From positions 38,079-102,078 of the forward strand of contig JBGTNQ010000010.1 of the NCBI GenBank assembly GCA_041742965.1: a stretch of 64,000 nt of DNA, given 5' to 3'. Numbering within the stretch: position 1 is the stretch's first letter; each line of letters starts with the position of its first letter. The notes under the pieces are model-generated. The model searched no databases, was not told where the DNA came from, and saw only the letters and a list, made by a program, of their open reading frames with translations. A program made the position numbers and the translations under genes. Shown here piece after piece: positions 1 to 64,000 of this stretch. This stretch comes from Minisyncoccia bacterium. GTDB lineage: Bacteria; Patescibacteriota; Minisyncoccia; Phycocordibacterales; Zambryskibacteraceae.

Positions 1-2
1 GA

Positions 3-176
3 AAAGTGGGCTTTATAACTCCTGACATGCTTAAGGAGCTTGTACCCGACTATTCTGAGAGGGTGTTTTTTATATCTGGTCCCGATGCAATGGTCACAAA
101 CTATAAGAAACTTCTTCGCTCTTTAGGAGTATCAAGAAAAAATATCAAGACAGATTATTTCCCAGGTTTCGCTTAG
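3..176 (+). CDS. C-terminal fragment of an FAD/NAD(P)-binding oxidoreductase (ferredoxin-reductase-like); N-terminus lies outside the window
   Basis: Frame 3 is open from the window edge to TAG at 174-176. The FISGPDAMV motif is typical of the NAD-binding domain of ferredoxin-reductase-type oxidoreductases. Confidence 0.4.
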   Translation, partial: KVGFITPDMLKELVPDYSERVFFISGPDAMVTNYKKLLRSLGVSRKNIKTDYFPGFA

Positions 177-195
177 TATTTAGGTATTTAGTGAC

Positions 196-241
196 TTAAA
201 AAACATTCCAACATTCTTGAGAATGTTGGAATGTTTTTTAA
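196..241. terminator. Bidirectional rho-independent terminator hairpin with a 19-bp perfect stem and TTGA loop, flanked by A-run and T-run; member of a two-copy hairpin family
   Basis: aaaaaacattccaacattc-ttga-gaatgttggaatgtttttt sits between convergent genes (ends at 176 and 248). A near-identical hairpin occurs at 29871-29914. Confidence 0.6.
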
Positions 242-247
242 TTAGGG

Positions 248-1147
248 TTAGTCAAAAATGTTTACTAGGTATTCGTCTATGGTTCTTTGATCTAAATCAT
301 AGAAGTTTATTTCTTCTCGATTTAGGTATCTTGCCAAATCTCGTCCAACAAATCTCCAATGCCATGGTTCATATTGATAATAAGTGTTGTTTTCCGGGTA
401 TGAAAGTATGAATCCGTATCTATAGGCATTTTCTTTTAACCATTTAAATTCTGGCGTGTTGTGAAATCCGACAAGTCCATTGCCGAGTGCTGGGGTGGTG
501 AAGTCAACGGTGGTCCCAAGCTGGTGTTCAGAATAACCCTGATCAGCTGAAAACTGGTTTGCTGTACCCGCACCGTAAGTAATAGTGTATCCAGTTTTCA
601 ATACTTCTTGTGTGTCGAATGATCTGAACGCAGAAGCTATCTTTAAGCTCATCCCATCCCCCTTTGCTTTTTCTAAAAGGTTTTCTAAATGAGGTATTAC
701 ATCCGCATGTAGATAGAGATCTCTCACTCCGTTTCTAGTATATTCTGGGTCAATTTGCTCTGTTCTAGGTGGTGTGTAATGTTCATTTAAGAAAAATACT
801 TTAGAATATTTTTGAAGAAGTTCGGGATCAGTTTTTGAAAGTTTTTCTAATACGCCCACAGTTCCGGCGATTTCATTTATTTGATTTTCAAAATTAGTAT
901 TACGCTCTTGTTCTGCGTAAAGTGTGTTGGCTAGATTATAGTTCTCATCTTGAGAGCGAGCTAAATCTTTCTCTAATACAACAATCCGGTCTTTTAGATT
1001 TTGTATTTCTATTCCCGCATCTGAAGCCTGTTTTTTAGAAGAAAAGAATAAGAACAAAGAAACTCCGATTAATATAAGAATCAGAAATGTCTCGCTCCAT
1101 GCAAAGGCCTTTAGTTTTGTGATGGTGGGGTAGGGGCTTCGATCCAT
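248..1147 (-). CDS. D-alanyl-D-alanine carboxypeptidase, peptidase M15 (VanY-like), membrane-anchored with coiled-coil linker
   Basis: N-terminal TM helix and coiled coil. C-terminal M15 core motifs (FRSFDTQ, SEHQLGTTVDF, EPWHWRFVG). Confidence 0.75.
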   Translation of the reverse strand: MDRSPYPTITKLKAFAWSETFLILILIGVSLFLFFSSKKQASDAGIEIQNLKDRIVVLEKDLARSQDENYNLANTLYAEQERNTNFENQINEIAGTVGVLEKLSKTDPELLQKYSKVFFLNEHYTPPRTEQIDPEYTRNGVRDLYLHADVIPHLENLLEKAKGDGMSLKIASAFRSFDTQEVLKTGYTITYGAGTANQFSADQGYSEHQLGTTVDFTTPALGNGLVGFHNTPEFKWLKENAYRYGFILSYPENNTYYQYEPWHWRFVGRDLARYLNREEINFYDLDQRTIDEYLVNIFD

Positions 1148-1220
1148 AGGCGATATTCTAGCACAGCCCTCTTTTCTGGCGAATATTGCTAGAATAGACC
1201 ATCTAACGTATTTTTAGTAT

Positions 1221-1730
1221 ATGAGATTAAAAACTATTAAAGTTAACGACAAGATGCAGAGGGGATTTGCATATAGATTAGTTGAGCCAGAGGGGAAAAA
1301 TTTTGATATAGACTTTAAACCAGATTTGACTCCTAAGCAGATGTTGGCTCTAGGAGTTTTTGGTGGAAAGTATATGACTGACTGCCAGAGCGAATTTCCT
1401 AGGCAATGGTTTAAAGATGCCAAGCTTTCTCCGGAAAAAAGAAATCCAAAGTTAAACTATTTTGGTGTAAATGCTAGTCAATCTTTGTCTGTTTGGAAAA
1501 AGAAGGGCTGGATATACAAAGATGACCCCAGAGGTTGGTTTCAGTGGTATTGCCGTTACTTTTTAGGCAGGAGAATTCCCAAAGAAGATGGAAGGCAAAT
1601 AAAGAGATGGAAGGCAATATCTAGGCATATTGCTCAACTTAGGGCGAATTGTAGGCCCAGAGATGAGTTCTGTCGTCCAAAGCAAAGACAGGCCATTCTT
1701 CATTGGGCATATGATACTAGGAAGTATTAA
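1221..1730 (+). CDS. Hypothetical basic Trp-rich protein (169 aa)
   Basis: Clean ORF with an extended -10 (ttgctagaat) about 30 nt upstream. Conserved-looking GWFQWYCRYFLGRR block; I cannot assign a family from memory. Confidence 0.55.
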   Translation: MRLKTIKVNDKMQRGFAYRLVEPEGKNFDIDFKPDLTPKQMLALGVFGGKYMTDCQSEFPRQWFKDAKLSPEKRNPKLNYFGVNASQSLSVWKKKGWIYKDDPRGWFQWYCRYFLGRRIPKEDGRQIKRWKAISRHIAQLRANCRPRDEFCRPKQRQAILHWAYDTRKY

Positions 1731-1790
1731 TAGTATATGCGGATTTTATTTGGTGTATAATTAGTTAGTTATTAGATTTATAAAAATAAA

Positions 1791-2399
1791 ATGAAATTTC
1801 GTTATTTTTTAGTTCTATTGTTTTTTGTACTTTTGCCAGTAACTAGTTATGCTCAGACTGCTACTCCTTCAATCGATGACCTTTTGGCGCAAATAAAAAC
1901 GCTGATGGCGCAAATTGAAGAGTTGCAGAAAAAAATGGGACAAGCCCAGACTGAGCTTCGAACTCTTTTGAAAGACAACTTAAAAGAGGGAATGACTGAT
2001 GAGGATATAAAGAAAGTTCAGGAGCTTTTGGCTACTGATCCGGATATATATCCTAGAGGTCTTGTAACTGGTTATTTTGGACCATTGACCAAAGATGCCC
2101 TGAGGCGCTTTCAGGAAAAATTTAAGTTGAAAGTTACTGGTGAAATAGATGAAGATACTAAGGTATATCTAGAAAATTTCTTGAAAGAGAAATTTGGAGA
2201 CAATATTCCACCTGGGCTCCTCCGTGCTCCAGGAATACAGAAGAAGGTTGAGTTGAGAATGATAAATGGTGATTGTAGTGGTATTAAAGGAACAGCTTTT
2301 CTTTGTAAAGAATTAAAGACTAAATGGGCGGACGAAGATGATGAAGACGAAGAAGACGACGATGAAGACGAAGATGGGGATGACGACGACGAGAGCTAA
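1791..2399 (+). CDS. Secreted peptidoglycan-binding-domain protein with poly-acidic C-terminal tail
   Basis: Signal peptide, coiled coil, a PG_binding_1-like block (LTKDALRRFQEKFKLKVTGEID) and a D/E-only tail. Confidence 0.65.
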   Translation: MKFRYFLVLLFFVLLPVTSYAQTATPSIDDLLAQIKTLMAQIEELQKKMGQAQTELRTLLKDNLKEGMTDEDIKKVQELLATDPDIYPRGLVTGYFGPLTKDALRRFQEKFKLKVTGEIDEDTKVYLENFLKEKFGDNIPPGLLRAPGIQKKVELRMINGDCSGIKGTAFLCKELKTKWADEDDEDEEDDDEDEDGDDDDES

Positions 2400-2420
2400 T
2401 GTTTCCAAGGACTTTTAATA

Positions 2421-2454
2421 AAACACCTTCGCTTTAGGCGAAGGTGTTTTATTT
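2421..2454 (+). terminator. Rho-independent terminator (12-bp stem, T-run)
   Basis: aaacaccttcgc-tttag-gcgaaggtgttt followed by tattt, directly after the stop at 2399. Confidence 0.6.
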
Positions 2455-2465
2455 AGAAAACAAAA

Positions 2466-2499
2466 CCACCCGCAGAAGCACGGATGGCTTCGCGGGTGG
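2466..2499 (-). terminator. Rho-independent terminator for the minus-strand gene 2501-2845
   Basis: ccacccgc...gcgggtgg stem, followed on the minus strand by a T-run (revcomp of 2456-2465). Confidence 0.55.
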
Positions 2500-2500
2500 G

Positions 2501-2845
2501 CTACTTCGATATAGACCTTTCGGCTAAATCGAGCAGCTCCTCGAGGCTTGTTATTGTACCTTGAATACTTCTGGTTTTGCTGGGATTGTTTCCATCCGTA
2601 TTTTCTTTATATTCAAAGGTTGCAATTCTTTTTCCTTTGTTTTCCTCTTCTTCGATTAGGGTGACAAGAAGAAGGGAGGCGAAGATTAGTTGGTCGAGAT
2701 TTATAAATTCGTACCTGATTCGTACCCGTTGTAGTTTTTCTACTATTTCCTCACCCAAGTGGTGCGTTAACCACTCTTCGTCTTCAGCCATCTCATCGCC
2801 CTCGTGATCCTTCCAATCTTCTTGGTGGCTAAAATCGTCTGACAT
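2501..2845 (-). CDS. Hypothetical acidic protein (114 aa), GC-rich cassette-type gene
   Basis: Higher GC than neighbours. AGGGGG ribosome-binding site 5 nt before the ATG at 2845 (the longer ORF to 2881 would use TTG). Own terminator. Confidence 0.45.
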   Translation of the reverse strand: MSDDFSHQEDWKDHEGDEMAEDEEWLTHHLGEEIVEKLQRVRIRYEFINLDQLIFASLLLVTLIEEEENKGKRIATFEYKENTDGNNPSKTRSIQGTITSLEELLDLAERSISK

Positions 2846-2993
2846 AGAGCCCCCTAATTGAAGGTTGGCAGATTGAAACAAAAGGCGGGAACTTCCAAAG
2901 GTAATCGTAGCATAAAAATAAACCCACTAGGCAAGCTTATAGACCTGCTTAGTGGGTTTATTAATCTTCAATATCTTATGAATTTCCTAGTAA

Positions 2994-3248
2994 TTAAGGA
3001 GTGTCGGTGGTTTCCTCATCCGTACTATCTGTAGGAGTTATATCTGGAATAGTCACATTTATATTGGTAGAAGTTTCTGAAGTCTCTGAAGTTTCTCTGG
3101 TCTCTGTAGCAGGGGGGGTTCTGTAGCTAAACCAAAAGAAAGCCGCAATGCCGATAACTAGGATTAGTATTACAACCGCCACAGCCCAACCAGAGTCACC
3201 TTCTGTTGGCCGATTTGTGTTCGGTGGGGTATTAATTACTGTTGTCAT
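2994..3248 (-). CDS. Small membrane protein with Thr/Glu-rich repetitive tail (84 aa)
   Basis: Single TM helix (VAVVILILVIGIAAFFWF) and TETSETSETS repeats. Terminator hairpin at 2920-2962. Confidence 0.45.
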   Translation of the reverse strand: MTTVINTPPNTNRPTEGDSGWAVAVVILILVIGIAAFFWFSYRTPPATETRETSETSETSTNINVTIPDITPTDSTDEETTDTP

Positions 3249-3396
3249 ATATTATATTTATTAACTTTTAATCTGAGCTATATGTGTAGCCGTTTTACCC
3301 GCAAATGTATTACAGAGTTATATTTTGGTAATGATTAAAGTATTAACTCGGCTTATGTTTGTGTATAAATTATCAATAACTAAATCATAAAATATT

Positions 3397-3564
3397 ATGA
3401 ATGAACATATAAAAAAAGAAGAAGAGAAGACAAGAGATGATTTAGAAAAAGCTACAGCTGACAAGGTTGATGCTGAGAAAAGGGTAGCAGATGCTAAGAC
3501 TACACAAGCAGATATGGCCCAAGAATCAGCTGATGAGGCCAAAAAAGATGCAGAAGAGGCTTAG
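3397..3564 (+). CDS. Possible small highly charged protein (55 aa)
   Basis: Below the ORF-track cutoff. MNEHIKKEEEKTRDDLEKATADKVDAEKRVADAKTTQADMAQESADEAKKDAEEA. More plausible than the antisense 74-aa ORF 3318-3542. Followed by a hairpin near 3602-3632. Confidence 0.25.
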   Translation: MNEHIKKEEEKTRDDLEKATADKVDAEKRVADAKTTQADMAQESADEAKKDAEEA

Positions 3565-3722
3565 TGGTAAATAAGGCAACCATGTCAATTTATAGCAAAC
3601 AAAAACCTCAAGATTTTTCTTGGGGTTTTTGTATGATAGTAAGTTGATGGGAAAATATTTTTTAATCATATAGTTGTGTTTGATTTTTGCCTTTGGTGTG
3701 CTGATTTTTATATAATACTCTT

Positions 3723-3971
3723 ATGAGTAAAAAAATCTCTAATGGTGTGGTACATAAATTACCTACAGATTTTTGTAAAATCCTCATTTCTTTTCCAGCA
3801 GTTCTGGTCCTATGGGAAGATATAACCCCACTAGCTCGCAATGAATGGATATGTTGGATTGAATCTGCAAAAAAGCACGAGACACGAGAACGCAGAATAA
3901 AGATAATGTGTGAGAATCTTTTGGCGGGGAAACGAAGACCTTGTTGTTGGGCGGGCTGTACCCATCTCTGA
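3723..3971 (+). CDS. YdeI/OmpD-associated (bacteriocin-protection) family small protein
   Basis: C-terminal pattern NEWICWIESAKKHETRERRI matches the YdeI/OmdA domain signature (EY..WI..AK..ETR.RRI). Confidence 0.5.
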   Translation: MSKKISNGVVHKLPTDFCKILISFPAVLVLWEDITPLARNEWICWIESAKKHETRERRIKIMCENLLAGKRRPCCWAGCTHL

Positions 3972-4074
3972 AAAATTAAAGCAAAATCATCCTAGGGGGC
4001 GGTTAAATTTTCTTGGCTCCGCTTGATAAAAGTTTTTAAGCCTGGTTCAGTCAGAAAAATTAATGACCTAAAGT

Positions 4075-4740
4075 TTAAACGACACCCTTATTATTTATCA
4101 CGTCCTCAGCCATTTCCTTGTTTTCTTTCACTACATCTTCAGTAATTTTATCGACCGCACCCCCAATTAATGGAATTGATATCTTCTTTAAGTATAAATA
4201 ACCTACAAAGGAAGTAGTAATTGCACCGATAGCGTCAAGAATCAAATCTATCATAGTATCCTCAAGGCTATTTACTTGTAGGTTTGTATGGAGTGTTCGA
4301 TCGGCTATAAATTCAAAAATTTCCCATAGGGCCCCTATCATTAGGGCGAAGGAAAAAGCAAAAAGAATGATTAGGGAATGAGGGATACGTAATCGATTTG
4401 TGTTATAGAAAACATATATTATCAAGAATCCTACAATCCCGAATACACTCGCAGAGATAAAATGTAAAAAAGCATCGTACCAATGAAACTTATCATAAAA
4501 CTCATTAAATTGACCCAAAAAAATTGACGCAAATATAAAGATTATTGAGCCGTACACGAAGATCATGGGCATATGAATATCATGTACACCTTTCAAATAA
4601 TTCGGAATCATTGATACTAGAAGCATCAGCAATGCTACAAAAGTCACCTGAGGCTGGTTATAGATATATGCAAAAATCGCTCCAGCTAATAGCAGAATGT
4701 TGGTGATAGTGAGTGACAAAATGTTCTTATAGATTTTCAT
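4075..4740 (-). CDS. Polytopic inner-membrane protein (DUF2238/YjdF-like), 222 aa
   Basis: The AT-rich coding part starts at ATG 4740 (MKIYKNIL...). 5-6 TM helices and an ALWEIFEF motif. The upstream 255 nt of the ORF-track ORF is GC-rich and probably leader, not coding. Confidence 0.5.
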   Translation of the reverse strand: MKIYKNILSLTITNILLLAGAIFAYIYNQPQVTFVALLMLLVSMIPNYLKGVHDIHMPMIFVYGSIIFIFASIFLGQFNEFYDKFHWYDAFLHFISASVFGIVGFLIIYVFYNTNRLRIPHSLIILFAFSFALMIGALWEIFEFIADRTLHTNLQVNSLEDTMIDLILDAIGAITTSFVGYLYLKKISIPLIGGAVDKITEDVVKENKEMAEDVINNKGVV

Positions 4741-5068
4741 AATAAACCATTGCTTAGATTGTATATTAGCAAACTTTCGGCACCATATCCTGTACTGCTC
4801 ACATATGGTGAACAAGTTCACCGTGTCCGTCCGTATCTTTATGCGAAGGAGGAGAGCTACTAACTGAGTTAGAATCAAAAGCGATTCCCATTTTAGTGCT
4901 ATTTTGAAATTCCCCAAGGTTAATAATAAACCAGACCTTGGGCTATAAGGCGCGCGCCTAGACGCCGTGTAATTCTTTCTTGTGCCATACGGCACTTGTT
5001 AATTAGATAGGTCGGTTAATGTAGAAAACAAATAATTTTATTAACTATTCTTGTAACTCAAAAAATAT

Positions 5069-5317
5069 ATGGGAATAATTTTATGGATTGTGTTTGGAGC
5101 ATTGGTGGGTTGGATAGCGTCTTTAATTATGAAAACAGATGCAAAGCAAGGCGCTCTCCTCAACATCGTTGTGGGTATTGTGGGTGCGGTATTGGGTGGT
5201 TGGATCATGAATGCGATGGGACAAGCCGGAACTACGGGATTTAATCTATATAGCTTTCTGGTCGCTTTAATAGGCGCAGTGGTGCTTATTGCTATCGTAA
5301 AAGCCATCCGACAGTAA
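5069..5317 (+). CDS. GlsB/YeaQ/YmgE family stress-response membrane protein
   Basis: 82-aa two-TM glycine-zipper protein ([12 protein letters not shown] ... [10 protein letters not shown]), classic transglycosylase-associated family. Confidence 0.85.
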
Positions 5318-5371
5318 ATATTTTTTAGTATAAAACAATAAAATATAATGGTTGGGAATTTCACCAACACA

Positions 5372-5393
5372 AAAACGCCCCCAAAGGCGTTTT
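5372..5393. terminator. Bidirectional terminator hairpin (aaaacgcc-loop-ggcgtttt)
   Basis: Perfect 8-bp stem flanked by an A-run and a T-run, between the glsB-like gene and tRNA-Asn. Confidence 0.6.
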
Positions 5394-5404
5394 TGTGTTG
5401 GATG

Positions 5405-5476
5405 CTCCGGAGACAGGGATCGAACCTGTGACCTTACGATTAACAGTCGTTTGCTCTACCGCTGAGCTACTCCGGA
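5405..5476 (-). tRNA. tRNA-Asn (anticodon GUU)
   Basis: Cloverleaf on the minus strand: acceptor TCCGGAG/CTCCGGA, D-stem GCTC/GAGC, anticodon loop CTGTTAA, T-arm ACAGG-TTCGATC-CCTGT, discriminator G. Confidence 0.85.
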
Positions 5477-5613
5477 ATATTCTTTTTTGTAAAGAACAGG
5501 AGAAATAGTATCAAAAAGAAACTAAAAATCAAACAGCGCAAGTGGTGTGGATTTGTTTATTTATGTTAATATTTTTCTCGGTAGTACAATAAACCGCCAC
5601 CTTTGGAGGACTT

Positions 5614-5841
5614 ATGACAGCAACGGGGGATATGGCGGTGTCTATGACACCGCAGGTTCGTGGGGAATTCCTCAAGGTCATCAAGGCTTTCGGGACAGAT
5701 GTACCCGGAAACCTTCTTGAGCTTTCTCAGTTTCTCCGTCGTGAGGCCAGCAGAGTGGAGATTATGCACAGCTCTGAGGTGGTCCTTGAGGCTCAAGGTC
5801 AAACTTCTATGGGATTTAAGTGGTGTGATCCAGAAGAGTGA
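5614..5841 (+). CDS. Hypothetical small protein (75 aa), GC-rich cassette-type gene
   Basis: GGAGGA ribosome-binding site 5 nt before ATG. GC-rich relative to flanks. Terminator ccggcgc-taaagt-gcgccgg-tttt at 5861-5884, then a TATAAT box. The antisense 114-aa ORF is judged spurious. Confidence 0.45.
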   Translation: MTATGDMAVSMTPQVRGEFLKVIKAFGTDVPGNLLELSQFLRREASRVEIMHSSEVVLEAQGQTSMGFKWCDPEE

Positions 5842-5860
5842 TTTTTCGGGAGGTTTGGAG

Positions 5861-5884
5861 CCGGCGCTAAAGTGCGCCGGTTTT
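5861..5884 (+). terminator. Rho-independent terminator
   Basis: ccggcgc/gcgccgg stem followed by tttt. Confidence 0.6.
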
Positions 5885-6029
5885 GCTATAATAAGGTAAT
5901 GAAAAAACAACCCAAGAACATATCAAAAGAAAAAGAGCTACACATGACCATTCCTCCGCGAATGGAAGGTAAGGTCAAGAATGCAAAAATGAATCCGGTG
6001 CGTAAACCAAAAAAGAAGCGCTAGATTTT

Positions 6030-6257
6030 ATGTATATTAAAGTAAATGTAATACCAAAGTCTAAGAGGGAAGAAATAATAAAAGAGAAGGAGGGTTATTA
6101 CAAAATATCTGTAAGAGAACCAGCAGAGAGGAACTTTGCTAACAAGAGGGTGCGAGAGCTTTTGGCCAAGGAGCTCGGATTCCCCTTGGCCAAGGTCCGT
6201 CTTATTTCAGGTCATCATACGCCACAAAAAATGTTCTCTATCATTAATGATGAGTAG
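6030..6257 (+). CDS. DUF167 (YggU/UPF0235) family protein
   Basis: 75 aa. Pattern VNVIPKSKREEI...YYKISVREPAERNFANKRVRELLAKELG...VRLISGHHT matches DUF167. Confidence 0.6.
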   Translation: MYIKVNVIPKSKREEIIKEKEGYYKISVREPAERNFANKRVRELLAKELGFPLAKVRLISGHHTPQKMFSIINDE

Positions 6258-6310
6258 GCATTTTTTTTGGTATAATTTCTAGAGAAAATTAAAAATAAGA
6301 AAAACACATA

Positions 6311-6691
6311 ATGAACAAAAACATCAAGGCAACAAACATAGAACTTACTCCTGCAATCTCAGACTATATAGAGAAGAAATTTTCTGCCTTTGATCGTTTT
6401 GTGGACAATACACACGGTGGTGCTCATTGTGATGTGGAAGTGGGAAAGACTACCAAACACCATAGACAAGGAGATGTGTTTAAGGCAGAGGTTAATATGA
6501 AGGTTTCTGGTCAGAATTTTTATGCCGTTTCTGAAAAAGATGATTTATACGCATCAATTGATGAAGTAAAAGATGAAATCATTCGCCAGATTACAGCGCA
6601 CAAGGATAAATCTACGACACTAATGCGCAAGGGAGCATTGAGGGTTAAAAATATGTTAAAAGGTTTAGATCCAAGAAATTGGAGAAAATAA
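6311..6691 (+). CDS. hpf: Ribosome hibernation promoting factor (HPF/RaiA, short form)
   Basis: N-terminal NIKATNIELTPAISDYIEKKF is the conserved HPF/YfiA signature. Confidence 0.9.
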   Translation: MNKNIKATNIELTPAISDYIEKKFSAFDRFVDNTHGGAHCDVEVGKTTKHHRQGDVFKAEVNMKVSGQNFYAVSEKDDLYASIDEVKDEIIRQITAHKDKSTTLMRKGALRVKNMLKGLDPRNWRK

Positions 6692-6692
6692 A

Positions 6693-6851
6693 ATGAATTC
6701 ACTTCAAAAAGTAGTTAGAAAAGAGATAACCGCAGGGGTCCTCCTCGGGGGATTGGGCATTGCTCTTTTTTTCTGGTTTACTGCTTACACTCAGGAGAAG
6801 GTAGATGCTTTTTCAAACTATAGTGTTACAGCTGAATACAAGGAACCCTAG
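6693..6851 (+). CDS. Possible small membrane protein (52 aa)
   Basis: ATG 2 nt after the hpf stop with GGAG 9 nt upstream. One TM helix (GVLLGGLGIALFFWF). Below the ORF-track cutoff. Confidence 0.3.
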   Translation: MNSLQKVVRKEITAGVLLGGLGIALFFWFTAYTQEKVDAFSNYSVTAEYKEP

Positions 6852-7705
6852 TTTGAAATAAATCCACGTTTGAAGTCATCAAAAGACATCTCTTTTTTTC
6901 CTGCCGGTATAACCCTTTCTAGAACAAGTTCTCCATTTTCTATGCGAGCTTTTTTTATGACGATACGCATTGGTCCATTTTTGGTATCTAATTCTGTATA
7001 AGCATTTGGCCAACCAGAAAAAGCCCTTATTTTTCTCAGATTTTTTTCAGGGTTATCTTCGAGATTTATCTGACCGTTCTTTTTTTCGATTTTTTTGCAA
7101 TAGGTTGCTTTGGAGTGATCTTGTGGAGTTTCTGCGATTTTTCCTTGAACCCAATCTGAAATTACACCTCTGAGAAGGACTCCTCCCTCATGGGCTAGGA
7201 GTTTTTCTAAATCCTCCATATACATAGGCCACTCGGGTGTTTCTGTTTCTTTTCTTATAACTATTGGGCCGTGGTCCATCTCCTCATCTAACCGCATTAT
7301 AGTTACTCCTGTTTTATCTTCATTCAATATGGCCCCCTGTATGGGAGATGGGCCCCTAAGTTTAGGCAGAAGGGATGGGTGAACATTTAGTGTTTGGCAT
7401 TCTGGGATTTCTAATATATTTTCGGGGATTATTTTTCCGTAAGAGGCAACGATAAATAGCTTATAACTTATAGCTCTTAGCTTAAAGATAACCTCGGGGT
7501 CTTTCAAAGACTTTGGTTGTATAAACGGGATGTTGTTTTTTTCAGCCCATACTTTTACGGGCGGTGGAGTGATGGCGAGGTGTCTGCCTTGTGGTTTGTC
7601 TTCTTGTGTGACTATAAGAGATGGGATAAATCCACCCTTTTTGAGTTCTTCTAATATCATTACTGAAAACTCTGGTGTGCCAAAAAATACAAATGAAATT
7701 TTCAT
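6848..7705 (-). CDS. fmt: Methionyl-tRNA formyltransferase
   Basis: Formyl-transferase N-domain (IVTQEDKPQGR, HPSLLPKLRGPSPIQ) and C-terminal domain. 4-nt overlap with def upstream. Confidence 0.9.
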   Translation of the reverse strand: MKISFVFFGTPEFSVMILEELKKGGFIPSLIVTQEDKPQGRHLAITPPPVKVWAEKNNIPFIQPKSLKDPEVIFKLRAISYKLFIVASYGKIIPENILEIPECQTLNVHPSLLPKLRGPSPIQGAILNEDKTGVTIMRLDEEMDHGPIVIRKETETPEWPMYMEDLEKLLAHEGGVLLRGVISDWVQGKIAETPQDHSKATYCKKIEKKNGQINLEDNPEKNLRKIRAFSGWPNAYTELDTKNGPMRIVIKKARIENGELVLERVIPAGKKEMSFDDFKRGFISN

Positions 7706-8244
7706 CTTTTTTTAGTTCTGGATTTCTTCAGAACTTCAGGGTCTATTTCCTCAAGATCTTTTGCTGTGTCTGTAAACAATATACCGTTTAGGTGGTCTGT
7801 CTCGTGTTGGAAAATTTGGGCCATAAGTCCTGAAGCACCTTTTTTGAAAAAGTTGCCATTTTCATCATATGCTTCAATGCTCGCTTTTGTGGAGCGTTTA
7901 ACTTTTCCATAGAGCCAGCGGACGGAGAGGCACCCTTCCTCCATAAATTCTTTTTCTTTTGAGAGCTTGGTGATTTTTGGGTTTATAAAAACTATATCTG
8001 GATATCGGGGTGCATCGTCAGCGTCTCCTTTTATGAAGTTTAAGACCCTTCCAGACACTATAAAAATCCGCAAAGGCACCCCTATTTGTGGGGCGGCTAT
8101 GGCGACTCCGTCGTCCTCTGCGTCTAGGGCCGATTTCATATCAGAGAGAACTTTTTTGATTTTTAGGCTTGCTATTTCATCTAGCGACACATCTTTTGCA
8201 GTGCTCCTGAGGGTTTTGTGCTCACTTTGGAGTATTTTGACCAT
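7702..8244 (-). CDS. def: Peptide deformylase
   Basis: Motifs GVGLAAPQIG, EGCLS and QHETDHLNG (HExxH). Confidence 0.9.
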   Translation of the reverse strand: MVKILQSEHKTLRSTAKDVSLDEIASLKIKKVLSDMKSALDAEDDGVAIAAPQIGVPLRIFIVSGRVLNFIKGDADDAPRYPDIVFINPKITKLSKEKEFMEEGCLSVRWLYGKVKRSTKASIEAYDENGNFFKKGASGLMAQIFQHETDHLNGILFTDTAKDLEEIDPEVLKKSRTKKR

Positions 8245-8380
8245 AAAAAAACTCTAACATAGGAGTAGGGAATGAGGAATAGGGAGGGAAAGAATAAAGA
8301 ATAAGGAATGACGAATAAGGAGCGGGGATTTATTGTAAAAAAGAAACCGCCCGATAGAGCTGGACGGCTCTTTCGGGCGG

Positions 8381-8668
8381 TTAAGGCCACCGCCTCAAAT
8401 CACCACAGTAAACTTTTTTTTCGGAACTAACGCCACAATCTCCCCAGATCATCAGAACCTCTCCGCTGTCCGGTAGGTCGAAGGAGACCCGCTGTTCCGG
8501 CACGAAGGTTTCCCTCCATTTTGAGGTGAGACCGGCTCCGTCAACTGTCCCGATGACAACAACGGTCATCGGATCGGTGTGAGCGGAGGGAGCTTTCTCC
8601 TGATTTGAGAAAGCAAAATACAAGAGCGCAGTGAAGAAGCCACTCGCAAACCAAAGCGCATTTCGCAT
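8381..8668 (-). CDS. Hypothetical secreted protein (95 aa), GC-rich cassette-type gene
   Basis: GAGGGA ribosome-binding site 4 nt before ATG 8668. Signal peptide. GC-rich. Terminator ccgcccga...tcgggcgg at 8343-8383. Confidence 0.45.
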   Translation of the reverse strand: MRNALWFASGFFTALLYFAFSNQEKAPSAHTDPMTVVVIGTVDGAGLTSKWRETFVPEQRVSFDLPDSGEVLMIWGDCGVSSEKKVYCGDLRRWP

Positions 8669-8757
8669 TGTTCCCTCAGGGTTGATTGTTAGGACTGTTC
8701 AAGATCTACTTCTAATTATATCACACTATATTTAAAAATGCAAGGACAAAAATAACC

Positions 8758-10647
8758 CTAAGACAAAAGGCTTTCGGGGTCTATTTTCACTGATATTGCA
8801 GGGGAAAGACCTTTTAATTTTTCTAAGAGATTCGTATCAGGCCAAGAAGCGGACTCAAGTCTAAAGAGAATATTTATCACCGCATTTCCTCGTCTGCTCA
8901 AATTTTTGCTTTCAAATGGGGCAGGGTTCCATTCCTTGAAATATTCCAAGAGTCTTTCTGTTTCTTTTTCCACAACACTACGCTTTCCTTCTACACTCAG
9001 TTTTATAAACAAAGAGAAAGGAGGGTATTTAAATTTTTTCCTCTCCTCAATTTCTTGTCGGTAAAAATCTATTAGATTTCCGTTTAAAGCATTATTAAAA
9101 AGTGTCTCGTCTCCGTTGCGTGTCTGGATGAGAAAGATCTTCCCGGCTTTGGCGCGCATAGATAGAAGTAGATAAAATATTTTTTCATTAATACGAAAAT
9201 CAGGAACCATAAATAATGCATCCATAGATGCCACGGCTACATTTTCAACTGGCTTCGAAAGGTGAAGCAGAGCCATCTCTGTGCCGACCAATATACTTCC
9301 AGGGGTGTTTTCAAATTTTTTCATAATATCTGAAGCCCTTTTTTCTGTTGAGGCGCTTTCTTTGTCCAACCGAAAGACTTTGGCTTCTGGGAAAAGTTTT
9401 TTTATTTCTTTTTCTACGAGTTCTATGCCGATACCTAGGGTTTCAAGTTTCCAACTATCACAGTGGGTACACCTCTCTGATGTGCTTCTCTCTTCGCCAC
9501 ATTTGTTACAGGAAAAAATATTTTCATCTTTTCTAGCAAATAAAGTTACTGGGGCTCCACACTGTTTACACACCACCACTTGTCCGCAATCTCCACACAC
9601 AGTTACAGGGGCGAGGCCTTTTCTACCACAAAAAATAAAAAGGTTTTCATTTTCTTCTTTTGTTTTATCTATCAAGGCTTCTAGTTCACGGGATATTACT
9701 CTGAACTCTTCGGTAAATAGACCACGAGGAAGTTTCATATCAACCAGAAGATTTCTACTCGAAGAAAGCATGCGAAGTTTAAGGGGAAAAAATTCTGCAT
9801 ATTCCTCCGTCTGCTCTTTATAGAGAGTCTCAACTGAAAGCATTAGGTCGCCCATAATGAGTTTGACGCCCATAGCGCGGGCAAAATTTCTGACGAACAC
9901 TCGCATATCGATATAGGGTCTTGTTTGGGTTCTATATGATCTTGAATTTTCTCTATCCAAAACTATACTTCCCAAGTCACCACGGGCTACTGACAAAAAT
10001 GATGGTGTGCCTATGATGAGGATGGGGTGTCCTTCCTCAGATATTAGACGCAGAGATTCAGTAAAGTCCTTTTTTGAAAGACCGCTATGCAATACACAGC
10101 TGTATTGCTCTATGCCTTTTTCCAAAGTATTTTTGGTCCTACGGATATCTTCGGCTGTTGGTAGGCAAAAGAAAACGGATGAATTTTTGGCGAATTCTCC
10201 GCGTATAAAACTTTTGTAATGAGCGAAGCGTTCGATGTCAACATCTTGTATTACTAAAAATTCTTTTTTTGTTTTTTTGTCACCCTCTTCCGGTTGATGT
10301 GATACTAGCTTTGCATTTTCTAAAACGAGTTTAGGTATGATGGTCTGCAATACAGCGCCCGTAGAAGAGGCGTATATTTCCGCTGTTTCAAGTGCTGATT
10401 TGAGCAAAGCAGAAGATAGAAAATGTTTATTTTTTATTGAGCCGATTTTTTTTAATGCATACGCAGAAGACTTTATTTCGGATTTCGAGAGAGTAACTTC
10501 TTGCTCTTCTATCACAATAGCGTGGGCTGTTTTTTTACGAAGGGGGATAGAGACCAAAGAGCCCAAGGGAATACCATCAGCTCCAAAGTATGAGAGGGTT
10601 TCCTTTGATATTCCTTTGGCTATAGGTATTACTTTATAGAGTTTCAT
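8758..10647 (-). CDS. priA: Primosomal protein N' (PriA)-like protein with degenerate helicase motifs
   Basis: PriA-like N-terminal domain, core helicase region (LHSGLS..., IIGTPSF, PRYxxRxxA-like) and C4 zinc ribbon (CGDCG...CKQCG...CNKCG...CTHCD). I find no Walker A GSGKT, and DEEH is replaced by DREN. Confidence 0.6.
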   Translation of the reverse strand: MKLYKVIPIAKGISKETLSYFGADGIPLGSLVSIPLRKKTAHAIVIEEQEVTLSKSEIKSSAYALKKIGSIKNKHFLSSALLKSALETAEIYASSTGAVLQTIIPKLVLENAKLVSHQPEEGDKKTKKEFLVIQDVDIERFAHYKSFIRGEFAKNSSVFFCLPTAEDIRRTKNTLEKGIEQYSCVLHSGLSKKDFTESLRLISEEGHPILIIGTPSFLSVARGDLGSIVLDRENSRSYRTQTRPYIDMRVFVRNFARAMGVKLIMGDLMLSVETLYKEQTEEYAEFFPLKLRMLSSSRNLLVDMKLPRGLFTEEFRVISRELEALIDKTKEENENLFIFCGRKGLAPVTVCGDCGQVVVCKQCGAPVTLFARKDENIFSCNKCGEERSTSERCTHCDSWKLETLGIGIELVEKEIKKLFPEAKVFRLDKESASTEKRASDIMKKFENTPGSILVGTEMALLHLSKPVENVAVASMDALFMVPDFRINEKIFYLLLSMRAKAGKIFLIQTRNGDETLFNNALNGNLIDFYRQEIEERKKFKYPPFSLFIKLSVEGKRSVVEKETERLLEYFKEWNPAPFESKNLSRRGNAVINILFRLESASWPDTNLLEKLKGLSPAISVKIDPESLLS

Positions 10648-10790
10648 ATTGGTTCTGTTCTCTTGAGTTCAACCTTCATACTAAAGAGATAGGGGTTATT
10701 TTACAAATCCTTCATTTATCTAAAAGAGTGGGTTTCTTGTCTTTTAGGCTTGTAAGCTATAAGCTACAATCAATAAGATTTAAAGTAAAA

Positions 10791-11804
10791 ATGTCTCTAT
10801 TTTCTAAAAAACTCGGTATTGATTTGGGAACTACAAGTGTCTTGGTCTTTGTGCCTGGGAGGGGGATCGTTCTGAATGAACCCTCAGTTGTGGCTATATC
10901 AGAGGAAGATAATAGGATATTGGCAATAGGTATTGATGCAAAAGAGATGATAGGTAAAACTCCAGAGTCTATTGTGGCATATCGCCCGATGAAAGATGGG
11001 GTTATCGCTGACTATCGTGTTACAGAGGCAATGCTTAGGTATTACATAGGCAAAGCCCTTGGTAAGTGGAGTATATTTAAGCCAGAAGTTTTAATATCCG
11101 TACCCGCTGGAGTTACTTCAACAGAAAGAAGGGCTGTGGTAGAGGCGGCGATGAAAGCAGGGGCCAAAAATGCTTATGTAGTGAAGGAGCCTATCTTGGC
11201 CGCTATTGGTGCTGGTATTCCGATTCACGAACCCATAGGCCATATGATAGTAGACATTGGTGGAGGAACCACTGATGTGGCGGTGATCTCTTTGGGCGGT
11301 ATCGTGTCATCTACTTCAGTTAAATGTGCTGGTAATCGTATTGATGCTGCTATTGCTGACTACATAAAGAAGACTTTTAATCTTGCTGTCGGCGACAAAA
11401 CTGCTGAAGAGATAAAAATAAAAATTGGTTCCGCCATTCCTTTGGACGAAGAGCTCTCTATGAATATAAAGGGGCGGGATTATGTTCTAGGTCTTCCTCG
11501 TTCCGTAGAAATAAAAACAAATGAAATCACTAAAGCTATAGGTAAGGAGCTTCGAGAAATGATTAAGGCCATAAAGGATGTTTTGCAAGAAACCCCACCA
11601 GAGCTTTCTTCAGACATTATAGACCGCGGGATTATTATGACTGGTGGTTCGTCTCAGCTTAGAAATTTACCAGAACTTGTTTTTCGTCGCACTGGAGTGA
11701 AGGCTGTTTTGGCAAAAGATGCCCTTTATTGTGTTGCTCGTGGTACTGGTATTGCTCTGGAACATTTGGATACATATAAGAAGAGTATAATTGCGAAAAG
11801 ATAA
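10791..11804 (+). CDS. mreB: Rod-shape determining protein MreB (paralog 1, stand-alone)
   Basis: LGIDLGTTSVLVFV...NEPSVVAI actin-like ATPase motifs. Start chosen at MSLFSKKLGIDLGT; the ORF track extends to 10728. Confidence 0.85.
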   Translation: MSLFSKKLGIDLGTTSVLVFVPGRGIVLNEPSVVAISEEDNRILAIGIDAKEMIGKTPESIVAYRPMKDGVIADYRVTEAMLRYYIGKALGKWSIFKPEVLISVPAGVTSTERRAVVEAAMKAGAKNAYVVKEPILAAIGAGIPIHEPIGHMIVDIGGGTTDVAVISLGGIVSSTSVKCAGNRIDAAIADYIKKTFNLAVGDKTAEEIKIKIGSAIPLDEELSMNIKGRDYVLGLPRSVEIKTNEITKAIGKELREMIKAIKDVLQETPPELSSDIIDRGIIMTGGSSQLRNLPELVFRRTGVKAVLAKDALYCVARGTGIALEHLDTYKKSIIAKR

Positions 11805-11829
11805 TTTCCGTGCTTCGCACGGTTCGATT

Positions 11830-11927
11830 AAAACTCCTTGTGAAAAACACACATATCCCGTTTCTACGGGATTGCTCCGCTCGCCCCAGAGTGCTGGGAC
11901 TGCGCGAGGTTTTTCACAAGGAGTTTT
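11830..11927. repeat. 98-bp element with 19-bp perfect terminal inverted repeats enclosing two internal hairpins (MITE-like or structured ncRNA)
   Basis: aaaactccttgtgaaaaac ... gtttttcacaaggagtttt. Internal cccgtttctacggg and cccagagtgctggg hairpins. GC-rich and non-coding. Confidence 0.4.
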
Positions 11928-12031
11928 GATGTTTTTGGGAAATGTTTTCTCAAGCCGTGTTTCGGGTGGTTTTATGTAAATGAAGGCCCCCACGCGACGC
12001 GTGAGCGGGCATTTTTATAGATTGCTCTAAT

Positions 12032-12066
12032 AAGCTATTAGCTATAAGCTATTAGCTATAAGCTAA
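12032..12066. repeat. Tandem 14-bp direct repeat (aagctattagctat x2.5) containing the AGCTATAAGCT promoter-like motif
   Basis: aagctattagctat aagctattagctat aagctaatcc immediately upstream of holB. Confidence 0.6.
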
Positions 12067-12072
12067 TCCAGC

Positions 12073-12756
12073 ATGAATCTCTCTCTTCACATAAAACCCG
12101 AAGCGCTTCACCACGCATATTTAATCGTTGGTGAGAAGGATCCGACAAGGGACGCTATTCTCAAGTTCATAAAAGATGAAATAAGTTTTGCGACCAGAGC
12201 CAATCCCGATTTTTGGTTTGAGGAGCACAGCAGTGTACCAATCGAACTAGCGCGAGCGATAAGTGATTTTCATATTCAAAAACCATTTCAGGGGGATAGG
12301 AAAATCTTTGTTTTGATTGCGGGCACGGTTACCGTCGAAGCGCAAAATGCATTGTTGAAACTTTTTGAGGAACCCATTGCCGGTAATCATTTTTTTCTTG
12401 TGATGAATGATGACCGCACCATTATTCCAACTCTGCGCTCTAGAATGCAGAGTGTGATTTTAGAAAGGGCGGGAGACAGTGACTTGGGAAAAGAATTTTT
12501 AAAGTCTCCTATTTCGGAGCGACTTGGAATGATTGAAGATATAGTAGAAAACAAAGATAAAGAAAAATCTAAAAAGCTTGTTAAATCCATAACAGAAGCT
12601 TTATACGTCAGCCTCGGTAATGAAAAAGATCTGAAAGATTGGTCTCAAGTTTTTAAAAACCTTCTGAAAGCAGATGACTACCTTTCAGACAGGGCCCCCT
12701 CTGTAAAAATGCTTTTGGAGAACCTCGTTTATACAATTCCTACCAAAAAACTCTAA
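12073..12756 (+). CDS. holB: DNA polymerase III delta-prime subunit-like (short form)
   Basis: LLKLFEEP and TLRSRMQ (SRC-like) motifs of clamp-loader delta-prime. Confidence 0.65.
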   Translation: MNLSLHIKPEALHHAYLIVGEKDPTRDAILKFIKDEISFATRANPDFWFEEHSSVPIELARAISDFHIQKPFQGDRKIFVLIAGTVTVEAQNALLKLFEEPIAGNHFFLVMNDDRTIIPTLRSRMQSVILERAGDSDLGKEFLKSPISERLGMIEDIVENKDKEKSKKLVKSITEALYVSLGNEKDLKDWSQVFKNLLKADDYLSDRAPSVKMLLENLVYTIPTKKL

Positions 12757-12794
12757 GGGCTTTGTTTTTCAGGCTTTTTTGTTAATATATTCTA

Positions 12795-13346
12795 ATGACA
12801 TACGATTTTACCCATCTAAAAAAGAAGATTAGCGAAGTAGAAGATTGGCTCAAAAAAGAGCTTTCTCAAATTCGTACAGGTCGAGCTACTCCAATAATAC
12901 TCGACTCAATATCTGTAGAATCATATGGCTCTTATATGGCCATCAATCAGTTGGCCGGTATTACCATTGAGGATCCAAAAACTATTAGGGTTGTTCCTTG
13001 GGATATGTCTCAGGTGAAAAATATTGAAAAGGCCGTAGTAGATTCGGGATTGGGGCTTTCTGTTTCAGTAGATGAAAGAGGGCTCAGGGTTATTTTCCCC
13101 GAATTAACAGCAGATAGACGAACCTCTCTGGCAAAAATTGCAAAACAAAAGCTTGAGGAGGCACGTGTTTCACTTCGTCAAGAGAGGGAAAAGGTACGAG
13201 AGGATATTCAAGAAAAAGAAAAGAAGGGCGGAATGGGAGAGGACGATAAATTTCGTTTTAATGCCGAGTTACAGAAACTTATAGATGAAGCGAACAAAAA
13301 TCTAGATCTCTTGGCAGAGCGAAAGGAGAAGGAAATTTTGGAATAA
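12795..13346 (+). CDS. frr: Ribosome recycling factor
   Basis: Full-length RRF signature (LSQIRTGRATPIILDSISVESYGSYMAINQLA...). Confidence 0.9.
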   Translation: MTYDFTHLKKKISEVEDWLKKELSQIRTGRATPIILDSISVESYGSYMAINQLAGITIEDPKTIRVVPWDMSQVKNIEKAVVDSGLGLSVSVDERGLRVIFPELTADRRTSLAKIAKQKLEEARVSLRQEREKVREDIQEKEKKGGMGEDDKFRFNAELQKLIDEANKNLDLLAERKEKEILE

Positions 13347-13408
13347 AGGAATGGCGAATGGTGAATAAGGTAATGAGGAGTGGAGAAGGTAAAAAACAAT
13401 AAACACAA

Positions 13409-14500
13409 ATGTCTATAATTATTTTTATTATTATATTGGCGATACTCATATTTGTTCACGAACTGGGACATTTTATAGTTGCCAAGAAGTCGGGTATAAA
13501 GGTTTCCGAGTTTGGAATAGGTTTTCCTCCCAAGCTTTGGGGTATTAAAAAGGGCGAGACAGAATACACTTTGAACGCTATTCCTTTTGGTGGTTTTGTG
13601 AAGATATTTGGAGAAGATCCAGACGAAGAAGCCCTCTCTGGTCCAGAAAAAAACAGAAGTATTACAAGTAAATCTCGTCCTATTCAGGCAGCTGTCTTGG
13701 TGGCCGGTGTGACTTTCAATATTATATTTGCCTGGCTCCTTATCTCTATTGGTTTTATGATAGGTCTTCCAACTTCTACCGCCCACGAAGGTAGGGGTGT
13801 GGTAGAAAACCCACGGACCGTTATCCAGAGTGTCTCTCCAAATTCCCCCGCAGAAAGAGCTGGTATAAAATCTGGAGATTCTATTGCTCAAATATCTTCC
13901 GGAGTTTATGTGGCAAATGAAGTGACTCCAGAAACTGTATCTAATTTTATTGAGGCTCATGGTGATGAAGAAATTTTGATTAATTTGCAAAGAGGTAAAG
14001 ATCTTCTGACTGTTTCATTGAATGCAGAAGAGGGGGTCGTGGCGGGCAAACTTGCTGTTGGTATTTCTATGGACACCATTGGAACCTTAAGTCTTCCAAT
14101 TCATTATGCTTTCTGGGAAGGAGCCAAAACAACAGGAACAGTTCTTTATTTTGTGACCGTGGGCATTTTATCTTTCTTAGGTGACGCTATTGTCGGACAA
14201 GGCGACCTCTCTCAAGTGACCGGTCCTGTAGGAATAGTGGGTATCGTGAGTGATGTCTCAACTTTGGGTTTTGTGTATTTGCTATCTTTCACAGCCTTGA
14301 TATCTCTTAACCTTGCGGTCATAAATCTATTGCCGTTTCCAGCTCTCGATGGAGGTAGACTTGTAATCGTATTTATAGAATCAATCATCCGAAGGCCACT
14401 TAGTCCAAAAATTCTTAATTGGGTGAATGGGGCAGGTTTCATCGTCCTCGTGCTTTTGATGCTTGTGGTTACCGCGCACGATATTTGGAAATTATTCTAA
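13409..14500 (+). CDS. rseP: RIP metalloprotease RseP (site-2 protease, M50)
   Basis: HELGHF zinc motif, PDZ domain and the C-terminal NLLPFPALDGG motif. Confidence 0.9.
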   Translation: MSIIIFIIILAILIFVHELGHFIVAKKSGIKVSEFGIGFPPKLWGIKKGETEYTLNAIPFGGFVKIFGEDPDEEALSGPEKNRSITSKSRPIQAAVLVAGVTFNIIFAWLLISIGFMIGLPTSTAHEGRGVVENPRTVIQSVSPNSPAERAGIKSGDSIAQISSGVYVANEVTPETVSNFIEAHGDEEILINLQRGKDLLTVSLNAEEGVVAGKLAVGISMDTIGTLSLPIHYAFWEGAKTTGTVLYFVTVGILSFLGDAIVGQGDLSQVTGPVGIVGIVSDVSTLGFVYLLSFTALISLNLAVINLLPFPALDGGRLVIVFIESIIRRPLSPKILNWVNGAGFIVLVLLMLVVTAHDIWKLF

Positions 14501-14671
14501 TATAGATTCTCGGCTCGGAAATGAAAAAGATTGCTTTTTCATTTCCCTACGCCTCCGATAAAGATACAGCGGCACGCGGTTGCTCTGTGTCGCCAATAAA
14601 AATATCAACACGCTAATTTGGCCATGTAAATGTTTTTTGCCTTGCCCACCTTTCTCCTGTATTATTGGGTC

Positions 14672-15910
14672 ATGCGACAGTCACAACTCTTCACCAAAAC
14701 CAGAAAAGAAAGCCCAAAGGATGAGGTGGCAAAAAATGCTGACCTTTTGATCAGGGCAGGTTATATACATAAAGAAATGGCAGGGGTTTACTCTATTCTA
14801 CCTCTAGGTTTACGGGTAATGAATAAAATAGAAGAAATCATCCGAGAGGAGATGAATGACTTGGGTGGTATTGAAATGAAGACAAGTGTCTTACAAAATA
14901 AAGAAATTTGGGAAAAAACAAATAGATGGGATGACGAGGTTGTAGATAATTGGTTTAAAACAAAATTAAAAAATGGCGGAGAGGTCGGACTGTCTTTTAC
15001 TAATGAAGAAGCTTATTCAAATATATTAAAACAATATGTAAATTCTTATAAAGATCTACCGGTTTATCCTTATGATTTTAAAAGTATCTTTAGAAATGAG
15101 ACGAGAAGTAAATCTGGGATTTTGAGAGGAAGGGAATTTTATTGGAAAGCTCTATATTCCTTCTCTCGTACCCAAGAAGAGCATGACGATTTCTATGAAA
15201 AATCAAAAATTGCTTATAAAAATATTTTCAATCGAGTTGGTATCGGAGAAAGTACATTCATCACCTTTGCTTCGGGCGGTACATTCAGTAAATATTCTCA
15301 CGAATTTCAAACTATAACTTCATCTGGCGAAGACATCATTTACCTTGATAAAAAGAAGGGAATAGCTATAAACAAGGAAGTCTACATTGATGAGATTATT
15401 GAAGAGTTGGGTCTAAAAAAGGCGGATCTTGTTGAAGAAAAGGCAATAGAAGTGGGTAACATTTTCCCTCTAGGTACCAAGTTTTCAGAACCTATGAACT
15501 TGTTGTTTACTGATGACAAGGGAGAAAAAAAACCAGTGATTATGGGCAGTTATGGTATAGGTCTGGGAAGACTTATGGGGACTGTGGTGGAGGTGCTTTC
15601 AGATGAAAAGGGAATAGTGTGGCCTGAAACCATCGCTCCTTTTGGTGCACACCTTTTGGAAATTCCAAGCAAAGATAGTAATGTGAAAAAAGTAGCCGAA
15701 GAGGCTTACGAGACCTTAAAAAATAGTGGCATTGAGGTTCTATATGATGATAGGGATATAAGGGCTGGAGAAAAATTTGCAGACGCAGATCTTATTGGTA
15801 TTCCTCGTCAAATTATTGTCTCAGAGCGTGGGGTAAATGCTGGGACCCTTGAAATGAAAGATAGAAAAACAGGAGAAACTTCTGTTACGCACATAGAAGA
15901 TTTTAAATAA
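14672..15910 (+). CDS. proS: Proline--tRNA ligase (no editing domain)
   Basis: Class II aaRS. N-terminal SQLFTKTRKESPKDEVAKNADLLIRAGYI. Start placed at MRQSQ rather than the upstream hydrophobic extension. Confidence 0.8.
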   Translation: MRQSQLFTKTRKESPKDEVAKNADLLIRAGYIHKEMAGVYSILPLGLRVMNKIEEIIREEMNDLGGIEMKTSVLQNKEIWEKTNRWDDEVVDNWFKTKLKNGGEVGLSFTNEEAYSNILKQYVNSYKDLPVYPYDFKSIFRNETRSKSGILRGREFYWKALYSFSRTQEEHDDFYEKSKIAYKNIFNRVGIGESTFITFASGGTFSKYSHEFQTITSSGEDIIYLDKKKGIAINKEVYIDEIIEELGLKKADLVEEKAIEVGNIFPLGTKFSEPMNLLFTDDKGEKKPVIMGSYGIGLGRLMGTVVEVLSDEKGIVWPETIAPFGAHLLEIPSKDSNVKKVAEEAYETLKNSGIEVLYDDRDIRAGEKFADADLIGIPRQIIVSERGVNAGTLEMKDRKTGETSVTHIEDFK

Positions 15911-15913
15911 TAC

Positions 15914-16993
15914 ATGATAAAAAGTTTTATCAAAAAACCATCCTTTGAGAAAATTCGTCGGTTGGTGTCAAATGACATCGGTATTGATTTGGGTACTGCA
16001 AATACCTTGGTTTATGTTCGTGGGGCGGGTGTCATAATCAACGAGCCCTCAGTGGTCGCCGTGAATCAAAAGACCGGACGTGTGGTTGCCGTTGGTGGAG
16101 AAGCAAAACAGATGCTTGGACGCACGCCGGCTCACATTGTGGCTGTCAGACCCCTGGTGGACGGAGTCATCTCTGATTTTGAGATTACAGAAGAAATGAT
16201 TACCTATCTTTTGAATAGAGCTCAAAAAGAAAATAAAAAAATATTTGGCCCGAGGGTTGTGGTAGGAGTACCCTCCGGTATTACGAATGTAGAAATTCGC
16301 GCGGTTAGGGATGCGACAAGAAATGCTGGCGCTGGAGAAGTGCATGTTGTAGAAGAGCCAATGGCTGCTGCCATAGGCATGAAGCTTCCAGTTCTTGAGC
16401 CGGTGGGCACAATGGTAATCGATATTGGTGGAGGTACATCAGACATTGCCGTCATCTCTCTTGGGGGTGTAGTTCGTTCCAAGAATTTGCGTGTAGCAGG
16501 AGATAAGTTGAACCAAGACATAATTTCTTATATTAGGAGTGAATTTAAGATTCTTGTGGGTGAAAAAACTGCAGAAAATATAAAGATGGCTATTGGTTCC
16601 GTAATTCCAGGAGACACATCTCTTGAAGCTTCTATAAAAGGTAGAGACCTCGTAACGGGCCTTCCTAGGGAAGTTGTTATTACTGATTCAGACATTCGCG
16701 AAGCGATAGCTCTATCGATTGCCAATCTAATAGAATCAACTCGCGAGGTTTTGGAAACTACTCCGCCTGAAATTCTATCCGACATTATGAATCGTGGAAT
16801 ATATCTAGCCGGCGGTGGTGCCCTCATAAAAGGGTTGGCTGAACTTATTCAGGAAGAGATAAAAATTCCAGTTATTATTGCTCCTGATCCACTTACTGCT
16901 GTTGCTCGTGGCACTGGTCTTATACTCGAAAATATCGAAGGTTTCTCTGAGGTGTTAATTCAAAACGAAGATGAACTACCATCTAAAAACTAA
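15914..16993 (+). CDS. mreB: Rod-shape determining protein MreB (paralog 2, in mreBCD-mrdA operon)
   Basis: IGIDLGTANTLVYV...NEPSVVAV, followed by mreC. Confidence 0.9.
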   Translation: MIKSFIKKPSFEKIRRLVSNDIGIDLGTANTLVYVRGAGVIINEPSVVAVNQKTGRVVAVGGEAKQMLGRTPAHIVAVRPLVDGVISDFEITEEMITYLLNRAQKENKKIFGPRVVVGVPSGITNVEIRAVRDATRNAGAGEVHVVEEPMAAAIGMKLPVLEPVGTMVIDIGGGTSDIAVISLGGVVRSKNLRVAGDKLNQDIISYIRSEFKILVGEKTAENIKMAIGSVIPGDTSLEASIKGRDLVTGLPREVVITDSDIREAIALSIANLIESTREVLETTPPEILSDIMNRGIYLAGGGALIKGLAELIQEEIKIPVIIAPDPLTAVARGTGLILENIEGFSEVLIQNEDELPSKN

Positions 16994-17768
16994 GTCCAAG
17001 GGAAATCCATCATTTCGCCGAGCTTTCTTGGTCGTCTGCGTTATTTTTGCTTTCTTGGGTCTTTTGTTTTTACTAAACAGCAGAGCTCCACTTTCTTTAC
17101 TGACAGCTATAGGCAAGCCTGTTTGGAGTATGAAGCAGACAGCAAGTATTTTTTTTCGAGACAATGATGGTTTTTTGAAACGAAAACAAACTCTAGTTGA
17201 AGAAAACAACTCTTTGAAACAATCTCTCTCAGATCTAACCATCGCATCATTTGAACGCGATATTTTAAAAGAAGAAAATCGAGAACTCAAATTAATAAGA
17301 GAAGAATCTCAAGAAATTGCTAGAGTTCTGTCTACGCCAATCTATACTTTTTACGATTCTTTAATAATTGAACTTTCTAAAGATTCAAAAGCAAAAGCGG
17401 GTGATCTTGTATTTGCTAAGGGAGTGGTGTTACTGGGAGAGATATTGGATAGAAGTGGTTCTACGGCGAGAGTTAAACTTTTTTCTAGCCCAGGTACTTT
17501 GATTACCCTTAGACTCGTATCAAGCGGTGCCGAGCTTTCGGTCTCTGGTCGTGGTGGTGGCAACTTCTCCGTTACAGTTCCGAGTTCACTTCCTATAAAG
17601 GAGGGAGATATTTTTTCTTATCCTTTTTTTACCACGAACGTTGTGGCCCGTGTTGGAGACGTGAGACCAGCCCAGCTAGATTCATTTAATGTCGTTTTAA
17701 GTTCATATCCAGTAAATATTTTTGAACTTACTTGGGTTGGAATTCATCATGTATCAGAAACATTATAG
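16971..17768 (+). CDS. mreC: Rod-shape determining protein MreC
   Basis: N-terminal TM, coiled coil and beta-rich periplasmic domain. Position after mreB. Confidence 0.75.
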   Translation: MNYHLKTKSKGNPSFRRAFLVVCVIFAFLGLLFLLNSRAPLSLLTAIGKPVWSMKQTASIFFRDNDGFLKRKQTLVEENNSLKQSLSDLTIASFERDILKEENRELKLIREESQEIARVLSTPIYTFYDSLIIELSKDSKAKAGDLVFAKGVVLLGEILDRSGSTARVKLFSSPGTLITLRLVSSGAELSVSGRGGGNFSVTVPSSLPIKEGDIFSYPFFTTNVVARVGDVRPAQLDSFNVVLSSYPVNIFELTWVGIHHVSETL

Positions 17769-18024
17769 ATTAATATTTGTTCTTATGCTTTTGCTGTCGG
17801 TCTTTATTTTCCCTTGGTGGATTACAGCACCGTTGGCTATTTTGGGCACATTTTTTTTCATATCTTTTTACGAAGTTTTATTGATTGGATTTATTGCTGA
17901 CAGACTTTTTATTTTATCTATAGATAATGGTTTTATAAAAACATTTCCTTTCACTTTTTCAGCAATCTTAATCTTTCTGTTATCATTTTGGATACGAGAA
18001 CATATTCGTCTCGGCCAAAAATGA
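17722..18024 (+). CDS. mreD: Rod-shape determining protein MreD-like small membrane protein
   Basis: Roughly 90-100 aa polytopic membrane protein between mreC and mrdA. Start may be the ATG at 17749. Confidence 0.5.
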   Translation: MNLLGLEFIMYQKHYRLIFVLMLLLSVFIFPWWITAPLAILGTFFFISFYEVLLIGFIADRLFILSIDNGFIKTFPFTFSAILIFLLSFWIREHIRLGQK

Positions 18025-19727
18025 TGTCACTTTTCCGTATTTTTAGAAGATTCTACCGTTCATCTGATAGGGGTAGGAATGAAATCTATCCAGACGAGAT
18101 TTTTCTTGATGCTCGAAATCTTCCTGACTTCGATACCCACCAATTTGAAGGTAGGATAGAAAGACCAATTTCAAAGACCGTTTTTAAACTTACGGCTTTG
18201 GTATTCATACTTGTTGGAATCATCTTTGGTACGAAGTTGTGGATGCTTCAGGTGAAGATGGGTGAGGCTTATGAGATCAGGAGTCAGAATAATAATTTAA
18301 GACATACAACCATATTTGCTGAGCGTGGGATTATTTATGATAGAAATCAAACTCCACTCGCTTGGAATGAATTAAATCCTGGTGGAGATTTTTCTCTACG
18401 TGGCTATATACCAGATGGTGGGTTTTCTCATGTTTTGGGTTATGTGAAATATCCATCAAAAGATAGGTCTGGTATTTATTATGAAGAGCAGTTTATAGGC
18501 AAAGACGGGGTGGAATCTTATTATAATGATCTGCTTTCTGGTATTAATGGTCTGAAGATAACAGAAACGGATGCTTTAGGTAACGTGCAGTCAGAGAGCG
18601 TGCTTACTCTTCCAAAGGACGGAGAAAATATAACTCTTTCCATTGATGCGGAGGTAACAGCTAAGCTTTTTGAGGCTATGAAAAAGTTTTCAAGAGAAAG
18701 AGGTTTTCTTGGCGGAGCTGGGGTAATAATGGATGTGCACAATGGAGAAATTTTGGCACTTGTGAGTTATCCAGAATATAATAACAAAGTCTTAACTGAC
18801 GGCTCTGATAAAGAGGCCGTATCGCGTGAATTAAATGCCCCGGGCACTCCTTTTTTGGATAGAGTTATCTCTGGCCAATATATACCAGGCTCAATTATGA
18901 AGCCCTTTATCGCCATGGGGGTTCTAGGCGAAGGGGTTATTGATCCAATGAAAAAAATCCAGTCTGTAGGACAAATAAGTATTCCTAACCCATATAATCC
19001 AGAAATGAAAACTATTTTTCGTGACTGGAAAATCCATGGATGGGTGGATTTGAGGCATGCATTGTCCGTTTCTTCTGATGAATATTTTTATACTGTTGGT
19101 GGTGGATACGATGGGCAGAAAGGAATTGGTATAACCAACATAGAAAAATATGTTCGTATGTTTGGCTTCGGTGAACTGACGGGTATAGACTTATTTGGAG
19201 AAAAGGGCGGTGTCATCCCATCTCCAGCTTGGAAGGCTGAAAACTTCGATGGTGATGATTGGCGACTAGGGGATACGTATAACAGCTCTATAGGCCAGTA
19301 TGGGTTTCAGGTGACCCCGCTACAGGCAGTAAGGGCGGTAGCTTCCTTTGCTAATGGCGGAAAGCTGTTTACGCCGACTATAATTAAGTCTAATACAAAA
19401 TATAATGAAGGAGAAAGGATTCCACTTTCTTCTACTCACTTTGATATAGTCCGTGACGGGATGCGACTCGCTGTGACGGAAGGTACTGCTAGAGGTCTAT
19501 CAATGCCAGGAATTTCTGTGGCCGCAAAGACAGGAACAGCAGAATTGGGCGCGTCAAAAGAATTGGTGAACTCATTGGTTATGGGTTACTTTCCATTTGA
19601 AAATCCAAAATATACCTTCACTATTCTTATGGAAAGGGGTCCTTATGCTAACCAGATTGGTGCTACCGCCGTGATGAGAGAGCTCCTAGAGTGGATGTAT
19701 ATCAATACTCCAGAGTATGTGAGGTAG
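17988..19727 (+). CDS. mrdA: Penicillin-binding protein 2 (peptidoglycan D,D-transpeptidase)
   Basis: SIMKPF (SxxK), SSD(E) and KTGTA motifs. N-terminal TM. Start could be 18021. Confidence 0.85.
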   Translation: MDTRTYSSRPKMMSLFRIFRRFYRSSDRGRNEIYPDEIFLDARNLPDFDTHQFEGRIERPISKTVFKLTALVFILVGIIFGTKLWMLQVKMGEAYEIRSQNNNLRHTTIFAERGIIYDRNQTPLAWNELNPGGDFSLRGYIPDGGFSHVLGYVKYPSKDRSGIYYEEQFIGKDGVESYYNDLLSGINGLKITETDALGNVQSESVLTLPKDGENITLSIDAEVTAKLFEAMKKFSRERGFLGGAGVIMDVHNGEILALVSYPEYNNKVLTDGSDKEAVSRELNAPGTPFLDRVISGQYIPGSIMKPFIAMGVLGEGVIDPMKKIQSVGQISIPNPYNPEMKTIFRDWKIHGWVDLRHALSVSSDEYFYTVGGGYDGQKGIGITNIEKYVRMFGFGELTGIDLFGEKGGVIPSPAWKAENFDGDDWRLGDTYNSSIGQYGFQVTPLQAVRAVASFANGGKLFTPTIIKSNTKYNEGERIPLSSTHFDIVRDGMRLAVTEGTARGLSMPGISVAAKTGTAELGASKELVNSLVMGYFPFENPKYTFTILMERGPYANQIGATAVMRELLEWMYINTPEYVR

Positions 19728-19798
19728 TGGCGGATTTTTTCTATCTCTAGTAGCGATTGACTTTTTTCATCTCTCCTATATGATTCTCTAGAATAATT

Positions 19799-20260
19799 AT
19801 GAAAGACGAGCACGAGTATTTGACCCAAGCTAAATACGATGAATTCAAAGAGGAGCTAAATGAGCTCAAGACGGTTCGTCGTAAGGAAGTAGCTGAAAAC
19901 CTTGAATATGCCAAGGCACTAGGTGACCTGTCTGAAAATGCTGAATATCACGAAGCACGCGATACTCAGGCTAATGTTGAGGATCGTATTGCTAAACTTG
20001 AGATGATACTCAAGTCTGCGACCATCGTTTCTTCACACAGTACCAATGTTGTCTCTATAGGCTCTGTTATAACTGTAAAAAAGGGTAGTACTGAACAGTC
20101 TTTTACTATTGTTGGTTCTGAAGAGGCGGATATGAATGAGAACAAAGTTTCTGTAAAGTCACCACTTGGCTCATCTGCTCTTGGAAAAAAGAAAGGTGAA
20201 TCATTTTCATTCGCCACGCCCTCTGGTACAATGGAGTACAAGATAGTGAATATAAAGTAG
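19799..20260 (+). CDS. greA: Transcription elongation factor GreA
   Basis: Coiled-coil N-domain (LGDLSENAEYHEARD) plus FKBP-like C-domain. Confidence 0.9.
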   Translation: MKDEHEYLTQAKYDEFKEELNELKTVRRKEVAENLEYAKALGDLSENAEYHEARDTQANVEDRIAKLEMILKSATIVSSHSTNVVSIGSVITVKKGSTEQSFTIVGSEEADMNENKVSVKSPLGSSALGKKKGESFSFATPSGTMEYKIVNIK

Positions 20261-20342
20261 TTTCTTTCTTTTAACTTTTAAGTATTGTGCGTCCACATCC
20301 TAGGAATTAAAGGCCAAACCTATTCGCTATAAGCTTCATTCA

Positions 20343-21818
20343 ATGGCTTCTCAAGACGAAATAAGACAAATACGCGTTCAAAAGCTCCAACTCTTAAAGG
20401 AAAAGGGAATAGACCCATATCCTATTTCTGCCAAACAAGATTATGAACTAAAAGATGTTTTGGCGAACTTTACCAAGCTCTCAAAGGCAAAAAAGAAATC
20501 ATATTCTTTAGTAGGAAGGGTGATGTCTCTTCGCGCGCAGGGAGGTCTCATATTTTTTCATTTCGATGACGGCACAGGTCGTTTTCAGGCAATGCTTAAG
20601 AAGGGTGAGGGTATTAGTGACGAAGATTTCTCTCTTTTCAGTGACACTGTAGATATAGGAGATTTTGTAGAAGTACAAGGGAGTCTTTTTATAACAAAAA
20701 GACAAGAGAAGACTATCCAAGTTAAATCTTGGAGAATGCTCGCCAAGACACTCAACTCTCTTCCAGAAAAGTGGCATGGTCTTCAAGATATAGAAGAGCG
20801 TTTTCGCAAAAGGTACCTAGATACCTTGATGAATGAGGGGGTGAAGGAACGATTTCTATTGCGCACGAAGCTTGTGACAGAGATTAGGAGAATACTGGAC
20901 GATGCTGGTTATATAGAAGTAGAAACTCCAGCCCTACAACCACTCTATGGTGGTGCTTCTGCAGAACCATTTGTGACCCACCACAACGCGCTAGACACCG
21001 ATCTGTACCTACGTATTTCTGATGAACTTTATTTAAAAAGACTTATGGCCGGCGGGTTCTCAAAGGTCTATGAAATTGCTCGTGACTTTAGAAATGAAGG
21101 CATAGACACAACTCACAATCCAGAATTTACGATGTTGGAGTTTTATGAAGCATATAGCGATGCGCCTCGACAGATGACTTTTGTTGAGAAGATGTTTAAG
21201 TCTCTGGTAAAAATACTTTTCAAAAAAACCACCATTAATTGGGGAGAAGAAGTGATAGATTTAAAACCAAAATTTAAAGTAGTGTCTTTCTACGAGCTTT
21301 TGCGTCAGTACGCTCTTATACCAAATCCAGAATCTATATCTCAAAAAGAGGCGACCATTATTGCCGAGAGACTTGGAGTCAAGACTAATCCAGGAGATAG
21401 CTCGGAGAAAGTTTTAGACAGTATATACAAGAAGGCAGTAAGGCCTAAGCTCATCCAGCCGACATTTATTATTGATTATCCAGCAAACTATCTTCCTCTA
21501 GCAAAGAAAAAAGCAAACGATTCAGATATCGTGGATGCTTTTCAGTTGGTGATGGGGGGAGTAGAGCTGGTGAAAGCATTTTCAGAATTAAACGACCCGA
21601 TTGACCAGAGAGAAAGATTTGAAAACCAAGAAAAGAAACTAGGTGCAGGCGAAGCTGATGCACAGAGAATTGACGAAGATTTTATAGAAGCGATGGAGTA
21701 TGGTATTCCGCCCGCTGGTGGGGTTGGTATCGGTATAGATCGATTAACTATGCTTCTCACCAATACTTCTAACATAAAGGAAGTGATTTTGTTCCCAACC
21801 TTAAGGCCTAAAAACTAG
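20343..21818 (+). CDS. lysS: Lysine--tRNA ligase (class II)
   Basis: OB anticodon-binding domain, FRNEGIDTTHNPEFTMLEFYEAY and motif 3. Confidence 0.9.
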   Translation: MASQDEIRQIRVQKLQLLKEKGIDPYPISAKQDYELKDVLANFTKLSKAKKKSYSLVGRVMSLRAQGGLIFFHFDDGTGRFQAMLKKGEGISDEDFSLFSDTVDIGDFVEVQGSLFITKRQEKTIQVKSWRMLAKTLNSLPEKWHGLQDIEERFRKRYLDTLMNEGVKERFLLRTKLVTEIRRILDDAGYIEVETPALQPLYGGASAEPFVTHHNALDTDLYLRISDELYLKRLMAGGFSKVYEIARDFRNEGIDTTHNPEFTMLEFYEAYSDAPRQMTFVEKMFKSLVKILFKKTTINWGEEVIDLKPKFKVVSFYELLRQYALIPNPESISQKEATIIAERLGVKTNPGDSSEKVLDSIYKKAVRPKLIQPTFIIDYPANYLPLAKKKANDSDIVDAFQLVMGGVELVKAFSELNDPIDQRERFENQEKKLGAGEADAQRIDEDFIEAMEYGIPPAGGVGIGIDRLTMLLTNTSNIKEVILFPTLRPKN

Positions 21819-21890
21819 ATGGTCTTCTGTTTGTCACAGAAATATTTTTAATATAGTATTGCTGTGGAAACTCAAAACCCAGGGGGATCG

Positions 21891-22121
21891 ATGGGTAGCG
21901 ATAGCTGTTTTTCTTGCATTAGGTGTGGGGCCAGAACCCCCAAGCCCAATTCTCTGCGGTGTGTCGTATGTGAACCAAAGGCGCCTGAAATTCGGGACGG
22001 GGTGGACGGCCGGATCGCACAGTGTCCCAATTGTAGGCACGCAGTGTCTACAGATACATGCCTAATTTGTGGATACAACTCCAGCACCTATGATATGGAG
22101 AACGATCGGATAGGGAGTTGA
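21891..22121 (+). CDS. Hypothetical double zinc-ribbon protein (76 aa), GC-rich cassette-type gene
   Basis: Four CxxC pairs (CFSCIRC, CVVC, CPNC, CLIC). AGGGGGA ribosome-binding site 4 nt before ATG 21891. Terminator at 22144-22166. A half copy of the TGGAAACTCA palindrome core at 21866-21875. Confidence 0.45.
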   Translation: MGSDSCFSCIRCGARTPKPNSLRCVVCEPKAPEIRDGVDGRIAQCPNCRHAVSTDTCLICGYNSSTYDMENDRIGS

Positions 22122-22143
22122 TGCGGTCCTATCTCAAAGTGTG

Positions 22144-22166
22144 CGCCACACCTAAACAGTGTGGCG
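22144..22166 (+). terminator. Rho-independent terminator (cgccacac/gtgtggcg, T-run)
   Basis: Stem-loop followed by tttttgttttt. Confidence 0.6.
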
Positions 22167-22369
22167 TTTTTGTTTTTATAATTTTTCGCAAAAATATTAT
22201 TTCTAGTCAATTTTATTAATAAAAAGGTGAACTAAAGTACACCAAAAAAGTGGATAAAAAGTAACAGTAAGTGGGAAGAAGTGTTTTATACTTTATATCA
22301 AGTGGGAAGTAGTGGGAAAGAGGAAACGACACCTTCTTTCTTCGCGCACACTTATAGCAAAAAAGATTT

Positions 22370-22804
22370 ATGTTTATCGGAGAATACACACACACCGTTG
22401 ATGATAAAAAAAGAATCTCGCTTCCTTCGAAGTTTCGAAAGGAGGTTGGAAAAAAAATTATTATCACTCGTGGTCTTGATTCGTGTCTTCTCATCTATCC
22501 TCTCAAAGCGTGGGAGGGGATGGCAGAAAAACTAGGTCAACTTCCCATGGGTCAGAAGGACAAAAGAGACATCGGTCGCTTTATGCTCTCAGGAGCTGTG
22601 GAGGTCGAGGTCGATTCTATCGGGCGCATTCTTGTTCCAGACTTTTTGCGAGAATATGCAGAACTCAAAAGCAAAGTAGTCTTTGCTGGGGTATATAACC
22701 GCATTGAAATATGGAACGACAAAGAATGGTCTGACTACAGCAAACGCATTGAAAAACAAGCGGATGCAGTAGCAGAGAAGCTCGGTGATATTGGAGTCTT
22801 CTAG
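22370..22804 (+). CDS. mraZ: Transcriptional regulator MraZ
   Basis: Duplicated MraZ domain. First gene of the dcw cluster. Confidence 0.9.
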   Translation: MFIGEYTHTVDDKKRISLPSKFRKEVGKKIIITRGLDSCLLIYPLKAWEGMAEKLGQLPMGQKDKRDIGRFMLSGAVEVEVDSIGRILVPDFLREYAELKSKVVFAGVYNRIEIWNDKEWSDYSKRIEKQADAVAEKLGDIGVF

Positions 22805-22814
22805 TCAATGTGCC

Positions 22815-23702
22815 ATGCACATTTCTGTTCTTTTAAAAGAAGCAATAGAGGGTTTGGAGATTAAGGATGGAGACATCATAGTCGACGGAACCTTAGGCAA
22901 TGGGGGACATAGCGAGGCGATTTTATCTCTTGAAAAAGATGTTCAAATTCTCGCTATTGATCTTGACGAAGAAGCAATTCTTAGAAGTAAAAAAAGATTA
23001 GCTAGGTTCGGGGACAAAGTGACTTTCGTACACGACAGTTTCAAAAACATAGGAGATATTTTGGAGAAACAAAATATCAAAAATGTTTCAAAAATACTTC
23101 TTGATTTTGGACTTTCTTCAAATCAGATTGAAGAGTCAGGAAGAGGTTTTAGTTTTCTTCGTGACGAGCCACTTGTCATGACTTTTCGAAAAGTAAATGA
23201 AGAGTCAAACCTCACTGCAAAAGATGTGGTTAACGAATGGCAAGAGGATTCGCTAAGAGAGATTATCCGTGGATTTGGTGAAGAGCGTTTTGCTCACCGT
23301 ATCGCACGGGGTATCGTCGAAGCCAGAAAATTCAAAACCATCGAGACTACCAGCGAACTAGTAGAGATCATTCTTTCTACGACACCGGGATTTTATCACC
23401 GAGGAAGAATACATCCAGCCACTCGCACTTTCCAAGCCCTGCGTATTGCTGTAAATGACGAGTTGAGGACTATAGAAGAAGGTCTTTCACGGGGTTTTGA
23501 AGCCCTATCTCCTTCGGGAAGGATTGCTGCCATATCCTTTCACAGTCTGGAAGACCGTATAGTAAAACACCTCTTTCGCACTTTGGCCCAAGAAGGGCAA
23601 GGAACCGTCATTACAAAAAGACCCATTACTCCGAGCGAGACAGAGTTGAAAGACAACCCTCGCTCTCGCAGTGCCAAGCTTAGAATTATTCAGAAAAATT
23701 AA
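22815..23702 (+). CDS. rsmH: 16S rRNA (cytosine1402-N4)-methyltransferase RsmH (MraW)
   Basis: MHISVLLKEA..., DGTLGNGGHS SAM motif. Follows mraZ. Confidence 0.85.
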   Translation: MHISVLLKEAIEGLEIKDGDIIVDGTLGNGGHSEAILSLEKDVQILAIDLDEEAILRSKKRLARFGDKVTFVHDSFKNIGDILEKQNIKNVSKILLDFGLSSNQIEESGRGFSFLRDEPLVMTFRKVNEESNLTAKDVVNEWQEDSLREIIRGFGEERFAHRIARGIVEARKFKTIETTSELVEIILSTTPGFYHRGRIHPATRTFQALRIAVNDELRTIEEGLSRGFEALSPSGRIAAISFHSLEDRIVKHLFRTLAQEGQGTVITKRPITPSETELKDNPRSRSAKLRIIQKN

Positions 23703-23720
23703 TTTATAAAAATATACGCC

Positions 23721-24038
23721 ATGAGAACTAAAGTCCTGAACGCACAACAATACAAATATATGTTCTTTCTTTTGTTGGCTGCTTCCGTCCTATCTTTGGC
23801 CGTATATGTTTATGCTGTAAATCAGACTGTTAGGAATATTGTAGCTCGTCAAAATATGGAGACAGAGCTTATGGAATTGACCGCCCTAATTGGTGAAAAG
23901 GAATTTAAATACATATCTCAGAAGAATGAGATTGATCTAGACACTGCTTTGTCTATGGGTTTTAGACCTGTAGAAACAAGGATTTTTGTTTCTAGACAAT
24001 CTTCAGTTGCGTTGGCAAACGGACAGTCAGGTCAATAA
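23721..24038 (+). CDS. ftsL: Cell division protein FtsL-like (TM plus coiled coil)
   Basis: 105-aa bitopic protein between rsmH and ftsI. Confidence 0.55.
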   Translation: MRTKVLNAQQYKYMFFLLLAASVLSLAVYVYAVNQTVRNIVARQNMETELMELTALIGEKEFKYISQKNEIDLDTALSMGFRPVETRIFVSRQSSVALANGQSGQ

Positions 24039-24053
24039 TGTTATAGTTTCTCT

Positions 24054-25763
24054 ATGAAGTCAGAATCTTCCTTCAGGATAAGACTCCTTTCTTTTTTTAT
24101 ATTTTGTTTCGCTCTTTTTTTGGTGGTGAGGCTTTATGATTTACAGATAGTTTCTGCCGAAGTATATGCCAACAAAGCTGACCGACAGTATTTGCAATCA
24201 ACCTATCATTATTATGATAGAGGATCTATTTTCTTTCAGACAAAAGACGGTGAACCTGTATCAGCGGGTACACTAAAGACGGGCCTTATTGTGGCCGTGA
24301 ATCCTCAGGTAATTTCTAATCCAGAGCAGGTCTTTCAATCATTGAGCTCTGTCTTAGAACTTGATCGTGAAGATTTTTTTGTGAAAGCCACAAAGCCAAA
24401 TGATCCGTATGAAGAGATTGCTCGAAGGGTGCCTTTGGATAAAGCGGAGGTGATTGATGCTTTAAAAATTCCTGGGGTTGGTGTTTATAGAGAGAGATGG
24501 AGGTTTTATCCAGGGAACAATATGGCAGCACAGACAATCGGCTTCGTGGCTTATGATGAAGAAAATGAATTGGCTGGTAGATATGGACTCGAGCGATATT
24601 ATGATGGGGTCTTAAATAGAAACAATGACAGTGTTTATGTAAATTTTTTTGCTGAAATTTTCTCCAACATATCACAGACTCTCTCTGGTGACTTAGACAG
24701 AGAAGGGGATGTTATCACCTTCATAGAGCCCTCTGTTCAAGGTTTCTTAGAGCAGTCTCTTTTTAAAATGCATGAATCTTGGGATTCTGAATTTACTGGA
24801 GGGATAATAATGGACCCAATGACCGGTGCTATAGTGGCCATGGGCCTGGTGCCGTCTTTTGACCCAAATGATTTTAAAAACGAAGATGTATCAATTTTTT
24901 CTCACGACTTAGTGGAGAAAGTCTATGAGATGGGTTCTATCATAAAACCTCTCACTGTCGCCGCTGGTATTGATGCGGGGGCCATAACTCCGCAATCTAC
25001 ATATTATGATGCTGGTTTTATGACTCTCAATAACAAGACTTTTTCGAACTTTGATGGTAAGGCACGCGGACTAGTATCTATGCAAGAGGTTTTGAGTCAG
25101 TCATTGAATACTGGCGTAGCACATATTGTGCAACAAATGGGAAAGAAAAATTTTGCTGAATATATGTTTAATTTTGGCTTAGGGCAGGAGACCGGGATTG
25201 ATCTTCCAAATGAGACACATGGTTTGGTAGAAAACTTGAAAAGTCCTAGAGACATTGAATATGCCACCGCCTCATTCGGACAAGGTATTGCCCTCACTCC
25301 GATTCAAACCGTGAGAGCGCTGGCCGTGCTTGGGAATGGTGGCAAACTTATTAACCCGCATATTGCAGATCGTATTACCTATAAGACTTTGGGTTCAAAG
25401 AAAATAACTCCAGGTATTGATGTGCAAGTCTTAAAGAAAGAGACTTCTGAGGAGATTTCTAGAATGCTCGTGAAGGTGGTGGACGAAGCTCTTTTGGGGG
25501 GTACGGTTAAAATGGATAGGTTTAGTATTGCCGCGAAAACCGGTACTGCACAAATACCAAATCCAAGAGCTGGAGGCTATTATGATGATAGATTTTTACA
25601 TTCATTTTTTGGTTATTTTCCAGCCTTTAACCCCCGTTTTATTGTATTTTTATACTCAGTTAATCCAAGAGGGGCTAGATATGCGTCAGAGACACTCACG
25701 CATCCTTTCATGGATATTACGAAATTTCTGATAAACTATTATCAGATACCGCCGGATAGATAA
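24054..25763 (+). CDS. ftsI: Peptidoglycan D,D-transpeptidase FtsI (PBP3)
   Basis: N-terminal TM, SIIKPL (SxxK), SQS(LN) and KTGTAQ motifs. Confidence 0.85.
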   Translation: MKSESSFRIRLLSFFIFCFALFLVVRLYDLQIVSAEVYANKADRQYLQSTYHYYDRGSIFFQTKDGEPVSAGTLKTGLIVAVNPQVISNPEQVFQSLSSVLELDREDFFVKATKPNDPYEEIARRVPLDKAEVIDALKIPGVGVYRERWRFYPGNNMAAQTIGFVAYDEENELAGRYGLERYYDGVLNRNNDSVYVNFFAEIFSNISQTLSGDLDREGDVITFIEPSVQGFLEQSLFKMHESWDSEFTGGIIMDPMTGAIVAMGLVPSFDPNDFKNEDVSIFSHDLVEKVYEMGSIIKPLTVAAGIDAGAITPQSTYYDAGFMTLNNKTFSNFDGKARGLVSMQEVLSQSLNTGVAHIVQQMGKKNFAEYMFNFGLGQETGIDLPNETHGLVENLKSPRDIEYATASFGQGIALTPIQTVRALAVLGNGGKLINPHIADRITYKTLGSKKITPGIDVQVLKKETSEEISRMLVKVVDEALLGGTVKMDRFSIAAKTGTAQIPNPRAGGYYDDRFLHSFFGYFPAFNPRFIVFLYSVNPRGARYASETLTHPFMDITKFLINYYQIPPDR

Positions 25764-25845
25764 GGGGTGGGGAAGCTGTTAGCTTATAGCTGTTAGGGGG
25801 AAAATAAGGAAAACGAAAGAAGAATGGGGAATAAATAAATAAAAA
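25764..25845. repeat. ~80-bp intergenic composite element, copy 1 (AGCTGTTAGCTTATAGCT palindromic core plus purine-rich tail)
   Basis: ggggaagctgttagcttatagctgttagggggaaaataaggaaaacgaaagaagaatggggaataaa. Near-identical copy at 27156-27240. Confidence 0.6.
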
Positions 25846-25850
25846 TAGGA

Positions 25851-27155
25851 ATGAAAACAATATTGAAGAAAATCGTTGTCTCCATACTGACTTGGGAGGC
25901 AAAGCTCGTATTAAAGAAATACAAACCCAAGATTATTGCAATCACAGGAAGTGTGGGAAAGACTTCTTCAAAAGATGTTATTTTTTCAGTTTTGTCACAC
26001 TTCTTTTTTGTCCGTAAAAGTGAAAAAAGTTTTAATAGTGAGATAGGTGTACCTCTGACAATACTTGGTTGTCCAAATGGCTGGAATGACCCACTCATCT
26101 GGCTCAAGAATATTTTTGAGGGGCTAGCTTTGATCATTGTGCCAAACAAATATCCAAAATGGCTCGTATTGGAAGTTGGAGCAGATGCTCCAGGAGACAT
26201 CGCCTCTATTACTAGTTGGATTAAGCCAGATATCGCTGTAGTCACTAGACTTTCAAAGGTGCCTGTTCATGTTGAATTTTTCCCTTCTCCTGAGAGTTTA
26301 TTTCAAGAGAAGGGCTATCTGGTTTCTGCGTTGAAGAGGGATGGGGTTTTGATATTAAATGCAGATGATGAGGATGTATTAGCATTCAGCTCTTTATCAG
26401 AAGGTAGTAAAACTATTTTGTTTGGTATGGGCTCTGAAGCGGATGTTTTGGGTTCAAAGTACGAGATTACTTATGAGAATCACGACGGTAAGAAAGAGCC
26501 TGTGGGAATTAATTTTGATATAGAATATTCTGGTTTGGTAGAAAAAGCAGAAATTCGCGGGGGTTTGGGCATTCAGCAGGTTTATCCGGCACTATCTGCT
26601 GTGGCTGTTGCCATGTCGCTAGAATTGCCTTTTGACAAGGTGGTGGCGAGCGTAAAGACACATTTACCGTCTCGTGGCAGGATGAGGATTTTGAGGGGCA
26701 TTAAGAATAGCTTGATTATTGATGATTCTTACAATTCCTCACCTGTGGCTCTTTTTGAGGCATTAAATACACTCAAACACATAAATGTTTCTGGTCGTAG
26801 GATTGCTGTGGTTGGGGATATGTTGGAGCTCGGTACATATTCAAGTGATGAGCACAAAAAAGCAGGAGCACAGGTGGGGGAATTCGCAGATCTTTTGTTT
26901 ACTGTTGGAATACGCGCCAGAGGAGTCGCGGAGGGCGCTTTGAATGCAGGTATGGATGAGTCAAAGATATTTCAATACGAAGACTCTCGTGAAGCGGGCA
27001 AGGATTTAGAAATTATGATAAAGGAAGGAGATACGATACTAGTGAAAGGTTCTCAAGGTGTGCGAATGGAAAAAGTAGTTGAGGAGATTTTGGCCACACC
27101 TTTGCAGAAGGACAAACTTTTAGTGAGACAAGACGCGGAGTGGAAGCGAAGATAG
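25851..27155 (+). CDS. murF: UDP-N-acetylmuramoyl-tripeptide--D-alanyl-D-alanine ligase
   Basis: Mur ligase P-loop ITGSVGKTS and MurF-type IDDSYNSSP motif. Follows ftsI. Confidence 0.75.
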   Translation: MKTILKKIVVSILTWEAKLVLKKYKPKIIAITGSVGKTSSKDVIFSVLSHFFFVRKSEKSFNSEIGVPLTILGCPNGWNDPLIWLKNIFEGLALIIVPNKYPKWLVLEVGADAPGDIASITSWIKPDIAVVTRLSKVPVHVEFFPSPESLFQEKGYLVSALKRDGVLILNADDEDVLAFSSLSEGSKTILFGMGSEADVLGSKYEITYENHDGKKEPVGINFDIEYSGLVEKAEIRGGLGIQQVYPALSAVAVAMSLELPFDKVVASVKTHLPSRGRMRILRGIKNSLIIDDSYNSSPVALFEALNTLKHINVSGRRIAVVGDMLELGTYSSDEHKKAGAQVGEFADLLFTVGIRARGVAEGALNAGMDESKIFQYEDSREAGKDLEIMIKEGDTILVKGSQGVRMEKVVEEILATPLQKDKLLVRQDAEWKRR

Positions 27156-27240
27156 GGGGCAGGGAAGCTGTTAGCTTATAGCTTAGGGGGAAAAGAAGAA
27201 AAACGAAAGAAGAAAGAAGAATGGGGAATAAAAACCCTTT
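27156..27240. repeat. ~80-bp intergenic composite element, copy 2
   Basis: gggcagggaagctgttagcttatagcttagggggaaaagaagaaaaacgaaagaagaaagaagaatggggaataaaaaccc. Confidence 0.6.
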
Positions 27241-27246
27241 GCAAAA

Positions 27247-27279
27247 CCTCCACTTGGAAACCGAGTTTCCAAGTGGGGG
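27247..27279. repeat. Palindromic hairpin element, copy A (core cacttggaaa-ccgag-tttccaagtg)
   Basis: 14-bp arms with a 5-nt centre, 44 nt upstream of tRNA-Glu. Same core as copies at 28626 and 31323. Confidence 0.65.
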
Positions 27280-27322
27280 AAGCTTGAAGCTCGAAGCTAA
27301 AAGCTGTAAGCTTCTTGTTTAA

Positions 27323-27394
27323 GGCCTCATCGTCTATCGGTTAGGACACAGCCTTCTCAAGGCTGGAAGCGGGGTTCGATTCCCCGTGAGGTCA
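27323..27394 (+). tRNA. tRNA-Glu (anticodon CUC)
   Basis: Acceptor GGCCTCA/TGAGGTC, anticodon stem CAGCC/GGCTG with loop TTCTCAA, T-arm CGGGG-TTCGATT-CCCCG. Confidence 0.8.
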
Positions 27395-27540
27395 TGGTAA
27401 CAAAAAACTCCGTCTTGTGTGGGGTTTTTGTTTTTTATATCTTTACATAGGGTGACTCTATGTAATTGGTAATTTGACATTTAAATCAAATTGTTATAAA
27501 AAGTAAGGAGAAATGTACTAAAACAAGAGAGGAATCAATA

Positions 27541-27900
27541 ATGTCAACGAAAAACCACAGATTAGGCGGTAAGTTTGGAGGATCTCACACTACAGTGATT
27601 CCCGTGGCTGGTTTAGTGTCTGACATTGCTGTTAGCCTGCCAGAAGTAAATAAGGTCGTCCTTGGATTTATCAAGGCCGGCTTGTCGTCAGTTGGTGGTC
27701 AACGAAGGGTTAAAATTACTCGTCGAGACGGCAATATTTTTCTCGCAATTCGCGATAATACCTCTCACCAAGAGATCACTGTGTATACAAGTGACCTCCA
27801 GAGGACTGCGCTGTCGATAGCAAGAAGTGCACGAAGTATTGGTCTCCATGTATCCTTCGGTGAAAGTGGCTCCACACCGCGCGCTGTTCAACACTCATAA
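27541..27900 (+). CDS. Hypothetical protein (119 aa), GC-rich island gene
   Basis: GAGG ribosome-binding site upstream. High GC. First gene downstream of tRNA-Glu. Confidence 0.45.
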   Translation: MSTKNHRLGGKFGGSHTTVIPVAGLVSDIAVSLPEVNKVVLGFIKAGLSSVGGQRRVKITRRDGNIFLAIRDNTSHQEITVYTSDLQRTALSIARSARSIGLHVSFGESGSTPRAVQHS

Positions 27901-27918
27901 CCTAAGGGAGAAGAAAAA

Positions 27919-28254
27919 GTGTCAAAGACCAGAAAAGGCAAGCCTGCTCGCTCTCGGTTCTACTTCTTGTTTCCTCGGGATGAGGAGACTGAGGTCCGTT
28001 TTGTTGAGATGGGGTTTCGGCCCCACCAGAAGCTCCGAAGGTATGGTGCGAGGGTGACGGAAGTCATCGTCTACCAGAGCAAGGAAATGCTCTCTTTGTC
28101 GGAGATGGTGGCTCTCAAAAAGAGTCCGCACCTCAATTTCTTGGTTTTGACATGTCTTCGGGGAGATTTTGCCCTAGAGTATGTCAAGCCGAGGCGTCTG
28201 GAGTCGCCGTATCTTGGCAGAGTCAAGATGAGGGTGACCTTCGTTTCGGTCTAG
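27919..28254 (+). CDS. Hypothetical protein (111 aa, GTG start), GC-rich island gene
   Basis: AAGGGAG 8 nt before GTG. Strong terminator 28271-28310 after the stop. Confidence 0.45.
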   Translation: MSKTRKGKPARSRFYFLFPRDEETEVRFVEMGFRPHQKLRRYGARVTEVIVYQSKEMLSLSEMVALKKSPHLNFLVLTCLRGDFALEYVKPRRLESPYLGRVKMRVTFVSV

Positions 28255-28270
28255 TCTTCGAGGGAACAGG

Positions 28271-28310
28271 ATCACCCAGACCGCCAAAGGCGGTCTGGGT
28301 GATTTTTCTT
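28271..28310 (+). terminator. Rho-independent terminator (15-bp stem atcacccagaccgcc/ggcggtctgggtgat)
   Basis: Perfect stem with an aaa loop, then ttttctt. Confidence 0.7.
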
Positions 28311-28344
28311 AACTAGATTTTGATTTCTGGTATAATGGATTATT

Positions 28345-28617
28345 ATGGCAACACAAACAGCAATAGACGTTTTAAAAAAAGAAATAGATAATAAAAAAAG
28401 AGAGCTTGAAAGAGCTAAACAAAAAGTCGGAGACAAAGAAAGGGACGCACAGAAGGAAAAAAGAGAATTAGAAAAAGCTCAAGAAAAAGTTACAGAAGCC
28501 GAGAAAGATATTGAGAAATTAAAAGGCGTAGTGTCAGATATAGAAGCAGAGATTGAAAGGATTCACAATGAAATGGATAGGATGATGGGGGAGTATAATA
28601 GAGAAAAGAAGTCTTAA
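28345..28617 (+). CDS. Coiled-coil protein (90 aa), AT-rich
   Basis: Uninterrupted heptad-like K/E-rich sequence. Composition like the native genome. Confidence 0.45.
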   Translation: MATQTAIDVLKKEIDNKKRELERAKQKVGDKERDAQKEKRELEKAQEKVTEAEKDIEKLKGVVSDIEAEIERIHNEMDRMMGEYNREKKS

Positions 28618-28625
28618 AGAAATAA

Positions 28626-28662
28626 CCCCACTACTTGGAAACTCAGTTTCCAAGTAGTGGGG
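28626..28662. repeat. Palindromic hairpin element, copy B (ccccactacttggaaa-ctcag-tttccaagtagtgggg)
   Basis: 16-bp perfect arms. The ORF-track ORF 28635 (METQFPS...) begins by translating this palindrome and is rejected at its N-terminus. Confidence 0.65.
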
Positions 28663-28733
28663 TTTGCTTGTGGACAAGCCTGAATCTTCTTTGTACTATC
28701 AAGAAGGATTTGCACCTATTTAGGGAGGGACTC

Positions 28734-28949
28734 ATGTATTACGACAGAGCTGATCCGAGGGTTATTGAGAGGGGAAGGGCCAAGCTTGCCGAAGGGAGTG
28801 TGGCTCGAAAGTGCTTTGAGCACATTCTTGAGAAGGGCTTACCATCTCAGAGTGCAAGGGAGTGGTTCGAAGCACTCAAGGACCAGAATTTCTCCGACTG
28901 CATTTTCGAGGTGATTCTATCTCACACCAACAACCTGATCAATGCCTAG
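28734..28949 (+). CDS. Hypothetical protein (71 aa), GC-rich island gene
   Basis: GGGAGGGA ribosome-binding site 3 nt before ATG 28734. Downstream of palindrome copy B. Confidence 0.4.
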   Translation: MYYDRADPRVIERGRAKLAEGSVARKCFEHILEKGLPSQSAREWFEALKDQNFSDCIFEVILSHTNNLINA

Positions 28950-29070
28950 CTCCGCTCAGGATGTACCCGACCTAAGAAGATCTGCCAAATCGGTAGGTCT
29001 TCTTTGTTTACAGCGACTGTTTTAAATAGTATAAAGAAAAAGGAAAGAACTTTCGCTACTCGGAGGTAAG

Positions 29071-29457
29071 ATGCGTAAAAGGAAAGTTGGAGGTCAGCCG
29101 TACAGTATTTCTAGTTACAGGGTTTTGTATCTCGAGATATTGGACCGAGACACCGTGTTCCCTGTGAGCTTTCCAAACTTGGAAACTGAGGTGGTGGTGT
29201 CACGCGGAAGGTATTGTGAGGAAATTCGAGTAAACATTATTACTCTTGCTGATGCCGAGTTGATACTGGCTAGCCGGAAGACTAAGCTCTTGAAAGACTA
29301 TCGCATTTGGGTTCAGGAAGGGAATTCTCCTCTCGCGATTTGGGATCCTCAAACCATCAGGGAAAGCAAGAAGCTCGAGAAGATTCGGGCCATGAGGGAG
29401 AGGGCGTTGGCTATTCAAGAGAGGCAGAAAAGACAGAACCTCTTGAGGAATAAGTAG
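29071..29457 (+). CDS. Hypothetical protein (128 aa), GC-rich island gene
   Basis: GGAGG 5 nt before ATG. Imperfect terminator hairpin at 29480-29530. Confidence 0.45.
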   Translation: MRKRKVGGQPYSISSYRVLYLEILDRDTVFPVSFPNLETEVVVSRGRYCEEIRVNIITLADAELILASRKTKLLKDYRIWVQEGNSPLAIWDPQTIRESKKLEKIRAMRERALAIQERQKRQNLLRNK

Positions 29458-29540
29458 TAGTGGAGTTTGGTTTTCTGGGTAAGGCCCCGCGCTAGTCCAT
29501 TTCAAACGGCTAGTGCGGGGCATTTTGCTATAATAAAAAT

Positions 29541-29810
29541 ATGAAAAGAAGAAGTTTGTTCACAGAACGTGTGTATAAAGTAGTGAAATCGATTCCTAAA
29601 GGAGAGACTTTGTCGTATGGCGGGGTAGCAAAAAGGGCAGGTAACCCCGGGGCTTCACGTGCCGTAGGAACTTTGATGAAAAACAATTTTGATAAAACAG
29701 TTCCGTGCCACAGAGTAATAAAGTCTGATGGTAGTTTAGGCAATTATAATCGCTCCGGTGGGACAGAGGCAAAGAGGAGAATGCTTTTGAAGGAGGGATG
29801 GAGGGGGTAG
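29541..29810 (+). CDS. ogt: Methylated-DNA--protein-cysteine methyltransferase, stand-alone DNA-binding/active-site domain
   Basis: GETLSYGGVAKRAGNPGASRAVGTLMKNN...PCHRVIKSDGSLGNY contains the PCHRV active-site motif. No N-terminal domain. Confidence 0.8.
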   Translation: MKRRSLFTERVYKVVKSIPKGETLSYGGVAKRAGNPGASRAVGTLMKNNFDKTVPCHRVIKSDGSLGNYNRSGGTEAKRRMLLKEGWRG

Positions 29811-29870
29811 GGAGAATGACGAATAAGGAATAATGAATGAGGAAGAGGAGGGGAAAACGAATAAGAAACA

Positions 29871-29914
29871 TTTCAACATTCTCAAGAATGTTGAAATGTT
29901 TCTTAGATATGTTT
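29871..29914. terminator. Bidirectional terminator hairpin, second member of the 19-bp-stem hairpin family
   Basis: aagaaacatttcaacattc-tcaa-gaatgttgaaatgtttctt between convergent genes. Differs from the copy at 196-241 by paired compensatory changes. Confidence 0.6.
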
Positions 29915-30094
29915 TTTTATAAGAGCTCTTAATTCTGCGACATGTTCTTCTTTGTCAGCTTCCATCTTTTTCCAAAAGGCGACAGACTCCTCGTCTCCTT
30001 CGGCGTCTTTTATATATTCGTCTTTGATACGCCAAAGACTTTTGTTTTCCTCTGTTAATTGAAGCATTAAGTTGTATAGATTGTTGTGGAGCAT
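29903..30094 (-). CDS. Hypothetical small acidic helical protein (63 aa)
   Basis: AT-rich ORF convergent with ogt. Its stop lies in the shared hairpin. Confidence 0.35.
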   Translation of the reverse strand: MLHNNLYNLMLQLTEENKSLWRIKDEYIKDAEGDEESVAFWKKMEADKEEHVAELRALIKKHI

Positions 30095-30222
30095 TTTGTA
30101 AAGAATAGGGAAAAACGAATGATGAATAATGAGGAAACAGGAACAGATTCATTCTAATATAAAAATGGAATAAAAAAACACGAGGCGACCGAAGTCGCCT
30201 CGTTTCTACTGACCGCTACTTT

Positions 30223-30495
30223 CTAGTTGCCGTAGTAACGATCGTGCCAGCTTCCCCGTACCACCTTGGGGGCTGGCTCCTGCGCCCCCTCTCTCTTGGG
30301 AGGATCGCTTCTGCCCTTACGCCCCAGAGCCTTGCCGGCTCGGGACATGAACTCCGCGAGTCCCTCGCCCTCCACCGAGTGCTCTCGGTGGAGGTTCTTC
30401 GCCGCAACGAAGAACCTATCCTTCTGCCCGTGGAGCCTTTTGAGCTCCGCGGAGAACGCTTCACGAAGGCGCTCGTTTTCAGCCCTCTCCTTCAC
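30223..30495 (-). CDS. Hypothetical protein (90 aa, GTG start), GC-rich island gene
   Basis: AGGAGG 5 nt before GTG. Terminator acgaggcgac/gtcgcctcgt plus T-run at 30174-30212. Confidence 0.45.
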   Translation of the reverse strand: MKERAENERLREAFSAELKRLHGQKDRFFVAAKNLHREHSVEGEGLAEFMSRAGKALGRKGRSDPPKREGAQEPAPKVVRGSWHDRYYGN

Positions 30496-30680
30496 AAATG
30501 CCTCCTAGGCGGGGTGGTTGGTGCCAAACAGCAGTTCTACACTTAATACTATCATAAAAAAGACAAAAAGTCAATCAAATGTGGATAAGTTTAAAATATG
30601 CCTTAGATAGGCACTTTTTTAGTATAAAAAGTAATACGCGCAGGCTCCCTTAAAGGGTAAGCCCGCGCGTATGGGTGCAA

Positions 30681-31238
30681 TCAAGAGCTGATGATCTTTG
30701 CAGGGAAGACCGCTCCTCCCGGCCAGATTCTGCCCACCCTGTCCAAGTCCATGAATCGCTTGAACCTCTTCTGGATAGACAAATTGGGGTTACTGGAGTA
30801 GTTCGTGAGGAATTGGTGAACTACTGGGACGAGGGTGGCGTCTGGACAAGACTGATTGGGTTCAAACGGAACGCCCGGGAAGACGAAGAGTTGTCCCAAG
30901 TTCCAACTTCTCTCATCTGTGAGGAAGTCCACAGATTCTTGGAAGGAGAGATACTCGAGACCGTCCGCTTTGAGTATGTCCTCAATTCGTCCTCGCCGGA
31001 CATCTTCTCTGAGCGACACCAGCACCACCCCAATTTTTCGGAGTTCGTCTTTACTCGGAGCCTTATCCAGTTTAGGATAGTCAAAGTGAGAGTCGTTGAT
31101 GCGTGAGTCGAAGTGGTGGCACGGCATTGCACTGAATGCCTGTCGAAGACTCATGCGTCCTCCAACCTTCACATCTCTGAGGATGGCCACCTGCTGTTCT
31201 GCTGAGTGCAGAGTGAACTCATCGCTTTCTCGTCCCAT
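30681..31238 (-). CDS. Hypothetical protein (185 aa), GC-rich island gene
   Basis: GAGG ribosome-binding site before ATG 31238. Imperfect terminator at 30631-30675 followed by a T-run on the minus strand. Confidence 0.45.
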   Translation of the reverse strand: MGRESDEFTLHSAEQQVAILRDVKVGGRMSLRQAFSAMPCHHFDSRINDSHFDYPKLDKAPSKDELRKIGVVLVSLREDVRRGRIEDILKADGLEYLSFQESVDFLTDERSWNLGQLFVFPGVPFEPNQSCPDATLVPVVHQFLTNYSSNPNLSIQKRFKRFMDLDRVGRIWPGGAVFPAKIISS

Positions 31239-31322
31239 TTTTTGCCTCGTTTCTAGTTGCGGTTTAGGTACAAAGATTCTCTACAAATACAATCATTTTT
31301 TACAAAAAAGTCAATGAAACAA

Positions 31323-31357
31323 GCCCATACTTGGAAACTCAGTTTCCAAGTATGGGC
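31323..31357. repeat. Palindromic hairpin element, copy C (gcccatacttggaaa-ctcag-tttccaagtatgggc)
   Basis: 15-bp perfect arms at the distal edge of the GC-rich island. The ORF-track ORF 31331 (METQFPS...) is its translation artefact. Confidence 0.65.
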
Positions 31358-31377
31358 TGCCTGTATTTAATTTGCTT

Positions 31378-31830
31378 TTATTGGAAGAGAGCTTCTACCA
31401 CTGTTTTTACATCAGCTCCGTCGGCCTTTCCTTTCAGTTCTTTCATAACTACTCCCATTAGTTGTCCTAATTTGCTTTTGTCCGCATTGAGTTCTATTTT
31501 TTTTGCTTCTGCGACAGTTCGTATTTCATCCAAACTCATCATTTGAGGTAAATATGTCTGCAGAATAGCTAGTTCGGCTTCCTCGCTTTCTGCGAGGTCT
31601 TTTCTTCCTCCGGCCGTGAATTGCTCGATAGAATCTTTTCTCTGCTTCACTCCTCGTCGAATAACATCCAAGGCTTCTTCGTCAGAAAGCTCTTCATTCG
31701 GTTTTCTTTTCTTTGCGACTAGTTCGTTTGTAAAAGCTGATAGAAGACCGCGGAGGGTATTGAGGCGAACTGTTTCCTTGGCGAGCATGGCTTCTTTTAT
31801 CTGATCTCTGATTTGAATATGTAGTGTCAT
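31378..31830 (-). CDS. yqeY: GatB/YqeY domain protein
   Basis: MTLHIQIRDQIKEAMLAKETVRLNTLRGLL... is the typical YqeY N-terminus. Start at ATG 31830; the upstream part of the ORF-track ORF is not coding. Confidence 0.75.
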   Translation of the reverse strand: MTLHIQIRDQIKEAMLAKETVRLNTLRGLLSAFTNELVAKKRKPNEELSDEEALDVIRRGVKQRKDSIEQFTAGGRKDLAESEEAELAILQTYLPQMMSLDEIRTVAEAKKIELNADKSKLGQLMGVVMKELKGKADGADVKTVVEALFQ

Positions 31831-31981
31831 AGGAACATTATACAGAAAAAGGCACGAATGATGAATATGTGTAGCTGTCAGATTACTGCTGTTAGGTGGA
31901 AAAGAATGACGAATAAGTAGTGAGGAATGATGAATAATGATGGGGAATAAGGAAAAATGAAATTCTTGGTATAATAGAGGT

Positions 31982-33043
31982 ATGTCAGAAAGCACTTTTC
32001 TTATTGTTTTTCTTTTGGTTATTCTGGGGTTAAACGCCGTTATTCTGTGGCGCCTTTTTATCCGTGAAAAACAGGGTGGGGAATCGGGTGATGGGTTACT
32101 TCTTATTCAGAACCAAGTGAACGCTTTGGCGAATACTCTGGACAGCAAGCTTTCAGAAAACGCAGACAGACTTCATCAGTCTCTGCAACACCAATCAAGC
32201 GAGTCTGTGAAGATTATTCGTGATATCACGGAAAAACTCACTCGTCTTGATGAGACAAATAAACAAGTGGTTTCCTTTGCAGATCAATTGCAGTCTTTGC
32301 AAGATATTTTGAAAAATCCAAAACAGCGTGGGATACTCGGAGAATATTATTTGGAGACACTTCTAAAAAATGTTTTACCACCAAAAAGTTTTCAAATGCA
32401 GTATCCTTTCAACGATGGGACGATTGTGGATGCGGTAGTGTTTGTGAAAGATAAGGTGATACCGATAGATTCTAAGTTTTCTCTTGAAAACTACAATCGT
32501 TTGGTGGAAGAGAAAGACCCGCTAGAAAAGGAGCGCTTGGAAAAGGCGTTTCGCGCTGACTTGAAAAACAGAATAGATGAAACTTCAAAGTATGTTAAGC
32601 CAAGCGAGGGGACCATGGATTTTGCTTTTATGTTTATTCCGCACGAAGCAATATATTATGATTTACTCATATCTCAGGTGGGTGCGGTGAAGGTGAATAC
32701 AAGAGATTTGATTGAATATGCGTTTAAAGAAAGGAGGGTAATTATAGTTTCTCCAACTTCTTTTCTGGCATATCTCCAGACCGTGCTTCAAGGACTCAAG
32801 GCACTTCAGATAGAGGAAACGGCACAGGATATTATAAAACGCGTTAGTGACCTCGGAAAACATATTAAAAGTTATGAAGAGTATCATGACAAACTTGGCA
32901 CATCTCTTGGTACCGTGGTTAGCCATTTTAACTCATCCCGAAAAGAGCTTGGAAAAATAGATAAAGATGTTTTGAGAATTACTGGAACAGCTGTGGGGGT
33001 TGAGCCGATTGTTCTTGAAAAGCCAGTACTAGAGGACGAGTAA
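31982..33043 (+). CDS. rmuC: DNA recombination protein RmuC
   Basis: N-terminal TM, long coiled coil and RmuC nuclease-like C-domain (VIPIDSKF..., DFAFMFIPHEAIYYDLL). Confidence 0.85.
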   Translation: MSESTFLIVFLLVILGLNAVILWRLFIREKQGGESGDGLLLIQNQVNALANTLDSKLSENADRLHQSLQHQSSESVKIIRDITEKLTRLDETNKQVVSFADQLQSLQDILKNPKQRGILGEYYLETLLKNVLPPKSFQMQYPFNDGTIVDAVVFVKDKVIPIDSKFSLENYNRLVEEKDPLEKERLEKAFRADLKNRIDETSKYVKPSEGTMDFAFMFIPHEAIYYDLLISQVGAVKVNTRDLIEYAFKERRVIIVSPTSFLAYLQTVLQGLKALQIEETAQDIIKRVSDLGKHIKSYEEYHDKLGTSLGTVVSHFNSSRKELGKIDKDVLRITGTAVGVEPIVLEKPVLEDE

Positions 33044-33373
33044 TCCACACGCGCATCAGTGTTTGATGTGTATAATATATAAAGACTTGTAACCGAAAGG
33101 AGGGTTAAAAAAGGTGGGTAGAACCCCGCACCAAACTCTCCGCAGTTCCTATCCAACCCCAGCTTTGGAGATGCACCATGAGTAACAGTCCGTAACCCTC
33201 CTCTCATCGGCTCGAGGCTCCTACCTCAACCTTTGAGAGGGGGTGACCAACTGTCTCTCCTTGTTGGTGAATATCTTGAGTTTCAGGTCACTCCCAACAA
33301 GGGGTGGTGCACTGGGCTCCCGAGCAATTCGGGGGCCCTTGCCATTTTTCTAGATTTATATAGAATGGTACGC

Positions 33374-33754
33374 ACTATGGCTAAAGAATCTACAGAAGTA
33401 AAAACAAAGAAGGCTCCAAAGGCAAAAGTCTCTAAAGACGGCATTTTTGCTGTTATTGCTACTGGAGGCAAACAGTACAAAGTCTCTGAGGGACAAGTTC
33501 TTAAGATTGAAAAAATCCTAGGTGACCACAAAGAGGGTGATTCTCTGACTTTTGATCAAGTGCTTTTGGTGGAAGGTGCTGATACTCAGATTGGTACCCC
33601 GACCGTATCTGGTGCAAAGGTTACTGCTAAATTAGAGAAAATTGGTAGAGCTCCAAAGGTAACTGTTATTAAATACAAACAGAAAAGTAGATATTTTAAG
33701 AAAAACGGTCACCGACAGCCGTATTTTGAAGTGAAGATAGAATCTATAAAATAA
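33374..33754 (+). CDS. rplU: 50S ribosomal protein L21 with Lys-rich N-terminal extension
   Basis: FAVIATGGKQYKVSEGQVLKIEK core. Start set at MAKE; alternative ATG at 33362. rpmA is not adjacent. Confidence 0.8.
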   Translation, partial: TMAKESTEVKTKKAPKAKVSKDGIFAVIATGGKQYKVSEGQVLKIEKILGDHKEGDSLTFDQVLLVEGADTQIGTPTVSGAKVTAKLEKIGRAPKVTVIKYKQKSRYFKKNGHRQPYFEVKIESIK

Positions 33755-33785
33755 ACAAAAATCCCCAGTATCTGGGGGTTTTTGT

Positions 33786-34400
33786 TTAGCTTCTATTTTT
33801 CAAAGCGTTGGCTATAGTGTCTGAATCTGAATATTCAAGTTCGGTACCAGTGGAGAGTCCACGCCCAAGCATTGATACTTTTATATTAAACTTTTCTGTA
33901 AGTGGCCTTATGCGGTTTGTCACAAATTCAGCCGTGTGCTCACCGTCAGTTGTGGCGTTGGTGGCTATGATTATTTCTTTTAAATCTTCGGACCTTTTTT
34001 CAATGAGGGAAAGTAGTTCACGGATTCGTATCTTTTCATCTGGCTCTTTTTCAAGAATTGGTACGACACCTCCGAGTATAAAATATAGACCATCGTAGCT
34101 TTTGGTGCGTTCTATGTTTTCCATATCAACATCTCTTGATACCAGAAGAAGCTTACTAGCGTCTCTGGAATTTAAGGAACAGATTGAGCACATATCTTGC
34201 CGACCGCCATTTTTCGCAAAGTAGCGGAAACATGAAGAACATATTGAGCTTTCTCGTTTTAATGTTTCAAGTTCTCGAACAAGGTCTTTTATATAATCCT
34301 CTCTTTCAGAAACTAGAAAATAAGCAAAACGCTCTGCTTGTTTTGGGCCGATGCCTGGGAATCTGCGGAATAGCTCTATAATGCGTGAGAAGGAGGACAT
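33786..34400 (-). CDS. recR: Recombination protein RecR
   Basis: HhH (FPGIGPKQAERFAYFL), C4 zinc finger, Toprim. Start at M13 of the ORF-track ORF. Confidence 0.85.
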   Translation of the reverse strand: MSSFSRIIELFRRFPGIGPKQAERFAYFLVSEREDYIKDLVRELETLKRESSICSSCFRYFAKNGGRQDMCSICSLNSRDASKLLLVSRDVDMENIERTKSYDGLYFILGGVVPILEKEPDEKIRIRELLSLIEKRSEDLKEIIIATNATTDGEHTAEFVTNRIRPLTEKFNIKVSMLGRGLSTGTELEYSDSDTIANALKNRS

Positions 34401-34453
34401 GATGTGGGGGAATGAATGAGGAATAAGGAATGACAAATAATGAAAAGAAAAAA

Positions 34454-35836
34454 TTAAAATGCCTCGAATTCTTTCTCTGAACCGCCGAAGTTACTTTTAT
34501 CAATACTTTGGAATGTTGCTTTTTTGTCATTGAAGAAGAGCTCCACTTTTCCAGTCTCACCATTTCGATGTTTTTCAATTAGTATTTCGGCAATGTTCGT
34601 GCGTTCTGATTGTTCTTTATATTTGTCTTCTCGGTGAATAAACATCACTACATCGGCATCTTGCTCGATAGAACCTGAGTCACGGAGGTCTGAAAGTCGA
34701 GGTTTACCACCGCGCTGTTCCACCGCACGCGAGAGTTGGGAGAGGGCGATTACAGGAACATCTAGCTCTCGGGCTAGATTTTTTAATGAGCGAGAAATTT
34801 CTGTAACCTGCTGGACCAGATTGTCAGAGCTTCGACTTTGAGTTGGAACCATAAGCTGTAGGTAGTCTACGATAAGGAGACCCAACCCCTTTTCGCTTTT
34901 TAGTCTCCTAGCCACAGAGCGCATTTTTAATATGTTGCTTCCCGGTTGGTCGTCTATATATATGGGCGCTTGAGAGAGTCTGTCTAATGACTGTCTTATG
35001 GCGGCGAAATCACCCTCATCTGAGAGTTTCCCAGTACGGAGTTTCCAAGCGTCTACATTTGATTCAGCAGCAAGCATACGGTCTACTAGCTGTTGGGAGC
35101 TCATCTCAAGGGAAAATATACCAACTGGAACCTTGTGATTTATGGCAGTTTGACGGGCAATATCTAGAGCGAGAGAGGTTTTTCCCATTGATGGTCTGGC
35201 CGCTAAAATGATGAGGTCTGATTTTTGAAAACCAGCGAGCTTGTGATCGAGTTCTTTGAAGCCCGTTGGTACTCCACGCAGTTCACCTTTGTTGTTGTGG
35301 AGATTTTCTAATCTTTCAAAAGCTTCTACCAGTTCGTCTTTCATTGCTACGAATTTGTGTACACCGCCACTTTGTGTGATGTCGTATATATGTTTTTCTG
35401 CCTTGTCTAAAAGATCTTCAAGTTCTGACGACTCGTCGAATCCTAAGTGGGCAATAAATTCTGATGCATCTATGAGTCGACGCATCATATATTTTTTTTG
35501 AATTATTTCGGCATAGTGTTTTATGTTTGCAGAGGAGGGAACAGTGTTGATGATTTCTGTCAGATAACTGGCTCCACCGACCTGATCGAGAAGGTTCTTT
35601 TCTTTGAGTCGAGAAGAAAGAGAAAGGAGGTCTATAGGCGTGCGTTTAGTGAAGAGGTCGAGCATTGAGTCATAGATGATAGCGTGACGCTCAGCGTAAA
35701 AAGACTTTGGAGTTACAAAATCTATAATTTCATATATGGAGTCTGGGCGGAGCATGACAGAACCCAAGAGGGCCATTTCTGCTTCTGTATTTTGTGGAGG
35801 AATTCTAACTTTTTCTCTGATGATGTGTTCGGACAT
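34454..35836 (-). CDS. dnaB: Replicative DNA helicase DnaB
   Basis: N-terminal domain plus RecA-like domain with Walker A (ARPSMGKTS), no intein. Confidence 0.9.
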   Translation of the reverse strand: MSEHIIREKVRIPPQNTEAEMALLGSVMLRPDSIYEIIDFVTPKSFYAERHAIIYDSMLDLFTKRTPIDLLSLSSRLKEKNLLDQVGGASYLTEIINTVPSSANIKHYAEIIQKKYMMRRLIDASEFIAHLGFDESSELEDLLDKAEKHIYDITQSGGVHKFVAMKDELVEAFERLENLHNNKGELRGVPTGFKELDHKLAGFQKSDLIILAARPSMGKTSLALDIARQTAINHKVPVGIFSLEMSSQQLVDRMLAAESNVDAWKLRTGKLSDEGDFAAIRQSLDRLSQAPIYIDDQPGSNILKMRSVARRLKSEKGLGLLIVDYLQLMVPTQSRSSDNLVQQVTEISRSLKNLARELDVPVIALSQLSRAVEQRGGKPRLSDLRDSGSIEQDADVVMFIHREDKYKEQSERTNIAEILIEKHRNGETGKVELFFNDKKATFQSIDKSNFGGSEKEFEAF

Positions 35837-35934
35837 GTGGGAATTTTAACACAGCGGGGTAGTTATATGAAAAAGGTAAAAATATGGACAAAGTGTGGGT
35901 AATTTGGGGACACGTACAGCGGAGGAGCTAACAG

Positions 35935-37323
35935 CTATAAGCTAACCCTTGGTCCTTCAGGGAGGTCTTCTACTGCATATCCTAGGGATTTGAGTTCGTC
36001 ACGGAGTTTGTCTGATGTTTTCCAGTCTTTGTTTTTTCTAGCGTCTTCTCTTTTGTTTATGATGTTTTGAATATTTTCTGGGAGATTAGTAGTTGAAACA
36101 TCTTCTAATTTATTAGCACTGCCCTCTATTCCAAGGCCGAGTAATTTATCAAATTCACCAATAGTTGTTTTCTTATCTTCTACCGATACTCGGTCATCTT
36201 TTATAAGTTCCCAAAGAAGGGCGATTGATTTTGGTGTATCGAGGTCATCTTCCATTGCTTCAATAAGATTCTTTTTGTATCCCTCATTAATTTTTCCGCC
36301 GTCTGGGAGAGTTTTCCAAAATTTAATAATTTTTAAATAAGCTGTTTGCGCAGATTCTAGTGCTTCAAAAGAAAAGTTAATTGGGCTTGAGTATCTTGCC
36401 TGAAGGAGCCAGTAGCGATAGGCGAGTGGAAGAAACTTTTTTTCAGATAAGGTCTTTAAGGTTATGAAGTTTCCTTCCGACTTTGCCATCTTGTCATTTT
36501 CTACATTCACAAAAGCATTGTGTAGCCAATAATTTACAAATTGGCATTCACAAGCATTTTCAGATTGAGCTATTTCATTGTTGTGGTGTATGGGAGCGAG
36601 GTCTATTCCTCCTGTGTGAATATCAAAGTGGTTGCCCAAGTATTTTCTGGCCATAGCTGAACACTCTATGTGCCAGCCGGGGAAACCCTTGCCCCAAGGA
36701 CTTCCAAATCCAAGCTCAGGATTTATTTTCCAGAGAGCAAAATCACGCGAATTTTTCTTTTCAGAGTTGATTCCAATACGGGAGTGCTCATCTGTTTCAT
36801 CCGAATTTCCACCAAGCTTTCCGTAATGCGGGTCTTTCCCTGTATCAAAATAAATGCCATCGCTTGTTTTGTATGCGAAACCTTTTTCTTCCAAGGTTTT
36901 TATGAGGTTTATATCTTCAGCAATGTGTTCGCTGGCTTTTGGAAGAGAGTGCGGGGCAAGGATATTCATTTCCACTAAATCTTTTTTGAAAGACTCGGTG
37001 TAAAAGTCGGCCAACTCTTTCATGGCTTCTAAAGTTAAAGGTTTCCCTTCTCTTTTGAGACCTTTGGTCATCTTGTCTTCTCCTTCATCTTCACCTCCGG
37101 ACAGGTGTCCAATATCAGTGATGTTTATCACCTGTTTTACAGAATAGCCGGTGTATTCAAAAGTTCGGCGCAATATATCTGCAGTAGTCCAAGAGCGGAG
37201 GTTACCAATATGCACATAGTCATAGACAGTAGGTCCGCAGTGGTACATACCCACCGCTCCATTTTGGATTGGTTCAAATTTTTCCTTTTTGCCTGTTGGG
37301 GTGTTAGTAAGAAAGAGTGACAT
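35935..37323 (-). CDS. cysS: Cysteine--tRNA ligase
   Basis: HIGN (HIGH) and KMAKS (KMSKS) motifs and a Zn-binding Cys pattern. Confidence 0.9.
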   Translation of the reverse strand: MSLFLTNTPTGKKEKFEPIQNGAVGMYHCGPTVYDYVHIGNLRSWTTADILRRTFEYTGYSVKQVINITDIGHLSGGEDEGEDKMTKGLKREGKPLTLEAMKELADFYTESFKKDLVEMNILAPHSLPKASEHIAEDINLIKTLEEKGFAYKTSDGIYFDTGKDPHYGKLGGNSDETDEHSRIGINSEKKNSRDFALWKINPELGFGSPWGKGFPGWHIECSAMARKYLGNHFDIHTGGIDLAPIHHNNEIAQSENACECQFVNYWLHNAFVNVENDKMAKSEGNFITLKTLSEKKFLPLAYRYWLLQARYSSPINFSFEALESAQTAYLKIIKFWKTLPDGGKINEGYKKNLIEAMEDDLDTPKSIALLWELIKDDRVSVEDKKTTIGEFDKLLGLGIEGSANKLEDVSTTNLPENIQNIINKREDARKNKDWKTSDKLRDELKSLGYAVEDLPEGPRVSL

Positions 37324-37406
37324 TTATGTGGGGAAGAATGACGAATAAGGAATAAGGAATAAAGATAAAATCGCTATTTGTTATTCACTACTCATCATTC
37401 TTAATT

Positions 37407-38321
37407 CTAAAGCCATTTTTTGTATTTGAAGAACATAAACATAAAGAATGTGGCAACAAGCATGATACTAATAACAATCCAGAAATCATCTGATCGTCCA
37501 ACAATTGGTATAAAAGATGTGTTCATACCAAATATTGAAGCAATAAGCGTGAGTGGAAATGTTATGAAGGCTATGATTGTTAATGTCTTCATAATCTCAT
37601 TTTGTTTTGTAGAAAGCAGGGAGTTATTGGTCTCACGGAGTTCAGAGATTAGCTCCAGGTTGCTTCTAAGGGCATTGTGCATTTTCTTGTATTCATGAAT
37701 AATCCTCTTCACATGATAGGCAAAGTGGTCACCAAATAATTTTAGGCCAAGAGTTTCTAGGTTTTCTAAAACATCTCTATGAAAATCTGTATATTTCTTG
37801 AAGTTCAGTAGGTCTCTTGAAGGTATAGAAAGTTCAATAACCATTTCTCTTTCTTTTCCAGCGAATATTCCTTCCTCAATCCTACTTACTGATGAGCCAA
37901 TATATTCTAGTTCGTTGAAAAGTGAACTATATATTTCTTGTAAAATGCCGAAGAAAATCACTCCAGTGCAATCTTCTTCAAAATCTCTATCTAGAATTTC
38001 TTTTACCTCTACCACCTTGGCGAATTTTTCCAAGGCATCTATGGTGTCATATCTAACTGTAATTAAAAAATCTTTTCCAATAATAAAATCTAACTCCTGT
38101 TTACTGTCTCCGGTGTGAGTGTGTTTGAATACAGGGAAGTGGAGGATTAGATAGAGGAAATCGCGGTGGGCCTCTACACGAGACTTCGGTGACTCCGAGG
38201 TCATCTCATTTGCCACCAGTGGGTCTATTGAGAATTCTTCCATTACAGCACGAACTTCTTCCGTTGTTGGGTGTTTGAGGTCTACCCAGACAGTATCTTT
38301 GTGTTTGTATCTATTGACCAT
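37407..38321 (-). CDS. corA: Magnesium/cobalt transporter CorA
   Basis: C-terminal two TM helices with the GMN motif (IFGMNTSFIP). The 5-prime end is uncertain: the ORF-track start at 38408 is TTG, so ATG at 38321 is chosen. Confidence 0.7.
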   Translation of the reverse strand: MVNRYKHKDTVWVDLKHPTTEEVRAVMEEFSIDPLVANEMTSESPKSRVEAHRDFLYLILHFPVFKHTHTGDSKQELDFIIGKDFLITVRYDTIDALEKFAKVVEVKEILDRDFEEDCTGVIFFGILQEIYSSLFNELEYIGSSVSRIEEGIFAGKEREMVIELSIPSRDLLNFKKYTDFHRDVLENLETLGLKLFGDHFAYHVKRIIHEYKKMHNALRSNLELISELRETNNSLLSTKQNEIMKTLTIIAFITFPLTLIASIFGMNTSFIPIVGRSDDFWIVISIMLVATFFMFMFFKYKKWL

Positions 38322-38446
38322 ATGCGCCAAGTATATCACGGCTCTAGGTGTCTTACTTTTCCACAATTGGTAATAATGTTTCTCTATATAAGTTATTGTG
38401 GTTAACAATGATATGGTAGTATTATCGTAGTAAGGAATATTTTTCT

Positions 38447-39676
38447 ATGAGACCCTCTCAACGGAACGCCATATCTTTCGTCTTAATAGCCCTTCTTTTA
38501 TGGGGCGCTTTTTCTCTAGGGTTGGACAGAGGTGAAAGGAGGGCGAATTCTCTCGATTTAATAAATGCAGTTGAAAACAAAGATTTATATAAGCCAGAAG
38601 CAGTTGATTTTTCCGCTTTTTGGAAAGCATGGAATATCATAAATGAAAAATATGTTCCTGCCAGTTCTACAGACGCTCAGGTTAGTAATGAAGAAAAAAT
38701 GTTTGGGGCCATACAGGGATTGGTTTCATCTTTGGGAGACCCGCATACGGTCTTTTTTCCTCCAGTAGAAAATGAAATATTCCAGAGTGACGTAAGGGGT
38801 AATTTTGAAGGAGTGGGGATGGAGGTGGGTATGCGCGATGGTGTCTTGACGGTTATTTCACCACTCAAGGACACTCCCGCTTATCGTGCTGGTGTAGAAA
38901 CAGGGGACAAGATTATTCGTATAGATGACAAAATAACGACAAACCTCACCACAGATGAAGCCATATCTCTTATAAGGGGCAAAAAGGGGACTACCGTCAC
39001 CATTTCTGTGATTCGCAATGGATCTAGCGAGCCGATAGTCATACCTATAGTCAGGGATACAATAAATATACCCACTATTAGAACGGAGCAGATGAGTAAC
39101 GGTATCTTTTTGATAGAGCTTTATAATTTTTCTGCTAATTCTCCAAATCTTTTTCGTTCTGCTTTACGTGAATTTGTTAGTTCGGGTAAACACAAACTTC
39201 TTTTGGATTTACGGGGTAACCCGGGTGGGTATTTAGAAGCGTCTATTGATATGGCTAGCTGGTTCCTACCTCCTGGTAAGGTAATAGTCAGAGAGGATTT
39301 TGGTGGTAATAAAGACGAGCACCTATATAGGAGTAAGGGGTATGACATATTCAATAATAATTTAGACCTCGTCATTTTAATTGATGGCGGTTCTGCTTCT
39401 GCATCAGAGATTTTGGCGGGTGCGCTCAGGGAACATGGTGTCGCCACTTTGGTAGGAGATAGAACATTTGGAAAAGGGTCAGTGCAGGAGCTTGTGGATG
39501 TTACTTCAAATACTTCCATAAAAGTGACTATCGCCAGATGGCTTACTCCCAACGGGGTTTCCATATCTGACGGTGGTTTAGAGCCGGATGTCTTGGTCAA
39601 AGTAACTAGGGAGGATATTGAAGCGGGCCGTGATACTCAAATAGAGAAGGCTATTGAAATCTTGCTTTCTCAGTAA
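38447..39676 (+). CDS. ctpA: Carboxyl-terminal processing protease (S41)
   Basis: PDZ domain, S41 catalytic Ser (GGSASASE) and Lys region. Confidence 0.85.
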   Translation: MRPSQRNAISFVLIALLLWGAFSLGLDRGERRANSLDLINAVENKDLYKPEAVDFSAFWKAWNIINEKYVPASSTDAQVSNEEKMFGAIQGLVSSLGDPHTVFFPPVENEIFQSDVRGNFEGVGMEVGMRDGVLTVISPLKDTPAYRAGVETGDKIIRIDDKITTNLTTDEAISLIRGKKGTTVTISVIRNGSSEPIVIPIVRDTINIPTIRTEQMSNGIFLIELYNFSANSPNLFRSALREFVSSGKHKLLLDLRGNPGGYLEASIDMASWFLPPGKVIVREDFGGNKDEHLYRSKGYDIFNNNLDLVILIDGGSASASEILAGALREHGVATLVGDRTFGKGSVQELVDVTSNTSIKVTIARWLTPNGVSISDGGLEPDVLVKVTREDIEAGRDTQIEKAIEILLSQ

Positions 39677-39728
39677 AAGTCAGTACAATATCCACCACTT
39701 ACCAGACGCGAATTAATACGAAACAGTA

Positions 39729-40172
39729 ATGAAGGTTATTTTTTTAAAACAAGTGCCGAGTGCAGGGAATAAATATGAAGTAAAGAATGTATCTGATGGA
39801 TACGCTACTAATTTTTTGATTCCAAATGGTTTAGCTTTGGCTGCGACAGACAGCGCCCTCAAAAAAATACTTTCTCAGAAAGAACAAGAAGATTCAGAAA
39901 AAAAGGTTCATGAGGATTTGCTTTTGAAAAACATTAAGGACTTAGAAGGTGTGAGAGTTGAAATGAAAGAGCCGGCAAATGAACAAGGGCACCTTTTTGC
40001 TGGAATCCATGCTTCCGAAATTGTGCCAGTTATAAAAGAACAGACTCGTTTGGAAATTCTTCCTGAGCATATAAAACTTCCTAAACCAATAAAGGAGGTT
40101 GGAGAACACAAAATTTCTGTAAACATTCAAGATATTAAGGTGGAATTTATATTGGTAGTGACGGCGAGGTAA
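39729..40172 (+). CDS. rplI: 50S ribosomal protein L9
   Basis: MKVIFLKQVPSAGNKYEVKNVSDGYATNFLIPNGLA. Confidence 0.85.
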   Translation: MKVIFLKQVPSAGNKYEVKNVSDGYATNFLIPNGLALAATDSALKKILSQKEQEDSEKKVHEDLLLKNIKDLEGVRVEMKEPANEQGHLFAGIHASEIVPVIKEQTRLEILPEHIKLPKPIKEVGEHKISVNIQDIKVEFILVVTAR

Positions 40173-40202
40173 TGGGTGAATGATGAATGGGGAATAGTGA
40201 TA

Positions 40203-40230
40203 CCCCCCGCGGACTATCGTCCGCGGGGGG
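40203..40230. terminator. Rho-independent terminator (11-bp GC stem ccccccgcgga/tccgcgggggg plus tttt)
   Basis: Directly after rplI. Confidence 0.7.
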
Positions 40231-40242
40231 TTTTGGGGTTAC

Positions 40243-40554
40243 TTATGGCTCTAGCCGTCTAGAGAGCTCCCTTTCGGTGAGCTTTCGTAGAGCATGGGCT
40301 ACAGAATTGTTTGATGGTGTGGCTCCAATGGGGAGGTCTTCTTCCAGGATTTCCAACAAATTCTCTTGAATCTGCATAAACTCTTGGAGTGGCAGATTAT
40401 CAAGAATTTTGATAAACCTTTCCAAATCCTCTGTCGTTGATTCCTCGATTACACTAATCCTCCAGATCCAATCCTTGTCCTCAAGTATCAATAGTTCTTC
40501 AGTTGCCGACCACCAACAGCGTCGGACTTTGCGTAGAGCTTCCGAAAGTTGCAC
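40243..40554 (-). CDS. Hypothetical acidic protein (103 aa, GTG start), GC-rich cassette-type gene
   Basis: AGGAGAG 4 nt before GTG. GC-rich. Confidence 0.4.
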   Translation of the reverse strand: MQLSEALRKVRRCWWSATEELLILEDKDWIWRISVIEESTTEDLERFIKILDNLPLQEFMQIQENLLEILEEDLPIGATPSNNSVAHALRKLTERELSRRLEP

Positions 40555-40662
40555 GGGTCTCTCCTAGAGAAGGGGAAGATCTAAATTCTGTTGTTATTTT
40601 TACCACTTTATTTTATTTATGTCAAAATAACAAAAAATCCCACCTTAGGTGGGATTTTTTGT

Positions 40663-40935
40663 TTAGATAACGTGGATGATTTTTTTGATGACCGTTTTAT
40701 TGTTGAAGTGTATTTTGCGTTTATTTTTCATTTCTACTAATCCTTCAGTGAGAGCAAATAGGGTATGGTCTCTTCCCATTCCTACGTTTTTACCAGGGAG
40801 AACATCTGTACCGCGTTGCCTAACCAAAATTGAACCAGTAGTAGTTCTTGCTCCGGGCGTGACTTTAACACCCAGATATTTGGGGTTTGAATCTCTTCCG
40901 TTTTTTGTTGATCCACCAGCTTTTTTTGTTGCCAT
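40663..40935 (-). CDS. rpmA: 50S ribosomal protein L27
   Basis: [24 protein letters not shown]... Bidirectional terminator at 40633-40660. Confidence 0.85.
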
Positions 40936-40950
40936 TTCTTATATAATTAA

Positions 40951-41418
40951 GTGCGTATGAGTATAGAAGAATATAAAGAAAAAAGCAAGCCTCAAAATGG
41001 AGAGGGGCATGGTCAAGATATCCCGACTGAGGAAGAGTTTGATATAGTCAGCGTTGGCGAGACTTTTGATAAAAAGAAGGTTTTTGGGAACTTCCTCATT
41101 CTTATTTTAGTAGCCACAGCTTCCTTTGGTCTGGGTAGGCTTGCTTTTTATGACTCTATAAAGATGCCGGTATCTATAAAGAACCTCCCAGAGATTAATA
41201 CCCCATCTATTGGGGGTAGTGCCCCGATTCCAGTGGTTCAAGGGGTTAGTGTCCAATCTGGTAGTGTGGTGGCTTCTAAAAATAGTAATAAGTATCATGC
41301 CCTCTGGTGTCCAGGAGCAAAACAAATTTCAGAAACAAATAAGGTTTATTATGCTTCGGCAGAGGATGCTCGCAAGGCAGGACTAACTCCGGCAGGGAAT
41401 TGTAAGGGACTGGAGTAG
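40951..41418 (+). CDS. Membrane-anchored protein with C-terminal Ada-like YHxxxC...PC metal-binding motif
   Basis: One TM helix. C-terminus KYHALWCPGAKQISETNKVYYASAEDARKAGLTPAGNC resembles the Ada N-terminal Zn-binding pattern. Confidence 0.45.
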   Translation: MRMSIEEYKEKSKPQNGEGHGQDIPTEEEFDIVSVGETFDKKKVFGNFLILILVATASFGLGRLAFYDSIKMPVSIKNLPEINTPSIGGSAPIPVVQGVSVQSGSVVASKNSNKYHALWCPGAKQISETNKVYYASAEDARKAGLTPAGNCKGLE

Positions 41419-41489
41419 CTTAGGGCTTCTAAGGGAGACAGGAAAATAGAAAGATGAAAATAGAAAATAGAGAGCGGGAAAGAAAAAAA

Positions 41490-41518
41490 CCGCACGGTTG
41501 CATACTGCAACCGTGCGG
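41490..41518 (-). terminator. Rho-independent terminator for gene 41522-41734
   Basis: ccgcacggttgca-tac-tgcaaccgtgcgg with an A-run on the + strand (T-run on the minus strand). Confidence 0.6.
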
Positions 41519-41521
41519 GAA

Positions 41522-41734
41522 TTAATGGCTATTTTCCCCTAGTTTTAACTCATAAGCGACGATCTCTAGTCCACGCTTATAGCCCATCAGGTAACTTTTG
41601 CCACAAGATGAAGGCTTTATTCCCATGAGAGCATGGGTCTTCCCTCGGCCATAGCGTAACCTGAGCAGACCTGGGTTCTCAGCCCTTTTCGGCTTTCTCG
41701 TGAGCTTCTTGCCAGGCCTCTTTTTCATCGGCAT
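41522..41734 (-). CDS. Hypothetical basic protein (70 aa), GC-rich cassette-type gene
   Basis: GGAGA 5 nt before ATG 41734 (MPMKKRPGKK...). The longer ORF-track ORF would start with GTG without spacing. Confidence 0.35.
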   Translation of the reverse strand: MPMKKRPGKKLTRKPKRAENPGLLRLRYGRGKTHALMGIKPSSCGKSYLMGYKRGLEIVAYELKLGENSH

Positions 41735-41859
41735 ATGAGTCTCCGGTGGATAGGTGATGTAGAGCTGATCTTCGGAAATACTACAACAAGAATTAGAAAC
41801 TGCAAAATTCACCCTCGACCCGTTTGGATATCTCGTTTTTTTGTGTTAATTTGGTATAA

Positions 41860-43140
41860 ATGGAACGGACGAAAAGGAGAATTTCTACCCTAGCCACCTC
41901 GCTTTCTGTGGGGTGGTTTTTGGCATTGCGACAAGTTAGGCGCTCCAGTATTGCTACCACAGTACTCATTATTTTTGTGATGATACTCACATTTTTGAAC
42001 CTTGTGGTTGTGCGTGGTATTTTGGTTGGCCTCATAGAGGGCTCAACAGATGTTTATAAGACAGCCTATGCAGGTGACATTTTAATCACCTCACTTCCCA
42101 AGAAAGACTCTATTGAAAACAGCCCTGATATATTAAGCACAGTCCGCTCTTTACCTTGGACAGAGTCAATGACATATCGCTTCGTTTCTGGCGGTTCTAT
42201 TGAGGCAAATTATAAAACTAAACTTCGTGAAACAGACGCTCCAAACTCTGCTGTCGGTTCTATAGTGGGGATAAATCCTGTAATTGAAAATGAAGCCACA
42301 AATTTGCGCTCATATATTATAGAGGGGGAATATTTAGATCTAAATGATTCAGATAGCATACTTCTAGGGGCAAATTTTTTGAGAAAATATCTAGATATTG
42401 AGGCACCCGGACTCTCTCTTTTGGAGGATGTGGAAGTTGGAGATACGGTTAGGGTTCAGATTGGAGAGAATACAAAAGAATTTTTACTTAAAGGAATACT
42501 ACAGAGTAAGGCAGATCAAGTGGATTTTAGAATGTTTGTCTTAGATACCACATTGAGAAGCATGTCAGGAAAGACTGATTTTAATGTGAATGAGATTAGT
42601 GTTTTTCTAAAACCGGGCACAGACCCAGAAATAGTGAAATCAGCTATTTTGAAAACTGGAGCAGGAGACTTTGCTAGAGTTCAGACTTGGGAGGAATCTT
42701 TGCCAAAATTTCTTCTCGATATAAAAAACACTTTCGGTCTTTTGGGTAATGTGGTCGGCTCCATTGGTCTTATCGCCGCTTCCATAACCATATTTATTAT
42801 CATATTCGTGAACGCTATTACTAGGAGGAAATTTATAGGAATTTTGAAGGGGATTGGTATTGATTCTATGGCTGTAGAATTTTCTTATGTTCTTCAGGCT
42901 TTTTTCTATGCCTTAATAGGTATAGGTATAGGTTTGCTGATTCTCTATGGTTTCCTAGTGCCTTTCATCGCTGAGAACCCTATTAAGTTCCCGTTTAGCG
43001 ATGGTATTTTGGTGGCAGAAATTCCCAATACTATGACGCGCGCAGGAATATTGATGATAGCTACTGTTATCGCCGGATATATACCCGCAAGGATTGTGGT
43101 AAAACAAAACACATTAGACGCGATTTTAGGAAGAAAATAA
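41860..43140 (+). CDS. ABC transporter permease, FtsX-like/MacB-type
   Basis: N-terminal TM, large periplasmic MacB-PCD-like domain, three C-terminal TM helices. Confidence 0.85.
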   Translation: MERTKRRISTLATSLSVGWFLALRQVRRSSIATTVLIIFVMILTFLNLVVVRGILVGLIEGSTDVYKTAYAGDILITSLPKKDSIENSPDILSTVRSLPWTESMTYRFVSGGSIEANYKTKLRETDAPNSAVGSIVGINPVIENEATNLRSYIIEGEYLDLNDSDSILLGANFLRKYLDIEAPGLSLLEDVEVGDTVRVQIGENTKEFLLKGILQSKADQVDFRMFVLDTTLRSMSGKTDFNVNEISVFLKPGTDPEIVKSAILKTGAGDFARVQTWEESLPKFLLDIKNTFGLLGNVVGSIGLIAASITIFIIIFVNAITRRKFIGILKGIGIDSMAVEFSYVLQAFFYALIGIGIGLLILYGFLVPFIAENPIKFPFSDGILVAEIPNTMTRAGILMIATVIAGYIPARIVVKQNTLDAILGRK

Positions 43141-43153
43141 TTTCCGTATTTAT

Positions 43154-43837
43154 ATGATAAGAGCAGAAAACATTGTAAAAAAATTCAAAAGTGGAGATTC
43201 GGAAATTATTGCCGTTAATGATGTTTCTTTTGAGGTTAAGACTGGAGAGTTCGTATCCATCACAGGGCGTTCTGGTTCTGGTAAATCTACTCTGATGTAT
43301 CAAATGAGTCTTCTGGACTACCCAACATCAGGAGATGTTTATATAGATGACAAAAGAGTGACCAACCTTTCTTCAGAGGACAGAACAAGGATAAGGCTTG
43401 AGCAATTAGGTTATATTTTTCAGGACTATGCTCTTATTCCAGAATTGTCTGCCATAGAAAATACTATGATACCCCTTCTAATGCAGGGTTTAACAAAAAA
43501 AGAAGCAGAACTTAGAGCCAAAGAATCTTTGGATAGAATTGGTTTAGGTGACAGACTAGACAATCTTCCAAGTCAACTTTCTGGAGGTCAACAACAGAGA
43601 GTATCTATTGCCAGAGCCATAGCTCATAAGCCAAAGATTGTTTTTGCCGATGAGCCAACGGCAAACTTAGATTCAGAAACTTCAGAAATAGTATTGAAAA
43701 ACTTTTTGGAACTGAATCGTGAAGGGCAAACTATTATTATGGTGACTCATGAAGCAGAATATGCTGCGCTCACTGATAGGGTGATTACTCTTTCTGACGG
43801 CAGTATAGTGGAAGATATTTATAATAAGCATAAATAA
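43154..43837 (+). CDS. ABC transporter ATP-binding protein (MacB/LolD-type)
   Basis: Walker A GRSGSGKST, signature LSGGQQQRVSIARA, Walker B IVFADEPT. Confidence 0.9.
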   Translation: MIRAENIVKKFKSGDSEIIAVNDVSFEVKTGEFVSITGRSGSGKSTLMYQMSLLDYPTSGDVYIDDKRVTNLSSEDRTRIRLEQLGYIFQDYALIPELSAIENTMIPLLMQGLTKKEAELRAKESLDRIGLGDRLDNLPSQLSGGQQQRVSIARAIAHKPKIVFADEPTANLDSETSEIVLKNFLELNREGQTIIMVTHEAEYAALTDRVITLSDGSIVEDIYNKHK

Positions 43838-43865
43838 TTAACCTGTTATAATCTAGAGAATAATT

Positions 43866-45389
43866 ATGAAAGAAAAAATAAAAAATGTTTCATTTTATAT
43901 AAAAAATAGGCCGAAAAGATTTATTCTTTTGGCATTATTTCTAGTTATCATCTTCTTTTCATTAGGAAAAAATGGCAACGATAGTATAAGAGACATATCG
44001 GTCGTTAGAGGTGATCTTGTTCAGGAGGTGGCCGTAATAGGTAAGACGAAAGCTTTTCAGAGCGTAGATTTGGCTTTTGAGACAAGTGGGAAGGTGTCTT
44101 ATGCTCCGGCTGTATTGGGCGAAAAGGTTTCTCGTGGCTCTGTTTTGGCTCAGTTGGAGACTTCTACAAAATTGGCGGAAGTTGCTAGGGCAAAGGCGAA
44201 TCTTTTTGAGGAAGAAGTGCGTCTTGCTGAGATAAGTCGTCAAAGTATGGATGGCTCTAATCAAGCCAGAGAGAGTATGGTGGCCACCATAAGGAACTCT
44301 TATACTCGAGTTGATGATGCTGTTCGTAATTATGCGGATCGTTTTTTCAAAGACCCAGCCACTCAGTCAACTTATTTTGAGCTGATTATTGTCGACGGGG
44401 CGACGACCTACCACTTTTTGGTAAATGATAGTTTAAAAAGGGAATTAAATATACTTCGTCGTGGTTTGGAAAAAGATATACAGGATTGGCAGGCTGATTT
44501 AAATAGTCTATCAATTAATTCAGATTTAGGGCCTTTTGTTTTAGAGACGGAAAAAGTTTTAAATGACACTAAGATTTTTTTGGACAAGTTGGCTTCTGCT
44601 ATAAATTCAATATCGAATGTTGATTTTCAATACCAGTCTAATCTGAGTGGATACAAGGCCGATGTTTCAACTGCTAGAACATCTGTTTCTACAGCTATTT
44701 CTAATTTGATTATAGCGAAAGAAAAACTTTCGGCATCACCTCAAGATATTTCTGGCGTAGGGGGGCCTTCTTCTCTAGATGCTATTTTGGCTCAAGAAGC
44801 GAGAGTGGCCCAATATCGAGCACAATTACAGAGTGCAGAGGCGGACCTTTCTCGTTTGACTATATATTCTCCAATTGACGGCACAGTAACAAGGCAGGAT
44901 GCTAAACTCGGTGAAATAGTGACGGCAGGAAAACCTGTGGTATCTGTAATTTCAGTAGATGAATTAGAAATTGAAGCGAATGTATCTGAGGTGAATATAG
45001 GAAAAGTGAATGTTGGCAATTCAGTTAAGATAATATTCGATGCTTTTCCTGGCCAGGAATTTTCTGGTGAGGTAATTTTTATTGATCCTGCAGAAACCAT
45101 GGTTGACGGGGTGGTGAATTATAAAATAAAAGTAGCATTCACTGACGATTCTAGTCTTATAAAGAGTGGGCTAACATCGAGTATTTATATTAAAACTTTG
45201 GAGTCTCAAGGGGTTTTGAAAATTCCTTTGTATGCCGTCAGGGAGAGAGACGGTCAATCTTTTGTTTCTAAGGTTGTAAATGGTCAAGTTGTTGAGACTC
45301 CGATAAATGTGGGCTTTGTTGGAAATGACAGCTTTGTAGAAATTATCTCCGGTCTTTCTGAAGGCGAAGTTGTGAGGGTTGGGGAGTAG
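43866..45389 (+). CDS. HlyD/MacA-like periplasmic adaptor with long coiled coil
   Basis: N-terminal TM, biotinyl/lipoyl-like half-motifs flanking a ~250-aa coiled coil, beta-barrel C-domain. Confidence 0.65.
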   Translation: MKEKIKNVSFYIKNRPKRFILLALFLVIIFFSLGKNGNDSIRDISVVRGDLVQEVAVIGKTKAFQSVDLAFETSGKVSYAPAVLGEKVSRGSVLAQLETSTKLAEVARAKANLFEEEVRLAEISRQSMDGSNQARESMVATIRNSYTRVDDAVRNYADRFFKDPATQSTYFELIIVDGATTYHFLVNDSLKRELNILRRGLEKDIQDWQADLNSLSINSDLGPFVLETEKVLNDTKIFLDKLASAINSISNVDFQYQSNLSGYKADVSTARTSVSTAISNLIIAKEKLSASPQDISGVGGPSSLDAILAQEARVAQYRAQLQSAEADLSRLTIYSPIDGTVTRQDAKLGEIVTAGKPVVSVISVDELEIEANVSEVNIGKVNVGNSVKIIFDAFPGQEFSGEVIFIDPAETMVDGVVNYKIKVAFTDDSSLIKSGLTSSIYIKTLESQGVLKIPLYAVRERDGQSFVSKVVNGQVVETPINVGFVGNDSFVEIISGLSEGEVVRVGE

Positions 45390-45411
45390 TATAGTATTTA
45401 AGAGAATCTTT

Positions 45412-46290
45412 ATGCATCAAATCTTGCTTTATTATAAATATGTTCCTATAGAAGATCCCGAATCTCTGGTGAAATCACAGAGGGAGCTTTGTGAGCGTCT
45501 AGGGCTTAAAGGTAGGATTATTATCGCTAGCGAGGGCATAAATGGCACCGTAGAGGGTACAAAAGAAGCAACAGAGGAGTATATGAAAAAGCTTTCTTCT
45601 GACAGGCGTTTCGCTGATATAAATTTTAAGATAGACGAGAGTAATGGTGAGTCTTTTCCAAAACTTTCGGTGAAATTAAGAAAGGAGATTGTTTCGTCGC
45701 ACTTGGGAGATGAAGATGTAAAACCATGGGAGACTACCGGCAGGCACCTTTCGGCGGATGAGTTACAAAGCTGGATAGATTCTGGTAAAGATTTTGTGAT
45801 TGTAGATATGCGAAATGATTATGAATACAAGATTGGGCACTTTGAAGGTTCTGTAAATCCTAAAATGGATAATTTTAGAGATTTACCTGATGCTGTTTCT
45901 AATCTCGAGAAAATAAAAGAGAAGCCGGTTCTTTCTGTTTGTACTGGTGGCGTTAGATGTGAAAAGGCTTCTGGATATTTAATTAAAAAAGGATTTAAAG
46001 AAGTTTATCAGCTTGAAAACGGTATTGTGAGTTATATGAAAAAGTATCCCAACCAAGCTTTCAAAGGTAAGCTCTATGTTTTTGATAAAAGGATTGCAGT
46101 AGACTTCGATAATCCAGACAATCACACGGTGGTAGGGAAGTGCGATATTTGTGAATCTCCGACAGAAAGGTATGTTAATTGCAGGAACAAAGAATGCAAT
46201 GCTCATTTTCTGGTTTGCGAAACTTGCGAGACAGAAAAGGGAGTATTTTGTAGTGAGGGGTGTAAGGAGAGCGTTGCATTGGCTGTTTAA
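45412..46290 (+). CDS. trhO: Rhodanese-domain tRNA U34 hydroxylase TrhO (YceA/UPF0176) with Cys-rich C-terminus
   Basis: MHQILLYYKYVPIEDPE N-terminus, rhodanese domain with CTGGVRCEKA, and a C-terminal Cys-rich region (CDICES...CETCETEKGVFCSEGC). Confidence 0.75.
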   Translation: MHQILLYYKYVPIEDPESLVKSQRELCERLGLKGRIIIASEGINGTVEGTKEATEEYMKKLSSDRRFADINFKIDESNGESFPKLSVKLRKEIVSSHLGDEDVKPWETTGRHLSADELQSWIDSGKDFVIVDMRNDYEYKIGHFEGSVNPKMDNFRDLPDAVSNLEKIKEKPVLSVCTGGVRCEKASGYLIKKGFKEVYQLENGIVSYMKKYPNQAFKGKLYVFDKRIAVDFDNPDNHTVVGKCDICESPTERYVNCRNKECNAHFLVCETCETEKGVFCSEGCKESVALAV

Positions 46291-47065
46291 GTTCTATTTT
46301 ACTTGCATTTTGGGTCAAAGTGTGCTATATAATAATTGTGTGAAGTTCGTTGAAATACTAATTTAGCCCCAAGTTTTGCTCCGCAAAACTTGGGTCGGAA
46401 CCTCTTTTCTTGTTTCTGGATTTGCCAAAAGCTAGTCCACAAACAAGAGGGGGGTAGCCTGATTATGGGCTGTCTGGTTCTTGTCCGAACCAGATAACGC
46501 TTCTCTCAATGTAATCCGTATGAAAATTTTACGAGTCATTGGGCTGGGGCTGTTCATAATCATGCTTCAGTTCCTTGTTCCGCGAATCTTCGCTGGATTC
46601 GAGAACACCCTCCTCGTGTTCTTTGATACACTCGAAAGTGTCCTTGGTTCTGCCAAGGATATCTCTCAAGCTGGCGCTTTTACACCTCTTTCGAGGTGAT
46701 AAATCGCAACCCCGTTGCCCACAAGGTGACGGGGTTCGTGTTTTTGGATTTTTTGTCTAAACCAATGATCAAGTGGACAAAAAGACTAAAAAATGGGATA
46801 TTTTAGTTTCGATAAATATGGCTTAATAGGGCCATACAAATGACTATTTTCACATAAAAAGCATTGACAATTAGATTGAAAGGTGCTAAGATTAATACAA
46901 CTCAGTTAATTGCTGAGTTTTCGTTTTTAAAGGGCTAATATTCTTTAAATTCAATTTCCGGACCTGACAGAATTAGAAGTAACCCAAATAAGTATTTTAA
47001 ATTTAAGCACAGTTGGTCTTCTCGCAGTAGTTTCAGGCTTTAATGTCTTTGGAACACCGGCTGAA

Positions 47066-47440
47066 ATGCCTATTCCCATAGAACCTACTCCTTTAGCTGA
47101 TGCATATCAGGATAGGAAACCGAGAACGACTAAGCAGATTGTCACCGAGTATTTCGCTGATACCCCGATAATGATAGATATTGCTCGATGTGAATCAGAG
47201 TTTCGCCAGACAGATGGAAATGGGAATCTCCTTCGTGGGGTTGTAAACCGTTCAGATGTCGGCGTAATGCAGATTAACGAATACTACCATTTGAAGGATT
47301 CAAAGAAACTTGGTTTAGACATTCATACAATTGAAGGAAATATGGCGTATGCAAGGCATCTCTATGAGAAGCAGGGTGCACGACCATGGATCGCTTCATC
47401 CGCTTGTTGGGCGAAATATTCCAATATAGCGAAGAACTAA
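47066..47440 (+). CDS. Lysozyme-like/lytic-transglycosylase-domain protein (124 aa from the first ATG; likely longer)
   Basis: IARCESEF...DVGVMQINEYYH matches the SLT family-1 catalytic Glu-Ser region. An in-frame hydrophobic segment upstream (47012-47065) has no canonical start codon. Confidence 0.5.
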   Translation: MPIPIEPTPLADAYQDRKPRTTKQIVTEYFADTPIMIDIARCESEFRQTDGNGNLLRGVVNRSDVGVMQINEYYHLKDSKKLGLDIHTIEGNMAYARHLYEKQGARPWIASSACWAKYSNIAKN

Positions 47441-47441
47441 A

Positions 47442-47475
47442 AACAACCCCGTCGCTCGCGAGCGACGGGGTTGTT
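47442..47475. terminator. Bidirectional terminator (14-bp stem aacaaccccgtcgc/gcgacggggttgtt)
   Basis: Between convergent genes ending at 47440 and 47476. Confidence 0.7.
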
Positions 47476-47937
47476 TTACTGAGAGATTGTTCGGTTTGGT
47501 GTTGGGAGGGTTTCCTTTGAGATCTTTCGTGCGATGAGTGCGAAGATAAAGAGAAGGGTAGAGGTTCCGGCTGAGACGAGACAATACGAACAGAGGGCAT
47601 TAAGAACAAATACCTGTAGTCCTACGAGCCATATAGAGAATACAAAACCAGAAGAAGTAATCCAAGGAAGTGCCTCGAGCACTCTTTTTTGTTTTTTATC
47701 TACATAGAAAAGCCACAAAGCTAGAACACAGAGGTAGTACAGCGCCCCCAAGAGGGCAATAGGGATGCCTAGTATTGTTGCATATTGGCTTGTGGTCACA
47801 ACATCACACCCGCCAGTTACAAAGCAAGGGGGGATAGCTTTTAGGAAGAAATTTGTTGTTAAATATGTAGCATCAAGAAAACCAATAAATCCAGTTACAA
47901 AGATTGATATCGTGAGCCAAAGTGGTATGGGTTTCAT
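47476..47937 (-). CDS. Vitamin K epoxide reductase (VKOR) family protein
   Basis: Five TM helices. CxxC active site (CFVTGGC) and the loop Cys pair (CSYC). Confidence 0.8.
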   Translation of the reverse strand: MKPIPLWLTISIFVTGFIGFLDATYLTTNFFLKAIPPCFVTGGCDVVTTSQYATILGIPIALLGALYYLCVLALWLFYVDKKQKRVLEALPWITSSGFVFSIWLVGLQVFVLNALCSYCLVSAGTSTLLFIFALIARKISKETLPTPNRTISQ

Positions 47938-47941
47938 TGGA

Positions 47942-48616
47942 TTATTCAGTATTTGTAGCTTTCTCTATTTCTTGAGCAATAAGGTCCCTAAAGGCCTCGT
48001 AGCTTCCAGGATTGGCTATTTTGTTTCCGTTTAAGTAAAAGGTAGGCGTTGAATTAAGTCCGTTATCAACCGCAAATTGATTGTCTCTTCTCACCCTGTC
48101 TCTTGGTGAATCTGAGTTTATGTCCTCATCATATTTATTCATATCTAAGCCTATTAATTCTGCGTATTCTCTGAAGGCGCCCTTGCCAGTTGTGGGGTTC
48201 CATTTAGATTGATTATCAAACAGGGCGTCATGCATTTCCCAGAATTTTCCTTGGAGATTCGCTGCTTCTGATGCAATGGCAGCGTTCTCTGCTTGGAAGT
48301 GAATAGCCTTTAGTGGAAAGTGCCTGTATATGAATTGCAGATCATTTGGGAATTCTTTGACCAGCTCACCTATTATAGGGTAGTAGGCTGCACAGGCTGG
48401 ACACTGGAAATCACTGAATTCCATAAGGGTAACTTTTGGATTTTCCGCGCCCTTTTTGTGGTCGTCAGAGGCTATGGTGAAATCTATTGTGTCTTTAGCT
48501 ATCCCAGTAGGAGAGGGGAGTGAGCTATTTTTTGAGGCAAAACCCATAGCCACAAATGCTCCGACCAATAAGACCGCAAAACCAACACCCCATATATTTT
48601 TTCTGATGAATGACAT
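47942..48616 (-). CDS. DsbA-family thiol:disulfide oxidoreductase
   Basis: Signal anchor, thioredoxin fold with CPAC active site (FSDFQCPACAAY). Adjacent to VKOR. Confidence 0.8.
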   Translation of the reverse strand: MSFIRKNIWGVGFAVLLVGAFVAMGFASKNSSLPSPTGIAKDTIDFTIASDDHKKGAENPKVTLMEFSDFQCPACAAYYPIIGELVKEFPNDLQFIYRHFPLKAIHFQAENAAIASEAANLQGKFWEMHDALFDNQSKWNPTTGKGAFREYAELIGLDMNKYDEDINSDSPRDRVRRDNQFAVDNGLNSTPTFYLNGNKIANPGSYEAFRDLIAQEIEKATNTE

Positions 48617-48762
48617 AGTTTTTGATTTAATTCGTATTAACAGAACTTTATTGTAGCTTAAAAAATAGTGATGGGGTAGGTATTGCTTTTTATTTTTTAA
48701 TGTTGTATTATCTATATTGGAAGTTCGTTTTGTTGTACGTCTACCACTCTTACCATGGAGAT

Positions 48763-49215
48763 ATTATGAGTAGTGAGAACACCATCTGTGAGCGTGGCAC
48801 CCTGTCTCTCCTCCCTCGGCCATCTGGAATGTTGCAAAGGCACCACGATGTGTTGAAGTTTTGTTTTATCGGTGAGACACTTTACGCCGTTCCTTTTCAT
48901 GGTTCGGTAGTGGTGTATCATCACGAGGCGCTTGAAGAAGTCGTGAGTGTGGGCTTCAGCAAGACTGCGGATGTTGTGGTGTCGACTGATACTCTGGCAA
49001 TCATCCAGGATTCATCAAGGAGGCTCCTTAGGGCGTTCGATCGAACTCGGCCCCATGAAGGGTCAGAGTCTGAAGGAAGTCATGTTACTGATTCCGAGCA
49101 CCCACTTGGTGACAAGGCGGTAGGCCGAGCTATCGAGCGCCCATCAGGACTACTGACTGACTCTTTTCGGGAAACCCAGCTGGGGCGTACCATTGGGATT
49201 GGTATGATGCAATAG
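48763..49215 (+). CDS. Hypothetical protein (150 aa), GC-rich cassette-type gene
   Basis: GGAG 6 nt before ATG 48763. GC-rich. Hairpin ggcccc...ggggcc at 49240-49268. Confidence 0.4.
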   Translation: MMSSENTICERGTLSLLPRPSGMLQRHHDVLKFCFIGETLYAVPFHGSVVVYHHEALEEVVSVGFSKTADVVVSTDTLAIIQDSSRRLLRAFDRTRPHEGSESEGSHVTDSEHPLGDKAVGRAIERPSGLLTDSFRETQLGRTIGIGMMQ

Positions 49216-49294
49216 CTACGTTTTCTCTGTGAAATTTTGGGCCCCGGACAATTGCGTCTGGGGCCTTGTTCTTATCCACAGTCCTTTCTTGCGA

Positions 49295-49310
49295 GTGAAC
49301 TCTAGTTCAC
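49295..49310. promoter_or_regulatory. LexA operator (Cheo-box type GAAC-N4-GTTC) overlapping a TATAAT -10 element
   Basis: gtGAACtctaGTTCac immediately followed by ttataat, 240 nt upstream of lexA. Confidence 0.55.
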
Positions 49311-49357
49311 TTATAATAAATTTATCAAATAAATTAGTTACTAACAGAAAAACTTTT

Positions 49358-49549
49358 ATGAGCAAAACACAACTTCTTTCCACAATCACAAAAGAGATAG
49401 AGGAGATCAATCATGAGATTGATTGGAAGATAATCAAAGGCCTCTCATATAAGAGGGAAGCGAAGAGGCACAAACTCCTCCTCTCCATACTTCATAGTAT
49501 GGAGAGGAGGCAAGGGCCTTCATATAGCTTCTTTTCATTTCTTCTATAA
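49358..49549 (+). CDS. Possible small SOS-regulated protein (63 aa) between the LexA box and lexA
   Basis: ORF MSKTQLLSTITKEIEEINHEIDWK... ends 2 nt before the lexA start. No clear ribosome-binding site. Confidence 0.25.
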   Translation: MSKTQLLSTITKEIEEINHEIDWKIIKGLSYKREAKRHKLLLSILHSMERRQGPSYSFFSFLL

Positions 49550-49551
49550 AC

Positions 49552-50130
49552 ATGAACACCAAAAAACAAGAACAAAGAGATAGGTTGCTAGATTTCTACA
49601 AAAAAAACAGGAGAATGCCCGGGTATCAGGAGATTATGTCTCTTTTAGGATTCAAATCTAAAAACTCCGTTCATAAATTTATTTCTTGGCTGGTAGAAGA
49701 GGGTATAGTGTCCAAGGATTCTCGTGGCAAGATAACTCCAAACTCTCGATTTGATGAGATACCAATATTGGGTCTCGTAGAGGCTGGTATGCCATCTCTG
49801 GCAGAGCAAGATGAGCTAGACACCATAAGTATCGAGGACTTGGTTATAGATGATAAAGAAAAAAGTTACATTTTGGAGGTCAAGGGTGACTCGATGATTG
49901 ATGCACACATTGCAGAGGGTGATTATGTGCTCGTGGAACGAAAAGGAGAGCCTAGGGTAGGGGACATAGTCATAGCAGAGATTGATGGTGGTTGGACAAT
50001 GAAATATTTTCGTAAAGACAAGAAGGGCAGACCCTATCTGGAGCCCGCAAATAAAAATTATGACAATATGTATCCTGAAGAAAGTTTCAATGTGGTAGCA
50101 ATCGTGAAGGCTGTCATAAGAAAGTTCTGA
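49552..50130 (+). CDS. lexA: LexA repressor
   Basis: N-terminal wHTH, S24 peptidase domain (GDSMIDAHI Ser, RKDKKG Lys region). Confidence 0.9.
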   Translation: MNTKKQEQRDRLLDFYKKNRRMPGYQEIMSLLGFKSKNSVHKFISWLVEEGIVSKDSRGKITPNSRFDEIPILGLVEAGMPSLAEQDELDTISIEDLVIDDKEKSYILEVKGDSMIDAHIAEGDYVLVERKGEPRVGDIVIAEIDGGWTMKYFRKDKKGRPYLEPANKNYDNMYPEESFNVVAIVKAVIRKF

Positions 50131-50497
50131 TACTTCAAAGGAGTGTTGGACGCTGGGAGTATAGTGACCACGATACTTAGGGGATGTCTAGTTTGAGGTG
50201 ACTGTGGATAAGAATATGAGTGTCGCACAATATATCTTTTCCGACTCTAAACAATAAAAAATATGGCTAGAATACTCAGCGGCCCTTCCCTACAGTATTT
50301 TAGGAAATTAAACCCTTACATCTAATTAATTTATATATCTGAACCCGCCTCTATCTTGGGTGTTGTCCTATGCCTACATTCTTCCCTTCAAGCCTAACAG
50401 TATAAAAATAAGATTATTGGAGATTTTGAGCCATACTCAAATTTGGTCTTCCCTACTAAAAAACTATTTTGTAAGAGATCTCTAAAAAAAGTTTGAC

Positions 50498-50902
50498 TTA
50501 TTTGACCCTTGATATGATGGCAGAACCAACATGATCTATTATTTCATCAGGAACTATTGAAGCTTTGACAATGTATCTGAAGGCTCCAAGTTTCATTCCT
50601 TTTTCTATATGAGACGGTTCGCTGAGATTTGAAAGTATAATAACGGGAATACTTTTGAGTTTATCATTTGACTTTATTTGCTCTAATACTTTGAAACCAT
50701 CTATTCCTCCAGGAAACATTATGTCTAGTAGTATTACATCTGGTGAATCTTGTTCTAGACTAGAAATAGCATCGTCCCCGTTTTCGCAATTATTTAAAAT
50801 ACTTCCAGCTTTAGTAAGTTTGTCTTTTATTATTTTGGTCAAAAATTTATCGTCTTCAACCAGGAAAATCTTTTTACCATTTATTGCTTCTAGGCTCTTC
50901 AT
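50498..50902 (-). CDS. Stand-alone response regulator receiver domain (CheY-like)
   Basis: KIFLVEDD acidic pocket, phospho-acceptor Asp in VILLDIMFPG, conserved Ser and Lys. Confidence 0.85.
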   Translation of the reverse strand: MKSLEAINGKKIFLVEDDKFLTKIIKDKLTKAGSILNNCENGDDAISSLEQDSPDVILLDIMFPGGIDGFKVLEQIKSNDKLKSIPVIILSNLSEPSHIEKGMKLGAFRYIVKASIVPDEIIDHVGSAIISRVK

Positions 50903-50929
50903 CTTAGTTTAATAGGTATCAAAATTATA

Positions 50930-51691
50930 TCACAAGTTTTTGTCTATTGGCAATATGATTTTGAATACAGTTCCTAGTCCCTCTGTACTATCAAAGTCTA
51001 TATCCCCACCATGTTTTTCTACAATATATTTTGATATAAAGAGGCCCAGCCCAGTTCCTCCCATGTCTGCTTCCTTTGCGTTTTTACCTCTGAAGAATTT
51101 TTTGAAGACATCTTTTTTATCCTCTTCTGGTATTCCTATACCAGTATCTGTTACAGAGACTTCAATTTTATTTTGAGGTTTTTCCTCTATTTTGACTGAT
51201 ACGGAGCCTCCATCTGCTGTATAAAGAACAGCATCTCCTATTATATTTTCAAAAACATAGTTTATTTTTTCTTCGTCAGCTATTATCTCAGGAAAGTTCT
51301 GGGAGGTTTCTTCTACGGACATCTTTAAAGATTTTTTTCTTATTTCTGGTTCTAATCTCTTTATTATTTTACTTATAAGTTTATTTAAATTGATCTTTGA
51401 AAGATTTAACTTAAATACCCCGCCAATCTCTTTTTCAGTCAATAGTATTCCCTTGACTATCTTTATTGCTCGCTCATTGCTTTCATAGACGGTTTCTAGA
51501 ACTTCTCTCTGGGCGGGTGTTAGATTGTCGTTATTTTCGCCAAAAAGATAGTTTATAGCCCACTTATTTGTCGTCAAGGCTGTTTTGAGTTGGTGAATAG
51601 CTACAGTTACGAGCTCTGATTTTTCCGATCCGTTTGATCCCTTCTTATTGTGTTCTAAGTCCATATGTTTCGAAGTTGGGGGGCACAACAT
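50930..51691 (-). CDS. Cytoplasmic sensor histidine kinase (HisKA plus HATPase_c)
   Basis: G1/G2 boxes (DTGIGIPEE, GGTGLGLFISK), no TM segment. Start may be the ATG at 51664. Confidence 0.85.
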   Translation of the reverse strand: MLCPPTSKHMDLEHNKKGSNGSEKSELVTVAIHQLKTALTTNKWAINYLFGENNDNLTPAQREVLETVYESNERAIKIVKGILLTEKEIGGVFKLNLSKINLNKLISKIIKRLEPEIRKKSLKMSVEETSQNFPEIIADEEKINYVFENIIGDAVLYTADGGSVSVKIEEKPQNKIEVSVTDTGIGIPEEDKKDVFKKFFRGKNAKEADMGGTGLGLFISKYIVEKHGGDIDFDSTEGLGTVFKIILPIDKNL

Positions 51692-54649
51692 CTATATTCT
51701 AAATATCTCCTTAAGGATACCATTTTTTATATTCATGGGCTCTGATGTAAATGCTGGTTCAAGTGCCTCTGGGCCCACTCTTTTCTCCACTTTTACATAA
51801 TACTCTCCATTGGGAACTAGGCAAAAATACCTTCCCAAGCTATCAGTGATGGTGTGTCGTATTTCTATATTGGTAGATGCTTGAAACACCTTAACCAAGG
51901 CAAATTTTAGAACATCACCACTCTTGTCAAACACCTTCCCATACCTTTGTGGTTTGGCTAAATGTCTGATTACAATAACAACTAAATATCCAAGTAGAAT
52001 TAAGAAGTTGTATGTATTCTGGTTTAGGTAAAATGATATACCAGACCAGATTGTTCCTAGGAATATTAATATACTTGTAAATCTTTGGATAAATAACTCG
52101 TGCCTTGAGAAGAACCTAGTGACACCAGTATCTCTTTTTTCTGCTTGGTTCCAGTCAAAACCCTGGCTATCCATAGGGATGTCTCTAGTAACTAGAGGCT
52201 TATCACCCTCTATCACTATGTTTCCACCGAAGTATAGGTTGTCATATATTAAATCTCTGGTTTTTCCAAATAGTCTTCTTGATGGAAATCCATAGTTTGT
52301 CTTCTCTACAGCTATTTGGTACACACCTGGAGGAGCAATAAATCCATATCTTCCATCTAGGTCTGTAATAGCAGATGATATTTCTTTACCATCCTGACTT
52401 AGGAGAGTAACCATTGCTGGGTCAAGTGGCTCTTTGGTGGAGCTATCGTAAATAGTTCCCCATGGATTTTTCCTTCTTCTAGAGCCCAAGAAAATACCCA
52501 AAGGATTAAGACCTCTTCTTGCGTTAAGTATGGATAATGCATTTGGAGTAGAAATAACTTGCAGGGCGGTTGCCATTCCACCGCCCAATAAAGCTATTGA
52601 AGAGATGTAGATAACCATCTCATCAATTGAAGGCGTTGATCCTCCAAACATTCCATCTGGTGGGTCTAATCGTGGATCGAATACGGGGACCAATGGTTCA
52701 TCTACTACAATTTCCTCTACCACGATTCCTTCTTCGATAGGTTCTTCTGGTTCAGGGACTGTTGGGGTTTCTTGTGTTGGTGTAACTTGAGCAATAATAA
52801 CTGGGGGTTGTGGTAATTCTACGGGTGGTGGTAATACGGGTGGAGGTGGGGGTGGCACAGACTCATCTTCTATTGGCGGTTGAATAGCTGGACCTTTTTG
52901 TCTTGCTCCACCACCAGAAGAACCCCCTTCTTCAGGGGCGGGGTTTACCGTTACAGATACGCTGTCTCCATCAGAGAATGCACCATTAACACAAGTTATT
53001 GTATAGAGAGTTGTTTCTGTGGGACTCAAATCTTCATCTCCTGATGTTGCTGTGGAGTCAGTCCAATCAGCGGAACACGAGAGAGTATCTGTGGATGTCC
53101 AACTAAGGTTGAAGCTTTCTCCAGCTGTAATTGTATCTGGAACAGCAGTTAATGTTACTGAAGGTTCTGGGTCTCCTTCAGATGCACCAAGAACCTGGGG
53201 ACCGCAAGCTTGAATACCTCCTTCCTCAAAGAAGCGCAATACAGGGTATGTCCCCTCCTGCTCAAGCCAAACCGTGTCAAAGTCCCAAGTGTCTAGGGGC
53301 GGGTTAGTTGTGTTGTTGAAAAAATAATTTGTATTAGGAACCCCGACTGTGTTTACGGCAGTACAGCCAATGTTTGAACCAGCACCTTCTAAACCGACAC
53401 ACAAGGCCTGAGATCCGCTTCGTATAAAATCATAAAACGAATTTGTTATTGTATTGTTGGCATATACATAACCCACAAGACCACCAATCTCTGCGCCAGC
53501 AGAAACAATCTCGGACGCAGAGAAACTGTTCTCTATTTCTGAAAGGAAAGAGGCATTTCCTAGTTCTCCAACAAGCCCACCGACCCAATTTGTACCAGAG
53601 ATAGTTCCTGTTGCATAGGAGTTTGAAATAATGACCCCTCTGGTTTCACCAACAAGTCCCCCCATTGTAATACCATTAGCAGAAGATGCGTTCCCAATGG
53701 AATATGAATTGTTTATACTTCCTCTGTCTAAATACCCAATTAAACCTCCAGAATATCCCCAATCGTCCGGTTCCGGTATAGAAGTTACTGCGCCAGAGGC
53801 AAAGCTTTCGGATACATAGTAATTTTCTGCTAAACCAGTGTCCCCTCTGAAATGTCCCACAAGGCCACCTGCATAATAATTTGCACTAACATCACCAGTA
53901 GCATAACTTCTCGTTATTGTGGATCTGCTAGAATAGCCAACCAAACCTCCAACCTCCACACCCCAATCAGCACTTATAATATTTCCAGAACTGCAAGAAT
54001 TGTTAATGGAAGAAGTATATATTCCGCCAACAAGACCTCCTGCGGGCCCTGTTTGGTTTGTAATGTTTCCTGTAGAAAAACTGTTCGTGATGGAGCCATT
54101 GGGTTCAATAGAACCAGCAATTCCACCGACATGCCCGCCATCTACGGTAATTGGCATATTACTAGAAACGTTTTCTATGGTAGTGCCTCCATCTGCCATA
54201 CCAACAAGAGATCCGGCAAAGTTTGTATTTGTGGCAGTAATGGAACCTCCATCAAAGTTTATGTCTTGAAATGCTGCCCCTAAAGTAATGGCAAAAAGAC
54301 CTAGGCCATCACAGGTGTCACATTCTATAAAAAGATCACTTATGGTGAAATTTTGCCCATTTAAACTTCCTGTGAAGACAAGTTCATTTGGGCCTCCTAT
54401 TGGTGCAAAACCCTCTCCCCCATTCCAATTGACCGTATCAGAACAATCAATGTTGTTCATTAGCATATAATCAGATGCTAGTGTCCAGCCGACATGGTCT
54501 CCAGCATTAGAACCAATTGCCTGCAAATCAGCACAGTCATATACTTCAAAATGACTACTAGAATTGATTAAAAAGGGTGGATAAAAAACTAAAGCCAGAA
54601 AAGTAAAAGACGCAAAATATGGAAAGCTTTTTATTAAAAAACGAGACAT
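51692..54649 (-). CDS. Large (985 aa) GLUG-repeat cell-surface protein with Pro-rich linker, TM segments and carboxypeptidase-regulatory-like domains
   Basis: Signal peptide. At least 10 GGLVG(Y/H/E) GLUG-type repeats. PPPPPVLPPPVELPQPPV linker. Two CarboxypepD_reg-like beta-sandwich segments (GTIYDSS...DLDGRYGF, ...TDSLGRYFCLV) interleaved with TM helices. Confidence 0.8.
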   Translation of the reverse strand: MSRFLIKSFPYFASFTFLALVFYPPFLINSSSHFEVYDCADLQAIGSNAGDHVGWTLASDYMLMNNIDCSDTVNWNGGEGFAPIGGPNELVFTGSLNGQNFTISDLFIECDTCDGLGLFAITLGAAFQDINFDGGSITATNTNFAGSLVGMADGGTTIENVSSNMPITVDGGHVGGIAGSIEPNGSITNSFSTGNITNQTGPAGGLVGGIYTSSINNSCSSGNIISADWGVEVGGLVGYSSRSTITRSYATGDVSANYYAGGLVGHFRGDTGLAENYYVSESFASGAVTSIPEPDDWGYSGGLIGYLDRGSINNSYSIGNASSANGITMGGLVGETRGVIISNSYATGTISGTNWVGGLVGELGNASFLSEIENSFSASEIVSAGAEIGGLVGYVYANNTITNSFYDFIRSGSQALCVGLEGAGSNIGCTAVNTVGVPNTNYFFNNTTNPPLDTWDFDTVWLEQEGTYPVLRFFEEGGIQACGPQVLGASEGDPEPSVTLTAVPDTITAGESFNLSWTSTDTLSCSADWTDSTATSGDEDLSPTETTLYTITCVNGAFSDGDSVSVTVNPAPEEGGSSGGGARQKGPAIQPPIEDESVPPPPPPVLPPPVELPQPPVIIAQVTPTQETPTVPEPEEPIEEGIVVEEIVVDEPLVPVFDPRLDPPDGMFGGSTPSIDEMVIYISSIALLGGGMATALQVISTPNALSILNARRGLNPLGIFLGSRRRKNPWGTIYDSSTKEPLDPAMVTLLSQDGKEISSAITDLDGRYGFIAPPGVYQIAVEKTNYGFPSRRLFGKTRDLIYDNLYFGGNIVIEGDKPLVTRDIPMDSQGFDWNQAEKRDTGVTRFFSRHELFIQRFTSILIFLGTIWSGISFYLNQNTYNFLILLGYLVVIVIRHLAKPQRYGKVFDKSGDVLKFALVKVFQASTNIEIRHTITDSLGRYFCLVPNGEYYVKVEKRVGPEALEPAFTSEPMNIKNGILKEIFRI

Positions 54650-54812
54650 CTATTTATTCAAATATTGTCTCTAAATACTAACATTTTTTTTCAGTCTAAA
54701 AGGCCCTCCCACCATTCAAATGTGTAGTGCATAAAGACAAACATAGGCAAATAAACTGGTGCGAGTATGAAAAAAAGTACTTTTTTAGGTGTCATATTAG
54801 GAGTGTTCCGTA

Positions 54813-55100
54813 TTAATTTTGATTTTTGTCTACCCAATCTTTCAAAAGCTCGAATCCTTCTTTTGTTATTTTCCAAATGATATCAATAAATATATCGTTC
54901 CATAAGAAAGAAGCGGGTAGTACTAAGAATTTTTCCCAAATCAGTACTGCAAATTTTTTTATATAAACTACAATCTCCCCAAAATCCGGTGATTTCAATA
55001 ATCCCACTATATCGAACTTAAAAACTACTTGAATGAGAATTAATGCTGTGATTATTGATATAATCGCCCCTATAAACCCCCTTTCTTTCTGTGTTTTCAT
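54813..55100 (-). CDS. Hypothetical small membrane protein (95 aa)
   Basis: One TM helix. Overlaps the out-of-frame 61-aa ORF 54691-54876, a possible frameshift or two tiny genes. Confidence 0.3.
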   Translation of the reverse strand: MKTQKERGFIGAIISIITALILIQVVFKFDIVGLLKSPDFGEIVVYIKKFAVLIWEKFLVLPASFLWNDIFIDIIWKITKEGFELLKDWVDKNQN

Positions 55101-55110
55101 TAGTTAAAGA

Positions 55111-56427
55111 CTAGTTAACTGGAGGTAAATATGCAAGTGGATCCAGATAAGCATTTAATCCGGCCATAGGGATGCTGACTTCCTTACAGAAATTACTTGA
55201 TGTATATCTTTGTACTTTAACCCCTTCCGAAGCAAAAAGACCGAGGTGAAGATGTGGTCCAGTTGAATATCCAGATCCAGGCATACCTGGTTGTCCGCCA
55301 GAGTATCCTATAACCTCTCCAGAAGCCACGGTTTGGCCCTGAGATACCTTTATACCAGAAAGATGAGCATACATGCTGGAAAGTCCATTACTGTGCTTTA
55401 TTAGTATCCATCTACCATAAGAATAGCAACCTCTTTGGTCGTCGGTATTACCGACGCCCTCAACTACACCGGCACCCACTGATTTTATTGCCGTTCCAAC
55501 GCTTGCTCTAAAATCTACTCCATTGTGTGTTCCCGAAACGTAAAGTCTTCCAGAGTCACTAGTTCTACCAAATGGTTGGGTCACAAATATGTTATCTAGT
55601 GGCCAAGCCAGCACACCAGGTTTTTGAGTTGGTAGCTTTGTTTTATCGATGTGGGCCTGTAGTTGTGATTCAAATTGAAACAATTCCAATTGGAATTGCC
55701 TTCCTCTCTCGAGGTTGTCTGCAAGTTGTTTTTTGTACTCAGCTTCCTGGTTTTTTGTTTGTGTTAAAAGGACTGCTTTTGCCTGTTTATTCTCTTCTAC
55801 AATTTCTTTCTGACTAGCGAGTTGGCTCTTAAAACCCAGGAGACTCTTTTTTGCCTGCTCACCTTCCGTTTTTTTCCCCTCAAGCTCTACCCTTAGGTCT
55901 GCCAATTCATTTGTCCGGTTTTTAACCACTATTTGAAACCTCCTGATTGTTTCTAAAGAATCCCATAACTCACTGATATTCTTATATTTCATCAACGATT
56001 CAATTAGAGATGTTTCCCCGTTTTGGTATAAAATTTTTATTGTTTCTCCTATAGCTTCCTTATTTTGTTCAATTTGTTTTTCTTTATTAGTCAGCTCTAT
56101 GGTTATTTTTTGGATAGATAGCTCTGTTCCGCCTATTCTATTTTCTGTAACCTTGAGGTCGTTTTGTAACTTTTTGCCGGTAGCATCAAGGGCGTTAACT
56201 GTTCCTTGGAGACTTTTGGCTTGCTTGTTTGTCTCTTGGATTTGGGCCTCAAGTTTTGCTTTTTCAGCATCCAGGGCTTCTTTTTCTTTTTGTTTTTTTA
56301 ATATTTCTTGTCTTAATTCTTCCAAACTCATCGTTTGAGCATAGGTGTGGATAGGAAAAACAAATCCGATAGACACAGCGCCAAGGAGAAGAGTTATCAA
56401 AATTAAAATAGTAGCTTTATTTATCAT
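55111..56427 (-). CDS. M23 family metallopeptidase with N-terminal coiled coil (EnvC-like murein hydrolase)
   Basis: Signal anchor, ~250-aa coiled coil, M23 motifs (HNGVDF, SMYAHLS, GPHLHLG). Confidence 0.85.
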   Translation of the reverse strand: MINKATILILITLLLGAVSIGFVFPIHTYAQTMSLEELRQEILKKQKEKEALDAEKAKLEAQIQETNKQAKSLQGTVNALDATGKKLQNDLKVTENRIGGTELSIQKITIELTNKEKQIEQNKEAIGETIKILYQNGETSLIESLMKYKNISELWDSLETIRRFQIVVKNRTNELADLRVELEGKKTEGEQAKKSLLGFKSQLASQKEIVEENKQAKAVLLTQTKNQEAEYKKQLADNLERGRQFQLELFQFESQLQAHIDKTKLPTQKPGVLAWPLDNIFVTQPFGRTSDSGRLYVSGTHNGVDFRASVGTAIKSVGAGVVEGVGNTDDQRGCYSYGRWILIKHSNGLSSMYAHLSGIKVSQGQTVASGEVIGYSGGQPGMPGSGYSTGPHLHLGLFASEGVKVQRYTSSNFCKEVSIPMAGLNAYLDPLAYLPPVN

Positions 56428-56431
56428 TTAA

Positions 56432-57790
56432 CTATGAATTCAAGATTTTTATCGCCGAGTCTATTCTATCTAATGTTTCCTTTTTGCCCAATAAACTTGC
56501 TAGCACAAAAGGATCTGGAGATTTTTCTTTTCCCGAAAAAGCGACTCTCAATGGCCAGAGGACAAAACCCCGCCCCACTTCTCCAGAATAATCCCATATG
56601 GATTGTTTTACATTTTCATTACTAAATTTCTTTTCATCAATTTCAGACAAAATATCTCTCGCCTTCTCTAGATGACGAATTATGGACTCCAAATCTTTCT
56701 CTTCTTTCCAGTATAGTAACTCTTTTGAATATCGAGGTTTGCTGTTGTCTAACATATAGTCTTTCCACCCCTCTTTTTCTATTAGTTCTTTTTGTTGACT
56801 GATAGTGCTGTATTGTCCACCAGAGATTTCTAATAAATTCATAATTCTGGCGATTTCCATCTTATTCAAGTTGTCCCCAATTACCTCTCTTATGGCTGTT
56901 TTCATATCTTTATTCAGCGAATCAGTAGAAAGTTTCTTTTTGTGTTCACTGTTTATCCATTTGAGTTTTTCTTCATCAAATATTGCGCCTCCTTTTTGTA
57001 TTTTCTCTAAACTGAATTCTTCCACCAGCTCTTCTGTGGTAAATATTTCTTTTTCTGTTCCAGGATTCCATCCGAGAAGAGCTAGATAATTTATTAATGC
57101 TTCTGGTAGATACCCTTTTTCTTTATATTCAATTACAGACACAGCCCCATGCCTTTTTGATAGTTTTGATCTGTCTGGAGCCAGTATCATTGGTATATGT
57201 GCATATAGTGGTTTCTTTGCACCTATTCCCTCCTGAATAAGTATCTGCCTTGGAGTATTTGATATGTGGTCTTCTCCTCGAATGACATGGGTTATATTCA
57301 TTTCATGGTCATCAATAACAACCGCCAAGTGGTAAAGTGGCTCTTCAGGGCTTCTAGCTATTACAAAATCTCCTAGTTCAGTGGTATCAAAAGACACTGT
57401 TCCACGGACAATATCTTCAAATATTATTTTTTTATTTGGATTTTTGAATCTAATTACCTCAGCTCTCTCACCTTCATTTTTTGGTTCTTCTTTTGATACA
57501 AAAGCGGAACCATTTTCAATCATCTTTTCTATATATTTTTTGTATATATCACTACGCTCTGATTGTCTGTGGTAGCCTCCTTCATTATAAGAAAGACCGA
57601 GCCAGTTGAAGCTCTCTTTTATATTTTCTTCATATTCTTTAGTACTTCTCTCTCTGTCCGTGTCTTCAATGCGGACAATAAAAGTTCCTCCGTGTTTTTT
57701 TGCAAAAAGAAAATTAAATAGAGCTGTGCGGGCTGTGCCGACATGTAAATTTCCTGTGGGTGATGGAGCAATGCGAACTATAGGTTTCAT
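56432..57790 (-). CDS. gltX: Glutamate--tRNA ligase
   Basis: Class I HVGTA (HIGH) and KLSKR (KMSKS) motifs. Confidence 0.9.
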   Translation of the reverse strand: MKPIVRIAPSPTGNLHVGTARTALFNFLFAKKHGGTFIVRIEDTDRERSTKEYEENIKESFNWLGLSYNEGGYHRQSERSDIYKKYIEKMIENGSAFVSKEEPKNEGERAEVIRFKNPNKKIIFEDIVRGTVSFDTTELGDFVIARSPEEPLYHLAVVIDDHEMNITHVIRGEDHISNTPRQILIQEGIGAKKPLYAHIPMILAPDRSKLSKRHGAVSVIEYKEKGYLPEALINYLALLGWNPGTEKEIFTTEELVEEFSLEKIQKGGAIFDEEKLKWINSEHKKKLSTDSLNKDMKTAIREVIGDNLNKMEIARIMNLLEISGGQYSTISQQKELIEKEGWKDYMLDNSKPRYSKELLYWKEEKDLESIIRHLEKARDILSEIDEKKFSNENVKQSIWDYSGEVGRGFVLWPLRVAFSGKEKSPDPFVLASLLGKKETLDRIDSAIKILNS

Positions 57791-57792
57791 AA

Positions 57793-58932
57793 TTATTTTG
57801 TCTCGTGCAATTCGTGTTTTAGGGCTATTTTTGTGATTTCCTCTGCGATTAATCTCGCTGCTTCAGGTTTTACGAATTCCTTCGTAGACTCTTTCATAGA
57901 GTTAAAAATTTCTTTGTCATTTATGATTCTTCTTATTTCAGCCAACAATATGTTTCCGGTCAAGTTTTCTTCTTGGATAACTATCGCGGAGCCTGTTCTG
58001 GCATAAGCAAATGCATTTTCTACTTGATGGTTCCCGTTTGAATCTTTGATTGGGATAATAATGGACGGTATACCCCAAGACGCTATTTCAAAAATAGATG
58101 AACCCGCTCTTGATATTATGAGACTCGATGCACCAGAAGCTGAACGCAGCATTAGATTATCTAAGTATTCGTACGGCCTATAACGATCTTTGTGTGTACT
58201 TTGAAAAAGAACTGTTTCCGCGATTTTTTTAATACCCTCTATATTATTTTTACCAGTCTGATGAATAACTTGGTAGTCTTCTAGGAGTTTTGGAAGAGCT
58301 TCCATTATCACTTCGTTAATTTTCTGAGAACCCTGTGATCCGCCGATAATCAAGATTGTCGGAATATTTGGATCAAGATTTAAATACTCATGAGCATTTG
58401 TAGTCAGTGGAACAGTTAGGTCTTTTCGTATTGGGTTTCCTGTATAGGCTACTCGCTCTTTTGAAAAATGTTTTGATGCATCTGGGTATGAGACAGCTAT
58501 TTTTTCTGCGAATTTTCCAGCCCACAGATTAACCCTACCGGGGACACTGTCGGATTCGTGTATGATTACTGGAATACGCAATACTCTAGCAGCAAAAATA
58601 GCCGGGAAGCTGGCGTACCCTCCTTTTCCAAAAACAACATCTGGATATATTTTGAATATCTCCCACAGTGATCTGATTATTCCCCAGCCCGTTTTGAATA
58701 AATCGAAAAAGTTTAATATGGAAAAATACCTCCTCATTTTTCCAGCCGAATTTTTCTTATATATAATTTTATGATTAAACAAAACCCCCGCATTGTATGG
58801 GGTTGGTGACATAAAATAAAGTTCTATATCAACAATCTTGTTTTCTCTAGCTATGGAGTGCAATTCTTCAGCGATAGCTATGATTGGATAAAAATGTCCT
58901 CCGGTAGCTCCTCCTGTAAGTAGTATTTTCAT
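57793..58932 (-). CDS. murG: Undecaprenyldiphospho-muramoylpentapeptide beta-N-acetylglucosaminyltransferase
   Basis: MKILLTGGATGGHFYPIIAIA N-terminus and GT28 C-domain. Confidence 0.9.
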   Translation of the reverse strand: MKILLTGGATGGHFYPIIAIAEELHSIARENKIVDIELYFMSPTPYNAGVLFNHKIIYKKNSAGKMRRYFSILNFFDLFKTGWGIIRSLWEIFKIYPDVVFGKGGYASFPAIFAARVLRIPVIIHESDSVPGRVNLWAGKFAEKIAVSYPDASKHFSKERVAYTGNPIRKDLTVPLTTNAHEYLNLDPNIPTILIIGGSQGSQKINEVIMEALPKLLEDYQVIHQTGKNNIEGIKKIAETVLFQSTHKDRYRPYEYLDNLMLRSASGASSLIISRAGSSIFEIASWGIPSIIIPIKDSNGNHQVENAFAYARTGSAIVIQEENLTGNILLAEIRRIINDKEIFNSMKESTKEFVKPEAARLIAEEITKIALKHELHETK

Positions 58933-58952
58933 TGTTTTTTGATTCCTTCAAT

Positions 58953-60053
58953 TCAAGGTCCCTTCTGATACCTTGAGACATTTAAAACTATTCCAGACAT
59001 TGCCAATGTTATGAAAAGCGCAGTTCCTCCATGACTTACGAATGGCAATGGGTTACCACTCAGAGGTAAAATACCAAGCATTGAAGCGATATTTAGAAAA
59101 GCCTGGGATGTTACCAGTATAACAATTCCAACCACCAATAGTCTACCGAAGGAATCTTCTATACGGACAGCTATTTTAAGGCCTCTAAATGCAAAAAACA
59201 CAAAAAGCAATATTAAAATAACACTACCCACAAAGCCAAATTCCTCGGCAGCCACAGCGAATATTGAGTCCCCTATTGGTTCTGGCAAGAAGTTAAACTT
59301 TTGAATACTTTGCCCAAACCCTCTTCCTGATACTCCGCCAGATCCTATGGCTATCAAGGATTGTTGAATTTGATATCCACTTGTCAGTGAATTTTCTTTT
59401 GGGTTTATGTAAGTAGCAATCCTATCTTTGATATAAGGATTCATATTGACAAAAATACCAACGGCAATAGCGCCGATTGTCACCAAAATTAAAAGATGTC
59501 GCCACTTACCTCCCGCAATCATGAACATTACGAGACCAGATGAGGCTATAAGTAAAAATGTGTCAGTATCTGGTTGATTTAAGACTACAACACCCACAAT
59601 TCCCGCCACGATCAGAAAAGGAACTAAACCATATTTTATTGTTCCTACCCTATCTTTCATTGAAGATAGGAGGGCGGCAAAATATATGATAAACCCCATT
59701 TTGAGAAACTCAGAAGGTTGAATAGAAAGACCAAATATATGGAGCCATCTTTTGGCTCCACCGTGTTCAAATCCAAGGCCGGGAACAAAAACTAATAATG
59801 TTGCGATAACAGAAATAATAAAAATATAAAACCCGTATTTCCTCCAGTTTTTATAATTAGTTCTACTAAAAAATAAAAGAGCCATACTACCTAAAAAAAT
59901 CCCAAGAAATAGCTGAGAAAAAGCCACATTAGTATAGCTGTCTCCGCCCTTCGCCAATAGACCAAGGGATGCAGAGCTGAATATAAAAAAACCGACAGTC
60001 ATCAGCGTCAAAACGCAAAACAAAAATGGCTTATCGATTTTCGCTTTCTTCAT
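58953..60053 (-). CDS. ftsW: SEDS-family peptidoglycan glycosyltransferase FtsW
   Basis: 10-TM SEDS protein between mraY and murG. Confidence 0.85.
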   Translation of the reverse strand: MKKAKIDKPFLFCVLTLMTVGFFIFSSASLGLLAKGGDSYTNVAFSQLFLGIFLGSMALLFFSRTNYKNWRKYGFYIFIISVIATLLVFVPGLGFEHGGAKRWLHIFGLSIQPSEFLKMGFIIYFAALLSSMKDRVGTIKYGLVPFLIVAGIVGVVVLNQPDTDTFLLIASSGLVMFMIAGGKWRHLLILVTIGAIAVGIFVNMNPYIKDRIATYINPKENSLTSGYQIQQSLIAIGSGGVSGRGFGQSIQKFNFLPEPIGDSIFAVAAEEFGFVGSVILILLFVFFAFRGLKIAVRIEDSFGRLLVVGIVILVTSQAFLNIASMLGILPLSGNPLPFVSHGGTALFITLAMSGIVLNVSRYQKGP

Positions 60054-60106
60054 TTACCATAGTATACCAATGAAATACCCTATTTAGATTGTGGGTAATA
60101 AGAGAG

Positions 60107-61177
60107 TTAACTTGCAAGGGCGAGTATGACACCTAAAATTGAAAATATAACTCCAAATATCCAGTATCTCATTGTGACTTTGTACGCCGGCCAACCAATC
60201 GCTTCAAAATGATGATGTAGTGGGGCTACAAGAAAGACCTTTTTTCCTCTCCATCTTTTCGAAGTAACTTGAATTATGTTTGAGAGCGTTGTGATTACTA
60301 GGGGTAAAGCAATGATTGGCAATACTAATAATCCATAACCGCCTCCCAAGCTATCAGTCATAAAAGCTATAACTGTAAGTGTAATTGTGAGGGCCATACT
60401 CCCCGTTTCTGTCATATAGAATCTGGCTGGCGGTATGTTGAACCACAGAAAGGCCAAGGTTCCACCAACTACCACCAAACAAAATGCGGCTAAATCAATT
60501 TGCTGTTGATAAAAAGCTATGCCCGCGTAAGCAGAAAACATAGAAGCAAATATACCACCAGATAATCCATCTATACCGTCTATAACTCCACCTGAATAAA
60601 CTGCCAACATTACCAGAGAAAAAAGTGGAATTATGAGCCATCCAATAGTAAGTTCCCCTCCTCCCGGTAAACCAATGCCGGTTATTCCTAGTTTGTTCCA
60701 AAACCAGATCCCACAAAGAAGACCTATGGTCATTACTATGGTCAATCTTTTTTTCAGAGACAATCCCCCAGAAAAATGCCCGCCAATTCCTTTGATTTCA
60801 AGATAATCATCTATAAGACCAACAAGGGCTCCTATAATTAAAGTCATAAGAGGTATCCATGTCTGATTTCTACTTAAGAAATCCAGTTTAATACTTAGGT
60901 CATTTGATAAAAATTGAGATATTCCCCATACAAGAAATATTGTTACGGTGGCCGACAGCCAAATTATAATTCCGCCCATGCGTGGAGTATTTACTTCCTT
61001 GTCTTTATGGAGAGAGTTAAAGATGGGCGTTGCGTTTCCTTGAGAATCGATCTTACCGGATTTTTTCTTCCACATCTGGTTTCGGTAAAGATAATTTGAA
61101 ATTCCTGGTGTTAGCAATATCCCTACTATGAAAGAAATTATTGCTGGGAAAAATATTTTTACTACATCTGCAACCAT
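60107..61177 (-). CDS. mraY: Phospho-N-acetylmuramoyl-pentapeptide transferase
   Basis: Polytopic. DDxxE-like GLIDDYLE and PLHHHFE motifs. Confidence 0.9.
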   Translation of the reverse strand: MVADVVKIFFPAIISFIVGILLTPGISNYLYRNQMWKKKSGKIDSQGNATPIFNSLHKDKEVNTPRMGGIIIWLSATVTIFLVWGISQFLSNDLSIKLDFLSRNQTWIPLMTLIIGALVGLIDDYLEIKGIGGHFSGGLSLKKRLTIVMTIGLLCGIWFWNKLGITGIGLPGGGELTIGWLIIPLFSLVMLAVYSGGVIDGIDGLSGGIFASMFSAYAGIAFYQQQIDLAAFCLVVVGGTLAFLWFNIPPARFYMTETGSMALTITLTVIAFMTDSLGGGYGLLVLPIIALPLVITTLSNIIQVTSKRWRGKKVFLVAPLHHHFEAIGWPAYKVTMRYWIFGVIFSILGVILALAS

Positions 61178-61214
61178 GGTTTTATTATAACAGTAAATGG
61201 AGTCTAATTATTAA

Positions 61215-62174
61215 TTAGTTTTGAGATATATGTTCTAGCGTTTTTTGTACCAAATTATCTACATCATTGAAACGACCTTTAAAACTAGAGCCTAAAACAA
61301 CAATGGCTATTGGTCGACCCAGACCTGGGTCAAAGACAACAGCCAGATTTCCACCAGCAAGTTCTGTGTAACCGGTTTTTGAAGCCAGTATTCCCGGAGT
61401 ATTATTTATATTTATATTAGTGTTTGTAGCATTATGTTCTATAAAACTGAGAGATGTTAAATAGAGGGAATCGTGTTTGGTCGCTGAAATGACCTCTGGG
61501 TGATTTTTGAGGGCATACGACATTAGTAAGGCGAAGTCTCTAGCTGAGGCGTATCCTCCACTAATCGATTTTGAAATATCGAGCCCCGTTTCATTATAGA
61601 AGCGAGATTGTTTTAATCCTATTTGTTGAGCTTTTTCATTCATTGCCTCAAGGAAATCTTCCCTACTTGTATTTGATGCTGACAAGCCTTGTCTTTTCGC
61701 CCCAGCCACTCCAGCAATCGCGGCCATTCCGTCATTTGAAGAAACCATAAGACTAAAGTCGATAAGGTCACTCAATTCCCAAACCTCATCCATGAAAAGT
61801 CCGCTATCACCTTCTTCCGCGAGGAATTCTGGTTTAATGGTGACGGTAGCCCCACTTGGAAGTAGCTCCACTGCCGTAATTGCGGAGAGTATTTTTGTAA
61901 GGGATGCTAGTGGTAACGCTGTGTCAATATTTTTTGCAAATAAAACTTCATTATTGAGAATATCAACGACGATAGCTGAATCAGCTTCTATATGTAGTTC
62001 ATCAAATGGGTTGTTTCTCACTTCTTCTGCTACTGGTCCGGGTTCATATACCCTTACCCCCTTAGAAAGGTAGATAGATATAATGGTAATTATAAGAAGT
62101 ACGACAGCCAGGAATATCCCGAGTCTAAGCAGTCTCTTATTATCTATATCCGTATCTTGATTGAATGTGTCCAT
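61215..62174 (-). CDS. dacA: Serine-type D-Ala-D-Ala carboxypeptidase (S11, PBP5/6-like)
   Basis: N-terminal TM. SLTK (SxxK), SSND (SxN), KTGYT (KTG). Confidence 0.8.
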   Translation of the reverse strand: MDTFNQDTDIDNKRLLRLGIFLAVVLLIITIISIYLSKGVRVYEPGPVAEEVRNNPFDELHIEADSAIVVDILNNEVLFAKNIDTALPLASLTKILSAITAVELLPSGATVTIKPEFLAEEGDSGLFMDEVWELSDLIDFSLMVSSNDGMAAIAGVAGAKRQGLSASNTSREDFLEAMNEKAQQIGLKQSRFYNETGLDISKSISGGYASARDFALLMSYALKNHPEVISATKHDSLYLTSLSFIEHNATNTNININNTPGILASKTGYTELAGGNLAVVFDPGLGRPIAIVVLGSSFKGRFNDVDNLVQKTLEHISQN

Positions 62175-62178
62175 TTTT

Positions 62179-62748
62179 CTATTGCTCTGCGTCTGTTATC
62201 TGTTCGTCTGTGTTTTTGGCTGTAAGAAAAATTTCTAGTTCCTTTTTCATTGATTCGAATTCTGGCATTTCTTCCGCTTTCTCTATTCCAACGTGAGCAA
62301 GTAGTTCTATTGTTGGCTTGTATATAAAACCTCTTTCTCCCTTCTCTTCTTCTCTGCACACTAGCCCTCTAATTAATAGGTTTCTTAAAATAAATCCAGA
62401 ATTTACTCCACGAATATAATCGATTTCTCTTTTACTCGCCTGTCCTTTATAGAAAATTATAGCTAATGTTTCGAGGCTCGCTTTTCCAAGGTCTTTGCTC
62501 AGCTCTTCTTTGTTTATTTTTTCAATAATTGAGCTAACTTCCGGATTAGTTCCTAGAGAAACTTCATCGCGATTTTCTACAATGACGACACCTCCGTCAG
62601 AAAGTCTTTGTTTTAGCTTTAAAATAGCATCTTTTACTTCCTCCACACTGCTTTCAGTATATTCTGCAAGTTTTTTAAGACTCGATGGTTCTCCTTGGAA
62701 AAAGAGTATTGCTTCAATTTTGATATCTAGGGAGGTTTTCATGGCCAA
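62179..62748 (-). CDS. scpB: Segregation and condensation protein B
   Basis: Tandem winged helix: EAILFFQGEPSS..., LETLAIIFYKGQASKREIDYIRGV. Confidence 0.85.
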   Translation of the reverse strand: MAMKTSLDIKIEAILFFQGEPSSLKKLAEYTESSVEEVKDAILKLKQRLSDGGVVIVENRDEVSLGTNPEVSSIIEKINKEELSKDLGKASLETLAIIFYKGQASKREIDYIRGVNSGFILRNLLIRGLVCREEEKGERGFIYKPTIELLAHVGIEKAEEMPEFESMKKELEIFLTAKNTDEQITDAEQ

Positions 62749-62774
62749 GTTACTTTATCAGATTTAATAGATAA

Positions 62775-63548
62775 TTAAAAATAATTTGGAGTTTTAACGT
62801 TTTTTGTTTCAATAGAGATATCATCACTAAAATTATCCTGATTGACCTCCACTATTCCCTGCTTGACCAATTCAAGCATAGCCAAAAAGCTGACGATTAC
62901 CATTATCTTGTTTTCTTTAGTAACCATATGCTTTACCCCACTTGATGTTATTTTTTCGTGACTGCCAGCAAAATCACTGAAATTCAGTTTTAGATTATTT
63001 TGAATTTTTTCAGTTAGTTTATCTATCATTTCCTCCAAACTCATCATTTTTTTAACCGTTATCTGTGGCAAAACTTCTTTTTGAGGCAAAGAGCTTATCA
63101 CTTCTTTCATTGAGCTTAGAAGTGATTCCTTTGTCATCCCTTTGTTTGGAGAAAATATAATACTAATTCTTTTTGGTGGATTTGCCAAAAAGATTACTTT
63201 TTTTCCATATCTTTTTTGTATGTGCAGAGAGGCATCTCTTATTTTTTTGTATATAGCGAGTCTGGCTTCGAGATTTTCTATACTCCCCTCTTCTTCGGCA
63301 GTTAGTTCGATTCCTGGAAGCAAGGACTTTGATTTTATGAGTAGGAGGGTGGAGGCTATAAGTATAAAGTGTGCTGTAGTCCCCATTGGAAAACTCCCTA
63401 GTTTTTTTACATGTTCTATAAAATCATCAGCTACTCTTGATAGTGATATGTCGTTAATGAGAAGTTTCCTTCTCTCTATTAAAGTAAGTAAGAGCTCCAG
63501 GGGGCCCTCGAATATTTCTGTCTTTATTTTGAATTCAGTTTCGGACAT
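62775..63548 (-). CDS. scpA: Segregation and condensation protein A
   Basis: FEGPLELLLTLIERRKLLINDISL... kleisin N-terminus. Confidence 0.85.
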   Translation of the reverse strand: MSETEFKIKTEIFEGPLELLLTLIERRKLLINDISLSRVADDFIEHVKKLGSFPMGTTAHFILIASTLLLIKSKSLLPGIELTAEEEGSIENLEARLAIYKKIRDASLHIQKRYGKKVIFLANPPKRISIIFSPNKGMTKESLLSSMKEVISSLPQKEVLPQITVKKMMSLEEMIDKLTEKIQNNLKLNFSDFAGSHEKITSSGVKHMVTKENKIMVIVSFLAMLELVKQGIVEVNQDNFSDDISIETKNVKTPNYF

Positions 63549-63557
63549 TGCTATACC

Positions 63558-64000
63558 CTAGAAGCCTTCGCTATTTAATTTTTCATCAATTCTATTCATA
63601 TCCCTTGGAAAAATTGTGGCTTCACGAATATTTTTAAGTTCTAGTATTTGCATTGTTATGCGCTCTGCACCTAATGCGAATCCACCCTCTGGTGGAACTC
63701 CATATTTAAAAGCTTCAAGAAACATCTCTATCTTCTTGGGGTCCATATTCCAAGTTTTTACTTGTTCTAAAAGTTGTCTATAGTCGTTGACTCGCCTTCC
63801 ACCAGAAAGCCACTCAACTCCCCGACATATCAAATCCATTCCTTCGTTAAATTCAGGATCTTCCGGGTTTGGATATACATAAAATGGCTTCTTACGACTT
63901 GGGTAGCCATATATAAAGACAAAATCAGATCCAGTCTCTTTTTTTATAATTTCACATATTTCTCTTTCATCTTGTGGATTTGTGTCTTTTTCACCACGCA
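63558..64000 (-). CDS. aspS: Aspartate--tRNA ligase (archaeal/eukaryal-like class IIb), C-terminal part; N-terminus beyond the window edge
   Basis: The reading frame is open to the window edge. Motif 3 region GGFALGAERITMQILELKNIREATIFPRD. Confidence 0.7.
   Translation of the reverse strand, partial: RGEKDTNPQDEREICEIIKKETGSDFVFIYGYPSRKKPFYVYPNPEDPEFNEGMDLICRGVEWLSGGRRVNDYRQLLEQVKTWNMDPKKIEMFLEAFKYGVPPEGGFALGAERITMQILELKNIREATIFPRDMNRIDEKLNSEGF

Follow-up and report, generated by a model that had tools for sequence, protein, structure and literature searches.

Gene content of the window

The window, the whole stretch of 64,000 nucleotides analysed here, was placed in Patescibacteria, class Paceibacteria (Parcubacteria), in line with the Patescibacteria-like organism proposed in an earlier sequence-only reading. 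That reading had singled out 13 small GC-rich open reading frames (ORFs) among the native genes. All 13 are present and intact, and a gene caller applied to public assemblies yields the same ORFs. One start was corrected: the codon at 48763 is ATT and the true start is the ATG at 48766, while the ORF itself stands. Ten of the proteins were looked up by exact sequence, and nine of these are already on record. We refer to the small genes as class B and to the native core genes as class A.

The first class-B gene (2501-2845, minus strand) encodes an acidic orphan protein of 114 aa. It has the Shine-Dalgarno sequence (SD) GGGGG 4 nt before its ATG (-9.3 kcal/mol), a GC3 of 0.44 and a hairpin at 2447-2499 (-24 kcal/mol). 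Its product is a singleton at 90% identity, with zero matches in Pfam, PHROGs, NCBIfam and PADLOC and no IMG/VR relative. An orphan of 75 aa adjoins tRNA-Asn (5614-5841, plus strand; GGAGG 4 nt before ATG, -9.3; GC3 0.51; hairpin 5858-5883, -19), and its annotated frame ranks top of six. The def-priA gap, only 107 nt long in a distant relative (L081), holds an orphan of 95 aa with a hydrophobic N-terminus (8381-8668, minus strand; SD GAGGG, -6.1; GC3 0.56; hairpin 8347-8380, -24). Its predicted promoter, TTGCAT-N17-TGTGATATAAT, lies about 45 nt upstream. In the lysS-mraZ slot, a protein of 76 aa contains the four CxxC motifs of a double zinc ribbon (21891-22121, plus strand; SD GGGGG, -9.4; GC3 0.52; hairpin 22135-22172).

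A cluster of class-B genes is headed by tRNA-Glu (CUC; 27323-27394, plus strand); the related locus L007 likewise has a tRNA after murE. At gathering threshold, Rfam found only two tRNAs in the window. The genes at 27541-27900 and 27919-28254, both on the plus strand, form one two-gene unit. The first encodes a DUF2103 protein of 119 aa (Pfam E = 7e-11; GC3 0.40) behind a predicted promoter TTGACA-N17-TTATAA, and the second a protein of 111 aa (SD GGGAG, -8.4; GC3 0.66; hairpin 28263-28309, -33). Also on the plus strand are an orphan of 71 aa (28734-28949; SD GGGAGGG, -12.3; GC3 0.61; hairpin within 28959-29008), for which the annotated frame is best, and a protein of 128 aa adjoining an MGMT-like gene (29071-29457; SD GGAGG, -10.8; GC3 0.57; hairpin 29478-29529, -30). 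The most GC-rich gene (63% GC, GC3 0.76) encodes 90 aa (30223-30495, minus strand; SD GGAGG, -10.2; hairpin 30180-30203, then a T run), and a gene for 185 aa adjoins yqeY (30681-31238, minus strand).

The rplI/rpmA gap contains an acidic orphan of 103 aa (40243-40554, minus strand; SD GGAG, -7.3; GC3 0.45; hairpin 40202-40231, -31) with a predicted minus-strand promoter TTGACA-N18-AAAAAT at 40625-40596. A very basic orphan of 70 aa follows (41522-41734, minus strand; SD GGAG, -6.6; GC3 0.54; hairpin 41490-41518, then T7). Between dsbA-like and S24 peptidase genes lies an orphan of 149 aa without an IMG/VR relative (48766-49215, plus strand; SD GGAG, -6.4; GC3 0.51; hairpin within 49227-49281). 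Class-B products include zinc ribbons, DUF2103, small proteins of high charge and one whose fold resembles that of lectins.

Each class-B unit begins with a predicted sigma70-like promoter of its own, situated 30-56 nt upstream, and continues with leader, SD, coding sequence and terminator; the predicted leaders are 30-55 nt long and G-poor. The proposal that these are self-contained units sitting singly in gaps between housekeeping operons thus holds for their signals and positions, except that 27541 and 27919 share one unit. As had been stated for most of the ORFs, a strong hairpin follows the coding sequence: in 12 of 13 cases it begins no more than about 25 nt past the stop codon and has -15 to -33 kcal/mol; the sole exception is 27541, first in its two-gene unit. 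Native units also end in strong hairpins (28624-28664, 31322-31358, 33752-33788 and 47440-47477). Hence, the terminators reflect monocistronic organisation and do not mark a class.

Start signals and codon usage

The sequence-only reading had ascribed a near-consensus SD to every small ORF and almost none to native genes, and both statements were borne out. A GGAG-type core ends 4-8 nt 5' of the start in 13 of 13 class-B genes, and it pairs with ACCUCCUUA at energies between -5.9 and -12.3 kcal/mol (mean -8.4). For native genes the mean is -0.8 kcal/mol (n about 65 in the window; Mann-Whitney p = 3e-8 against the 13 class-B genes), and an SD is lacking both in those first in their unit (mean -0.5, n = 42) and in those that are operon-internal (mean -1.4, n = 23). 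Only 3 of about 65 native genes reach -6 kcal/mol or lower, against a random-position background in which 10% reach -6 kcal/mol. Predicted -10 boxes of native genes (TATAAT, leaderless-type) peak 6-8 nt 5' of the ATG, and many native genes are accordingly predicted to be leaderless; the predicted -10 boxes of class-B genes lie 30-56 nt upstream of the start.

Composition differs as well. GC is 0.50 in class B versus 0.40 in native genes, and GC3 is 0.55±0.09 versus 0.35±0.05 (p = 3e-8). GC3 spreads from 0.40 to 0.76 across class B, with borderline values in 27541 (0.40), 2501 (0.44) and 40243 (0.45). In the per-gene comparison of GC3 and SD strength that had been proposed, run here within the window, zero native genes combined an SD of -6 kcal/mol or lower with a GC3 of at least 0.44. 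Codon usage is shifted systematically between class-B and native genes (AAG 65% versus 30%, TTC 58% versus 29%, ATA 15% versus 43%).

Relatives in other Paceibacteria

For at least five, and probably six, of the 13 class-B genes, all homologues found belong to other Paceibacteria, and four or five of these genes occupy the same syntenic slot there. A search of 1.84 billion representative proteins yielded only 5 homologues of 30681; both homologue loci that were fetched are Paceibacteria and hold the gene in the same slot, adjoining yqeY-rmuC-rplU-recR-dnaB-cysS. Syntenic orthologues were found for 27919 (L089:8606-8938; 36% identity, SD -11.0, GC3 0.57) and 29071 (L087:7853-8221; 42% identity, SD -10.9, GC3 0.54), and the related loci L087, L089 and L090 keep the class-B design in their orthologues of 30681, 29071 and 27919. 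The DUF2103 gene at 27541 has 37 homologues (31-69% identity), of which the three with fetched contigs and the one named match are from Patescibacteria; those in L082, L083 and L085 keep SDs of -7.3 to -10.2. At the lysS-mraZ slot, L002:5363-5569 and L003:1616-1825 are SD-led double zinc ribbons matching Pfam DZR (E = 2e-7 and 8e-6), as 21891 with its four CxxC motifs is a double zinc ribbon too; pairwise similarity to the latter is weak (E = 0.002).

Class-B relatives retain the SD, a GC3 of 0.51-0.66 and the hairpins. Compared with L087, native proteins of the window show 76-92% identity (one coiled-coil gene 47%) and class-B proteins 38-44%. At four-fold sites of conserved residues in the same pair, an identical third base occurs at a frequency of 0.27-0.45, against 0.26-0.30 expected, i.e. 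near saturation. Class-B GC at four-fold sites and GC3 nevertheless stay high, which implies that high GC3 is a maintained state rather than a leftover of recent transfer.

We also surveyed about 100 other Paceibacteria loci with a crude ORF caller, so that the set includes spurious ORFs. Small ORFs whose GC3 exceeded the locus norm by 0.10 or more carried a strong SD in 26% of cases versus 9% in a shifted control window, and ordinary small ORFs in 10% versus 7% (odds ratio 3.2, p = 1.5e-7).

Turnover at the slots

Presence and absence in relatives had been suggested as a check on cassette insertion, and the outcome differs between genes. The rplI-rpmA gap measures 40-70 nt in L144, L091, L093, L097 and L106; the window has about 445 extra nt. 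Relative to this empty gap, the segment at 40173-40620 is inserted; it carries 40243-40554, a gene missing in at least 20 related loci. Beside the insertion, at about 40626-40655, the window keeps the ancestral hairpin AAAATCCCACC..GGTGGGATTTT. In contrast to this clean insertion, 30681, 29071 and 27919 are syntenic in relatives.

Other slots differ in content between genomes. The slot of 30223 is occupied by SD-led, GC-rich genes in L087 (6705-6995, SD -11.8) and L090 (4580-4903, SD -11.0), and no similarity was detectable among the three. The slot of 41522 holds a different gene in L141, next to a neighbouring gene that is 63% identical. Conversely, the recR/rplU gap contains L087:3133-3453 in that relative but nothing in the window. 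For seven of the 13 genes (2501, 5614, 8381, 28734, 40243, 41522 and 48766), no relative was detected in the comparisons made.

Origin of the class-B genes

It is highly improbable that the ORFs are chance frames within non-coding RNAs of high GC content or within structured intergenic elements. Lengths of 70-95 aa are not significant by themselves (shuffle P = 0.08-0.45; for the 149 aa of 48766-49215, P = 0.011), and 12 of 13 proteins lack a Pfam or other family match. Yet in every unit the SD precedes the start by 4-8 nt and a terminator begins about 25 nt or less past the stop, and a codon model trained on conserved members only ranked the annotated frame first of six in 9 of 9 orphan ORFs. 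The 30681, 29071, 27919 and DUF2103 families conserve both the length and the sequence of their ORFs, AlphaFold2 gave confident folds for class-B proteins (pLDDT 88 and 75), and Rfam returned nothing over the cassettes at E ≤ 0.5. As genes, they had been ascribed to repeated insertion, with a higher-GC donor that uses SDs, e.g. a host, or a single mobile agent as the source. Each cassette would then have come in recently and independently, bringing its SD and terminator, and would not yet have drifted to the composition of the recipient. The 40243 insertion fits this proposal, as do the atypical composition and signals, the seven cassettes lacking detected relatives and a GC3 range such as a mixture of donors would give. 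Recent import is nonetheless unlikely for the set: the relatives of five or six cassettes are confined to Paceibacteria, in most cases at the same slot and at saturated synonymous divergence, no donor-like match to 30681 emerged from the 1.84 billion representatives, and the link between SD and high GC3 recurs across the surveyed loci. Searches for class-B relatives in PHROGs, PADLOC, NCBIfam, IMG/VR and phage and plasmid records found none. The seven orphans may still be of foreign origin.

Somewhat unlikely, too, is a Patescibacteria-specific accessory pool that sets composition and signals, whether an unrecognised mobile element or phage, or replacement islets exchanged by homologous recombination at flanking core genes. 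Such a pool would account for unrelated class-B genes in the same slots of different genomes, for the two class-B sites adjoining tRNA genes, for the repeated perfect hairpin and duplicated promoter module in the GC-rich block past murE and the tRNA in L007, and for the promoter module recurring before successive cassettes in L003. Against it, no integrase or transposase was seen among the annotated genes, no flanking sequence common to the window cassettes was found, IMG/VR and the phage and plasmid records gave zero matches, and several genes stay syntenic across saturated divergence.

We consider it probable that the genome uses two gene-expression designs, and that class B consists of lineage-wide, inherited, fast-changing accessory genes rather than recent imports. 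Class A would combine A/T-ending codons with the lack of an SD, many transcripts starting directly at the ATG. Class B would combine a sigma70-type promoter, a leader, a GGAG(G) SD, G/C-ending codons and an intrinsic terminator per unit. Class-B genes would occupy variable slots between conserved operons, with long vertical descent and with gain, loss and replacement slot by slot, their proteins appearing to evolve three to four times faster than those of their neighbours. Since high GC3 and the SD are kept past synonymous saturation, some force maintains both; candidates are selection and a locally acting bias, for example GC-biased conversion.

Comparison with known systems

Like acquired genomic islets and ORFans, class-B genes are short, taxonomically restricted, fast-evolving and atypical in composition, and lie in variable intergenic slots, some adjoining tRNA genes. 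The AT content of ORFans and acquired genes is usually higher than that of the host genome, whereas class-B genes are GC-richer. Furthermore, mobility genes and flanking repeats are lacking here, several genes are stably syntenic, and composition shows no drift towards that of the host even at saturated synonymous divergence. Integron cassettes are likewise small, mostly single-gene units, in series as at some slots here. In contrast to these typically promoterless cassettes, each class-B unit has its own promoter and terminator, orientations are mixed, native genes are interspersed, and the window contains no integrase or repeated attC-like site.

GeneMarkS-2 group C, described mainly in Actinobacteria and Deinococcus-Thermus, combines frequent leaderless transcription with ribosome binding sites on other genes and with 'atypical' genes (PMC6028130). 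The window resembles it in the -10 box near the start of many first-in-unit genes, the second, SD-bearing start model and the compositionally atypical minority. It differs in that operon-internal genes also lack an SD, that SDs are confined to small monocistronic atypical genes, and that these are GC-richer than the bulk, where group C atypical genes are usually GC-poorer (PMC6028130).

Bacteroidia have SD-blind ribosomes and a few SD genes, rpsU among them, whose control involves bS21 and the availability of the anti-SD (PMC7797042, PMC9976891, PMC13000453). A nearly SD-free core with a small strong-SD set is common to both, and by analogy would suggest a separately controlled SD-dependent route. 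However, the SD genes of Bacteroidia are specific housekeeping regulators, whereas those found here are accessory ORFs that evolve fast and differ in codon usage. Parcubacteria reportedly often lack bS21 (PMC9297842).

The CCTCCT motif is reportedly missing in about half of Parcubacteria (PMC9297842). This anti-SD-less subgroup shares the broad lineage and fits the SD-free core genes, but the conserved, correctly spaced class-B SDs predict a retained, functional anti-SD (at least CUCC) in the present lineage. For this genome, a working anti-SD is deduced solely from those SDs; the only 16S tail among the related loci, in the distant relative L074, reads ACTCCTTT. Class-B mRNAs would then be initiated by 30S subunits through SD/anti-SD pairing, and core mRNAs by SD-independent or leaderless initiation. 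If true, the cell would gain a separately tunable expression route for its accessory proteins.

Two gene classes in the window

Every relative of the window's MurE belongs to Patescibacteria of the Parcubacteria/Paceibacteria type; the most similar one is on the fetched locus L007 and has 73% identity. The sequence-only reading had correctly guessed a Patescibacteria-like organism. The GC content of the window is 40.0%. Rfam and ARAGORN returned only two tRNAs, tRNA-Asn at 5404-5476 on the minus strand and tRNA-Glu(CUC) at 27323-27394, and Rfam detected no rRNA genes within the window.

We calculated Shine-Dalgarno (SD) energies as the pairing of positions -20 to -2 with ACCUCCUUA, and compared 13 small, GC-richer ORFs (class B; named by their lower coordinate, 2501, 5614, 8381, 21891, 27541, 27919, 28734, 29071, 30223, 30681, 40243, 41522 and 48766) with the AT-rich native genes, about 65 in number according to rough gene calls. 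All 13 class-B ORFs were intact, after correction of the last start to the ATG at 48766. Their SD energy averaged -8.4 kcal/mol (range -5.9 to -12.3), and in each of them the SD core ended 4-8 nt upstream of the start. The native mean was -0.8 kcal/mol, and only 3 of the ~65 native genes had an energy of -6 kcal/mol or lower, a value attained by 10% of random positions. Native genes that are first in their unit (n = 42; mean -0.5 kcal/mol) were without SD, and native genes internal to operons (n = 23) had a mean of -1.4 kcal/mol, with two reaching -6 kcal/mol. GC3 was 0.55±0.09 in class B versus 0.35±0.05 in the native genes (p = 3e-8). Not a single native gene in the window combined an SD energy of -6 kcal/mol or lower with a GC3 of at least 0.44. 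The proposed division into SD-less native genes and SD-led GC-rich ORFs was thus confirmed.

The codon shift extended across synonymous families, with higher shares in class B than in native genes for AAG (65% vs 30%), TTC (58% vs 29%) and CGG (15% vs 3%), and a lower share for ATA (15% vs 43%). High expression was rejected as the cause of high GC3, because the ribosomal protein genes in the window keep the native GC3 (rplU 0.35, rplI 0.30, rpmA 0.32). Amino-acid composition was rejected as the sole cause of the high GC, since third positions and four-fold sites shift too. GAG made up 56% of the Glu codons in class B versus 34% in native genes. The tRNA-Glu(CUC) gene at 27323-27394, which reads GAG, lies directly upstream of a six-gene class-B cluster.

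Two further observations concern individual ORFs. ORF 46481-46699 encodes 72 hydrophobic amino acids, has a GC3 of 0.48 and a strong hairpin at 46708-46736, and starts with TTG without an SD; it may stand between the two classes, or its start may have been misplaced. ORFs 10728-11804 and 15914-16993 (358 and 359 aa) have DNA segments in common that are 72-74% identical; they may be mreB paralogues, because mreB had been named in this region.

Predicted promoters, leaders and terminators

In many native first-in-unit genes, for example those at 28345, 29541, 31982, 34454, 58953 and 60107, a TATAAT-like box ends only 6-8 nt upstream of the ATG. Native boxes matching at least five of the six TATAAT positions peak at this distance before the start; 8 of 43 genes followed the strict rule, and further ones had variant boxes. 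Judged from the sequence, such a close -10 box is the arrangement predicted for leaderless mRNAs. In class B, the -10-like boxes are found 30-56 nt before the start, in many cases together with a good -35 element (TTGACA/T) and a TG extension. These different distances suggest that the two classes differ in transcript architecture, beyond SD and composition. Class-B leaders are poor in G (14% G, 23-25% C). In most of these leaders, some of the SD bases are paired in local folds, with weak and uncontrolled energies. The idea that pyrimidine tracts upstream mask the SD was dropped because of these weak energies, and only the G-poor leader was retained.

Intergenic regions also contain arrays of purine-rich heptamers (GAATGAC/GAATAAG/GAATGAT, or TCATTC.. 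on the opposite strand), at 8280-8335, 29802-29843, 30091-30132, 31892-31933, 34402-34443, 37303-37365 and ~40175-40200. In many cases they directly precede a native gene of the minus strand (cysS, recR and a 63-aa gene, for instance), and they may act as a binding site for a protein or as an element close to promoters. A direct repeat of ~75 nt follows the ftsI-like transpeptidase gene (25758-25832) and murE (27150-27222), its copies being 88-91% identical; it includes a AGCTGTTAGCTTATAGCT motif that resembles the GCTATAAGCT boxes before lysS and 12073.

Hairpins of -15 to -33 kcal/mol, beginning within ~25 nt of the stop, followed 12 of the 13 class-B ORFs; the exception was 27541, which precedes 27919 in a two-gene unit. 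The private terminators ascribed to class B are thus predicted but not specific to it: native units end in strong hairpins as well, so that the terminators are a sign of monocistronic organisation rather than of a special class. Three native units (murE, the 90-aa gene and yqeY) end in a palindrome of the family ACTTGGAAAC-N3-GTTTCCAAGT with G/C-rich extensions, at 27247-27279, 28624-28664 and 31322-31358, respectively. These copies suggest that native terminators form a repeat family, whereas no two class-B terminators are alike. Another palindrome, perfect over 44 nt (AAACATT[CT]CAACATTCT..AGAATGTTG[GA]AATGTTT), occurs at 197-240 and 29862-29905, and is conserved at the orthologous position (~7375-7415) in the related locus L087; it is probably a bidirectional terminator.

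Coding status of the class-B ORFs

ORF length is weak coding evidence for the cases of 70-95 aa. A codon model was trained solely on class-B members with orthologues. When the nine other ORFs were scored with it, the annotated frame ranked first of six in each of them. Rfam gave no covariance-model match over the class-B cassettes, even at E <= 0.5. The class-B ORFs are very probably protein-coding, since the annotated frame scored best, the SD spacing is right, the terminator comes just after the stop and no Rfam family matched. The alternative that these are GC-rich non-coding RNAs instead of genes thus lost ground on both the Rfam and the frame results. One of the products is assigned to a family: 27541-27900 matched DUF2103 (PF09876) with 42.3 bits, against a Pfam gathering threshold of 22.4 bits. 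AlphaFold2 models were confident, with a pLDDT of 88 for this protein and 75 for the 185-aa protein of 30681; a structure search with the DUF2103 model gave no significant PDB match.

Relatives, slot turnover and the question of import

The sequence-only reading had proposed that the cassettes were recently imported from a higher-GC, SD-using donor, or inserted by one mobile agent. Atypical composition agrees with such an origin, and so does the gene at 40243-40554: the gap between rplI and rpmA is 40-70 nt in five relatives (L144, L091, L093, L097 and L106), whereas the window has ~445 extra nt with this gene, bordered by the rplI stop on one side and on the other by the ancestral hairpin, which is retained. 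Absence from the same position in relatives was seen for 40243 and apparently for 41522. In contrast, 30681, 29071 and 27919, and probably 21891, are present at the same position in relatives. The gene at 27541 has 37 homologues with 31-69% identity; those on three fetched contigs and one named match are from Patescibacteria, where the gene is SD-led among leaderless-type neighbours. When 30681 was searched exhaustively with HMMER against 1.84 billion representatives, only five homologues were found, and both loci fetched for it are from related Paceibacteria and carry the gene in the same slot, beside yqeY-rmuC-rplU-recR-dnaB-cysS. No closer relatives in a donor lineage appeared among the fetched loci for 30681 and DUF2103 or the named match, all of which are Patescibacteria. 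For 21891, a double zinc ribbon, the slot-mates in L002 and L003 are small SD-led double zinc ribbons, with a weak pairwise E of 0.002. Hence, recent import was not borne out for a substantial part of the cassettes (27541, 30681, 29071, 27919 and 21891).

The murE-yqeY block is collinear with the related loci L087/L089 and L090, where the orthologues of 30681, 29071 and 27919 share 36-45% identity. Interleaved native genes in this block share 89% (the 63-aa gene), 80% (an MGMT-like gene) and 47% (the 90-aa coiled-coil gene); apart from the latter, native proteins of the window and L087 are 76-92% identical. The class-B orthologues retain SD energies of -8.8 to -11.8 kcal/mol, a GC3 of 0.51-0.57 and GC-rich hairpins, and the native orthologues retain their TATAAT boxes. 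At four-fold sites of conserved residues, native genes of the window and L087 have the same third base in 27-45% of cases, versus 26-30% expected at saturation; for class-B orthologue pairs this is 21-43% versus 25-29% expected. Values so near to expectation imply that synonymous sites have largely turned over. Nevertheless, the saturated class-B pairs have a four-fold GC of 0.37-0.60 and a GC3 of 0.51-0.66, compared to 0.29-0.38 at four-fold sites of longer native genes. The high GC3 is thus a maintained state, and amelioration toward host composition was not seen in these pairs. The maintaining force may be selection, on mRNA stability or codon-based control, or a local bias such as GC-biased conversion in recombining slots. 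A single mobile agent found no support either: no integrase- or transposase-like genes occurred among the window proteins scanned, and the window cassettes have neither a common flanking sequence nor a repeat family at their borders. IMG/VR gave no match to four scanned orphans (class-B genes without detected relative), phage and plasmid DNA records gave none to 27400-31300, PHROGs and PADLOC yielded only a marginal PHROG match of unknown function for 29071 (E = 0.004), and NCBIfam nothing useful for class-B proteins.

The contents of the slots vary among the relatives. L141 has a different gene in the 41522 slot. The recR/rplU gap, ~30 nt long in the window, accommodates a class-B-like gene in L087 (3133-3453). 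Beside 30681, the window, L087 and L090 each have an SD-led GC-rich gene, with no detectable similarity among the three. Between lysS and mraZ, one to three SD-led GC-rich genes occur in L002, L003 and L005, a weaker candidate in L007 and none in L006. As read from these sequences, class-B slots undergo turnover.

Repeats were observed in the slots of some relatives. In L007, the closest MurE relative, a GC-rich block (11430-15160) after murE and its tRNA contains about seven copies of the perfect hairpin CTGCCGAGG(C/T)TAA(C/G)CCTCGGCAG and a ~90-nt promoter module (TTGACATTGTTATTGATAGGGTGTATAAT) duplicated at ~12090-12180 and 12840-12930. The hairpin has the look of a repeat that delimits cassettes, and is absent from the window. 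In the lysS-mraZ slot of L003 (1830-2660), a promoter-like module (TATATTGACAAAAGGGTGTATTTTATGC...) precedes successive GC-rich cassettes, and L002 has a similar TTGACAAAATGGTATA.

Generality among Paceibacteria

We surveyed about 100 other Paceibacteria loci with crude gene calling, using a window shifted 25 nt upstream as control. A well-placed strong SD preceded 26% of the small ORFs with a GC3 at least 0.10 above the locus norm, versus 9% in the control, and 10% of ordinary small ORFs, versus 7% in the control. The enrichment on GC3-rich small ORFs had an odds ratio of 3.2 (p = 1.5e-7), and the position control counts against a pure composition effect.

Comparison with known systems

Genomes of GeneMarkS-2 group C have mixed leaderless and RBS-led starts and 'atypical genes' (PMC6028130). 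First-in-operon genes of the window similarly have a close Pribnow box, which in group C lies ~10 nt from the start; unlike in group C, internal operon genes of the window are without SD, and only the 13 class-B genes are SD-led. Ribosomes of Bacteroidia are SD-blind, and few SD-bearing genes are specially controlled (PMC7797042, PMC9976891, PMC13000453); the 16S anti-SD is present but sequestered by bS21, bS18 and bS6. The window shares with them essentially SD-free core genes and a strong SD on few genes, but the genes that carry an SD here are accessory and of distinct composition, and are not housekeeping regulators. In contrast to acquired islets and ORFans, the atypical composition here is GC-richer and maintained, not decaying. 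Unlike an integron array, the window has no integrase or repeated attC, and each unit has a promoter-like site and a terminator.

Among the papers searched, we found none tying leaderless initiation or SD use to such a pattern in Parcubacteria/CPR. The CCTCCT motif is reported to be absent from about half of the Parcubacteria (PMC9297842). The only 16S 3' end among the fetched loci, on the minus strand of the distant Patescibacteria relative L074, reads ...GGAATTACTCCTTTTT, with CTCC in place of the canonical CCTCC. This tail is in line with the report that some Parcubacteria no longer have the anti-SD motif (PMC9297842).

Interpretation and significance

The best-supported interpretation is that class B is a lineage-wide second gene class with leadered transcripts and SD-led translation. 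Its members would be small accessory genes, for the most part monocistronic, that have a promoter, an SD, a terminator and a codon usage of their own and occupy variable slots between conserved operons, with long vertical inheritance, fast divergence and occasional gain, loss or replacement. Class-B mRNAs would initiate by SD/anti-SD pairing and core mRNAs independently of an SD or leaderless, and this split could allow separate control of the class-B set. Because class-B SDs are conserved and correctly spaced, we predict that the lineage keeps an anti-SD of at least CUCC.

A more far-reaching version, which we regard as rather unlikely, is that Paceibacteria have a second, SD-dependent translation route for fast-evolving accessory genes. 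Core mRNAs would lack SD or leader. Translation of class-B mRNAs would depend on a free anti-SD and possibly also on rare tRNAs for G/C-ending codons; the tRNA-Glu(CUC) gene lies at the cluster head. The set could then be switched together, for instance upon host contact or stress, and selection would keep SD and GC3 against AT-biased mutation.

Patescibacteria are a huge, mostly uncultured group whose gene regulation is almost unknown. A conserved SD-led minority with its own codon usage, in an otherwise SD-free, often leaderless-type genome, would mean that this lineage keeps the anti-SD for a small set of genes. Atypical composition is here a maintained state and no evidence of recent transfer, and gene callers that apply only one start model will set starts wrongly in such genomes. 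The simple signature of SD, high GC3 and monocistronic unit may pick out candidate accessory and host-interaction genes of this lineage.

Follow-up and report, generated by a model that had tools for sequence, protein, structure and literature searches.

Ten intergenic sites within a 64-kb window (the whole stretch of DNA that was analyzed, 64,000 nucleotides) carry short arrays of a purine-rich 7-bp repeat, all oriented alike. The host genome is Zambryskibacteria-like (CPR/Patescibacteria). The arrays belong to a known class, the bacterial heptamer microsatellites, and are best explained, with a probability of about one half, as a young, lineage-specific family of heptanucleotide simple sequence repeats (SSRs) that recently colonized intergenic DNA. 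As it stands, they constitute an ordinary member of this class with one property unexplained, their co-orientation. Among the long simple repeats of bacteria, heptamer microsatellites are the most frequent. What sets the present case apart is a family that appears to be very young and that lies in gaps between core genes of a reduced CPR genome; the ancestral state of these gaps is readable in close relatives, so that the birth of arrays is directly traceable.

The repeat unit

The original prediction of a motif family with runs at ten sites stands as far as the runs are concerned, which all ten sites carry, but the unit actually repeated in tandem is the 7-bp GAATRRN. Degenerate tandem heptamers of the form GAATRAN, mostly GAATGAN-GAATAAN, are present at all ten sites, and GAATGNNGAATA can be read from the sequence of each. 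The arrays are 2-8 units long and usually alternate GAATGAN with GAATAAN, while heptamer positions 3, 5 and 7 vary between units. Tandem Repeats Finder reports arrays of period 7 or 14 at 8289, 27192, 29821, 34414 and 37343. The pattern GAAT[AG][AG]NGAAT occurs 22 times on the plus strand of the window and never on the minus strand. The 15-mer GAATGACGAATAAGG, confirmed in exact form at 8306, 29814 and 37336 and with one mismatch at 31904, has 12 matches when up to two mismatches are allowed, all on the plus strand, against 0.20 expected from shuffles. The copies thus stand head to tail and are longer and commoner than chance, as in heptanucleotide SSRs. The weakest sites are 25800-25845 and 27195-27240, each with a single GAATGGGGAATA within a purine tract. 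Because these two are copies of one duplicated element of ~80 nt, they are counted once, leaving about nine independent sites.

Gene context and structure

The claim that the sites are intergenic holds for all of them after over-long ORF calls are trimmed, which places the start of recR at 34400, of yqeY at about 31830 and of cysS at 37323. All arrays described below are on the plus strand. Four are antisense to genes on the minus strand (def, a 63-aa ORF, recR and cysS). Array 1 (8255-8330), with about eight degenerate heptamers (GAATGAG GAATAGG ... GAATAAA GAATAAG GAATGAC GAATAAG), lies between a minus-strand terminator hairpin (8345-8370) and the start codon of def (8244). Array 6 (30098-30145; GAATAGG GAAAAAC GAATGAT GAATAAT GAGGAAA) separates the start of the ~63-aa ORF (about 30093) from a minus-strand terminator (30180-30203). 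The gap between the dnaB stop (34454) and the recR start, both genes being on the minus strand, is occupied by array 8 (34405-34452; GGGGGAATGAATGAG GAATAAG GAATGAC AAATAAT), and array 9 (37326-37366; GTGGGGAA GAATGAC GAATAAG GAATAAG GAATAAA) begins 3-6 nt away from the start codon of cysS, downstream of corA, also on the minus strand.

Three arrays are in the sense orientation (rseP, murF and tRNA-Glu). Array 2 (13340-13400; GGAATAA AGGAATGGC GAATGGT GAATAAG GTAATGA GGAG...) extends from the frr stop codon to the rseP start codon (13409). Array 3 (25800-25845) is a purine tract with GAATGGG GAATAAA at its end, in an ~80-nt element that begins at the stop codon of a PBP gene, with the start codon of murF 12 nt downstream. 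Its paralogue past the murF stop codon, array 4 (27190-27240), precedes a hairpin (27252-27274), (AAGCTNN)n repeats and tRNA-Glu. One site is a divergent gap. Here array 7a (31845-31870; GAATGAT GAATATG) is antisense just upstream of the yqeY start (minus strand), and array 7b (31895-31960; GAATGAC GAATAAG TAGTGAG GAATGAT GAATAAT GATGGG GAATAAG) lies immediately 5′ of a TGGTATAAT box and the start codon of an rmuC-like gene (31982). The remaining two run from stop codon to terminator: array 5 (29806-29870; GAATGAC GAATAAG GAATAAT GAATGAG GAAGAGG ... GAATAAG) between the stop codon of ogt (29810) and a terminator that is a perfect palindrome of 20 bp (29862-29905), and array 10 (40175-40202; GAATGAT GAATGGG GAATAGT) between the stop codon of rplI (L9; 40172) and a plus-strand terminator hairpin. 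A related eleventh array of purine heptamers, GAAAATA/GAAAGAT (41431-41489, plus strand), is situated beyond the range first reported, between the stop codon of a plus-strand gene and a minus-strand terminator hairpin (41490-41518).

The purine-rich strand is therefore always the plus strand, as originally noted, whether the flanking genes are on the minus strand (at 8255, 30098, 34405 and 37326) or on the plus strand (elsewhere), and irrespective of gene direction the arrays occupy small gaps beside start codons, stop codons and terminator hairpins. The view that this is not a ribosome-binding-site or 5′-UTR feature is borne out by the same independence; a Shine-Dalgarno or 5′-UTR element is rejected by the four arrays antisense to minus-strand genes and the two between stop codon and terminator. 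Six arrays folded on the plus strand and two of three folded on the minus strand have a minimum free energy (MFE) of 0 kcal/mol, and the third minus-strand fold (37326-37375) has −1.2 kcal/mol; the arrays are thus predicted to form almost no secondary structure on either strand. No shared boundaries or defined ends are visible among the ten sites. A REP/MITE-type repeat is rejected on these two grounds, an MFE of ~0 and the lack of common ends.

Eight of the ten arrays end about 3-27 nt from a start site (seven start codons and the tRNA gene), a closeness that could reflect function and is counted against the slippage-family reading. Genes of the window often lack a Shine-Dalgarno sequence and have TGnTATAAT boxes 6-10 nt 5′ of the ATG, so that, in promoters of the leaderless type, the arrays would fall at about −10 to −80. 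Such a placement favors an alternative that is unlikely on balance, namely that the arrays are binding sites of a lineage-specific nucleic-acid-binding protein (a single-strand, RNA or promoter-proximal DNA binder) and constitute a small regulon, or promoter-upstream or 5′-leader elements, by analogy with the proposal for TAACTGA repeats. Unstructured arrays would suit a single-strand binder, and the heptamer recurs in unrelated phyla as if a mobile binding protein were selecting its sites, an idea raised in PMC4679880. However, plus- and minus-strand genes read the motif in opposite senses, two arrays are at 3′ ends ahead of terminators, and def, rseP, murF, tRNA-Glu, ogt, rmuC, recR, cysS and rplI have no common theme. 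Moreover, relatives keep the genes but not the arrays, 119 loci from other phyla show no recurring gene family near the GAATRAN arrays, and a promoter scan of the window remained at background (27 found, 29.5 expected). For a simple-repeat family, any cellular role, such as that of an unstructured spacer or of A-rich DNA close to promoters, would be secondary.

Turnover among close relatives

Relatives with 92%, 85%, 84% and 83% identical DnaB keep the gene order but not the arrays, with one exception in the syntenic intergenic gaps. A proto-array of three units (GAATATA GAATGAT GAATAGG), oriented as in the window, is found at the cysS site of the 92% relative, and array 9 is the sole site with a counterpart there. 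In the same relative, dnaB and recR are a mere 21 nt apart, with no array between them. Other dnaB neighborhoods of Parcubacteria, about 0.95 Mb, contain no arrays, just isolated 2-unit matches. This poor conservation shows that arrays turn over quickly between close relatives.

Within the window, the paralogous copies at 25764-25850 and 27156-27240 (~80 nt, after the PBP and murF stop codons), each consisting of (AGCTNNN) repeats and a purine array, differ by exactly one 7-nt unit, array 4 being the longer. This indel of a whole unit, seen in a single pair of copies, points to slippage. Polymerase slippage was proposed for heptamer SSRs by Mrazek et al. (2007), as cited in PMC4692102. Arrays would accordingly arise on the spot and change length in 7-nt steps by replication slippage, as this one instance illustrates and as we infer for the other sites. 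The (AGCTNNN)n repeats constitute a second heptamer family present in both the window and the 92% relative, and further heptamer arrays of other kinds occur in other Parcubacteria loci; the propensity for 7-bp repeats is therefore lineage-wide.

In the 92% relative, some of the gaps in question hold a different intergenic repeat family, and REP-like hairpins occur in four intergenic gaps, all oriented like the plus strand of the window. These hairpins, together with the uniform orientation on the lagging-strand template, the clustering and recent gain of the arrays, and the duplicated ~80-nt unit of arrays 3 and 4, would fit a small non-autonomous mobile element that inserts in a fixed orientation to the replication fork and of which the arrays are remnants or cargo. 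IS200/IS605- or REP-RAYT-type single-strand transposition into the lagging-strand template, or local hopping, could be responsible. This origin is quite improbable, given that conserved ends, terminal or subterminal hairpins and target duplications are absent from the arrays, array length and unit order are different at every site, no transposase or RAYT-like gene is among the window ORFs examined, and the cysS site resembles in-place divergence of an older proto-array.

Orientation and replication

Over 1-50 kb, GC skew has a replication component of +0.095, with positive plus-strand skew even for minus-strand genes; to the right of 50 kb this component is only about −0.02. The purine strand of the arrays is the G-rich leading strand (the lagging-strand template), uniformly. 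Within the 64-kb window, no arrays lie beyond 50 kb, where the skew changes, and none are found at 1-8 kb or 41.5-50 kb, inside the arrays' own skew domain. Two features are not predicted by slippage alone: all ten arrays, about nine of them independent, share one strand (p about 0.004), and they are clustered in 32 kb, half of the window (p about 0.005-0.01).

KOPS, SRS and Chi are likewise leading-strand words rich in purines or G, but they are single 7-8-mers that run through genes along whole replichores and are common to related genomes, whereas the window motif is tandem, confined to intergenic DNA, clustered and lineage-specific. A KOPS-type motif of Lactococcus is reportedly a purine heptamer as well, GAAGAAG. 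That the arrays are KOPS/SRS-like or Chi-like sequences, read by a translocase or recombinase and pointing to the terminus, would agree with their shared position on the leading strand, directed toward the point near 50 kb where skew changes sign. Nonetheless, this is a highly improbable reading. Outside arrays, single GAATRA words at 1-50 kb show no strand skew (32 on plus, 27 on minus), and the tandem intergenic arrays account for all of the motif's skew. A dif-like site was looked for at the skew switch near 50 kb and not found. The motif is missing in syntenic relatives, although a recognition motif and its reader co-evolve slowly. The architecture-imparting interpretation initially put forward is thus not sustained, and the 'unidirectionally inserted repeat' offered beside it comes nearer the truth. 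Short co-oriented repeats within one window are not to be taken for KOPS/Chi-like signals.

Rut sites are C-rich, G-poor and unstructured. The reverse complement of the arrays is likewise C-rich and G-poor with an MFE of 0 (one of three minus-strand folds excepted), and three arrays lie just downstream of minus-strand intrinsic terminators, as would fit back-up termination. The arrays might hence be polar elements that mitigate conflicts, with an orientation selected by the version each transcript carries. Head-on (minus-strand) transcripts would carry the pyrimidine version, with weak RNA:DNA hybrids and putative C-rich, G-poor, unstructured Rho-loading sites, and co-directional transcripts the purine version. 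Of 18 intergenic purine tracts in related Parcubacteria loci, 13 are on the G-rich strand (12 of 16 when the strand is judged by the replication component of skew), though this sample is small and its loci are syntenic and hence non-independent. Heptamer arrays of relatives follow no leading-strand rule (about 3 concordant, 5 discordant), and arrays are placed within the dnaB-recR pair and directly before cysS, where termination would be harmful, making selection of this kind very improbable.

A broader possibility, also distinctly unlikely, is that intergenic heptamer arrays of this CPR lineage are replication-locked, the purine strand always being the lagging-strand template and flipping at origin and terminus; perhaps such a lock extends to intergenic repeats generally. 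If so, they would represent a new type of polar element made from tandem repeats instead of dispersed words, one that might keep head-on transcription or R-loops in check, or signal a mechanism of insertion or expansion at the fork that is strand-specific. Should the orientation follow replication genome-wide, this would suggest that repeats are born or selected by a strand-specific mechanism.

GAATRAN arrays are found in many unrelated phyla, with at least 17 units in the longest of the matches listed. In these carriers, orientation has no relation to GC skew (73:74), and neighboring arrays show no local co-orientation (6 same, 5 opposite, often as inverted pairs). Since Xanthomonas heptamers also lack a strand preference, a factor specific to the genome of the window probably sets the orientation. 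For the simple-repeat family favored here, this factor may be a strand-asymmetric step in array birth, retention or local copying, and the orientation would not be ascribed to a reader of chromosome polarity such as FtsK or RecBCD.

Relation to known heptamer repeats

Cyanobacterial STRR1-3 are tandem heptamer families dispersed, like the present arrays, in the non-coding DNA of one lineage. They have other sequences, belong to another phylum, and are longer and more regular. The 7-nt LSSRs of prokaryotes, as the work of Mrazek et al. (2007) is represented in PMC4679880 and PMC4692102, are likewise tandem heptamers, mostly intergenic, with a sporadic, lineage-specific distribution and a rapid length change ascribed to polymerase slippage. 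Compared with these, as described there, the window arrays are short (2-8 units), degenerate and in one strand orientation over 32 kb.

The heptamers GGGAATC of Xanthomonas and GGGGA(T/C)T of Nostoc are also intergenic, near ORFs and in all gene-orientation classes (PMC4692102). Rotated, the Xanthomonas unit reads GAATCGG and has the GAAT core in common with the window, some of whose units are GAATGGG. The Xanthomonas and Nostoc heptamers form G-quadruplexes and are split evenly between strands; a leading- or lagging-strand preference was looked for with GGGAATC and not found, and positions are largely conserved between Xcc and Xac (PMC4692102). In contrast, the window arrays are mostly devoid of G-runs, unstructured as single strands, co-oriented and not conserved in relatives. 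Membership in the G-quadruplex type is rejected, as most units are GAATGAN or GAATAAN without a G-run and GGG runs are isolated.

TAACTGA repeats of marine Beggiatoaceae, cyanobacteria and Bacteroidetes are intergenic heptamers too, with 2-6 copies per set, often a few nucleotides from the start codons of genes without a Shine-Dalgarno sequence, and phylogenetically patchy (PMC4679880). They are mostly forward relative to the downstream gene, whereas the window arrays ignore gene direction. With a GAATRAN unit and an orientation independent of gene strand, the arrays are rejected as TAACTGA-type members, and the likeness is architectural only. The sporadic recurrence of GAATRAN across phyla fits the distribution reported for heptamer SSRs (PMC4679880; PMC4692102).

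Structure of the heptamer arrays

The purine-rich intergenic motif family found between 8255 and 40200 is best explained as a young, lineage-specific family of heptanucleotide simple sequence repeats, an account that covers neither the uniform orientation of the arrays nor their clustering. At the ten sites (arrays 1 to 10, starting at 8255, 13340, 25800, 27190, 29806, 30098, 31845, 34405, 37326, and 40175) the true unit is a tandem heptamer, GAATRRN, in which GAATGAN and GAATAAN usually alternate. The word GAATGNNGAATA is present at all ten sites, and Tandem Repeats Finder independently called arrays with a period of 7 or 14 at five of them. The exact 15-mer GAATGACGAATAAGG lies where the original prediction placed it, at 8306, 29814, and 37336, with a one-mismatch copy at 31904. 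If up to two mismatches are allowed, the window has 12 matches, 12/12 on the + strand, where shuffled sequence would give 0.20. The relaxed pattern GAAT[AG][AG]NGAAT occurs 22 times on the + strand of the window and 0 times on the - strand. An eleventh purine heptamer array, with GAAAATA units, is found at 41431-41489.

The weakest sites, 25800 and 27195, are both copies of one ~80-nt element, a direct repeat of 84% identity that brackets murF (25764-25850 and 27156-27240) and begins immediately at the PBP and murF stop codons. The number of independent sites is thus about nine, and the two-sided probability that 9/9 fall on one strand is ~0.004. Besides a 2-nt indel, one copy has exactly one 7-nt unit more than the other, and this difference is a direct sign of slippage by whole units. 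Slippage is inferred to be the general birth process, by which heptamer arrays would be made and resized. The arrays occupy the gaps between genes, next to start and stop codons and terminators, and are probably largely neutral.

Secondary structure is essentially absent from the arrays on either strand (MFE ~0). H-DNA/triplex and G4 structures were rejected, given that T and C occur in the units and G-runs are missing. Scans for Rfam families and tRNAs turned up only two tRNAs in the window and no RNA family at any array. The word TGACGAA fits the Spo0A-box consensus, TGNCGAA. Spo0A is not known outside endospore-forming Firmicutes and is not expected in this candidate-phyla-radiation (CPR) genome; the central positions also vary freely, and the resemblance is dismissed as coincidence.

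Gene context

Neighboring genes were fixed by NCBIfam and Pfam scans and by synteny with annotated relatives. After correction of three over-long ORF calls, all arrays are intergenic. Arrays 1, 6, 8, and 9 are antisense to def, a ~63-aa ORF, recR (in the dnaB-recR gap), and cysS, respectively, each 3-10 nt from a - strand start codon. Arrays 2, 3, and 4 lie in sense orientation upstream of the + strand genes rseP, murF, and tRNA-Glu, and array 7 occupies the divergent gap between yqeY and rmuC. Arrays 5 and 10 fall between the stop codons of ogt and rplI, respectively, and a + strand terminator hairpin. Orientation is indifferent to gene direction, as originally claimed, and the arrays therefore cannot be a ribosome-binding or 5′-UTR feature.

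It is possible that the arrays are binding sites defining a regulon. Eight of them directly adjoin start sites, and a TGnTATAAT box 6-10 nt ahead of the ATG makes many genes look leaderless. Against this, genes read the motif in either sense, those beside the arrays have no common theme, and relatives do without it. The extended -10 boxes lying merely 6-10 nt 5′ of start codons are seen at 31964-31984 and in several gaps of L120, a relative with 92% DnaB identity, and many genes lack a Shine-Dalgarno sequence. These sequence features suggest that leaderless or near-leaderless mRNAs are common in this lineage. A sigma-70 promoter scan of the window gave background levels.

Downstream of ogt, a perfect palindrome with a 20-bp stem (29862-29905) may act as a bidirectional terminator. 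The 92% relative keeps it with a few changes, while the purine tract before it differs in sequence there.

Strand orientation and replication

GC skew of the + strand is positive across 1-50 kb. Splitting it by gene strand attributes ~+0.095 to replication and ~0.064 to coding. Since + strand skew is positive even in - strand genes, the + strand is the leading strand (lagging-strand template). The skew changes sign at ~48000-51000, together with a switch of gene strand from + to - and a convergent gap at 50131-50497. To the right of 50 kb the inferred replication component is just ~-0.02, and a search at the skew switch found no dif-like site; a replication terminus at 50 kb is therefore offered as a possibility.

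The original prediction, which likened the bias to KOPS/Chi-like motifs or a unidirectionally inserted repeat, is confirmed as an observation and partly supported in its interpretation: the orientation coincides with the leading strand, and the motif is not a ribosome-binding element. The KOPS/Chi-like reading was not supported. Outside the arrays, the core word GAAT[AG]A has no strand skew in 1-50 kb (+ 32 vs - 27), and the bias arises wholly from tandem intergenic runs. A conserved translocase or recombinase motif is expected to be dispersed, to occur inside genes, and to be common to relatives, and the arrays show 0/3 of these properties.

The ten arrays cluster within 32 kb (p ~0.005-0.01 by simulation). 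The other 26 intergenic gaps hold none, and these include gaps from the same skew domain, at 1-8 kb and 41.5-50 kb. Orientation and clustering could be explained by a step at the fork in which arrays arise or are retained strand-asymmetrically, by local copying from one gap to another close by, or by selection tied to head-on transcription. The last candidate draws on the pyrimidine version, which resembles a Rho-loading site in being rich in C, poor in G, and unstructured, and which forms weak RNA:DNA hybrids.

Repeat turnover in related genomes

DnaB homologs place the window in Candidatus Zambryskibacteria/Parcubacteria (Patescibacteria, CPR). Ten proteins of the window are also listed in the protein collection, together on one 104,740-bp NCBI/Logan contig. 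Syntenic relatives were graded by DnaB identity: 92% (L120-L123), 85% (L205, L206), 84% (L207), and 83% (L124). Gene order is kept in all of these grades, yet the arrays are absent, which again argues against the KOPS/Chi-like reading. The exception is a three-unit proto-array, GAATATA GAATGAT GAATAGG, at the cysS site of the 92% relative, oriented as in the window. Further Parcubacteria dnaB neighborhoods (~0.95 Mb) contain nothing beyond isolated two-unit matches.

Tandem repeats of 7 bp are a general propensity of the lineage. A second heptamer family in the window, (AGCTNNN)n, has 12 matches against 0.15 expected, at 7458-7489, 12030-12065, 25774-25791, 27166-27183, 27281-27312, and 35926-35943, where its units include ATAAGCT/ATTAGCT and AAGCTNN; this family also occurs in intergenic gaps of L120. 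Other Parcubacteria loci carry different heptamer arrays, several of which have a GAAT or GAAA core, and some of which lie just downstream of dnaB. In L120, some of the same gaps are filled by a REP-like double hairpin absent from the window, TAGCCCCGACG-N4-GTCGG..CCCGAC-N5-GTCGGGA, present in four gaps (L120 positions 3710-3949, 9707-10010, 14337-14463, and 15996-16200). The presence of this different family indicates that intergenic repeat content turns over quickly.

These related loci weakly suggest a link between array orientation and replication. Intergenic purine tracts lie on the G-rich strand in 13/18 cases, and the REP-like copies of L120 are co-oriented (4/4) on the equivalent of the window + strand. 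However, the heptamer arrays of the relatives follow no consistent rule (~3 concordant vs 5 discordant).

GAATRAN arrays in other phyla

A genome-collection scan with GAATGANGAATAANGAATRA yielded at least 119 loci from unrelated phyla; by tblastx, none of the 119 listed is a close relative of the window. Among the matches listed, GAATRAN arrays, the longest with 17 or more units, are found in Bacteroidota, Verrucomicrobiota, Acidobacteriota, Clostridia, Planctomycetota (68% GC), cyanobacteria, and other CPR groups. Among these matches, orientation does not follow local GC skew (73 vs 74), the sense orientation of flanking genes is preferred 2:1 (39 vs 19), and neighboring arrays lack co-orientation (6 same vs 5 opposite), inverted pairs being frequent. 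No gene family recurs beside the arrays of the 119 listed loci except ABC-transporter ATPases, as expected by chance. GAATRAN arrays are rare in viral contigs, and a phage element is ruled out by just 13 matches in the viral collection.

According to Mrazek et al. (2007), as relayed in PMC4679880 and PMC4692102, heptanucleotide units are the most abundant among simple repeats of 5-11 nt, are sporadically distributed, and are ascribed to polymerase slippage. Published examples include TAACTGA in Beggiatoaceae (PMC4679880) and GGGAATC in Xanthomonas, which shows no leading/lagging preference (PMC4692102) and, when rotated, has a GAAT core in common with the window unit. A literature word search for the heptamers themselves returned nothing relevant. 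The patchy distribution of GAATRAN arrays across phyla and their lack of a skew link agree with these published repeats. The window arrays belong to this known class, intergenic heptamer microsatellites, and their odd property is strict co-orientation in the window.

In many unrelated genomes (L003, L018, L024, L036, L050, L085, L108, L118, and L119), GAATRAN arrays form inverted pairs separated by 40-250 bp, with a short unique core between them. Such pairs could fold into long hairpins; the window has no such arrangement. In a Clostridia MAG (57% GC), a GAATRAT array fills the def-fmt gap of a priA-def-fmt block (L032, 3162-3243). Array 1 of the window has the same gene neighborhood, which, given the unrelated phylum, is probably a coincidence.

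Other repeats in the window

The palindromic hairpin ACTTGGAAAC-N-GAGTTTCCAAGT, with stems extended to 17-19 bp, occurs in three copies (27252-27274, 28633-28655, and 31329-31351) where chance expects none, and looks like a small family of REP-like or terminator hairpins. An in-frame GAC/GAA (Asp/Glu) triplet repeat at 2331-2392, at the 3′ end of the ORF at 1791-2399, encodes an acidic low-complexity tail.

Follow-up and report, generated by a model that had tools for sequence, protein, structure and literature searches.

The murF–tRNA-Glu–yqeY interval of this Paceibacteria (CPR) chromosome is rearrangement-prone, and we consider it moderately probable, as a single judgement covering both parts, that its genes B to F form a lineage-specific cluster passed on by descent rather than acquired by recent transfer, and that the palindromes lying among them are mobile REP-like insertions. 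Among the loci examined, ORF A and a block with ORF C appear to be the only private additions of the source genome. The window, meaning the whole stretch of DNA analysed, spans 64 kb and has a GC content of 40.0%.

Gene content and composition of the interval

The features of the interval and its two conserved flanks are as follows.

25851..27155, plus strand: murF, conserved left flank, closing the mraZ-mraW-ftsL-ftsI-murF block
27247..27279: palindrome copy 1, core 27252-27274, loop CGA, 15-bp hairpin, -26.9 kcal/mol
27280..27318, plus strand: five AAGCTNN heptamers in tandem, immediately 5' of tRNA-Glu, read from sequence
27323..27394, plus strand: tRNA-Glu (anticodon CTC)
27541..27900, plus strand: ORF A, 119 aa, DUF2103 family, GC3 0.40
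27919..28254, plus strand: ORF B, 111 aa, GC3 0.66, fast-evolving
28345..28617, plus strand: cc, AT-rich coiled-coil gene, 90 aa, kept in the sisters at 47% and 34% identity
28624..28664: palindrome copy 2, core 28633-28655, loop TCA, 19-bp hairpin, -33.4 kcal/mol, z -8.1
28734..28949, plus strand: ORF C, 71 aa, GC3 0.61
29071..29457, plus strand: ORF D, 128 aa, GC3 0.57, fast-evolving, immediately 5' of ogt on the same strand
29170..29190, plus strand: palindrome remnant in ORF D, TTTCCAA-ACTTGGAAAC-TGAG, translated FPNLETE
29541..29810, plus strand: ogt-like, stand-alone MGMT C-terminal-domain gene with PCHR motif, 80% and 60% identity in the sisters
29862..29905: copy of a second palindrome family with 21-bp arms, separating ogt from the acidic ORF as a bidirectional terminator
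29903..30094, minus strand: acidic ORF, 63 aa, 89% identity in the sister
30223..30495, minus strand: ORF E, 90 aa, GC3 0.76
30681..31238, minus strand: ORF F, 185 aa, GC3 0.60
31322..31358: palindrome copy 3, core 31329-31351, loop TCA, 17-bp hairpin
31378..31830, minus strand: yqeY, conserved right flank (yqeY-rmuC-L21-recR-dnaB block)

The tRNA-Glu of the first-pass annotation was recovered by both ARAGORN and Rfam, and all of the ORFs it listed are present, each preceded at a distance of 5-10 nt by a Shine-Dalgarno sequence of the purine-rich GGAG type. The murF product carries Pfam Mur_ligase_M/C (from an identical Logan contig) and is 80% identical to the MurF of the sister genome. The tRNA-Glu is a conserved occupant of the murF-yqeY interval in many relatives, although its strand varies, and no second copy of its 3' end was found anywhere in the window. 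AGCT-heptamer tracts akin to the one preceding it also occur at 12033-12069 and 35926-35948. Across the Paceibacteria, the interval from murF/tRNA-Glu to yqeY ranges from 0.8 to about 7 kb with differing contents, defence or mobile genes being frequent. As previously remarked for the window, no integrase is visible: the precomputed Pfam assignments for genes called in the surrounding ~20 kb include no domain of the integrase type. The cluster genes occupy both strands, each with an individual AT-rich promoter-like region and terminator, suggesting a cluster of small genes with their own transcription signals; terminator-like hairpins number 16, against 5.3 expected. A further copy of the second palindrome family lies at 197-240, and the 29862..29905 copy is kept at the orthologous site in the sister.

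Six ORFs had been described as GC-rich against the chromosome. Relative to window genes of at least 100 aa (mean GC3 0.376, sd 0.087), the description holds for B to F (0.57-0.76) but not for ORF A, which is no outlier and is GC-rich at codon positions 1 and 2 only. The genes interleaved with them resemble the host in composition (cc 0.28, ogt 0.42, acidic ORF 0.39), and GC3-rich ORFs also occur outside the stretch, at 5566-5910, 8381-8668, 21864-22121 and 48700-49215. In all five of B to F, GC3 exceeds GC1, which exceeds GC2; together with the protein-level homologues found for several of them, this periodicity argues that the GC-rich ORFs encode real proteins. The proteins of B to F are Arg-rich, and ORF E is overlapped by three further ORFs.

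The earlier statement that none of the six proteins matches a family has to be revised for ORF A, which exceeds the Pfam DUF2103 cutoff (7e-11), and for F, D and B, which belong to small but real protein families (E values 1e-35, 2e-21 and 3e-12, respectively), while B to F match no known family. ORF F, for which Pfam and PDB yielded no match even by profile search, has four small homologues among 1.84 billion representatives (P0123-P0126, 174-182 aa), plus a marginal match to a 905-aa protein (E 1e-4), and all three family members with readable flanking genes adjoin yqeY. No homologue of ORF C was found in any of the loci or databases searched; with its own terminator and palindrome 2, it makes up a ~385-nt block (about 28618-29005) that is missing in the sister genomes. 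In the AlphaFold2 model of ORF D, the C-terminal helix (93-126) is the sole confident portion.

Shared order, divergence and GC3 in sister genomes

The sister genome (L206-L209; amino acid identity 92% for dnaB, 93% for rmuC and 86% for yqeY) has the gene order yqeY-F2-E2-acid2-ogt2-D2-cc2-B2, and a third genome (L210) has yqeY-F3-E3-ogt3-D3-cc3. Thus, B, cc, D, ogt, the acidic ORF and F, being syntenic beside yqeY in the sister, predate the lineage split. B2 lies at the same relative place as ORF B (36% identity, GC3 0.57), and D2 is 42% identical to ORF D. Orthology of E, D3 and E3 is by position only: E2 (120 aa) and E3 (107 aa) are GC3-rich ORFs of marginal similarity (E 0.05), and neither E/E2/E3 nor D/D3 are recognisably similar. 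The slot of ORF D is taken by a GC3-rich ORF in five genomes. The sequence 5' of ORF F, including a promoter-like TTGACT box, is alignable in all three genomes. Identity is 36-45% for B, D and F, and 31-45% when the GC3-rich cluster genes are taken together, versus 66-94% in 16 housekeeping pairs, and the cluster divergence has the same topology as that of the housekeeping genes but is far larger, suggesting that the rate of evolution of B, D, E and F is several times that of the genes around them.

The F, E, D and B slots of the sisters have a GC3 of 0.51-0.57, compared with about 0.34 in their hosts, and orthologue GC3 correlates between genomes (rho 0.77, p 4e-5). Because conserved genes retain only 27-45% identity between genomes at their 4-fold sites, which are thus near saturation, and the GC3 excess nevertheless persists in every lineage, the excess is maintained and does not represent a fading transfer signature; the GC-rich codon usage of B, D, E and F would then be actively kept in each lineage. 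C3 and G3 are both elevated (GAG 67% versus 37%, AAG 73% versus 32%, TTC 74% versus 29%). A candidate cause is recombination-associated GC-biased gene conversion at hypervariable genes, along the lines of the gBGC hypothesis for bacteria, which links GC3 enrichment to recombination (Lassalle et al. 2015, PMC4450053). As in that hypothesis, GC3 rises gene by gene in an AT-biased genome and the rise is limited to hypervariable genes, but here it is extreme (+0.2 to +0.4), alternates from one gene to the next over 4 kb and is kept in different species. Alternatively, selection on codons or mRNA might be responsible; stronger mRNA folding was found for B (z = -3.2 to -3.9) and E (z -3.4 to -4.1) but not for D.

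The palindrome in the window and in other CPR DNA

The three annotated copies of one palindrome family were confirmed, with the core ACTTGGAAAC-N3-GTTTCCAAGT at 27252-27274, 28633-28655 and 31329-31351 and at no further site in the 64 kb with 3 mismatches allowed (0 expected, 100 shuffles). Together with outer stems that differ between copies yet are complementary, they form 15-19-bp hairpins (-27 to -33 kcal/mol, z -3.9 to -8.1). Copy 1 lies 92 nt past the murF stop and 44 nt 5' of tRNA-Glu, with a T-rich tract on its minus-strand side; copy 2 lies 8 nt past the cc stop, at one edge of the block that the sister lacks between its cc2 and D2 genes; and copy 3 lies 20 nt past the yqeY stop, within a ~45-nt segment missing from the yqeY-F spacer of both sisters. 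Copies 2 and 3 were called terminator-like. The exact left-arm 10-mer recurs at 29177 in ORF D (0.07 expected per window), in an apparent remnant that forms no stable hairpin (z -0.2). The window palindromes are missing from orthologous sites in the sisters, for example 3' of the sister's murF. The earlier view of the palindromes as boundaries gives way to that of a widespread REP-like mobile element, of which the three window hairpins would be recent 21-23-nt insertions; lying 3' of murF, cc and yqeY, they would act at most as terminators or mRNA-end hairpins, bounding no cassettes. The contact of copy 2 with the private C block and the confinement of the three copies and the remnant to 4 kb leave room for a link between palindromes and gene gain.

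In metagenomes, at least 120 contigs match the 18-base core, 86% of them with a flanking A...T that the match does not require. In 10 contigs with a close homologue, palindromes flank a 213-242-aa gene and usually lie inside it too, at two recurrent sites in the coding sequence. Three of these genes were scanned and all exceed the Pfam Y1_Tnp cutoff, with conserved HxH and Tyr motifs, and the top NCBIfam match is REP-associated tyrosine transposase, far under the RAYT cutoff. The RAYT-like Y1 transposase gene accompanies the palindrome in other contigs; none is present in the 64-kb window, so that the transposase link of the three window copies rests on those contigs. Open frames of at least 100 codons contain 107 of 146 palindrome copies (73%). 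Compared with solved structures, the in-frame inserts amount to a clean 7 aa in UvrB and 12 aa in GyrA, and intragenic palindromes also occur in DnaX-like and TopA-like ORFs. An inserted palindrome adds about 7-8 residues (LGNxVSK, LETxFPS or TWKxxFQV); since its arms are free of stop codons whichever frame is read, it can also settle in frame inside genes. From this distribution, we infer that the palindrome is a REP-like mobile element, probably moved as a single-stranded hairpin by the RAYT-like Y1 (HUH) transposase.

Like the REP/RAYT systems (REPtrons) covered by Di Nocera et al. 2013 (PMC3733652), the element is a short, multi-copy palindromic repeat (21-33 nt), with palindromes on both sides of a single Y1 HUH transposase gene and terminator-like extragenic copies just 3' of genes; intragenic REPs in genes for replication and repair, comparable to the palindromes in UvrB, GyrA and the DnaX-like and TopA-like ORFs, are already on record in that paper. 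The CPR element differs in its perfect palindrome, whose 10-bp arms enclose a free 3-nt loop and carry no consistent GTAG or CGTC tag, in its host range, and in a longer transposase whose gene itself contains copies. Moreover, most of its copies (52-73%, versus 73-87% for random positions) are located in ORFs, whereas classical REPs are mainly extragenic. In the literature searched, there was no description of such a palindrome and transposase in CPR bacteria. Rickettsia palindromic elements (RPE), about 100-150 bp long and not known to have a dedicated transposase, were reportedly described by Ogata and colleagues in 2000 as selfish palindromic DNA lying in frame in many unrelated protein-coding genes. 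In-frame insertion into unrelated genes, tolerated as extra peptide loops, is common to both, but the CPR element is far smaller, at 21-23 nt, and occurs together with a Y1 transposase gene. RPE are also mentioned in the REPtron study (PMC3733652).

Alternative explanations

The horizontally acquired island or cassette array originally proposed, with entry at tRNA-Glu, GC from a GC-rich donor and palindromes as recombination sites or boundaries, appears quite unlikely. Part of its basis stands: the compositional contrast is real, the murF-yqeY interval varies in distant relatives, often with defence or mobile genes, ORFs A and C are private, the C-containing block has palindrome 2 at its edge, and every palindrome copy of the 64 kb falls within the same 4 kb. 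As in tRNA-linked islands and integron cassette arrays, small function-dark genes of atypical composition and repeated hairpins adjoin a tRNA gene. However, the sisters retain B, cc, D, ogt, the acidic ORF and F beside yqeY and in the same order, more diverged than the flanks and without the palindromes, and the GC3 excess survives saturated synonymous sites. Furthermore, the window has no att-like tRNA repeat, no integrase-type domain is recorded nearby, palindrome 1 is upstream of tRNA-Glu rather than at its 3' end, and, unlike integron cassettes, the genes are spread over both strands and each has a promoter-like region and a terminator to itself. The palindrome also lacks attC-type architecture and elsewhere is mostly found inside unrelated housekeeping genes.

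It is also unlikely, if less so, that the cluster positions are ancestral and the GC-rich genes have been repeatedly replaced, via recombination in the conserved AT-rich neighbours, by diverged homologues from an external GC-richer pool of mobile elements or GC-rich Paceibacteria. Such genomes are known (L035, 57% GC; L061, 52%), and replacement would suit both the interspersion of slow AT-rich genes (acidic ORF 89%, ogt 80%) with strongly diverged GC-rich ones and the dissimilarity among the E and D/D3 genes. Nevertheless, HMMs of F, D, B and E had zero matches in 200 other loci, GC-rich relatives included, nothing was found in viral contigs, the divergences of F match the species topology, and its few relatives, where readable, are yqeY-adjacent and in AT-rich genomes. 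Finally, it is very improbable that the palindromes are ordinary intrinsic terminators, alike by chance or local duplication, and that the GC-rich ORFs are spurious, arising in GC-rich DNA that is non-coding or specifies RNA. All three copies do lie just 3' of genes, two of them terminator-like, GC-rich DNA is prone to long open frames, ORF E is overlapped by three others, and folding in the B and E regions is stronger than in shuffled sequences; but the GC-rich segments match no Rfam family, at least 120 unrelated contigs share the 23-nt core, which is found flanking a Y1 transposase gene and inside housekeeping ORFs, and the GC-rich ORFs have codon-position periodicity and protein-level homologues in the sisters.

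Gene content and composition of the murF-yqeY interval

The window has a GC content of 40.0%, and its MurF is closest to proteins from Paceibacteria/Parcubacteria (CPR) MAGs, the nearest of which, from a JGI metagenome, is 80% identical; among species representatives, the closest reaches 73%. The region analyzed here is flanked by an mraZ-mraW-ftsL-ftsI-murF block and a yqeY-rmuC-L21-recR-dnaB block. The ORFs reported in the first-pass annotation, where they were taken for a tRNA-Glu-linked acquired island or cassette array bounded by palindromes, are all present as described:

27323-27394, tRNA-Glu(CTC)
27541-27900, small ORF A
27919-28254, small ORF B
28345-28617, coiled-coil gene (cc)
28734-28949, small ORF C
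29071-29457, small ORF D
29541-29810, stand-alone MGMT-domain gene (ogt)
29903-30094, small acidic ORF
30223-30495, small ORF E
30681-31238, small ORF F
27252-27274, 28633-28655 and 31329-31351, cores of palindrome copies 1, 2 and 3

The original observation is sound, but its interpretation as an island or cassette array is only partly right. The data are best accounted for by small, fast-evolving genes that form an inherited cluster with a maintained GC3 excess, located in a rearrangement-prone interval and recently peppered with a REP-like mobile palindrome of a divergent RAYT-like system of CPR bacteria.

Relative to the window genes of at least 100 aa (GC3 0.376 ± 0.087), the compositional contrast claimed for six ORFs holds for five of them, B (GC3 0.66), C (0.61), D (0.57), E (0.76) and F (0.60), all with GC3 > GC1 > GC2; ORF A, with a GC3 of 0.40, is no outlier at synonymous sites, and the coiled-coil gene, ogt and the acidic ORF are host-like in composition. 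Codon choice in the GC3-rich ORFs is shifted accordingly (GAG, 67% versus 37%; AAG, 73% versus 32%; TTC, 74% versus 29%), and their arginine content is doubled. The statement that none of the six proteins matches a known family does not apply to A, which contains DUF2103 (Pfam; 42.3 bits against a gathering threshold of 22.4, E = 7e-11, residues 10-87), and stands for B, D and F, for which Pfam, PHROGs, PADLOC, NCBIfam and the PDB yielded no match. Across all island proteins, the Pfam, PHROGs, PADLOC and NCBIfam scans returned only DUF2103 (A), MGMT (ogt) and coiled-coil noise, and no RNA family was found in the GC-rich segments by Rfam scans, either at gathering thresholds or permissive.

Homologues were nevertheless identified for F (E = 1e-35), D (2e-21) and B (3e-12), and these three are real proteins. 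The F family has 12 invariant columns, one of which is a cysteine (C131), and its profile matched nothing in the PDB or Pfam. The C terminus of D is confidently predicted by AlphaFold to form a basic helix; single-sequence AlphaFold models (pLDDT 39 for F and 53 for D) were too poor for a fold search.

Additional GC3-rich small ORFs (0.51-0.56) occur at four further sites in the window, 5566-5910 (-), 8381-8668 (-), 21864-22121 (+) and 48700-49215 (+), so the phenomenon may be genome-wide. One of these adjoins tRNA-Asn, and another, upstream of mraZ, is zinc-ribbon-like with four CxxC pairs; the sister genome also has GC3-rich ORFs at this place.

Conservation of the cluster in sister genomes

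Among 80 relatives fetched using MurF as the anchor, murF and yqeY lie at most 10 kb apart in about 19. The gap measures between 0.8 and about 7 kb and usually includes tRNA-Glu(CTC), on either strand. These gaps contain varied genes, other GC3-rich small ORFs among them, indicating that the murF-yqeY interval is variable across long evolutionary distances; near-empty gaps were found in distant relatives alone (L017 and L035). No relatives of A-F were detectable by tblastn among the 80 MurF-anchored relatives or 120 palindrome loci, a word-indexed homology search with F and D returned only self-matches, and exact-sequence look-ups of F and yqeY returned the source contig alone. The suspicion that F is an orphan gene, raised for both F and D by the word-indexed search, was overturned by an exhaustive HMMER search.

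The contigs carrying the best homologue of F (44% identity) represent a sister genome, with DnaB, RmuC and YqeY 92%, 93% and 86% identical, respectively, to those of the window; one of them shares its source metagenome (Ga0163144) with the contig that encodes the 80%-identical MurF. The sister gene order is yqeY-F2-E2-acid2-ogt2-D2-cc2-B2, with identities of 45% for F, 89% for the acidic ORF, 80% for ogt, 42% for D, 47% for the coiled-coil gene and 36% for B, E2 being an orthologue of E solely by position. In a third genome (L210), the order is yqeY-F3 (31%)-E3-ogt3 (60%)-D3-cc3 (34%). The shared order in the sister genomes implies that the B-F cluster predates the split of these lineages. Only ORF A and a block of ~385 nt (about 28618-29005) comprising palindrome copy 2, gene C and its terminator are private to the window genome. 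Local HMMs of F, D, B and E, run against every ORF in 200 loci, recovered no further family members, and viral contigs contained nothing related to F, D or B.

In the sister genome, murF is unlinked from yqeY and has type I restriction-modification, Z1, RhuM and Fic genes downstream. Variable genes accumulate at a hot spot on the murF-downstream side of the interval, and the variability of the interval results from rearrangement and gain around the cluster. Defense- and mobile-type genes are found downstream of murF in the closest relatives (L203, 11734-20666; L205, 11392-21299; L008, 11468-20172; L004, 13979-16730), namely type I restriction-modification, Z1, RhuM and Fic genes and a Toprim primase-like gene with N6_N4 methylase and ResIII, as well as a large helicase-like ORF followed by an HNH-like ORF, both identified by reading the sequences.

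These comparisons bear directly on the proposed island. Its acquired status is contradicted for B, the coiled-coil gene, D, ogt, the acidic ORF and F, all present in the same order in the sister genomes, so that the empty site anticipated in close relatives does not exist there; ORF A and the C block, both absent from the sisters, agree with it. As the first-pass annotation had noted, no integrase is visible: the called genes of the ~20 kb around the region belong to housekeeping families or lack a Pfam match, with no tyrosine or serine recombinase at the island end. Duplication of a tRNA att site is ruled out by the lack of a repeat of the tRNA end, with no exact repeat of the tRNA or its 36-nt trailer longer than 11 nt in the window, no 11-mer repeat of either inside the island, and no match to the last 30 nt of the tRNA with up to 7 mismatches anywhere in the window. 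The atypical base composition typical of tRNA-targeted islands is present, but given that the GC3 excess is kept in the sisters despite saturated 4-fold degenerate sites, composition is no evidence of recent transfer.

The integron reading was rejected as well. Whereas an integron array consists of IntI, attI and Pc with promoterless cassettes oriented one way, here no integrase was found and the genes, on both strands, have individual promoter-like and terminator-like signals. Unlike attC sites, which are imperfect palindromes of 57-141 nt with R''/L''-L'/R' boxes and extrahelical bases after every cassette, the window palindromes are three perfect hairpins with a conserved 23-nt core, lack GTTRRRY/RYYYAAC boxes and follow 3 of the 11 genes, all three host-like. 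The combination of a tRNA, GC contrast, repeats and unmatched ORFs is thus misleading in this case and calls for caution in island prediction.

Maintenance of the GC3 excess

High GC3 recurs in each genome at the slots of F, E, D and B (0.51-0.57 in the sisters) but not in the genes interleaved with them, and in a comparison of 21 orthologue pairs the GC3 values of the two genomes are correlated (rho = 0.77, p = 4e-5). Divergence is greatest among the GC3-rich genes (36-45% identity, versus 66-94% for housekeeping pairs). At conserved residues of housekeeping genes, 4-fold degenerate sites are only 27-45% identical between the two genomes, close to saturation, so that, under the mutation bias of the genome, an ancestral foreign composition would have decayed. 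We infer that a gene-specific force keeps these genes GC-rich. Such a gene-targeted process could be local recombination, gene-conversion hot spots or other targeted diversification; it would preserve high GC3 in a handful of small genes that evolve very fast, through speciation and against an AT-rich genomic background, in a pattern that alternates from gene to gene. In two more distant relatives (L006 and L036), a GC3-rich ORF lies directly upstream of ogt on the same strand, as does D, but the alignments are too weak to claim homology beyond D-D2.

Several causes can be considered. Recombination-associated GC-biased conversion in hypervariable genes, a hypothesis put forward in PMC4450053, is one candidate; selection on codons or mRNA is another. 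The mRNAs of B and E fold better than shuffled sequences (z of -3.2 to -4.1), but that of D does not and the window-wide trend is weak (rho = -0.32), and the mRNA-structure idea was not retained. Repeated replacement of the genes from a GC-rich pool is possible too, but the F family is tiny, all its members with readable flanking genes reside at the same locus, and F divergence follows the species topology. Because composition is kept gene by gene across species with saturated synonymous sites, calls of horizontal transfer from codon usage in CPR genomes can be wrong, and a force acting on a few rapidly evolving genes is amenable to testing with population data.

A REP-like palindrome and a RAYT-like transposase

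The palindrome family seen in the first pass is genuine: the core ACTTGGAAAC-N3-GTTTCCAAGT occurs three times in the stretch, is absent from the rest of the window and would not be expected even once by chance, so that all full copies in 64 kb fall within the same 4 kb. The outer stems vary between copies yet remain complementary, yielding hairpins of 15-19 bp, and a remnant (the left arm, an exact 10-mer) lies inside D. All three copies are extragenic, 92, 8 and 20 nt past the stops of murF, the coiled-coil gene and yqeY, respectively. Alignments place copy 3 within a ~45-nt segment missing from the yqeY-F spacer of the sisters and copy 2 at the edge of the private C block. A terminator scan calls copies 2 and 3 as terminator-like, copy 3 on the yqeY strand and copy 2 solely on the minus strand, its cc strand having just a weak TTTGCTTGT; the T tract of copy 1 is likewise confined to the minus strand.

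The 18-base core was matched in at least 120 metagenome contigs, many from 0.1-0.2-μm groundwater fractions, with 146 copies among the matches listed; several contigs have 3-4 copies 200-500 nt apart. Flanking A...T, which the search pattern did not demand, is present in 86% of the matches listed, indicating that these are homologous rather than chance matches. The palindrome is absent from viral contigs, the 80 relatives and about 37 kb of the sister genome. Of the 146 listed copies, 107 (73%) lie in open frames 100 codons or longer, and 52% of the copies are well inside them; the corresponding figures for random positions are 87% and 73%. The arms, as read from the sequence, are stop-free in every frame, and the palindrome is translated in frame as LGNxVSK, LETxFPS or TWKxxFQV. 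Compared with solved structures, one UvrB carries a clean insert of 7 residues, one GyrA C-terminal domain carries an insert of 12 residues from two adjacent copies, and a loop of LepA is replaced.

In some contigs (L123, L131, L156, L157 and L162), copies are adjacent or nested, in places with reverse-complementary loops, e.g., GAAAC-GGG-GTTTCC-ACTTGGAAAC-CCC-GTTTCCAAGT, which may reflect copies inserted into one another or head-to-head dimers of the kind seen in REP arrays.

In the contigs with 3-4 copies, the palindromes flank and sit inside a gene for a protein of 213-242 aa; in 9 of the 10 contigs with close homologues, copies precede the start by 15-35 nt and also lie at or beyond the stop, and the remaining one (L121) has the downstream copy only. 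The protein matches Y1_Tnp (IS200-like, Pfam; 25-26 bits against a cutoff of 23), with the HxH motif and catalytic Tyr invariant. Its sole NCBIfam match is the REP-associated tyrosine transposase NF047646, at 22-33 bits, missing the equivalog threshold of 80 bits, and its PDB profile match is ISDra2 TnpA at an E value of only 0.13. The protein is a divergent relative. No such transposase gene is present in the 64-kb window.

Copies inside the RAYT-like gene occur in L086, L095, L113, L115, L119, L121, L149, L150, L161 and L183, at two recurrent sites, which follow IGSIYE.SF.K and YVNLN..VH; in L121 both sites hold a different palindrome, translated as LGCGAPKL, and the gene of L071 (Moranbacteria) has none. 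The internal copies suggest self-targeting or autoregulation.

As in REP/RAYT systems, a short palindromic repeat has many copies (three plus a remnant in the window) and, in metagenome contigs, flanks a Y1 HUH transposase gene, the REPtron arrangement known from other phyla (PMC3733652). Unlike REPs, the palindrome lacks a GTAG/CGTC end tag, its flanks being A...T and then weakly C/G, with GTAG in copy 2 only; moreover, REPs are predominantly extragenic, whereas most of the listed palindrome copies lie in open frames. The palindrome, at 21-23 nt, would be active in CPR bacteria and driven by the divergent RAYT-like Y1 transposase, routinely colonizing essential genes in frame and inserting at two fixed positions within its own transposase gene. 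That an active, stop-free palindrome with a RAYT-like Y1 transposase colonizes CPR genes and that, in addition, a gene-targeted process maintains GC3 are two connected, though separable, claims that we advance tentatively, as possible rather than probable. If the first is true, the palindrome would be a miniature, enzyme-linked counterpart of Rickettsia palindromic elements.

The mobile DNA of CPR bacteria is poorly known, and the literature searched contained no prior description of the palindrome or of RAYTs in CPR. The palindrome would add a REP/transposase system to these bacteria, with short hairpin DNA carried in frame within UvrB, GyrA and other core proteins, which bears on annotation, CPR marker-protein alignments and the tolerance of selfish DNA by streamlined genomes.

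Other repeats were observed in the window. A second long palindrome family with 21-bp arms (AAACATTYCAACATTCT...) lies between convergent genes at 29862-29905, 197-240 and, in the sister genome, L206 9373-9415; the one separating ogt from the acidic ORF is kept at the orthologous site of the sister, whose palindrome is identical to the window copy at 197-240. A ~75-nt repeat (88-91% identity) with AGCT-heptamer motifs lies just past the ftsI and murF stops (25758-25832 and 27150-27222), and five tandem AAGCTNN units precede tRNA-Glu (27280-27318), with AGCT-heptamer relatives at 12033-12069 and 35926-35948 (D12, D16 and D17). In a window-wide control, extreme folding z scores were obtained for three ORF-sized segments, 49229-49549 (-7.9), 11791-11979 (-6.3) and 46481-46699 (-4.2), and a 22-nt inverted repeat (I21) was found at 11827-11848 and 11909-11930; the extreme-folding segments, with no Rfam match at gathering score, could represent structured RNAs or hairpin elements instead of genes. 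Purine-rich, approximately heptameric tracts (GAATGAC GAATAAG GAATGAT ...) form an intergenic repeat family, D1:

8280-8335, D1 tract
29802-29843, D1 tract
30091-30132, D1 tract
31892-31933, D1 tract
34402-34443, D1 tract
37303-37365, D1 tract

In the sister genome, comparable heptamer tracts of low complexity are found after murF.
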